Positions 1-20,000 of a DNA stretch of 20,000 nucleotides are shown here, in pieces. The stretch lies in IMG/VR virus record IMGVR_UViG_3300036398_005783; one strand, given 5' to 3'. The number at the start of each line of letters is the position of its first letter. The stretch's first letter is position 1. Both the position numbers and the translations under genes were made by a program. The notes below the pieces were generated by a model, which did not search any database, had not been told where the DNA came from, and saw only the letters and a list, made by a program, of their open reading frames with translations. This stretch comes from an uncultured virus (IMG/VR IMGVR_UViG_3300036398_005783) (lineage: Duplodnaviria; Heunggongvirae; Uroviricota; Caudoviricetes).

Positions 1-297
1 TAAAAAAAACTTAACTCTATCAACATTATTTTGTGAAATGCCTATGAATAATAAGTGTATTTGATTTGATATATCAAATTTTAAGCCAATAGTAGAAAGT
101 GCATATAGTAATTCATAATTCGGTTCTTCTTTATATAATTCATTTACAAACCAAAAATCTATTTCTTCATCGCTCATTGAATTAAACTTATTAATTTCTG
201 GAATAAGTTTAGGATTAAAGCCAAGAAAATCAGATATATCTTTTTGAATATCTAAATTTTCACTTTCAAACAAATTAAATGGTTTTATATATTTCAT
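1..297 (-). CDS. Partial (runs off window start) ankyrin-family paralog with MKYIK-type leader
   Basis: Not in ORF track. Manual translation from ATG at 297 is open to base 1: MKYIKPFNLFESENLDIQ...NELYKEEPNYELL...QNNVDRVKFFL. Shares the E-x(0-1)-PN(Y/F) block with ORFs 331-915 and 5460-5939. Confidence 0.75.
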   Translation of the reverse strand, partial: MKYIKPFNLFESENLDIQKDISDFLGFNPKLIPEINKFNSMSDEEIDFWFVNELYKEEPNYELLYALSTIGLKFDISNQIHLLFIGISQNNVDRVKFFL

Positions 298-330
298 AAC
301 TTTTGCATTTTTACTACGATTAAGCCGAAA

Positions 331-915
331 TTATTCTTCTATATCAGGTTTAAGTATTTGATTCTTTTCTTTTCTCCAATCAGATAATTCATCCCATGCA
401 GTTTTATTATCTTTATTTTTTATATTTTTATCTGCTCCATTTTTTAACAGAAAATTTAACATTTTGTCATTGTTAGTATAAAAGAGAACAGTATTACCTA
501 AATCATCAGTAGCATTAATATCTGCACCCATCTTAATAAAAAGAGATGCTATTGAATTATCTTCCTTAACAGCAACATGTAATGGTGTCATACCTTTTTT
601 AATTCTATACCTATCTGTTTCTCCACTTTTTACATCTATGTTTGCATCTTCTTTCAATAGCATTCTCGCTAATTTTCCATCATTTAATCTAGCAATATAA
701 TGTAAAGGTGCTAACCCATGCTTATCCCTTCCATCTAATTGAACAAGTCTTAAATCAATCAAATCCTGAATTTCATCATAATTAGGCCATTCAGTATTGA
801 CTTTACTATTAAACATCTCCTGTAGTTCATCAAAAGACTTACTTGTTAAAGAAATGTATTTAATTTCTTTAGCAAAGTCTTCCTCAAAAGTTTCATACAA
901 CTTAATATATTTCAT
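331..915 (-). CDS. Ankyrin repeat protein with CTS-like leader
   Basis: Repeats GLAPLHYIA, GMTPLHVAV..GADINATDDLGNTVLFY, LLKNGADKNIKNKDNKTAWD; N-terminus MKYIKLYETFEE. Confidence 0.9.
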   Translation of the reverse strand: MKYIKLYETFEEDFAKEIKYISLTSKSFDELQEMFNSKVNTEWPNYDEIQDLIDLRLVQLDGRDKHGLAPLHYIARLNDGKLARMLLKEDANIDVKSGETDRYRIKKGMTPLHVAVKEDNSIASLFIKMGADINATDDLGNTVLFYTNNDKMLNFLLKNGADKNIKNKDNKTAWDELSDWRKEKNQILKPDIEE

Positions 916-956
916 ATAAACGCATTAAATTTAATAACGAAAAGTTCGCTTTACTC

Positions 957-964
957 TATATATC
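957..964 (-). promoter_or_regulatory. Class II (late-like) promoter GATATATA
   Basis: GATATATAG on minus strand about 42 nt upstream of ATG 915; motif recurs before many genes. Confidence 0.65.
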
Positions 965-985
965 AAAAGCCCTTAACGGGCTTTT
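965..985. terminator. Intrinsic terminator
   Basis: AAAAGCCC-ttaac-GGGCTTTT inverted repeat downstream of 1012-1260. Confidence 0.75.
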
Positions 986-1011
986 AGATATTTTTTTATT
1001 TATAACTTTTA

Positions 1012-1260
1012 TTATTGATTTTCAAATGACATCAATTCTTCTGTATCTTCATTATACAACTCATTCATTGTTGTATTTTGAGCAATAGTTTTTAAGAAAT
1101 GAGAATAGTCTTTTGATACAGCATCATCAATTATACTATTAATTTCCAAATCACTCCATTGCTGATTAGAAGCAGTTTTAATAAATGAATCCATAATGTG
1201 CAAAGCATTTCCATTGAAATCTTTACCATCCATAATAACTAATTTTCTTTCTGATTTCAT
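1012..1260 (-). CDS. Small conserved phage-type hypothetical protein
   Basis: Pattern NGNAL-IM..F...W...EI..I...A...DY.H.L recalls a widespread small phage family (from memory); SD GAGGA upstream. Confidence 0.7.
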   Translation of the reverse strand: MKSERKLVIMDGKDFNGNALHIMDSFIKTASNQQWSDLEINSIIDDAVSKDYSHFLKTIAQNTTMNELYNEDTEELMSFENQ

Positions 1261-1275
1261 AACGATTCCTCAAAA

Positions 1276-1821
1276 TTATTTGGACAATTTGGTAGAAAAT
1301 AAAGTAATAAGGTAAATTTCAGAATTTACAACAGTTCTTGAAAGCATTGAAATTACTTGGTTTGGACAATTATTGTCAGCCCATGTATAAGAAATTCCGC
1401 TACTTTGATTTGGGTAATATTTTCCAGGTTTTTTATAGATGGCTTCAACTTTGCTCTTCAATGATTCTGCTAGTTTTGGACCACTTGATAAAGGTGCGTA
1501 AATAATTGTTCCAATTCTTGAAATCTTTTCATCTGGAGAAAAACCAATTTCATAAGTTAAAATACTTCCTTGCTCCCATCTGATTGTTGAATCGGTTTCA
1601 GTAAATGAGATGCCCTCATTAGATAAAGCATATTTAATCATTTCTCTATTGTGATCCCAAGAAACAACCCATACTCCTTTATCCGAATCAACCATTACAT
1701 CATATTCTTTACAATAAGAAAGAATTACATCTTTTCTCCAACCAATCGGATTACTCGTTGATTGACTAAACAAACTGCTATAACCCAACAAAATAGAAAT
1801 AGCAACAATAAATGTTTTCAT
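1276..1821 (-). CDS. Secreted hypothetical protein (signal peptide); start corrected from 1890 to 1821
   Basis: MKTFIVAISILLGYSSLFS-Q signal peptide; SD GAGG 5 nt upstream; the longer start overlaps the promoter. Confidence 0.75.
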   Translation of the reverse strand: MKTFIVAISILLGYSSLFSQSTSNPIGWRKDVILSYCKEYDVMVDSDKGVWVVSWDHNREMIKYALSNEGISFTETDSTIRWEQGSILTYEIGFSPDEKISRIGTIIYAPLSSGPKLAESLKSKVEAIYKKPGKYYPNQSSGISYTWADNNCPNQVISMLSRTVVNSEIYLITLFSTKLSK

Positions 1822-1859
1822 ACAAACCTCAAAAATAATAAAATTAAAAATTGACAATA

Positions 1860-1890
1860 CAAAGATAATAAAAAGTAGTGAATAATCCAA
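1860..1890 (-). promoter_or_regulatory. Class I FCB-type promoter
   Basis: TTGG-N19-TATCTTTG. Confidence 0.8.
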
Positions 1891-1922
1891 ATAAAATATT
1901 TTAAGAATACATTTTCAAATCT

Positions 1923-1930
1923 GATATATA
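1923..1930 (+). promoter_or_regulatory. Class II promoter GATATATA
   Basis: About 25 nt upstream of ATG 1955. Confidence 0.65.
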
Positions 1931-1954
1931 GAATTAAATATAACTTTTAATATT

Positions 1955-2680
1955 ATGGCTACAAAATATGTCAAATTATTTGAAAATTGGCTCAACGAAG
2001 ACGAAAATAAACAAAATGAGCAAAAACCATTTAATCCCGATAAACCTAGTTTAACAAATGTTCTTCTAATAAAAACAGAAGATATTGAAAAGAATCCACA
2101 AAAAGATGGTGAAATTATAGAAAGTATAGTTGATAGAATAGCATCCAAAATGGGAGAAAAAAATACAACTGTAAATGTATTCAAATACTATATGGGTGAA
2201 CCAGATTATAAGAATGGTCTTTTTCCTCTTTTCAAAAATGCTGAAGATACCAATAAACAAGTAATTTGGAAACCTTTTAGTGAAGGTGGAGAAACAAAAG
2301 GATTATTACCATTTGCTTCTGGTAAAGGTCCGCAAGAACCAAAAGGCAATTTTTATTTAGAAACATATGTTATACCAATGGCAGAAGATTGGAAAATGCA
2401 AGGCGATATATTAAACAATGATAAAGTTTTGATTATTGCAAAAAGTGATAAAAAAAGCAAAATGGCATTAAATTCTAAATGGTGGCTTTGGAATCATAAG
2501 AAGAGAGTTTGGGAATTAGTTTCTCTCGGTCAAATTGCAATGTTTGGATCAAGCGATTTCAAAGACCAAAGTTATCTTACTGACGCTACTAAATCAACTC
2601 CTTCACTAATATCAGGGTATTTAGATATGAAAGATTTTTATGAAAAGTATGCACCTGAAATTGAAGAACCTGAATCTTAA
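1955..2680 (+). CDS. Hypothetical protein with CTS-like leader
   Basis: 241-aa ORF starting MATKYVKLFENWLNE; promoter upstream, terminator downstream. Confidence 0.8.
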   Translation: MATKYVKLFENWLNEDENKQNEQKPFNPDKPSLTNVLLIKTEDIEKNPQKDGEIIESIVDRIASKMGEKNTTVNVFKYYMGEPDYKNGLFPLFKNAEDTNKQVIWKPFSEGGETKGLLPFASGKGPQEPKGNFYLETYVIPMAEDWKMQGDILNNDKVLIIAKSDKKSKMALNSKWWLWNHKKRVWELVSLGQIAMFGSSDFKDQSYLTDATKSTPSLISGYLDMKDFYEKYAPEIEEPES

Positions 2681-2702
2681 AACATTAATAAGTATTTCAA
2701 AT

Positions 2703-2733
2703 AAAGGTGGTAGTTAAACTAACCACCTTTTTT
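2703..2733. terminator. Bidirectional intrinsic terminator
   Basis: AAAGGTGGT...ACCACCTTTTTT between convergent genes. Confidence 0.8.
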
Positions 2734-3302
2734 TATTTTTCACAGATTCGTTTTGGCAACTCTGGATTATGATCTTGAAGATAAAAAAGATTTAGAGAAG
2801 CCACAATTCCATTTTTTGTTTCAATCCAATCAATAGTAACAAATGTAAATTCTTCATTCATAATTGCTTCCCAATGAGGTTGGCTATTTTTCCACCCATT
2901 GAAAAATTTTTCTAAGCATTCTTCATTCTCAATGTATGGAGGAATAATAGCTGAACATTCTCCTTTCAAACCAAATTTTACATTATTAGGAAGATTAACA
3001 CTATTGAAGAAACAAATATCTTTCTTAAAATTAAAATGCAATGCTTTTCTGGAATCGCTCATAAATAGTTCTTTAGACAAAGTATCTAAATGCTCTTTGA
3101 TTGATTGTGTTCTTTGGCGTGAAAGATTTTCATACTCAAAAGAATAACGGAATGGAGAAAGACCTGCTTCTACCCTATATTTATTCAATGAATCTAAAAT
3201 TTCCATTTTATCTTCAAGAGTAATAATAGTTTTATTTTCAGAAGAATTTTGAGCAAACAAACTTGTTGCAAAGAGAAACAATATAATTACAAACTTTTTC
3301 AT
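2733..3302 (-). CDS. Secreted CAP/SCP-domain protein
   Basis: Signal peptide MKKFVIILFLFATSLFA; LNKYRVEAGLSPF, GEC, GWKNSQPHWEAIMN CAP motifs; SD GGAG. Confidence 0.8.
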   Translation of the reverse strand: MKKFVIILFLFATSLFAQNSSENKTIITLEDKMEILDSLNKYRVEAGLSPFRYSFEYENLSRQRTQSIKEHLDTLSKELFMSDSRKALHFNFKKDICFFNSVNLPNNVKFGLKGECSAIIPPYIENEECLEKFFNGWKNSQPHWEAIMNEEFTFVTIDWIETKNGIVASLNLFYLQDHNPELPKRICEK

Positions 3303-3332
3303 AAGATAACTCCGTTGTTTTAATTTCTAATA

Positions 3333-3363
3333 CAAACATAATAAAAAATATAGAATAATCCAA
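3333..3363 (-). promoter_or_regulatory. Class I FCB-type promoter
   Basis: TTGG-N19-TATGTTTG. Confidence 0.8.
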
Positions 3364-3380
3364 GAAAAAAGTTAAAAATC

Positions 3381-3536
3381 TTAATAATACTTAAATTTGA
3401 AAGTTCTGCATTCAAATTTATTCTCTTTCTTTTTCTTATCTTCAACGATTCTGCTTTTGAAACGACCATCGTATGCACCAGCTTCAAGCATCTGTTCTCT
3501 CTTTATTTTGAGATATATGTTGCTTTTCTTTTTCAT
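3381..3536 (-). CDS. 51-aa basic peptide, ArfA-like candidate
   Basis: Not in ORF track: MKKKSNIYLKIKREQMLEAGAYDGRFKSRIVEDKKKKENKFECRTFKFKYY; own class I promoter and SD AAGGA. Gene call is firmer than the function. Confidence 0.7.
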   Translation of the reverse strand: MKKKSNIYLKIKREQMLEAGAYDGRFKSRIVEDKKKKENKFECRTFKFKYY

Positions 3537-3566
3537 AATATAATTCCTTAAATAAAATAACTATTA

Positions 3567-3597
3567 CAAACATAATAAAAAATACAATACATTCCAA
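3567..3597 (-). promoter_or_regulatory. Class I FCB-type promoter
   Basis: TTGG-N19-TATGTTTG. Confidence 0.8.
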
Positions 3598-3609
3598 ATA
3601 AAAATTACA

Positions 3610-4122
3610 TTATTTCTCAAAATCTATCTTGTGAACTTCAAGCGGAACGAACATATTTACAATAGGATATTGACCATCATAATATATTCCATCAAAATGC
3701 TTTTGGAGTTTTTCTAAAAGGTATTGAAAATTCATACCACCCATTTTCATAAAGTTATTTATTATTTCAAAAATTTCTAATGAAAGCAATTTGAATGTAT
3801 CTGGAGATTTTCTATAAAACTCAATCGCTTCAATTATATTAAATATAGTATCACCCGAAACTGTGGTTTTATAGAGATAATTAGAAGAACGAACTACTAA
3901 TGGTTCTGTTTTAGTTAAATCTGTATAATAAAATACTCTTGCGACATCCGAGCGTTTATAATCATTCATTGAATAATATTGTGCTCTTTTCTTTGCTTCA
4001 ATTGGATCAAGTATTGTTTCTTCACCCAAATCCTGATTTGTATAGTGAAATAAATTTACTTTACCTTCTAAAGTAAAAGGAAGGGGGTTTCCCCCCTTGC
4101 TATTTTTAATATCTGAATTCAT
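3610..4122 (-). CDS. Hypothetical protein, possible ADP-ribosyltransferase-like fold
   Basis: Motif order LFHYT...VFYYTD...YLY...FDGIYY resembles ART-like domains of phage polyvalent proteins; overlaps the metK 3' end. Confidence 0.5.
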   Translation of the reverse strand: MNSDIKNSKGGNPLPFTLEGKVNLFHYTNQDLGEETILDPIEAKKRAQYYSMNDYKRSDVARVFYYTDLTKTEPLVVRSSNYLYKTTVSGDTIFNIIEAIEFYRKSPDTFKLLSLEIFEIINNFMKMGGMNFQYLLEKLQKHFDGIYYDGQYPIVNMFVPLEVHKIDFEK

Positions 4123-5332
4123 TGATTTCTAAACTATTTGGAATGTATATATCGGAACTTTGTTCCGAACTACCATTTTTTTGGTAAGACTCCCATTTGA
4201 AGAATGATACATCTCCATTCTTTTTATGTGGATTACCAAAGTGACCATATCTTGATGTTTGCAAATAAATAGGAGATTTTAATTCTAAATAATCTATAAT
4301 AGAACTTGGGGTTAAATCTTCTAAATTAAAATCTTGAAGACTATATTCTTTACCATTAGTAGAATCAAATATTCTATAAGAGATAGGATATTTTTCTCCA
4401 ATTGCATAAGAAAGTTGAACTTTAATATTTTTGGCTTCTGGATTATTATGTAATGTTGTGAGTGCTATATGTCTTGCCATATAAGCAGCACTCCTATCAA
4501 CTTTACTTGGATCTTTTCCAGAAAATGCACCGCCACCTATTTCACAATCAGCACCATATTGATCTACAACAATTTTTCTTCCAGTTAAACCTGAATCTGA
4601 AACTGGACCTCCCATATTCCAAGTTCCTGCTGGATTGATGTAATACTTGGTTGTATTTTGAAATAGAGACTTAATTTCTTCAGGAACAGAATCAAGAACT
4701 TTTGGAAGAAGAACATAATGAAATAATTCTCTTAATGCTTTTAGAGAAAGTTCTTCTTTATGACATGTTGAAAAAACTAAAGAATGAACTTTTTTCGCTT
4801 TTCCATTTTCAAATTCAAGAGAAATTTGACTTTTCATATCAGGTCTAAACGGATACAATTTATCTCTAAATTCATACGCTTCTGAAATAAAAAGTTTTGA
4901 CAAATAAATAGGCAAAGGCATTTTTGTTGGAGTGTCATTTGTTGCAAATCCAAACATAATTCCTTGATCACCTGCTGTGACTTCCTCACCTGTTACAACA
5001 GCGTGATTAATTTCAGGTGATTGTTTTGATATATCAAATTGAATATTACAAGTATTACCATTAAAACCCAATTCATCGGAATTATATCCGATTTCAGAAA
5101 TGCAATTACGAACTGCATTCTCAATATAATCATTACTCAATTCAATATCGGATGTTATCTCACCAGCCAAATAAACATTATTACCCTTTACAAGAGTCTC
5201 ACATGCTACTTTGGCATTAGGATCGACCGATAGGTATGCATCTAAAACCACATCAGAAATTTGATCCGCTACTTTATCTGGGTGACCAGGTGAAACATAT
5301 TCACTTGTCCAGATATAAGAATTTTTACTCAT
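4106..5332 (-). CDS. metK: S-adenosylmethionine synthetase
   Basis: SEYVSPGHPDKVADQISD, VACET, AGDQGIMFG, GLTGRKIVVD, GGGAFSGKDPSKVDRSAAY, YGHFG; SD GAGG. Confidence 0.97.
   Translation of the reverse strand: MSKNSYIWTSEYVSPGHPDKVADQISDVVLDAYLSVDPNAKVACETLVKGNNVYLAGEITSDIELSNDYIENAVRNCISEIGYNSDELGFNGNTCNIQFDISKQSPEINHAVVTGEEVTAGDQGIMFGFATNDTPTKMPLPIYLSKLFISEAYEFRDKLYPFRPDMKSQISLEFENGKAKKVHSLVFSTCHKEELSLKALRELFHYVLLPKVLDSVPEEIKSLFQNTTKYYINPAGTWNMGGPVSDSGLTGRKIVVDQYGADCEIGGGAFSGKDPSKVDRSAAYMARHIALTTLHNNPEAKNIKVQLSYAIGEKYPISYRIFDSTNGKEYSLQDFNLEDLTPSSIIDYLELKSPIYLQTSRYGHFGNPHKKNGDVSFFKWESYQKNGSSEQSSDIYIPNSLEINEFRY
4146..4153 (-). promoter_or_regulatory. Class II promoter embedded in metK 3' end
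   Basis: GATATATA about 24 nt upstream of ATG 4122. Confidence 0.5.
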
Positions 5333-5382
5333 AAAACCTCAAAAATAAAAACAACAATTAATATAAAGTAAATTAGTTATCA

Positions 5383-5413
5383 CAAAGATAATAAATATTC
5401 CAATACAAAGCAA
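5383..5413 (-). promoter_or_regulatory. Class I FCB-type promoter (metK)
   Basis: TTGC-N19-TATCTTTG. Confidence 0.8.
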
Positions 5414-5433
5414 ATTATTTTTATCCATTTATA

Positions 5434-5441
5434 GATATATA
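5434..5441 (+). promoter_or_regulatory. Class II promoter GATATATA
   Basis: About 19 nt upstream of ATG 5460. Confidence 0.6.
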
Positions 5442-5459
5442 AGGAAAATGATTCTTTAT

Positions 5460-5939
5460 ATGAGATACATTAAAGTATTTGAAGATTTTTATGAAGTAAA
5501 TGAAATAGGATATAGACCCATAGATAATAATGAAATTTCATCAAATACTCAAAATTACTTAAATGATATTTTTTTCAAGGAATTAGGTAAATCAGAACCA
5601 AATTTTGAAATTATAGAGAATTTGTTAAAAAATAAAATAGTAGATATAAATTGTAAGGGTATATGGAATAGAACAGCACTCCATCTTTCAGCATATTACA
5701 ATCATATAAATATAATTAAAATGCTTTTAGAATTAGGAATTGATATAGAAAGTTTAGATATTTGGAACAAAACAGCATTACATATAGCATCTTTTTATAA
5801 TAGATTTGAGATTATTCAAATGCTTTTGAATAAAGGTTCAGATAACAATAAAAAAGATAGTTATGGAAAAACTGCTTGGGATTATGCAAATGAATTTATT
5901 AAGATTTCATTACCTGAATTAAAACCTAAAAATAAATAA
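5460..5939 (+). CDS. Ankyrin repeat protein with CTS-like leader (alternative start 5448)
   Basis: RTALHLSAYYNHINIIKMLLELG, KTALHIASFYNRFEIIQMLLNKG, GKTAWDYA; MRYIKVFEDFYEVNE leader. Confidence 0.9.
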   Translation: MRYIKVFEDFYEVNEIGYRPIDNNEISSNTQNYLNDIFFKELGKSEPNFEIIENLLKNKIVDINCKGIWNRTALHLSAYYNHINIIKMLLELGIDIESLDIWNKTALHIASFYNRFEIIQMLLNKGSDNNKKDSYGKTAWDYANEFIKISLPELKPKNK

Positions 5940-5946
5940 TAATACT

Positions 5947-6081
5947 ATGAAATTCACAAAAATAAGAATGGGAAAAGAAAACCGAAAATTAAGAATAGGA
6001 ATTGGAAAATATGAAGGTTCTTGGTTTTTTAGAATAGATTTATGGTTTATTGGTTTCAGATTATCAAGTAAAAAATCCTGA
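5947..6081 (+). CDS. 44-aa basic/aromatic hypothetical peptide
   Basis: Not in ORF track: MKFTKIRMGKENRKLRIGIGKYEGSWFFRIDLWFIGFRLSSKKS; begins 7 nt after the previous stop. Confidence 0.6.
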   Translation: MKFTKIRMGKENRKLRIGIGKYEGSWFFRIDLWFIGFRLSSKKS

Positions 6082-6088
6082 TATATAG
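6080..6088 (+). promoter_or_regulatory. Class II promoter with no downstream CDS
   Basis: GATATATAG followed by a hairpin and terminator only. Confidence 0.55.
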
Positions 6089-6092
6089 AAAT

Positions 6093-6177
6093 ATGGGTAC
6101 TTGACTCCTCTGCTTTATATCAAAGCATAATCAAGTAGGAATGGGAAAGGGAAAGAGGGCTTTTAGCCCTCTTTTTA
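6093..6177 (+). ncRNA. Candidate late-expressed small RNA (~85 nt)
   Basis: Promoter box, stem TACTTGA/TCAAGTA with inner TGCTTT/AAAGCA, purine-rich linker, terminator; only a 3-codon ORF. Confidence 0.5.
6152..6176. terminator. Bidirectional intrinsic terminator
   Basis: AAAGAGGGC-tttta-GCCCTCTTTTT. Confidence 0.85.
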
Positions 6178-6178
6178 T

Positions 6179-7633
6179 TTATTGCATAATTTGAATTTTC
6201 TCAACTATCATATCTCCTACATGCTTTCCATTATGTTTATAGAATGAAAAATTGTAAGATTCCGCTTTGTTAATTTCATATTCAAATGTAACAAGAGTTC
6301 TTCCACTTTTGGTTGTTTCTTTACAACATCCTCCACCGCAATCTTTTGAAATCATCTCATGATCAGAACCGAAGAAAGTCATATAACCTACAAAGTTAGG
6401 TATTGATGGGTATGGTAAAATATTCTTGTTTCTATTCAGATAAACTTCATAAACTCCCTTTGGTCTTTTAGTAAAAGATACTTGTATTAAAACTTTTGTT
6501 TTAGCATTAAAACTTGATTTTAATGGTTGCTTTTTCACATTAATAGTAATAGCATCTGTTATCTGAGAGTTAATAGATATTTTTTCCACACTTTCGCCAA
6601 TCACTTGTTTGAATGATGCCTGAGCAAGTAATTGATTTTCATTCTTCATAACGGGTGTATCATCAAAATCATAGTCCATAGTGTAAAGAATTTTCATAAC
6701 ATCTTCCATTGTATAGACTACTTTCTTACCATGTTCATCAAAAAATACATAGTCCCAAGGAATTGATTTTAATTCTTCAATAGTTACCATTTGACCATTT
6801 TTTGAATTTGTCCATTGTTGCCAAATTCTATCTATATTTGAATGATGCATCCAAAATATAGGATCAAAACCTGCTGTTGGAACCCAACCCATTAAACCAT
6901 CTTCAGTAATCGTGCCTGTAATTGTATTATTAAAACGCTTTCCATCAGGTTCATTACCATGACCAATATAATCATGTATAGCACCATGTGGAGCATTGTT
7001 TATATTTTTACAATACATTTGATATGTAGTGTAATCATTCAATTTTGTTAAATCTAATGCTCTTTCGATTTCACCTGAAATTGGATGTCCATTATTAATA
7101 CTATCAAATCTGCAAGATTCCCATAAACTTGATGATGGATTTCTGAATGTTGGGTGAAGATATTTATCCTTTGGATTTGAATTGGTATATCCCCAATATG
7201 GTAAAGCAAAATCCTTATGTCCTGATAACCTTCTTACAATCTTTTCAAAATGATAAATGTATAATCTATGCCAAACTAAAAAATGTAACTTTTCTTTTCC
7301 GCTAGGTGAATGTGTGCAATTATCCCAAGCAATCTTTTTATCAAGATATGTATGATATGATTCACACAATTTATTATTATTAATCGTATCTGGAATCCAA
7401 TGAATCGCTCCTTGATAATACCAACTTAATGGATTATTGCAATTCTTATCCCTCATAATTTTGAATGCTTTTTCAAGTGCTTCAACATCTTTTTTTGCTT
7501 CTGCCGAAAAGTAATTTTTTCTAACATAGCGAGTTGGTTCTTCTTGGATTCTTAACCATACAAAATATCCTATTGCTTGTAAAAGCACAACAGATAATGT
7601 AATTAAAATCCACTTGTTTTTCAGGATTTTCAT
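6179..7633 (-). CDS. Tyrosinase / polyphenol oxidase (type-3 copper protein), N-terminal membrane anchor
   Basis: CuA: GAIHW, NCTH, FLVWHRLYIYHFE; ALPYW; CuB: APHGAIHDYIG, FDPIFWMHHSNIDRIW; C-terminal PPO-like domain (GVYEVYLN...FVGYMTFFG). Confidence 0.93.
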   Translation of the reverse strand: MKILKNKWILITLSVVLLQAIGYFVWLRIQEEPTRYVRKNYFSAEAKKDVEALEKAFKIMRDKNCNNPLSWYYQGAIHWIPDTINNNKLCESYHTYLDKKIAWDNCTHSPSGKEKLHFLVWHRLYIYHFEKIVRRLSGHKDFALPYWGYTNSNPKDKYLHPTFRNPSSSLWESCRFDSINNGHPISGEIERALDLTKLNDYTTYQMYCKNINNAPHGAIHDYIGHGNEPDGKRFNNTITGTITEDGLMGWVPTAGFDPIFWMHHSNIDRIWQQWTNSKNGQMVTIEELKSIPWDYVFFDEHGKKVVYTMEDVMKILYTMDYDFDDTPVMKNENQLLAQASFKQVIGESVEKISINSQITDAITINVKKQPLKSSFNAKTKVLIQVSFTKRPKGVYEVYLNRNKNILPYPSIPNFVGYMTFFGSDHEMISKDCGGGCCKETTKSGRTLVTFEYEINKAESYNFSFYKHNGKHVGDMIVEKIQIMQ

Positions 7634-7684
7634 AAAATATATCAGAATAATTTTAAAAATAATAACCTTGTAGATTATTCTGAA

Positions 7685-7692
7685 GATATATA
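7685..7692 (+). promoter_or_regulatory. Class II promoter GATATATA
   Basis: About 25 nt upstream of ATG 7717. Confidence 0.6.
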
Positions 7693-7716
7693 AAATTAAT
7701 AAAATATGTTTATACT

Positions 7717-7944
7717 ATGGGATATTATATTGGAAATATATTTGAAGATAATTATTCAGATAAAAATGAAATAAGTTCAGAGCAATTTAGTGAGTACATT
7801 GATTCTTCAATCATACCTGATAAAGCACTATCGGAAGATAATAAATACTTCTTCGTTCCGACTATTGATTCTGACATAGAAAATAGTGAGATATTTATAG
7901 TTTTCAATCCCAACCAATCAGTTTATTATTTATTTCACATTTGA
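7717..7944 (+). CDS. Small acidic hypothetical protein
   Basis: 75-aa ORF bounded by a class II box and a terminator. Confidence 0.65.
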   Translation: MGYYIGNIFEDNYSDKNEISSEQFSEYIDSSIIPDKALSEDNKYFFVPTIDSDIENSEIFIVFNPNQSVYYLFHI

Positions 7945-7961
7945 TTTATCTATAAAACAAA

Positions 7962-7991
7962 AAAACCCCATATCGTAAAATATGGGGTTTT
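7962..7991. terminator. Bidirectional intrinsic terminator
   Basis: AAAACCCCATAT-cgtaaa-ATATGGGGTTTT between convergent genes. Confidence 0.85.
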
Positions 7992-8012
7992 ATTTTATCT
8001 GTAAAATAATGA

Positions 8013-9233
8013 TTATTGGATAACCATCCAATTTACACCATTATACCACAATGTTCTTGATTGACCTGCAAAAATAACAACATCAAGCATAGTATCAATA
8101 TTCCAAGTGATTCCACGCAATGTTACAACATTTGCAGTTGATCCATTATGCACAGTTACCATCTGACCTAAAATAGGGTTAGTAATTGCAGTCATATTGT
8201 AATCAACAGCCACACGACTTACAATATATCTTTCTGTATTTGCAAGTGAAAGTGGTGCTTGTGTATACAATGATACAGATGTTGTAAAGTGATGTGGATT
8301 TACTGCCCAACGCAAACCAGTTGCACTAGCCATAGCGTATGAACCAATAGGAGCAGTTGAACCACCATCTAAAGCAGGAAGTTTGACAGAATTGTTTTTG
8401 AAATGGCTTGAAACCAAAACAGAATCAATGATATTATTAGCAATACCAGATGTAGCAGAATGTCCAGAATTTACGCTATAAAGAGCAGTATCTGCATAAA
8501 CAGAATGATTACTATTCACAGCATATAAAGAACTATCAGAAGTTGCTGAGTGATTAGCTTCAATTGAATAAAATGCACTATCAGCAATTTCAGCATGAGC
8601 TGAATTTGAGGAGTAACCAGATAGGCGAGAATAAATAGACTCAAGTGCAATTGTTGAAGAATCTGCCCAATGACTTGATGCAGATCTACCTGCTCTTTTA
8701 GCAGAATCCGCTAATGTTGAATTAACAGAATGAAATGCATTATTAGATGAATCTGAAATAGCGGATCTTCCTGAATTAATTGCAAACAAAGAAGTATCGG
8801 ACTTTACCGCATGTCTTGCTTCATTGGCTCTTACTGCATTTAGAGCATTTCTTGATGAATCTGAATTTGTTGAGAATTGAGAATGAAGTGCATATGGTAC
8901 TCTATGCAAAGGGAGTTTACCAATTTTTACTCCATTTACATAAGCATATACAAAAATATTTGAACTATTGTTCAAAAATACTGAATTAGGAATATCCTCT
9001 AAAAGAACATTAATAATTCCTTCAAATACCTCAACTTTTTTATTCTCAACAAACCAAAAAGCAGAAGTATTCAAATGTGAATCTTCATTAAAAGAATTAT
9101 CTGCAATATATGCAGAAAAAGAAATTTCACCAGAAATACCTGGTGGAACATGTGCTTGATATTGCAAGTCTGTTGTTTGTGCAGTAAGACTAACTGCAAA
9201 CATAGCGAAAAAAGCTACGAAAAGAGATTTCAT
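8013..9233 (-). CDS. Secreted fibre/adhesin-like protein of FCB type with (A/S)xx repeats
   Basis: Signal peptide; LQYQA...V.VFEGIINVLL...LHRVPYALHS N-domain; long 3-residue-periodic Ala/Ser stalk; SD GAGGA. Confidence 0.7.
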   Translation of the reverse strand: MKSLFVAFFAMFAVSLTAQTTDLQYQAHVPPGISGEISFSAYIADNSFNEDSHLNTSAFWFVENKKVEVFEGIINVLLEDIPNSVFLNNSSNIFVYAYVNGVKIGKLPLHRVPYALHSQFSTNSDSSRNALNAVRANEARHAVKSDTSLFAINSGRSAISDSSNNAFHSVNSTLADSAKRAGRSASSHWADSSTIALESIYSRLSGYSSNSAHAEIADSAFYSIEANHSATSDSSLYAVNSNHSVYADTALYSVNSGHSATSGIANNIIDSVLVSSHFKNNSVKLPALDGGSTAPIGSYAMASATGLRWAVNPHHFTTSVSLYTQAPLSLANTERYIVSRVAVDYNMTAITNPILGQMVTVHNGSTANVVTLRGITWNIDTMLDVVIFAGQSRTLWYNGVNWMVIQ

Positions 9234-9248
9234 GATTTCCTCTTAAAG

Positions 9249-9674
9249 TTATTGAAATAAAATTTGTGTACTAATTGATTTATTATCTTGTGTAATCATT
9301 CTAACATAGTACACGCCACGATTTTGCAATGTGATTGTTTTAGAATGAAGATTTACAGCATCCATATAAATTTTTCCATACAAATCACTAATAATAATTT
9401 GCTTAATATTATCTAGTGAAAAATACGCAATTCCATTACATGGATTAGGGTAAATAATATCAGTAAGTGCAATGTTTTCATCGGCTTGGACTGAAGTAGT
9501 CAAACGCCTTGGAGTTCTTATACCTACATGAAATGAATTTTTGTGACCTGCGATAACTTGACCAACTGTGGCTCTGTTACTCCCCCCAGTCACAACCTTT
9601 TTCAAAAGAAAGGGGGAGTAATCTTTTGCAGTCAAACCTGATATGCAAAAGAAAAGTGTTAGGATGAATCTCAT
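9249..9674 (-). CDS. Secreted protein with T9SS type-A C-terminal sorting domain
   Basis: Signal peptide; ATVGQ; IIYPNP...IIISDLYGK...RGVYYVRM CTD signature; SD AGGAGG. Confidence 0.85.
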   Translation of the reverse strand: MRFILTLFFCISGLTAKDYSPFLLKKVVTGGSNRATVGQVIAGHKNSFHVGIRTPRRLTTSVQADENIALTDIIYPNPCNGIAYFSLDNIKQIIISDLYGKIYMDAVNLHSKTITLQNRGVYYVRMITQDNKSISTQILFQ

Positions 9675-9766
9675 TCAACCCTCCTATTGTTAAAAAAATA
9701 ATTTCATAGTATTTAGAAATTGTAAGTAAATAGTTCAAAAACCAATTATTGATATTCATAGAACTT

Positions 9767-9797
9767 CAAATATAAGAAATAAATAAATACGATACAA
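9767..9797 (-). promoter_or_regulatory. Class I FCB-type promoter
   Basis: TTGT-N19-TATATTTG. Confidence 0.7.
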
Positions 9798-9812
9798 TAT
9801 TATTTCAAAATG

Positions 9813-9821
9813 AATATATAG
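9813..9821 (+). promoter_or_regulatory. Class II promoter variant AATATATAG
   Basis: About 20 nt upstream of ATG 9841. Confidence 0.6.
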
Positions 9822-9840
9822 AGTAAAAGTCACATATTAT

Positions 9841-11052
9841 ATGAAAACTTCATTTAGCGATTTCGTAAAATACATTAAAGAATCAGCATCATCCGATTTT
9901 GAATTAAATGAAGCTATTGTTATAAAAAGAGATTTCCTAAAAGAACTTGGTGAAATAGCAACTCCTTTATTCACAGATTTAGCAGAAAACATAGATGAAG
10001 ATACTACATTTGAAGATTTATATTTCTTATTAAATTCAAAGGAAATACTGAATAGTGGCTTTTTTGAAATATTTGGATTGGTTTCAGATTTATCATCAAC
10101 TACACCCATATTAAAAAAAATGGTTGATATTGAAAATTCATTAAAAAACCATATCAATAATTATATTATTAAAGAGTATTTAAACGAAAGTAATTTGACT
10201 GAAGAAGAAAAATCTAAAGTATTATTGTCAAAATTTATAATTAAACCCGATACATCATGGCATTCCGAAGATTTTGACACTATGTTATACCTTCATCAAA
10301 AAAGTAATTCAACAGCATTTAGAGGCGGTAAAGATTCTCTAATAAACAAGATTATAGAACAAGATGAAAAAGTAAAGGAAAAATTAGAAGAAGAATTTAA
10401 TAGGTTTAGTGAGTTTATAGATATTTCTTCTGGTGCTGGTTTTGGTCAAAGAACAAAAAAGAATGAGCATTCAGATGATAATAAAAATCCAAATATAAAT
10501 GACTTATTTTTTGAATTTGTTATAAAATTTGATTTTAGTCTTATACTATTCTATACTTTTGTGATTTTAAGTAAATATGGATTCTTGAAAAAATCTGTAG
10601 ATGAGATGATACCGCAATTTATTCAAAAAAGATTCGTACCTTTCATTTCACATGAAATAACTCATTACATACAAAAATTGAAAACTATATTTTCTACAAA
10701 GAAACTTATTAATATAGGTAAATATAAAAATCCTGAAGATATTAATACTGAAGAAGAATTTTCTTCTTGGGTTGTTGATTATTTATCAGAGCCAATAGAA
10801 ATTGGAGCACATGCTTCTGAATTTGTAGAAACTATTTTAGCAAATTATCCTGATAAGACATATAAAGAAATTCTTAATATGCTTAAATATAATGAAATTC
10901 CAATGGAAACTTCTCACGCACTTAAAAAATATTTGAGTCAATTTAGAGAACTGACCAAAGATAGTAAAGTTAGTCGTGAGTATATTGTTAACAGATTCAA
11001 AAAGACTGTATTTAAGATTTTACAAGAATATGAAGAACAAGAAAGAAATTAA
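9841..11052 (+). CDS. HEXXH zincin-like metalloprotein with CTS-like leader
   Basis: ISHEITHYIQ plus YLSEPIEIGAHASE (candidate third ligand Glu); leader MKTSFSDFVKYIKES. Confidence 0.7.
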   Translation: MKTSFSDFVKYIKESASSDFELNEAIVIKRDFLKELGEIATPLFTDLAENIDEDTTFEDLYFLLNSKEILNSGFFEIFGLVSDLSSTTPILKKMVDIENSLKNHINNYIIKEYLNESNLTEEEKSKVLLSKFIIKPDTSWHSEDFDTMLYLHQKSNSTAFRGGKDSLINKIIEQDEKVKEKLEEEFNRFSEFIDISSGAGFGQRTKKNEHSDDNKNPNINDLFFEFVIKFDFSLILFYTFVILSKYGFLKKSVDEMIPQFIQKRFVPFISHEITHYIQKLKTIFSTKKLINIGKYKNPEDINTEEEFSSWVVDYLSEPIEIGAHASEFVETILANYPDKTYKEILNMLKYNEIPMETSHALKKYLSQFRELTKDSKVSREYIVNRFKKTVFKILQEYEEQERN

Positions 11053-11252
11053 GATTTCTTGTTTATCTTAATGTTTGCAGGATCATAGATTATTTCTGAA
11101 TAAATCATTTCTCCATCAGAACTATCCTTCATAAATTCTTCATAACGAGTTTTGATGGTGGAAATATCCATAGAATTAGTGATTTGAATTTTACGAGTTT
11201 CATTTGATGGATTATTAGAAATTGTTGAACCATCATCATTAGTGCTTTGCAT
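11049..11252 (-). CDS. Small hypothetical protein
   Basis: 67-aa ORF with SD AAGGA and class I promoter. Confidence 0.65.
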   Translation of the reverse strand: MQSTNDDGSTISNNPSNETRKIQITNSMDISTIKTRYEEFMKDSSDGEMIYSEIIYDPANIKINKKS

Positions 11253-11279
11253 AAGTATTTCCTTATATTATTTTTACTA

Positions 11280-11310
11280 CAAAGATAATAAAGTTTTATC
11301 AAAAAAACAA
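11280..11310 (-). promoter_or_regulatory. Class I FCB-type promoter
   Basis: TTGT-N19-TATCTTTG. Confidence 0.8.
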
Positions 11311-11356
11311 GAAAATCATAAATTTATATATCAAATTTAACTTCATTAAGGTAGCA

Positions 11357-11364
11357 GATATATA
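11357..11364 (+). promoter_or_regulatory. Class II promoter GATATATA
   Basis: About 26 nt upstream of ATG 11390. Confidence 0.6.
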
Positions 11365-11389
11365 ATCTATATTCAAAAGATTTTTATTT

Positions 11390-11788
11390 ATGGATTTGAC
11401 CACTAAAAAATTTACAATCACATTACCCACTCTTATAGGGATTCTGTCTGCGATTTCAACTATAATAGCTGGATATTGGTATTTCAAGAATACCATAGAA
11501 ACTACAAAATCAAGTGTAGTTTCAGCAAACGAAAATTACAAAGAGCTAAAATCAGAAATTCAAATTTTAAGAGAGCAGTTATACGAAGTTGCAATAATGT
11601 ATAATAAAAATGTTCATATAGAAAATGAATTACACAACGATAGAAAATACAAAAGGCGAAATGTTACAAATTTCTATGATGAAGATATTAGAACATCTGT
11701 AAAACCATTACAATTTAATGGATTACGCAGAGATACTATTGATATTAATAAGATGAAAATTAAAAATACTATACAGCGAAAAAAATAA
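11390..11788 (+). CDS. Single-TM, coiled-coil membrane protein
   Basis: LPTLIGILSAISTIIAGYWYF TM followed by a heptad-like segment and basic tail. Confidence 0.7.
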   Translation: MDLTTKKFTITLPTLIGILSAISTIIAGYWYFKNTIETTKSSVVSANENYKELKSEIQILREQLYEVAIMYNKNVHIENELHNDRKYKRRNVTNFYDEDIRTSVKPLQFNGLRRDTIDINKMKIKNTIQRKK

Positions 11789-11800
11789 TTTAAAATAAAT

Positions 11801-11831
11801 TTGCATAGTATATCATTTATTTTTATTTTTG
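11801..11831 (+). promoter_or_regulatory. Class I FCB-type promoter with no downstream CDS
   Basis: TTGC-N19-TATTTTTG. Confidence 0.7.
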
Positions 11832-11833
11832 TG

Positions 11834-11955
11834 CAGTTACATCATCTATAATCGGCAAGTTATTGATGTAATTGACTTCAAGAATATCATGCTAAAAACT
11901 CCAATTTCTCTATGAAGTCAAAAAACCAAAGTTCTTGTAACTTTGGTTTTTTTTT
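11834..11955 (+). ncRNA. Candidate structured small RNA (~120 nt)
   Basis: Stems CAGTTACATCA/TGATGTAATTG (11834-11874) and TTGACTTCA/TGAAGTCAA (11872-11921), then terminator; no credible ORF. Confidence 0.6.
11920..11955. terminator. Bidirectional intrinsic terminator
   Basis: AAAAAACCAAAGTT-cttgt-AACTTTGGTTTTTTTTT. Confidence 0.85.
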
Positions 11956-11986
11956 GCTCATTCAGATAAATAGAATTATATCAACA

Positions 11987-12094
11987 TTATCGTTGTATTT
12001 TATGTATCATATGGGCAAATGATACAATAGTGATAATGGTTAATATAACCAAAGGGTGCATTAGTGCTCTCACATATTTGTTATGAACTTTCAT
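11987..12094 (-). CDS. 35-aa single-TM peptide (type I toxin-like)
   Basis: Not in ORF track: MKVHNKYVRALMHPLVILTIITIVSFAHMIHKIQR; SD GAGGAAGG and class I promoter. Confidence 0.7.
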   Translation of the reverse strand: MKVHNKYVRALMHPLVILTIITIVSFAHMIHKIQR

Positions 12095-12126
12095 AACCTT
12101 CCTCTATAATTAGAAATTCAGTTTTA

Positions 12127-12157
12127 CAAAGATAATACTTTTTATTATCTTTTACAA
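12127..12157 (-). promoter_or_regulatory. Class I FCB-type promoter
   Basis: TTGT-N19-TATCTTTG. Confidence 0.8.
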
Positions 12158-12176
12158 ATTTATTTTATGATGATTT

Positions 12177-12184
12177 GATATATA
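12177..12184 (+). promoter_or_regulatory. Class II promoter GATATATA
   Basis: About 30 nt upstream of ATG 12214. Confidence 0.6.
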
Positions 12185-12213
12185 TTGCTATATCTATTAA
12201 TCAAAGTAATTAT

Positions 12214-12561
12214 ATGAATTTTGAATCAATAAGAACATATCAAGGGTTTTTACAAAAACTAAACGAATCTAAACCATCTGAATTTCAAATTATACAAATT
12301 GAATCATTGGATGATATGTTCGAATATGGAACAACTCGTTGGCTTCCATGTAGAAAATTCGGTGAGGATTATTTTTATCAGATGAATAGTATTGGTAAGT
12401 TTTTTATTGTTTTAGATATAGAATCTAAACCTAAATTTTTAATACATCCATCAACCGAATTAATGATTGATTTTGATAATCATACTTATCAATTTTCTGA
12501 CTACTATAATATGTTATCTAAATTTCCTGAAATTGATAAACGAATCAATTCTACCATTTAA
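12214..12561 (+). CDS. Hypothetical protein with CTS-like leader and degenerate G-x-T-(K/R)-W-C motif; start corrected from 12175
   Basis: MNFESIRTYQGFLQKLNES; EYGTTRWLPC resembles LWGDDTKWCT of 15309-16640; the TTG start at 12175 overlaps the promoter. Confidence 0.7.
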   Translation: MNFESIRTYQGFLQKLNESKPSEFQIIQIESLDDMFEYGTTRWLPCRKFGEDYFYQMNSIGKFFIVLDIESKPKFLIHPSTELMIDFDNHTYQFSDYYNMLSKFPEIDKRINSTI

Positions 12562-12684
12562 TTATCACGATAATATCGTATTATTTCAATTTCTACATTA
12601 TAAAAATCATTTAGCCCATGAGCTAATATCATAGTTTGATATAAATCATTAAAACTCATATTCTCTTGTTTTGTTTTATAGATT

Positions 12685-12692
12685 GATATATA
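12685..12692 (+). promoter_or_regulatory. Class II promoter GATATATA
   Basis: About 23 nt upstream of ATG 12715. Confidence 0.65.
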
Positions 12693-12714
12693 CTATAAAT
12701 TTAATACAGAAATA

Positions 12715-14211
12715 ATGAAATACTTATCTTCATTTAAGAATTGGCAAGATGATTCTAAATCCAAAAGACTTTTCAAATTAGATGAAAGCAATTTAACTTC
12801 ATCTTTGACGAAAAATGAATTTATATCTCTTTCATTCCCAAACTTGTACGAATCTGCGTATGACTATAAGCAAGAAATAATGTATGCCTTGTATGAAGCA
12901 TATTTGATGAAAATTCATAGAAAGACTTGGTTTTCAAATCCGATTGAATCCAAACCAATTTTAATTGAAAGTGATAGTCATGTAATAATAATGCATAATA
13001 ATCAAGCATTTGCAATTACAAATGAATCATTTGAGATATTAAATTCTTTTGAATTAAATGAGAATATATTTACTGATGCTTGGGATTCAGTTTCTAATTT
13101 TTTCACTAATGCTTGGGATGGAGTAAAATCTGTTGGGAATACAGTTGGAGATTGGGTTAAAGATTTGAGCGATGGTGCTAAACAAGCAACAGGTTTCATA
13201 AAATTATCTTATTTGGCAACAAAAGCCCTACAATCAGATGATTGGAAAGAAGTAACAAAAACTATTTCAAATATTTCATATACACTTGCAAGTACTTATG
13301 CAAAAAGCATGAATCTGGATCAAACTAAATTGGCTGCTACTATTTCTGGATGTTCAGGAATTTTGAATTTATCTGAAGGTCGTAATATTTTTATGAATTC
13401 TTGGGGTGAGGTTCTTACAAATAAACCAGCAACCGAAGAACTATTTGGAAATGTTTTAGTAAAAATAGCACCAGAAACATTTCTCGGAACAACAAAAATG
13501 TGTATAGGTGTTAAAGATTTAGCCCTTTCGATTAATCCTCAAATAAAATTTGAATCAATTACCAATAATGAAGAATTCATTTCTAATAATAATGTGGATA
13601 AAATAAAAGATGCAGGTGCAATTTTAGCAAAAGAAGAGAAGGGCATAGGACTAAGTAAGAGTATCGTAGGTCTTACTCCAAATCAATATTCACAAGCATC
13701 AATAGATTCATATTGGAAGCCATTGTTATTCTGTGAAATATCTCATTGTTTAGAAAATGTTTATCCAACTCAAAAGAAAGAAATATTAGATGCTTTAAAA
13801 CAAGCTAAAACTCTTTTACCGAAGGCGAATGAGTTACCAAAAATTGTTGAAAATATCATTCAAACTGCTGAAAAAACTCAATACACAGGAACCGCAGGTG
13901 TCATAAAATCTGCAATTCAATCTATGGGGCAACCAATGATACAAGCGATAAAGAATTTTACTACAAATGTTTTACCTGAACTTGTTAAAACTGGAGAGTG
14001 GATGGTTGAGGTTGTAGGAGAATACGATAAAGCAACGACTTTAGTAAATACCAACTGCAAACCAAGTAAGCAAAATTTGACTTTAGCGACTTTACCTCCA
14101 TTAAAAGTTGAGCAACAAGATTCTAAAATAACTCAAGAAGAAATTAATATAATTCAAAACAAACTACCCGATATAGCAAAGAGTTCAGGAGTAGAATTAC
14201 CAAAAACATAA
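12715..14211 (+). CDS. Large helical protein with CTS-like leader and amphipathic Trp repeats
   Basis: MKYLSSFKNW; FTDAWDSVSNF-FTNAWDGVKSV-GNTVGDWVKDL 11-residue repeats. Confidence 0.8.
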   Translation: MKYLSSFKNWQDDSKSKRLFKLDESNLTSSLTKNEFISLSFPNLYESAYDYKQEIMYALYEAYLMKIHRKTWFSNPIESKPILIESDSHVIIMHNNQAFAITNESFEILNSFELNENIFTDAWDSVSNFFTNAWDGVKSVGNTVGDWVKDLSDGAKQATGFIKLSYLATKALQSDDWKEVTKTISNISYTLASTYAKSMNLDQTKLAATISGCSGILNLSEGRNIFMNSWGEVLTNKPATEELFGNVLVKIAPETFLGTTKMCIGVKDLALSINPQIKFESITNNEEFISNNNVDKIKDAGAILAKEEKGIGLSKSIVGLTPNQYSQASIDSYWKPLLFCEISHCLENVYPTQKKEILDALKQAKTLLPKANELPKIVENIIQTAEKTQYTGTAGVIKSAIQSMGQPMIQAIKNFTTNVLPELVKTGEWMVEVVGEYDKATTLVNTNCKPSKQNLTLATLPPLKVEQQDSKITQEEINIIQNKLPDIAKSSGVELPKT

Positions 14212-14213
14212 AA

Positions 14214-14235
14214 AAAGCCCTCAAATGAGGGCTTT
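14214..14235. terminator. Bidirectional intrinsic terminator
   Basis: AAAGCCCTCA-aa-TGAGGGCTTT between convergent genes. Confidence 0.85.
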
Positions 14236-14239
14236 AATT

Positions 14240-15202
14240 TTACCAAGCTAAAATTGTTGGAACTGCTCTATTTGTTGATATTAAAACTTGTCCATCTCTA
14301 ACAAAAAATGATGAACCTCCACCATCCATATTAATAGCGTCTTTCGCCCCTGCTCTTTGCATTTTTTCACCCATAGACTCTATATCAGATCTAGGTGAAA
14401 CCATAACAATTATATCATTATTAGATGTTATACCAACAGCAGTTCTTGGTCGTATTGCAGAATCTTTTGGAGATTGGTTAATATTTTGAGATACACCATC
14501 TTTTACAATAATATGACTACCAGAAAATGCTTCTTCTGGACTTATGAAATCGGTTGCTCTTTCAACAATATCAAGGTTGGGTTTAGTTACCATCATAGGC
14601 CAATACTTACCTAATGTATCTAATTTATCACCTAAATTTATTCCGTTTGAATAGAAATTACTAGTTGGTTTACCACTACTTTCAAAGAAAGTTAAATTTA
14701 CAAAATTCTTAAAACCCTGTTGCATCCATTCACTAATTGTAAGTCTTCTGAAATCAGATGAAAAAACTACTTTAACTATTGATGGATCGATAATCTCTAT
14801 TCTCTCTTCTCCACTATCAACATTCTTAGATAATTCTTTCTCAACACCAAGTTTTATATCAGTATTAGGTGATTGATTTATTGATGGTAAATTTTGAGGT
14901 TCTTTCTTTGTAATAGAAAGATTCATAGAATTTAATGTTTCAGGAGTTAATTCACCAAGTGATGTTAATCCTTTAGATTTCTGATATGTAATTATTGCTT
15001 GTTCAGTTTCTAAACCTAACATTCCATCAATAGCTGTTTTACCATTTGGTCTTTTACTATTCATAAAGTTATTATTAACTAAAAAACTTTGAACCTTCAT
15101 AATATCATCAAAAGAAAATCCTTTGTTATTATAGTTAGATGATTCGTATAATGAACTCCAAGATTCAAAAGATAAGACTCTATTTCTATTAGTATTTTTC
15201 AT
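14240..15202 (-). CDS. Peptidoglycan-binding domain + phosphodiester glycosidase (NAGPA/DUF2233-like)
   Basis: IDGMLGLETEQAIITYQKSKGL..GELTPETL (PG_binding_1); RPRTAVGIT and AINMDGGGSS motifs. Confidence 0.88.
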   Translation of the reverse strand: MKNTNRNRVLSFESWSSLYESSNYNNKGFSFDDIMKVQSFLVNNNFMNSKRPNGKTAIDGMLGLETEQAIITYQKSKGLTSLGELTPETLNSMNLSITKKEPQNLPSINQSPNTDIKLGVEKELSKNVDSGEERIEIIDPSIVKVVFSSDFRRLTISEWMQQGFKNFVNLTFFESSGKPTSNFYSNGINLGDKLDTLGKYWPMMVTKPNLDIVERATDFISPEEAFSGSHIIVKDGVSQNINQSPKDSAIRPRTAVGITSNNDIIVMVSPRSDIESMGEKMQRAGAKDAINMDGGGSSFFVRDGQVLISTNRAVPTILAW

Positions 15203-15308
15203 AATTTTTTATTTTTAATATATAGTATAAAATAACATTTCAACATTATGGATAATGATAAGTCTTCTAATTTAGAAACTAAAGAAGATTTGGATTTTTT
15301 TGAACATT

Positions 15309-16640
15309 TCAGCGATTCAATTTATTTCCAGACTTTTTAGATTCATTAAAAAGAGTAAGTTGGTCTGGGTGATAAAATGCTTTTTTATCACTCTCACCTT
15401 CTTCCCATTCTCCACTATCATTTATTATTTTACCACCGACTTTTACATATTTTCTTATATCATCAGCCGTCATTCTTATTTTTGAATTTTTGCTTAATGA
15501 AAGTTCAGTTCCTTTGTAATTAAAATCCCCTCCGATTTCTTTTGGAGCACCTTCAATGGATTTTAATTTAGGATTATCACTCAAATCACAATCTCTTCCT
15601 ATTATTTGAGGGCATCCTTGCAGATCTTCTATATCAGTATTATTAAAACTAAAATCATATTGTATTTCTTCTGGCAAACTACATTCTTTCATTGAATTGA
15701 CATCATTATTTCTTTCATTTGCAGAAATCCAATCTCCCCAAACTTTTTTAAACCAAGTATATTGTTCTGATGGATAATAAATATAAACATCTCCATCATA
15801 ATTTATAGATCCATCTTTATTAACTTCTACTTTTGAAATATCTAGTTCTAAATTAGTTACATCGTAATACCACATTGGTTTTTCCATTTCAACTGATTCA
15901 AATGTATCTTCATCAAGACCAGTTATTTTCTTTACTATTTTGAAATCAATTGAATTATCATCTTTATCAAAACATTCATATTGATCGCGATAATAGTTAG
16001 ATACCGCTACCGCCATTTTTGTTCTTTGTTTTACTTCTATATCATCTTCTTCAAGATATTCATTAGAGTTCAAAATTAAATCAACATTTTTTATCCAGAT
16101 ATAATAAAAGGAAATATCTCTTTCTAAAGTATAAGAATACCAAAAACTAGGATTTGTGCTAGTAGTACACCATTTAGTATCATCTCCCCACAATTTACTT
16201 GCTTCATGGTCAAAAGGAATAACGATAAGCATATCATCGTTATTAACTATTATATCAAAATCCCCATTGGTTAATTCTTTAGTTTCTCTTTCAATTTCTT
16301 CTTTTTTTGCTTCTTTAACAGCAGATTTTAAATCTTCTAATGTTCTATATGAAGTTATATCAGATTTTTTTATCTTATTTCTTTCAAGAAGATTATGAAA
16401 TTCAACAAAAACCTTTCCTATTCTTTGTAATTCTGTTTCAGTTTTATCTTCACCCCTTAAATAGAATTCAATTATCTTTTCAATATATTTTCCATTAGAA
16501 CTTTTATCAAATTCCAATGCATCTTCAAATTCTTCTTCAGTTATTCTTTTCTTATCCAAAAATCTTTTTTTAGCATTATTTATGGATTCATTAATACCTA
16601 TTGATTGGCTTTCTTCCCATTGTTTAAATGAATGTATCAT
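15309..16640 (-). CDS. Multidomain phage protein: CTS-like leader, G-x-x-TKWC domain, C-terminal LRR-like repeats
   Basis: MIHSFKQWEES..INES; HEASKLWGDDTKWCTT; DLQGCPQIIGRDCDLSDN, SIEGAPKEIGGDF. Confidence 0.75.
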   Translation of the reverse strand: MIHSFKQWEESQSIGINESINNAKKRFLDKKRITEEEFEDALEFDKSSNGKYIEKIIEFYLRGEDKTETELQRIGKVFVEFHNLLERNKIKKSDITSYRTLEDLKSAVKEAKKEEIERETKELTNGDFDIIVNNDDMLIVIPFDHEASKLWGDDTKWCTTSTNPSFWYSYTLERDISFYYIWIKNVDLILNSNEYLEEDDIEVKQRTKMAVAVSNYYRDQYECFDKDDNSIDFKIVKKITGLDEDTFESVEMEKPMWYYDVTNLELDISKVEVNKDGSINYDGDVYIYYPSEQYTWFKKVWGDWISANERNNDVNSMKECSLPEEIQYDFSFNNTDIEDLQGCPQIIGRDCDLSDNPKLKSIEGAPKEIGGDFNYKGTELSLSKNSKIRMTADDIRKYVKVGGKIINDSGEWEEGESDKKAFYHPDQLTLFNESKKSGNKLNR

Positions 16641-16664
16641 AAGACTATTTATATTAAGTAATTC

Positions 16665-16672
16665 TATATATC
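16665..16672 (-). promoter_or_regulatory. Class II promoter GATATATA
   Basis: About 25 nt upstream of ATG 16640. Confidence 0.65.
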
Positions 16673-16735
16673 CTACATTATCTTAATTGTTTTCTTCATT
16701 TTTTTATTACTTTAGGAATATATAAAGTAAAAACT

Positions 16736-16873
16736 ATGAAAAGATCAAGTAATGCTTCACAAAAGAAAGAATCTAAACCAAAGAAAACAAGACAGGGTAA
16801 AAGCATAAACACCAAATTATCTGCTACCCCATCTAGTCCAAAGCGTAAAGCATATAAAGGACAAGGAAAATAA
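16736..16873 (+). CDS. 45-aa very basic peptide of the T4-like phage KKTRQG...Y(R/K)GQG family
   Basis: Not in ORF track: MKRSSNASQKKESKPKKTRQGKSINTKLSATPSSPKRKAYKGQGK; AATATATA box at 16717-16724 and terminator right after. Confidence 0.8.
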   Translation: MKRSSNASQKKESKPKKTRQGKSINTKLSATPSSPKRKAYKGQGK

Positions 16874-16874
16874 A

Positions 16875-16894
16875 AAAGCCCCAATCGGGGCTTT
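16875..16894. terminator. Bidirectional intrinsic terminator
   Basis: AAAGCCCC-aatc-GGGGCTTT. Confidence 0.8.
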
Positions 16895-16895
16895 A

Positions 16896-17162
16896 TTATT
16901 TTTGTTTATACAATTTTATCTTCAAATCTCCACTTCCTTTTATTAACCTGTGATAAACTTCTTTTGCTATAAAGACTTTATCTTTTATTTCTTTAGGAAG
17001 TTCATTATCTATTTGAATTTTCCAATCCGTCTCATGTAGGGGTTCAATAAATCTATCTTCTTCATCTCTGTGCCAAGTAAAATCACCAGAATCTTCATTT
17101 TCAGAGAAAATTCTAATATAAACATTATCTTCAATATGTTTTTCTTGGAAAGGGAGTTTCAT
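16896..17162 (-). CDS. Small cupin-like conserved phage protein
   Basis: TWHRDEEDR...W..QIDNELP...FI....YHRLIKG cupin-like His motifs. Confidence 0.7.
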   Translation of the reverse strand: MKLPFQEKHIEDNVYIRIFSENEDSGDFTWHRDEEDRFIEPLHETDWKIQIDNELPKEIKDKVFIAKEVYHRLIKGSGDLKIKLYKQK

Positions 17163-17165
17163 AAA

Positions 17166-17753
17166 TTACCAATAACCAGGATAACTTTTACCACCCCAAA
17201 GATGAGCATATCTATTTACTCTACATGCCCAATACCCAGGAGTCAATTTATTTGTTTTAAGATGACACTTATGCCTTGATGCAAATCTTTTTCTTGCTTC
17301 TGGATCTGCTACCTTTGCTTTCAATCCACCTTTAACATCACCAAAATGAACAACCTTTACATTGTTTGTTTTTGGATCTTTGACATATACCTTATATTTC
17401 TTTGGACCTGAACTTCTTGTAGGTCTATTTAATTCAACAGACTTACCTTGATATTCTGCTTCTAAAATTTGAATATATTCATCTGTAAAAAGTGGTAAAT
17501 CAAGAGGTACTAATTCACCATTATAGTGTTCAAATATCCCAATGTCTGTATTTCTGAAAAGATAATCATCAACTTCATTAAGATTTTCAAACAAACCTTT
17601 TTCATAGCACTCTCTTGATTCTCTCAATAATTCAAAATAAGATTCAGATTCAGGTCTGAATACATTATCAACGAGAGGAATATTATTAGTTATATGATAA
17701 TTTAGATTTTCAGATATTTCCTGAAACTCTTTGAAATTTTTAATCAAATTCAT
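17166..17753 (-). CDS. Conserved viral protein: acidic N-region with leader, basic C-domain (VHFG...RF..RH...GYW; DUF5754-like)
   Basis: MNLIKNFKEFQEISE; KKYKVYVK..KVVHFG..ARKRFASRHKC..PGYWAC. Family name from memory; AATATATAG box at 17772-17780. Confidence 0.65.
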   Translation of the reverse strand: MNLIKNFKEFQEISENLNYHITNNIPLVDNVFRPESESYFELLRESRECYEKGLFENLNEVDDYLFRNTDIGIFEHYNGELVPLDLPLFTDEYIQILEAEYQGKSVELNRPTRSSGPKKYKVYVKDPKTNNVKVVHFGDVKGGLKAKVADPEARKRFASRHKCHLKTNKLTPGYWACRVNRYAHLWGGKSYPGYW

Positions 17754-17783
17754 AATTACATCTATTTTATTCTATATATTGAA

Positions 17784-18017
17784 TTATGAAATTAGTTTGA
17801 TTAAATTATCATAGTGGCTTTGTGCTATTTCTGTTAATTTTATTTTATCCGAATTATCTATGAATTTTACAGACTTTAGATTAAATAAATCATTTGAGAA
17901 ATAAAGATTATTAGTGCCATCTTCTTTTTCTTCTATCCAATACAAAATATTATTTTCTTCATCAATAGCTTGAATGATAGAATCTTCACAAAAAATATTC
18001 CAAACGAGTGTTTTCAT
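17784..18017 (-). CDS. Small hypothetical protein
   Basis: 77-aa ORF starting 1 nt after the upstream stop. Confidence 0.65.
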   Translation of the reverse strand: MKTLVWNIFCEDSIIQAIDEENNILYWIEEKEDGTNNLYFSNDLFNLKSVKFIDNSDKIKLTEIAQSHYDNLIKLIS

Positions 18018-18018
18018 T

Positions 18019-18255
18019 TTAACCTTTTAAAATTTCTTTAAGTTCTGATTTTAGTTTTTTTGCATTATCACCTCTAAATGTAGAAGCATTGGCAAGAAAA
18101 TAATTTACAATCTCTGAAGCTGAATCAAAACCATATTTATCTTTAGGTGTAGATAGAAAAAGCATAGCTTCAAGATATGGTTTAGCACCAAAATAAACTT
18201 TATCGCCCCATTCTTTTTGAATATCACGAGCGATTTCAAAAATTCTTCTTTCCAT
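18019..18255 (-). CDS. Conserved small phage protein (78 aa); start corrected from 18390
   Basis: MERRIFEIARDIQKEW...AKPYLEAM...YFLANASTFRG..AKKLKSELK; SD GGAG; longer start spans the promoter. Confidence 0.8.
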   Translation of the reverse strand: MERRIFEIARDIQKEWGDKVYFGAKPYLEAMLFLSTPKDKYGFDSASEIVNYFLANASTFRGDNAKKLKSELKEILKG

Positions 18256-18317
18256 AATAAACTCCAATAACAATAATAAAACAAACAAAATATAAGTGAT
18301 TACTAAAATCAACTGCA

Positions 18318-18348
18318 CAAATATAGGTAAAAGATAATAAATAACCAA
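18318..18348 (-). promoter_or_regulatory. Class I FCB-type promoter
   Basis: TTGG-N19-TATATTTG. Confidence 0.75.
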
Positions 18349-18391
18349 ATAAAAAATCAAATATATACTATTAGTCAAAATACTATACAAT

Positions 18392-18793
18392 ATGCACCAT
18401 ATCCTTGAATTTGAAGAATGGAATAGAAAAGCAGATTCTAATAATCTAAACGAATCAACATCGGCTTTCTTAACAAATCATATAATGTTTGAATTAGAGA
18501 AAAGAAATATTCTGTTTGACCATTGGAAAACAGGTGAAATCTTTGCAAAAGAAATAGAGAATATTATACAAATTCTATTTAATGATAAAGAAATAAAACA
18601 ATTAAGAAAACAGATAATAAAAGACAAAACTTTGATGCATAATATAGCAACCATATTTGTAGGAAAAGTTAAAGATGCAAGAAGAATTTTATCAAAAAAA
18701 GGATATGCAAGACCAAAGGAAATGGATTTGAATCATATTATGAAATCCTATGTTCCAGAAATTATTGAACAAATTAAAAATTTAGTCAAATAA
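18392..18793 (+). CDS. Hypothetical protein with CTS-like leader
   Basis: MHHILEFEEWN...LNES; AATATATA box at 18360-18367. Confidence 0.75.
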   Translation: MHHILEFEEWNRKADSNNLNESTSAFLTNHIMFELEKRNILFDHWKTGEIFAKEIENIIQILFNDKEIKQLRKQIIKDKTLMHNIATIFVGKVKDARRILSKKGYARPKEMDLNHIMKSYVPEIIEQIKNLVK

Positions 18794-18831
18794 ACTTATT
18801 TTACCAATTTTCTATATTCAGAAAAAAAGTT

Positions 18832-19287
18832 ATGAATACTCAAGCAAACGAAAAGGATTTTTTGATAGAAGTGGATTCAATATCCTTACCTATTTTTATT
18901 TTTCATGGAGAAACAACCGACATTCCATCAAACATTAGTTTTTCAGTTGATGAAAATGGGATAAGAACGCTTTTAACTCCAGAAGAAAAAGCAAAAGAAA
19001 TATTATTCAATTCCGTAGTTCAGACAAGAGAAGAACAAGAATTAATTAAACGAGTACAAAGCGAAAATGGAATTGAAAATTCTTTGGTTGAAATTGAAAT
19101 GGATTGTGGTGATAAAACCCTTATAAAAAACTCAAGATATAACTTGAGTCTGCTTTTTAATGGATACTCTGAATCAGGAAAAGCCAAATTTATTGTAGTA
19201 CAAGATACTATAAGCGGAAATTTCCGTGAAACTTCAGAGTTACTATCTAATTCTAAAATTATCACAAATCAATTAAACTTATTCTAA
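18832..19287 (+). CDS. Hypothetical protein
   Basis: 151-aa ORF followed by a terminator. Confidence 0.7.
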   Translation: MNTQANEKDFLIEVDSISLPIFIFHGETTDIPSNISFSVDENGIRTLLTPEEKAKEILFNSVVQTREEQELIKRVQSENGIENSLVEIEMDCGDKTLIKNSRYNLSLLFNGYSESGKAKFIVVQDTISGNFRETSELLSNSKIITNQLNLF

Positions 19288-19292
19288 AATAA

Positions 19293-19319
19293 AAAACCCA
19301 AGATTTAATCTTGGGTTTT
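19293..19319. terminator. Bidirectional intrinsic terminator
   Basis: AAAACCCAAGAT-tta-ATCTTGGGTTTT. Confidence 0.85.
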
Positions 19320-19322
19320 CTT

Positions 19323-20000
19323 TTATCCTCTTCCTTTTACTGAATCTCGTTTTATATCTATACTATCTTTAGTCCTTTTTCTTTCATATCCTATTCTATT
19401 GTGATGAATCCATTTATTGAATTGCTCAAGTTGAATTGGATTTAGAATAGGTAACAATGCTTGTATAAATTCTCTATCACACATTTCCATACATTCTCTA
19501 ACCTTAAATGATTCATTTAGAGACCTTAATTGTTTAATGATAGAAGCATTTAGCAATCTAATTTGAGTTCTTGCTTCAACTTTAGAAATTAAATTCGAAT
19601 CTAATTTTGTCTTAATTTCTTCTCGTAATACTTTAGCAGAATCAATTATCTCCTTTTCTCTCACTTTTATAGTATGTAAGCAAGATTGAATACAACTACG
19701 ATGTTTTTCTAAAAGTCTATTGGTAAAAATAGTTTGATTGCTATCTAAATTCATTCTCTTGATAATACCATTAAATATATTTCGGTTGGATTGAGATTTA
19801 GCAGAATCTCTCGTAACTTTAACATAAATATCGCTGTAATCCCCAATTTCAATATAATCTGGATTATAAGCATTGATAGAATAGGTGCTCTCTTTAAGAA
19901 TTTCTATTTCATTTTCATTTGTATTAATTACATTTGAATTTTCACAAGATGTAAAAATGAAAAATACACCTAAAATTGTCGTCAATAATAAACTTTTCAT
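19323..20000 (-). CDS. Predicted lipoprotein, helical (Spy/CpxP-like features)
   Basis: MKSLLLTTILGVFFIFTS-C lipobox; MNLDSNQ and ILNPIQLEQF resemble LTxxQ motifs; two CxxxC pairs. Confidence 0.7.
   Translation of the reverse strand: MKSLLLTTILGVFFIFTSCENSNVINTNENEIEILKESTYSINAYNPDYIEIGDYSDIYVKVTRDSAKSQSNRNIFNGIIKRMNLDSNQTIFTNRLLEKHRSCIQSCLHTIKVREKEIIDSAKVLREEIKTKLDSNLISKVEARTQIRLLNASIIKQLRSLNESFKVRECMEMCDREFIQALLPILNPIQLEQFNKWIHHNRIGYERKRTKDSIDIKRDSVKGRG

Follow-up and report, generated by a model that had tools for sequence, protein, structure and literature searches.

The late promoters of phage T4, which are read by gp55, follow the consensus TATAAATA. The phage analysed here is a T4-like jumbo phage, and its class II promoters resemble those of T4 in forming a single 8-nt A/T element with +1 a few nucleotides downstream, in standing before structural genes, and in being accompanied in its kin by a gp55-like sigma factor. 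They differ in their consensus, [GA]ATATATA, and in also driving the non-structural genes for bS1, ClpC and bS21.

Bacteroidia initiate translation without regard to Shine-Dalgarno (SD) sequences, with A at -3, -6, -12 and -13 (PMC6847099, PMC7797042). The available sections of PMC6847099, the source of the TAnnTTTG consensus for the -7 promoter element, describe A-12 and A-13 as promoting initiation in F. johnsoniae and place bS1 domain D4, in a model, at -12 to -15. Our phage is similar in having SD-less late leaders that are A-rich at about -16 to -12, and in using the TAnnTTTG element at its class I promoters, but here the mode is found on late phage genes, and the ribosomal-protein genes of the host lineage are often SD-led. 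Huge phages, according to the accessible parts of Al-Shayeb et al. 2020 (PMC7162821), encode rpS1, rpS21 and IF3, with rpS1 carriers rarely having SDs (a whole-genome correlation) and with doubt as to which S1 proteins are true rpS1. The likeness to our system extends to the jumbo phage itself, its bS1-like and IF3 genes, its SD-poor starts and a proposed substitution at the host ribosome; here, however, promoter class separates SD users from non-users inside a single genome, the anchor of bS1 appears to track host type, and the late bS1 mRNA is itself SD-led. The bS21-encoding Bacteroidetes phages (Chen et al. 2022, PMC9723584) are likewise freshwater-type T4-like myoviruses of FCB hosts, and in them a ribosomal protein expressed late has been proposed to give phage mRNA an advantage; they differ in that bS21 was not found among the fragmentary records of the SD-using branch of our phage's relatives (the SD branch) and in that the host here is likely to use SDs. 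The words 'promoter' and 'sigma' do not occur in the main text of PMC9723584.

The window, a 20,000-nt stretch of DNA, belongs to a 77-kb record that is 57% complete, across which we classed 122 ATG ORFs by motif, leaving SD information out; class I denotes the Bacteroidota-type -7 element TAnnTTTG (the sigma-ABfr promoter), present before 26 genes, and class II the element [GA]ATATATA, with promoters and starts being motif calls only. This revealed an SD 4-mer in 20/26 class I, 0/22 class II and 21/74 unclassed genes across the whole record (Fisher p 1.6e-8), so that the association between SD and promoter class put forward in the original prediction holds beyond the window. The anti-SD pairing energies that it had proposed as a check also differ record-wide, with median duplex values of -4.85 kcal/mol for class I and 0.0 kcal/mol for class II (p 8e-8). 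Given that shuffling yields an expectation of 1.5 SDs in class I and 0.5 in class II, class I is SD-enriched, and class II lies at the compositional background and is not depleted below it. Many class I leaders of the record belong to duplicated cassettes; with duplicated leaders dropped, the counts are 14/18 and 0/22. Folding energy around the start (-1.9 versus -1.5 kcal/mol) gave no class separation able to explain the SD split.

All ten SD-like runs and all eleven SD-less class II starts that had been picked out from the window were present, each of the latter with [GA]ATATATA 11-41 nt before its ATG and without AGGA, GGAG or GAGG (Table 1). For seven of the ten genes called class I, a strict TAnnTTTG lies no more than 140 nt away, and the element is absent for 1260, 9233 and 9674; the SD-like run at 12094 is real, but its ORF has just 35 aa. 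The gene at 1260 is likely to be co-transcribed with that at 1821, and the 9233/9674 pair, which lacks a strict class I motif, is common to a second phage family. The 51-aa protein at 3536 is reminiscent of ArfA but had no match in Pfam or PHROGs, and all 15 of its homologues are either unnamed or annotated as 'hypothetical'.

Table 1. Promoter and SD elements in the window, with the starts they precede.
Feature	Position	Strand	Associated gene and SD
Class I -7 element TAnnTTTG	1860..1867	-	Gene start 1821, SD GAGG 1827-1830
Class I -7 element	3333..3340	-	CAP-domain gene start 3302, SD GGAG 3310-3313
Class I -7 element	3567..3574	-	51-aa gene start 3536, SD AAGGA 3545-3549
Class I -7 element	5383..5390	-	SAM synthetase metK 4106-5332, SD GAGG 5337-5340
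Class I -7 element	11280..11287	-	Gene start 11252, SD AAGGA 11260-11264
Class I -7 element	12127..12134	-	35-aa ORF at 12094, GAGGAAGG 12097-12104
Class I -7 element	18318..18325	-	Gene start 18255, SD GGAG 18262-18265
SD GAGGA	1267..1271	-	Gene start 1260; without its own strict promoter motif
SD-led gene pair	8013..9685	-	9674 (T9SS C-terminal domain, SD AGGAGG) and 9233 (SD GAGGA)
Class II motif	957..964	-	Ankyrin gene start 915; leader 41 nt, no SD
Class II motif	1923..1930	+	Gene start 1955; no SD
Class II motif	4146..4153	-	Gene start 4122; no SD; absent from the original prediction
Class II motif	5434..5441	+	Ankyrin gene 5448-5939; SD absent before the called start
Class II motif	7685..7692	+	Gene start 7717; no SD
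Class II motif	9813..9820	+	Gene start 9841; no SD
Class II motif	11357..11364	+	Rz-like spanin gene 11390-11788; no SD
Class II motif	12177..12184	+	Gene start 12214; no SD
Class II motif	12685..12692	+	Gene start 12715; no SD
Class II motif	16665..16672	-	Gene start 16640; no SD
Class II motif	16717..16724	+	45-aa basic protein at 16736 (phrog_516); 11-nt spacing, no SD
Class II motif	17773..17780	-	Conserved 195-aa gene start 17753; no SD
Class II motif	18360..18367	+	Gene start 18392; no SD
Orphan class II motif, then hairpin (CUCCUC in internal loop) and terminator	6080..6182	+	Candidate small RNA

Motif-to-ATG distances are shorter in class II (median about 24 versus 33 nt, p 2e-5), in line with the short leaders claimed for this class, although the leader of 915, at 41 nt, is not short. 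It could therefore be that an SD does not fit into class II 5' UTRs, given their short length (about 19 nt) or the constraints set by the promoter. At matched distances the split nevertheless persists in the record, with SDs in 18/24 class I and 0/18 class II genes at 19-45 nt, and in 6/9 and 0/16 at 19-31 nt, so that leader length does not account for the whole of it. The split is also found in relatives. Among ten SD-branch records and loci, which are 6-57% complete, 39/67 class I and 11/145 class II leaders carry an SD (19/41 versus 11/124 without our record; 28/51 versus 8/94 counted by protein family); G007 by itself is not significant (2/10 versus 1/17). SDs inside class II do climb with leader length in this pool (1/56, 1/33, 3/17, 4/14), as leader geometry would have it, and at 41-50 nt the classes do not differ (3/6 versus 4/14), but at 26-32 nt the counts are 11/17 for class I and 1/33 for class II, and at 33-40 nt 18/26 and 3/17. 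In addition, the position of +1 in leaderless relatives, about 4-5 nt past the motif, would leave space for an SD at -12 to -7. Geometry is thus largely refuted by the matched bins, and we consider it hardly credible as the cause. For class I, where the start site of a sigma-ABfr promoter would lie 4-5 nt after the element, gene starts offer an indirect view: 28/43 class I genes of the SD-free relative G001 start within 8 nt of the element, with a mode of 4.

Gene content suggests that class II is likely a late promoter read by a gp55-like sigma; class I, a host-type promoter, likely serves early or middle genes. In G011, an SD-branch relative tied to our record by six genes, all in one module (identities 53-100%, with 97-100% for three of them), and by common promoter motifs, the class II motif precedes the sheath, tube, wedge, tape measure, baseplate and lysozyme genes; within 65 nt of its MCP, portal, protease and TerL genes a strict class II motif is missing, whereas in G001 the first three of these belong to class II. 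G011 also encodes a gp55-like late sigma (L237:13524-13868; phrog_234, E 5e-15), which is absent from the fragment represented by our record. The Rz-like spanin of the window, being a lysis protein, supports the late assignment, and all four clustered orthologues of the 195-aa gene at 17753 lack an SD. None of 13 structural, lysis and late-sigma genes of G011 has an SD, compared with 72/135 ribosomal-protein-like genes from six host-lineage genomes (p 1.5e-4).

The host had been predicted to be an SD-using FCB lineage, and this is borne out by UBA961-like genomes, the only tested lineage to use, and to enrich, both TAnnTTTG and SD. The phage ClpC of two relatives scores highest against this lineage and groups with it, and the N-terminus of SD-branch phage bS1 matches its bS1. 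A UBA961/Kapabacteria-like host is therefore likely, UBA961 being a name which we take to denote Kapabacteria in GTDB and for which a literature search returned no match. One genome titled Ignavibacteria, the other lineage named in the original prediction, uses SDs without TAnnTTTG enrichment. For metK and the 9233 family, pattern scans yielded no genome match that could be confirmed, and a search of 151 genomes yielded one weak match. The window was also compared with 301 genomes for CRISPR spacers, of which none was recognised; two short matches that were checked are not arrays. We rejected the promoter-plus-SD pattern as a host identifier by itself, as it matches many Bacteroidota and unrelated taxa. 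By first-ATG calls, 116/504 host-lineage genes (about 23%) carry an SD; SD-independent translation thus likely serves the majority of host genes, and late phage leaders may need no assistance.

SD-less late leaders are probably an ancestral trait, since relatives with Bacteroidia-type proteins have no SDs anywhere. It is accordingly possible, at less than even odds, that inheritance alone explains the split: late and core genes would have kept the SD-less leaders of an ancestor in Bacteroidia, which the new host translates well, recent or duplicated early cassettes like those of our record would have picked up SDs, and phage bS1 would just supplement ribosomes without discriminating. SD-free relatives share these class II leaders (SDs in 1/123 for G001, 1/37 for G003 and 1/50 for G010), SDs are optional in the host and are used by 32% in Ignavibacteria according to the part of PMC10783764 available, and many conserved replication genes of G011 (DNA polymerase, RNR, topoisomerase) likewise lack them. 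Against this, the old core genes for gp32, bS1, a gp62-like protein and IF3 gained SDs in the SD branch, so that time was not limiting, and the structural and late genes did not. The branch has also remodelled its class II leaders, with leaderless forms in 80/210 cases in SD-free kin versus 9/145, and the second phage family, with the same likely host type, puts SDs on 8/24 genes behind its own late-type motif (p 0.001 against the SD-branch class II count). Inheritance remains a strong rival to a mode that involves bS1.

A search for bS1 and initiation factors, proposed with the original prediction, identified IF3 and a phage bS1, in G011 and its kin, which is a better switch candidate than bS21; the gene is not present in our record. 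This protein matches E. coli bS1 (phmmer E 2e-14) through tandem OB/S1 domains homologous to D1-D4, is modelled as four beta-rich domains (pLDDT 81), has bS1 as its best PDB match by sequence and fold (top Foldseek entries being bS1-bearing 30S structures), and has 141 viral relatives. Across the family its gene stands behind a class II promoter. Distant copies have the class II motif before 43 of 44 distinct genes and an SD before 1/44; the SD-branch copies have AAGGAA in 4/4. An N-terminal FxW motif occurs in 27/29 bS1 proteins of SD-free phages and 19/21 of Bacteroidia-class hosts, but in 0/4 of the SD branch and 0/20 of the host order, and the anchor of the phage protein thus appears to track host type. 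Modelling predicts that through it the bS1 of close kin docks on uS2 of the host ribosome: the modelled complex with host-lineage uS2 scored 0.75 (best control 0.00; the mark is reached by 116/157 solved and 2/215 mismatched pairs), with at least 91% of contacts agreeing between runs, a partner pLDDT of at least 81 and an interface at residues 3-39 and 62-68, although, as the bS1-uS2 pair has already been solved, this pass may reflect likeness.

We also found a positive signal on class II mRNAs, for which a different initiation mode had been proposed: an A-rich box, anchored on the ATG at -16 to -12, in SD-using and SD-free branches alike. In long leaders A frequency is 0.58 there versus 0.47 and 0.45 in the flanks (p about 0.02), a modest effect that is similar in SD-free kin. 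As bS1 and the A-box are both ancestral, neither was invented for an SD-using host.

A late initiation mode assisted by bS1 is likely. We put at about 0.5 the probability of the reading in which most genes behind host-type promoters use SDs, and SD-less, A-rich leaders behind GATATATA are recruited with the help of phage bS1. The ancestral family would have been SD-free in Bacteroidia-like hosts, and one branch would have shifted to a host of the UBA961/Kapabacteria type, whose anti-SD is free. SDs would then have arisen on those genes that ribosomes translate in their unmodified state (gp32, IF3, bS1 and early accessory genes), bS1 perhaps because it must be made before it can act, and structural genes may have retained the A-box because phage bS1 serves it.

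Two further mechanisms would act on the SD itself. In one, a late, Bacteroidia-type phage bS21 would occlude the host anti-SD through Tyr54 and render ribosomes SD-blind. The accessible part of PMC9976891 attributes SD blindness in F. johnsoniae to Tyr54 and the C-terminus; bS21 is found in another phage family and in SD-free relatives, where the class II bS21 genes of G001 and G003 code for the Tyr that host-lineage bS21 lacks, and the incompleteness of the SD-branch records leaves room for one. Nevertheless, bS21 was detected neither by HMM in G000, G006, G007, G008, G011 and G012, all fragments, nor by tblastn in four of them, and a scan with host-type bS21 gave no viral relative; occlusion also needs contacts with bS18 and bS6, according to available sections of PMC7797042. 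The clade hallmark of Chen et al. 2022, a reverse-strand bS21 among TerL, portal, protease and MCP genes, is not found in G011, where those four genes are scattered and no bS21 was detected. The bS21 that had been named as a possible switch was thus found neither in our record nor in four records of the SD branch (fragments in every case), and we regard this mechanism as unlikely.

In the other, SD-led mRNAs of the host and of early phage genes would be silenced by a RegB-like nuclease or by an anti-SD-like small RNA at 6088-6182, and late genes would avoid SDs. In T4, RegB cleaves the GGAG of early SDs, with S1 serving as its cofactor (PMC3014915, in part), so that there too the SD region marks early versus late and S1 is involved; T4 late mRNAs, however, can have GGAG yet resist cleavage, the S1 is the host's, and the late genes here lack SDs altogether. 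RegB matched 0/5 records, most of them fragments, with the control likewise silent everywhere; most SDs here are AAGGA or GAGG and do not form one cleavable motif, and the late bS1 mRNA is itself SD-led. The hairpin does follow a class II motif and expose CUCCUC (z -2.6 with the terminator included), but it had no homologue in the compared loci, in the corresponding surroundings in close kin, which retain the split, or among 67 viral pattern matches, none of which lies behind a class II motif. With no Rfam match, and a homologue solely in a 99%-identical copy of the same phage, we rejected it as the cause of the split. Destruction or masking is very improbable.

The original prediction had gone further and suggested a phage-driven translational switch. 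For this, bS1 provides a candidate, but the case is weakened by a host that likely translates mostly without SDs and by SD-less late leaders that predate the host move, so that no switch is strictly required. Only tentatively do we suggest that late bS1, made from one of the few SD-led late mRNAs, is swapped onto the host 30S through its host-matched anchor and converts a ribosome that reads SDs to one that reads the A-box, to the advantage of virion mRNAs over those of the host and of early genes. That ribosomal proteins of phages redirect translation is a common assumption, but it has had no readable target, because the mRNAs of phage and host look alike when the host is SD-free. The SD branch amounts to a natural experiment, with SDs on strong host genes and early phage genes and none on structural genes. 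With a candidate protein (bS1), an RNA element (the A-box at -16 to -12) and matched control leaders from one genome named, the hijack model becomes testable in vitro, and phage culture is unnecessary. Promoter, SD and bS1-anchor type together may also allow jumbo phages to be assigned from sequence to Kapabacteria-like or Bacteroidia hosts. Finally, the sheath start of G011 is overlapped by an SD-led, out-of-frame uORF, which, if the temporal switch is real, would act as a brake that the switch releases.

Two recurrent motifs lie upstream of genes in G000, the 77,087-bp virus record (57% complete) whose last 20 kb form the window: class I, TTTTATTATCTTTGTA, includes the Bacteroidota -7 element TAnnTTTG and is often preceded by TTGCA; class II is [GA]ATATATA. 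The record's 122 ATG-started ORFs were assigned by nearest motif, blind to the Shine-Dalgarno sequence (SD), which was called as a 4-mer AGGA, GGAG or GAGG at -18..-4. By this measure, an SD precedes 20/26 class I, 0/22 class II and 21/74 unclassed genes (Fisher p 1.6e-8); since shuffles give an expectation of 1.5 for class I and 0.5 for class II, class I is SD-enriched and class II simply at background. Median anti-SD duplex energies, using an anti-SD octamer, were -4.85 (class I) and 0.0 kcal/mol (class II), as expected under the original prediction that SD use divides by promoter class. The SD-like runs and SD-less class II starts that it listed are present at their coordinates, although three of its ten 'class I' genes lack the strict motif and the one at 12094 is only a 35-aa ORF. 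Class II leaders are shorter than class I leaders in G000, but short leaders did not fully explain the pattern, as distance-matched subsets still differed (18/24 class I vs 0/18 class II with SD; 6/9 vs 0/16). The split also survives removal of duplicated leaders (14/18 vs 0/22), and ankyrin genes, found in either class, carry SDs only on class I members.

The split recurs in the SD branch, the SD-using close kin of this phage, where SDs were found on 7/17 class I vs 5/59 class II genes in the 200-kb record G011 (p 0.004) and on 4/5 vs 2/20 in G008 (p 0.005); G007 alone gave no significant difference (2/10 vs 1/17). Ten SD-branch records and loci, with all starts taken as first-ATG calls and several loci overlapping in gene content, together gave 39/67 vs 11/145, or 19/41 vs 11/124 without G000 (p 6e-7) and 28/51 vs 8/94 when counted per protein family (p 2e-9). 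The 11 SD-bearing class II genes include bS1 (3) and ClpC (2), and some of the others are probably miscalled starts. Binned by distance, the pooled counts were 2/5 vs 1/56 in the shortest bin, 11/17 vs 1/33 at 26-32 nt, 18/26 vs 3/17 at 33-40 nt and 3/6 vs 4/14 at 41-50 nt. Leader length is thus a contributor but does not explain the split, and it is very improbable that leader geometry is what excludes SDs from class II. The split by promoter class is real and replicated, and the mechanism proposed below is plausible and testable.

Viral relatives of the 195-aa gene at 17753 number 294, of which 80 were kept; their contigs reach 465 kb. SDs are nearly absent altogether from most of their loci; SD use together with SD-less class II genes was seen in the closest ones (G006, G007, G008) plus G011 and G012, two records retrieved by their promoter-plus-SD pattern. 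A 348-kb contig with homologue P0011 is a candidate for a more complete SD-branch genome. G011 and G000 have a six-gene module in common (53-100% identity, three genes at 97-100%). G011 encodes a T4-like MCP, portal, TerL, gp32, clamp loader and gp55-like late sigma, its MCP being nearest to that of an uncultured 462-kb phage (45%) and then to Lak phages (37-39%). The class II motif lies upstream of its sheath, tube, wedge, tape measure and lysozyme genes and of the window's spanin; we infer that class II genes are late in timing. An N-terminal peptide motif is common to 11/22 class II and 0/26 class I proteins of G000, and is possibly a capsid-targeting signal. A possible likeness of the 51-aa class I protein to the ribosome-rescue factor ArfA was unsupported by Pfam or PHROGs and was set aside. 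Separately, a 2.6-kb contig binned in a host-class genome (L375; G253:C79) carries metK with an SD, 69% identical to the window's, and is possibly a phage piece inside a bacterial bin.

Features of the window and of the related record G011
Feature	Location	Strand	Remarks
51-aa basic class I protein	window 3381-3536	-	conserved in kin
SAM synthetase, phage-encoded	window 4106-5332	-	conserved in close kin
Small-RNA candidate	window 6080-6182	+	
Tyrosinase, phage-encoded	window 6179-7633	-	conserved in close kin
T9SS C-terminal-domain protein	window 9249-9674	-	conserved in close kin
45-aa lysine-rich class II protein, phrog_516	window 16736-16873	+	spacing of 11 nt, unusually short; conserved in L578
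M..IK.FE.F/W-like N-terminal motif	window genes 915, 1955, 5448, 12715, 16640, 17753, 18392		also in many relatives
RimK-like ATP-grasp protein, class II	L236:17289-18707 (G011)	-	
Tail sheath leader	L239:16164-16200 (G011)	-	

In the SD-free kin, SDs were found on 1/123 class II genes of G001 (400 of 465 kb covered), 1/37 of G003 (200 of 228 kb) and 1/50 of G010 (180 of 183 kb), and class I is SD-free too. Leaderless class II genes, which place +1 about 4-5 nt past the motif, make up 80/210 in these kin vs 9/145 in the SD branch; in G001 (tiles L249-L268), where IF3 and bS21 are both class II, 28/43 class I and 44/123 class II genes look leaderless (ATG at most 8 nt from the motif). Both branches have an A peak at -16..-12, anchored to the ATG rather than to the promoter, with an A fraction of 0.58 vs 0.47 and 0.45 in the two flanks for SD-branch long leaders (p about 0.02) and 0.64 vs 0.49 and 0.51 for the SD-free kin. 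The SD-less late leader is thus likely to be old and to carry a positive signal, and, judged from sequence, the branch's innovation appears to be SD gain on other genes rather than this leader. Old core genes that gained SDs include gp32, a gp62-like gene, bS1 and IF3 (GTG start after AAGGA). Inheritance alone, with no discrimination between leaders, could account for such a history, an explanation that we consider possible but doubtful; SDs are found on 0/13 structural, lysis and late-sigma genes of G011 vs 72/135 ribosomal-protein-like genes of six host-lineage genomes (range 4/20 to 18/22; p 1.5e-4). The G011 tail sheath leader has GGAGG followed 7 nt on by an out-of-frame ATG, which opens a 6-aa uORF overlapping the sheath start; such an SD-led uORF was seen in 1/116 SD-branch class II leaders and 0/96 in SD-free kin.

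We favour, with a probability of about one half, two initiation modes in the phage: an SD-led mode, which would serve mRNAs translated by unmodified ribosomes, and a second in which late mRNAs would start via the A-rich stretch (A-box) with help from bS1. In F. johnsoniae, according to the available text of PMC6847099, initiation is promoted by A-12 and A-13, a region proposed to be read by bS1 domain 4. Ribosomal proteins and initiation factors had been named as genes to look for; G011 has genes for IF3, for a RimK-like ligase (class II) and for an S1-domain protein of 384 aa, the last of which matches bS1 by sequence and fold. The target of RimK is bS6, a component of the 30S platform. The specific switch first suggested, bS21, fared less well: it was not found in the six SD-branch records, all fragments, and a viral scan with a host-type bS21 query found no relative, so that occlusion by a bS21 encoded beyond the available fragments seems unlikely. 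A nuclease or small RNA directed at the SD is more improbable still. In one candidate small RNA, an orphan motif of class II precedes a hairpin whose internal loop holds CUCCUC, and a shared terminator follows; it was found only in this phage and in L575, a copy 99% identical to it.

For the bS1 component of the two-mode reading, 141 viral relatives (80 kept) yielded 48 distinct copies. Distant copies have the class II motif in 43/44 cases and an SD in 1/44, and SD-branch copies have the motif plus AAGGAA in 4/4 (L369 at its aligned start). An N-terminal FxW is present in 27/29 copies from SD-free phages and 19/21 from Bacteroidia-class hosts, vs 0/4 from SD-branch phages and 0/20 from the host order. 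Compared with host-order segments, the SD-branch N-termini score 4-7 points above their scores with Bacteroidia segments, whereas other phage N-termini score lower (p 5e-5, the SD-branch set being four related sequences); the bS1 N-terminus thus appears to track host type. In E. coli bS1 the uS2 anchor is an N-terminal helix (PMC10123108, in part). When phage bS1 was modelled with host-lineage uS2, the predicted complex scored 0.75 (best control 0.00; of solved pairs 116/157 attain the mark used, of mismatched pairs 2/215), with interface residues 3-39 and 62-68, at least 91% contact agreement between runs and partner pLDDT of at least 81. Because a like complex has already been solved, this score would indicate likeness, not binding.

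Phage ribosomal proteins are a known theme, of which the SD split is a variant. In the portions available, huge phages with rpS1 are described as seldom having SDs (PMC7162821) and late bS21 substitution is proposed for bS21-encoding phages (PMC9723584). A literature search, with most subscription papers outside its scope, found no earlier description of phages of this kind in which SD use divides by promoter class inside one genome; two terms sought in 10 supplement files of PMC7162821 gave no match, and its Supplementary Table 8 and discussion may bear on novelty.

TAnnTTTG occurs 11, 24, 15 and 21 times in stretches of four UBA961-like genomes (1-4 expected), where SDs precede 116/504 genes, 2-6x the shuffle level; three of the four have a canonical anti-SD. 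The lineage, presumably Kapabacteria, is thus enriched in both signals, in agreement with the SD-using FCB host originally proposed. One genome titled Ignavibacteria has SDs (39/123) and no TAnnTTTG enrichment, and one with a Tyr54-type bS21 has the promoter and scarce SDs (7/61). For G007 ClpC, seven genomes, UBA961 among them, gave scores of 1130-1150 bits; the others of the 101 genomes in that class reached 1107 at most, and the 101 in the class of G021, taken as Bacteroidia from the bS21 and bS1 of G021, no more than 1042. A quick tree was built from the ten best hits of each search and four phage rows; in it, the two SD-branch ClpC sequences sit on a long branch within the UBA961-class group (SH-aLRT 100 and 99). 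No CRISPR spacer matching the phage was recognised among 301 genomes searched with the window.

The gene pair 9233/9674 is also present in a second phage family (G016-G018; L271-L277, L427-L432), which has TAnnTTTG with SDs, a TATTTATA-type late motif, groES/groEL and a bS21 without Tyr54. The GroEL of its member G016 was nearest to that of UBA961 (84%) in the 1/64 of the collection scanned, and this family likely also infects the UBA961-like lineage. In 120 of 177 kb it carries SDs on 8/24 late-motif genes; lack of SDs on late genes is therefore peculiar to the G000/G011 family rather than forced by the host type.

Follow-up and report, generated by a model that had tools for sequence, protein, structure and literature searches.

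A candidate small RNA module with an invariant purine tract that closes a late transcription unit in a jumbo phage

A short stretch of an uncultured phage genome, lying behind a 44-aa ORF and ending in an intrinsic terminator, is probably an uncatalogued small RNA module, of which we found two independent members. The window, i.e., the whole stretch of DNA analysed, comprises 20,000 nt of IMGVR_UViG_3300036398_005783 and holds one member. The other is on a jumbo-phage contig (L045), and the statistical margin by which this pair stands out is modest. We consider it likely that the RNA module is real and, with the same confidence, that selection acts on the RNA. We are more tentative on its role: by analogy with known sponges, the exposed and invariant purine/GGA tract may possibly serve as a protein-binding decoy, a reading that we favour with reserve. 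Few non-coding RNAs of lytic phages are reported to have an assigned role (PMC10884466).

The window has 28% GC and densely packed phage genes, including those encoding MetK, ankyrin, tyrosinase, and phosphodiester-glycosidase proteins. The sequencing runs containing it are mostly lake metagenomes. One conserved window gene has relatives on contigs of up to 465 kb, and the phage is therefore regarded as a jumbo phage. Two classes of genes can be told apart: late-type genes led by the box GATATATA without a Shine-Dalgarno (SD) sequence and genes with a TAnnTTTG-like box plus GAGG, GGAG, or AGGA. Such an SD-like motif is present within 20 nt of 11 of the 31 starts examined; ten of these starts belong to minus-strand genes without a box and one to a gene led by a box. 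TAnnTTTG boxes accompanied by a clear SD occur on the minus strand, e.g., upstream of 1821, 5332, 11252, and 12094, and late genes lack the SD. TAnnTTTG is a Bacteroidota-type promoter. Because these boxes precede SD-led genes and one window gene has a T9SS sorting domain slightly below the Pfam cut-off (25.4 versus 27 bits), the host looks FCB-like and SD-using. The SD is mostly absent from the mRNAs of Bacteroidia and Chlorobia (PMC9976891), which would make another FCB class the more likely host. The metK gene (4106-5332, minus strand) overlaps a gene of 170 aa (3610-4122, minus strand) whose late box sits within the metK 3′ end; both the pair and this arrangement recur in a second viral contig (L003).

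The box GATATATA occurs 11 times in the window, compared with a mean of 2.27 in 200 shuffles, none of which reached 11. Behind nine of the 11 boxes lies an ORF of 75 aa or more, and the box also precedes genes in a related record (G001). The box at 6080 is followed by a single frame of three codons (Met-Gly-Thr-stop). Another gene-less box (11325-11332, minus strand) has no ORF within 60 nt and just precedes the TAnnTTTG box and SD-led gene at 11252. The features around the 6080 box are given in Table 1.

Table 1. Positions of the element, its predicted parts, and its neighbours in the window
Feature	Position	Strand	Remarks
Late box and ankyrin-repeat gene	box 5434-5441, unit 5434..5939	+	same transcription unit, upstream of the element
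44-aa ORF, phrog_38838	5947..6081	+	predicted four-stranded sheet; closest non-conspecific homolog in L045
Late-type (class II) box GATATATA	6080..6087	+	overlaps the 44-aa ORF at its stop codon; no gene behind
Outer stem, 5′ arm, TACTTGA, 7 bp	6098..6104	+	fold prediction; also in L045, where one A-U pair is G-C
Pyrimidine bulge CTCCTC, unpaired, anti-SD-like here	6105..6110	+	CCT alone common to L045
Inner hairpin, TGCTTT (6111-6116)/AAAGCA (6122-6127), 6 bp, 5-nt loop	6111..6127	+	weak AU-rich remnant in L045
Outer stem, 3′ arm, TCAAGTA	6131..6137	+	fold prediction and L045 comparison
Purine tract, predicted single-stranded	6138..6151	+	6138-6146 is GGAATGGGA, identical in L045
Intrinsic terminator with a 9-bp core stem (6152-6160/6166-6174) and a tail rich in U	6152..6180	+	two compensatory changes in L045
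Tyrosinase-domain gene	6179..7633	-	convergent; stop codon abuts the terminator

A perfect class II box with no gene behind it, two nested stems, an unpaired CTCCTC, a purine tract, and a terminator had been proposed here in a first-pass annotation, and all of them were recovered at the same positions. The stretch had also been called unusually GC-rich, which holds: GC reaches 42% in 6095-6151 and 37% in 6080-6177, compared with 28% in the window. The bulge is predicted to be exposed (mean unpaired probability of 0.90), and the 9-mer GGAATGGGA to be mostly unpaired in the window RNA (0.84), less so in that of L045 (0.59). Three GGA motifs, at 6138, 6144, and 6150, lie 6 nt apart within the purine tract. 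The terminator (6152-6174) ranks first among 17 terminator-like sites in the window and probably also ends the convergent tyrosinase transcript. Of 146 terminators, 3 have eight G among the 14 nt preceding their stem, and two of these are the elements of the window and L045. The AUG of the motif opens frames of 17 and 20 codons through the terminator, without a positioned SD; we set this small-peptide reading aside as a by-product. The tyrosinase-domain protein has an N-terminal hydrophobic stretch and relatives on four viral contigs.

A metagenome scan anchored on the 44-aa ORF returned two loci, a conspecific one (L044) and L045 (ORF 77% identical in amino acids). L044 is 99.07% identical over 12 kb and its element is identical, box and bulge included; the element also lacks variants in four sequencing runs. 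At 99.07% identity, such strain-level invariance is uninformative. One of the runs holds several short contigs within 5959-6025, with ORF variants at 5989 and 5995, an instance of strain variation beside the invariant element. In L045, the ORF homolog heads a 2.6-kb late operon with three further genes and no second box, and the RNA unit (8563-8642) forms the 3′ end of this operon, directly after its last stop codon. The unit consists of a stem (TGCTTGA/TCAAGCA), a bulge with CCT (TGCCT), a weak AU hairpin, and three additional bases, followed by an identical GGAATGGGA, five G-rich bases, and the terminator; 5 nt separate the 9-mer from the terminator in both members. The outer stem, the CCU, the 9-mer and its distance to the terminator, the terminator itself, the plus-strand polarity, and the co-transcription with the 44-aa ORF are thus kept, while CTCCTC, the strong inner hairpin, and a late box of its own (no promoter box lies directly upstream) are not. 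With the stem, tract, and terminator kept and the box not, the ancestral unit looks like a 3′-terminal module, and this phage may additionally make a separate RNA of ~85 nt. There is no convergent gene at the L045 element; therefore, the tract is not merely the U/C-rich tail of an opposite-strand terminator.

Sequence comparison makes it probable that the L045 unit is homologous to the window element. Trained on the window sequence only, a covariance model gave L045:8563-8642 as its top non-self match in 1.41 Mb (38.9 bits; next match, 23.3). Generic terminators picked by a two-member model scored up to 31 bits with the same window-only model, and for this reason the body was scored separately. 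In a terminator-anchored, composition-weighted, sequence-only score, the body of L045 reached 18.9 bits; the 182 other unique terminators did not exceed 13.7, and none of 400 shuffles matched L045. L045 came second in an unweighted local alignment (31 versus 33 for the first) and was absent from the best 12 matches of an unanchored nhmmer search with the body only. Among 16 base pairs compared between the two members, 13 were unchanged and 3 changed, all of them compensatory, with none broken; 65 of 500 shuffles equalled this, so that with two rows the covariation is not significant alone. Between window and L045, the ORF is near saturation at silent sites (identity at 17 of 29 degenerate codons and at 2 of 6 four-fold sites), and the G-rich 9-mer is unchanged despite this, in DNA of 28-31% GC. 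The proposal of a late structured small RNA unit thus gained one probable homolog with compensatory changes, but the late promoter that was part of it is absent from L045. The first-pass annotation had weighed against itself a transcript that is only the 3′ UTR of the ORF or a structure that is not conserved: the L045 unit is indeed the 3′ end of an operon, which corresponds to part of this condition.

Several properties would suit a plain terminator, probably working in both directions, that is preceded by a look-alike, inherited or arisen by chance, and has no RNA function of its own; the box at 6080 would then be a relic or an accident. The stem, bulge, and hairpin alone show no excess of stability over shuffles (z of −0.09 in the window and +0.55 in L045); the terminator accounts for the z of −2.8 over 6090-6180, and the minus strand of the region outfolds the plus strand (−4.2 versus −2.8). 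Neither the promoter box nor the inner hairpin is conserved, the minus-strand box at 11332 is likewise gene-less, and the two-member model found no member in sets of 50, 40, and 5 records, where the matches inspected were generic terminators. However, an exact 9-mer at the same distance, a common CTTGA/TCAAG stem, and compensatory changes were all found in one locus chosen beforehand through the neighbouring ORF, and the element persists in L045 despite 2.4 kb of other genes after that ORF. We rate this explanation as unlikely.

The bulge had suggested a late anti-SD RNA that would block early and host mRNAs led by an SD, to the advantage of late mRNAs, which lack one; with L045 at hand, this would have to be a recent gain of the lineage, acquired along with the promoter box. 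C-rich anti-SD small RNAs are of the RsaE/RoxS type, and the exposed CUCCUC does complement SD sites as first noted: it pairs with all 10 SD-led leaders of the window (−4.4 to −7.1 kcal/mol) and not with 14 late leaders (mean of +0.6). Box and bulge are also unchanged in L044 and the four runs, although invariance at this identity carries no information. Unlike RsaE/RoxS, the element has one bulge of 6 nt, an internal loop yielding 4 to 6 bp only and no extended target duplex, and this bulge is not conserved in the one homolog, whose TGCCT pairs with the SD-led leaders of the window at a mean of −2.8 kcal/mol, compared with −5.6. The box followed by CTCCTC was found in 4 of 50 related records, as was a control pattern, and none was noted with this fold. 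Anti-SD silencing is thus improbable, the least probable of the functions considered here. A sponge for a GGA-binding protein and a fold-back onto the purine tract, both also raised at first, are candidate functions that fit the conserved parts better. The case also cautions that an anti-SD-looking bulge may vanish in the first homolog found.

Under the decoy reading, the element would be a small structured RNA module that closes a late transcription unit; in this phage, it is probably also transcribed alone, as a late RNA of ~85 nt with the 6080 box as its promoter. With the 7-bp stem fixing one end and the terminator the other, the invariant purine tract GGAAUGGGA(RR)G would be left single-stranded in the middle as the putative binding site, and the RNA would titrate a purine/GGA-binding protein late in infection, in the manner of a minimal CsrB/RsmZ-type sponge. 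The computed basis of this proposal is the sequence, the fold prediction, the promoter-box statistics, and one probable homolog with compensatory changes; it supposes transcription, a discrete RNA, single-strandedness in vivo, a protein partner, and a benefit to the phage. In CsrB-type sponges, GGA motifs lie in hairpin loops and are spaced for two-site binding. Like CsrB, RsmY, and RsmZ, the element is short, ends in a terminator, and has several unpaired GGA motifs, some of them right ahead of the terminator. It differs in having two to three GGA motifs, of which two are free in L045, 6 nt apart and none in a hairpin loop, and in its late phage promoter; multiple unpaired GGA motifs are therefore found, but not the loops and spacing of these RNAs, which speaks against the decoy, as does the lower unpaired probability of the 9-mer in L045 (0.59). 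CsrA (PF02599) was detected in none of 50 mostly incomplete phage records, with the control positive in 3 of 14 genomes. Being short and easy to synthesise, with an exposed 9-mer that is invariant and a variant that exists in nature, the element lends itself to inexpensive tests of RNA decoys in uncultured jumbo phages.

The same tract could instead be the seed of a trans-acting base-pairing small RNA with a C/U-rich host or phage RNA as target. According to PMC11697453, a conserved single-stranded segment with a Rho-independent terminator behind it is the layout of the Bacteroides small RNAs FopS and GibS, which are bound by RbpB, and the probable host of the phage is likewise of FCB type; unlike them as described there, the element has no sequence or Rfam match, is single copy in the DNA examined, has a bulged 5′ stem, and is phage-encoded. 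The tract can form an 8-bp duplex (−13.6 kcal/mol) with the start of the 88-aa gene at 17162. However, 32% of shuffled tails equalled this match, the best of 29 start regions, and pairing at the site is weaker (−4.4 to −11.1) among the 49 homolog rows listed. We see a seed function as doubtful. The first codons of this gene (16875-17162, minus strand) are complementary to the tract over 8 to 9 nt, which is not above shuffles.

In a further alternative, the CCU bulge would fold back as a pseudoknot onto the G-tract behind the invariant linker, giving a compact ligand- or protein-sensing fold that tunes the terminator like an attenuator; read-through would then reach a TPR/GT41 gene in L045 and run antisense to the tyrosinase gene in the window. 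The bulge differs between the two members in step with the tract (as duplexes, UCCU/GGGA for the window, −4.2 kcal/mol, and UGCCU/GGGCG for L045, −6.4 kcal/mol), yet this covariation amounts to one pair in a shifted register. The window bulge can pair with the 5′ arm of the terminator (6 bp, −7.3), and the L045 RNA forms an anti-terminator before the 3′ arm is synthesised (−15.3 versus −9.0), but neither sequestration of the arm exceeds shuffles (reached by 85% of 300 for the window and 11% for L045). As compared with a transcriptional riboswitch or attenuator, the anti-terminator is absent from the window RNA, which keeps the stem fold at every tested length (forced alternative, −8.3 versus −11.2), and no same-strand gene follows in the window. 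Regulation of this kind seems rather improbable. We give an equally slim chance to a combined proposal, a new jumbo-phage RNA family in which a 3′-terminal module was promoted to a stand-alone late RNA and the CCU bulge folds onto the G-tract, shaping the invariant GGAAUGGGA linker into a decoy for a host RNA-binding or anti-phage sensor protein, possibly with the co-transcribed basic β-sheet protein of 44 aa. If this held, a lytic phage of an FCB-type host would encode a small RNA that titrates a protein. The gene directly downstream of the RNA homolog in L045 (8678-10282, plus strand) encodes TPR repeats and a glycosyltransferase of family 41 (O-GlcNAc-transferase-like).

Phage HDV-like and theta ribozymes have a nested double pseudoknot with the catalytic C first in J4/2 (PMC10879173). 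Measured against that description, the element's stem arm, CCU, inner hairpin, stem arm, GG, and AAU-GGGA loosely echo the nested pseudoknot, and 4 of 6 loci with a homolog of the neighbouring ORF have tRNA genes close by; unlike these ribozymes, its linker lacks the catalytic C, and no tRNA was found in L044, L045, or an Rfam scan of the window. An HDV-like fold was not supported: a loose descriptor had no match on either strand of the window, and its 16 weak, AU-rich, overlapping matches in L045 are in a register that breaks the conserved stem. Both members have GG/GGG/GGG/GGG tracts, as a G-quadruplex switch would need, but the quadruplex option of ViennaRNA never selected one.

Searches for known families and further members returned none. 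In Rfam 15, the best overlaps with the window element reached 25 bits where 50 are needed (E of 1.8 to 4.1), and the best for the L045 homolog 25 bits where 130 are needed. The two-member model yielded no third member in ~93 related or neighbouring records (sets of 50, 40, and 5); at E≤0.5 it gave matches in 3, 1, and 4 records of these sets, respectively, and the 11 alignments inspected were generic terminators without the 9-mer. As most of these records are fragments, absence there is not shown. A pattern of stem plus motif had 11 matches in 7 of 50 records, none backed by the covariance model, the tract consensus with two mismatches allowed had none in 50 records, and the 9-mer alone was found at 17 sites in 5 records, never ahead of a terminator. 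DNA patterns in viral contigs gave 1, 30, 8, and 99 matches, all examined in context and none with the layout of the element. BLAST matches of either element to phage records were confined to the terminator, the element is absent by BLAST from the tyrosinase relatives L002 to L005, and scans of viral contigs with MetK and the small ORF had no match. Literature searches turned up no account of the element, although the supplementary motif lists of RNA-motif surveys could contain one.

The 44-aa protein is modelled with good confidence as a four-stranded sheet (pLDDT of 89.9). A fold search with this model had no match at E≤0.001 (best Z of 4.6), and a PC4-like T5 protein was dismissed as a fold relative (E of 2.9). 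Homologs of the ORF are widespread (136 clusters; 58 phage records), with phrog_38838 also present in phiKZ-like phages; none was found in the 50 family records. None of the six phage loci with a homolog that we opened carries the element, and the link between ORF and element is therefore not general. The homolog lies within tRNA arrays in three of these six loci and beside a single tRNA in a fourth (L251, L252, L255, and L256). Right behind the homolog in Ralstonia phage RSP15 (L252, 3120-3300), there is an unannotated, tRNA-like structured stretch that ARAGORN did not call.
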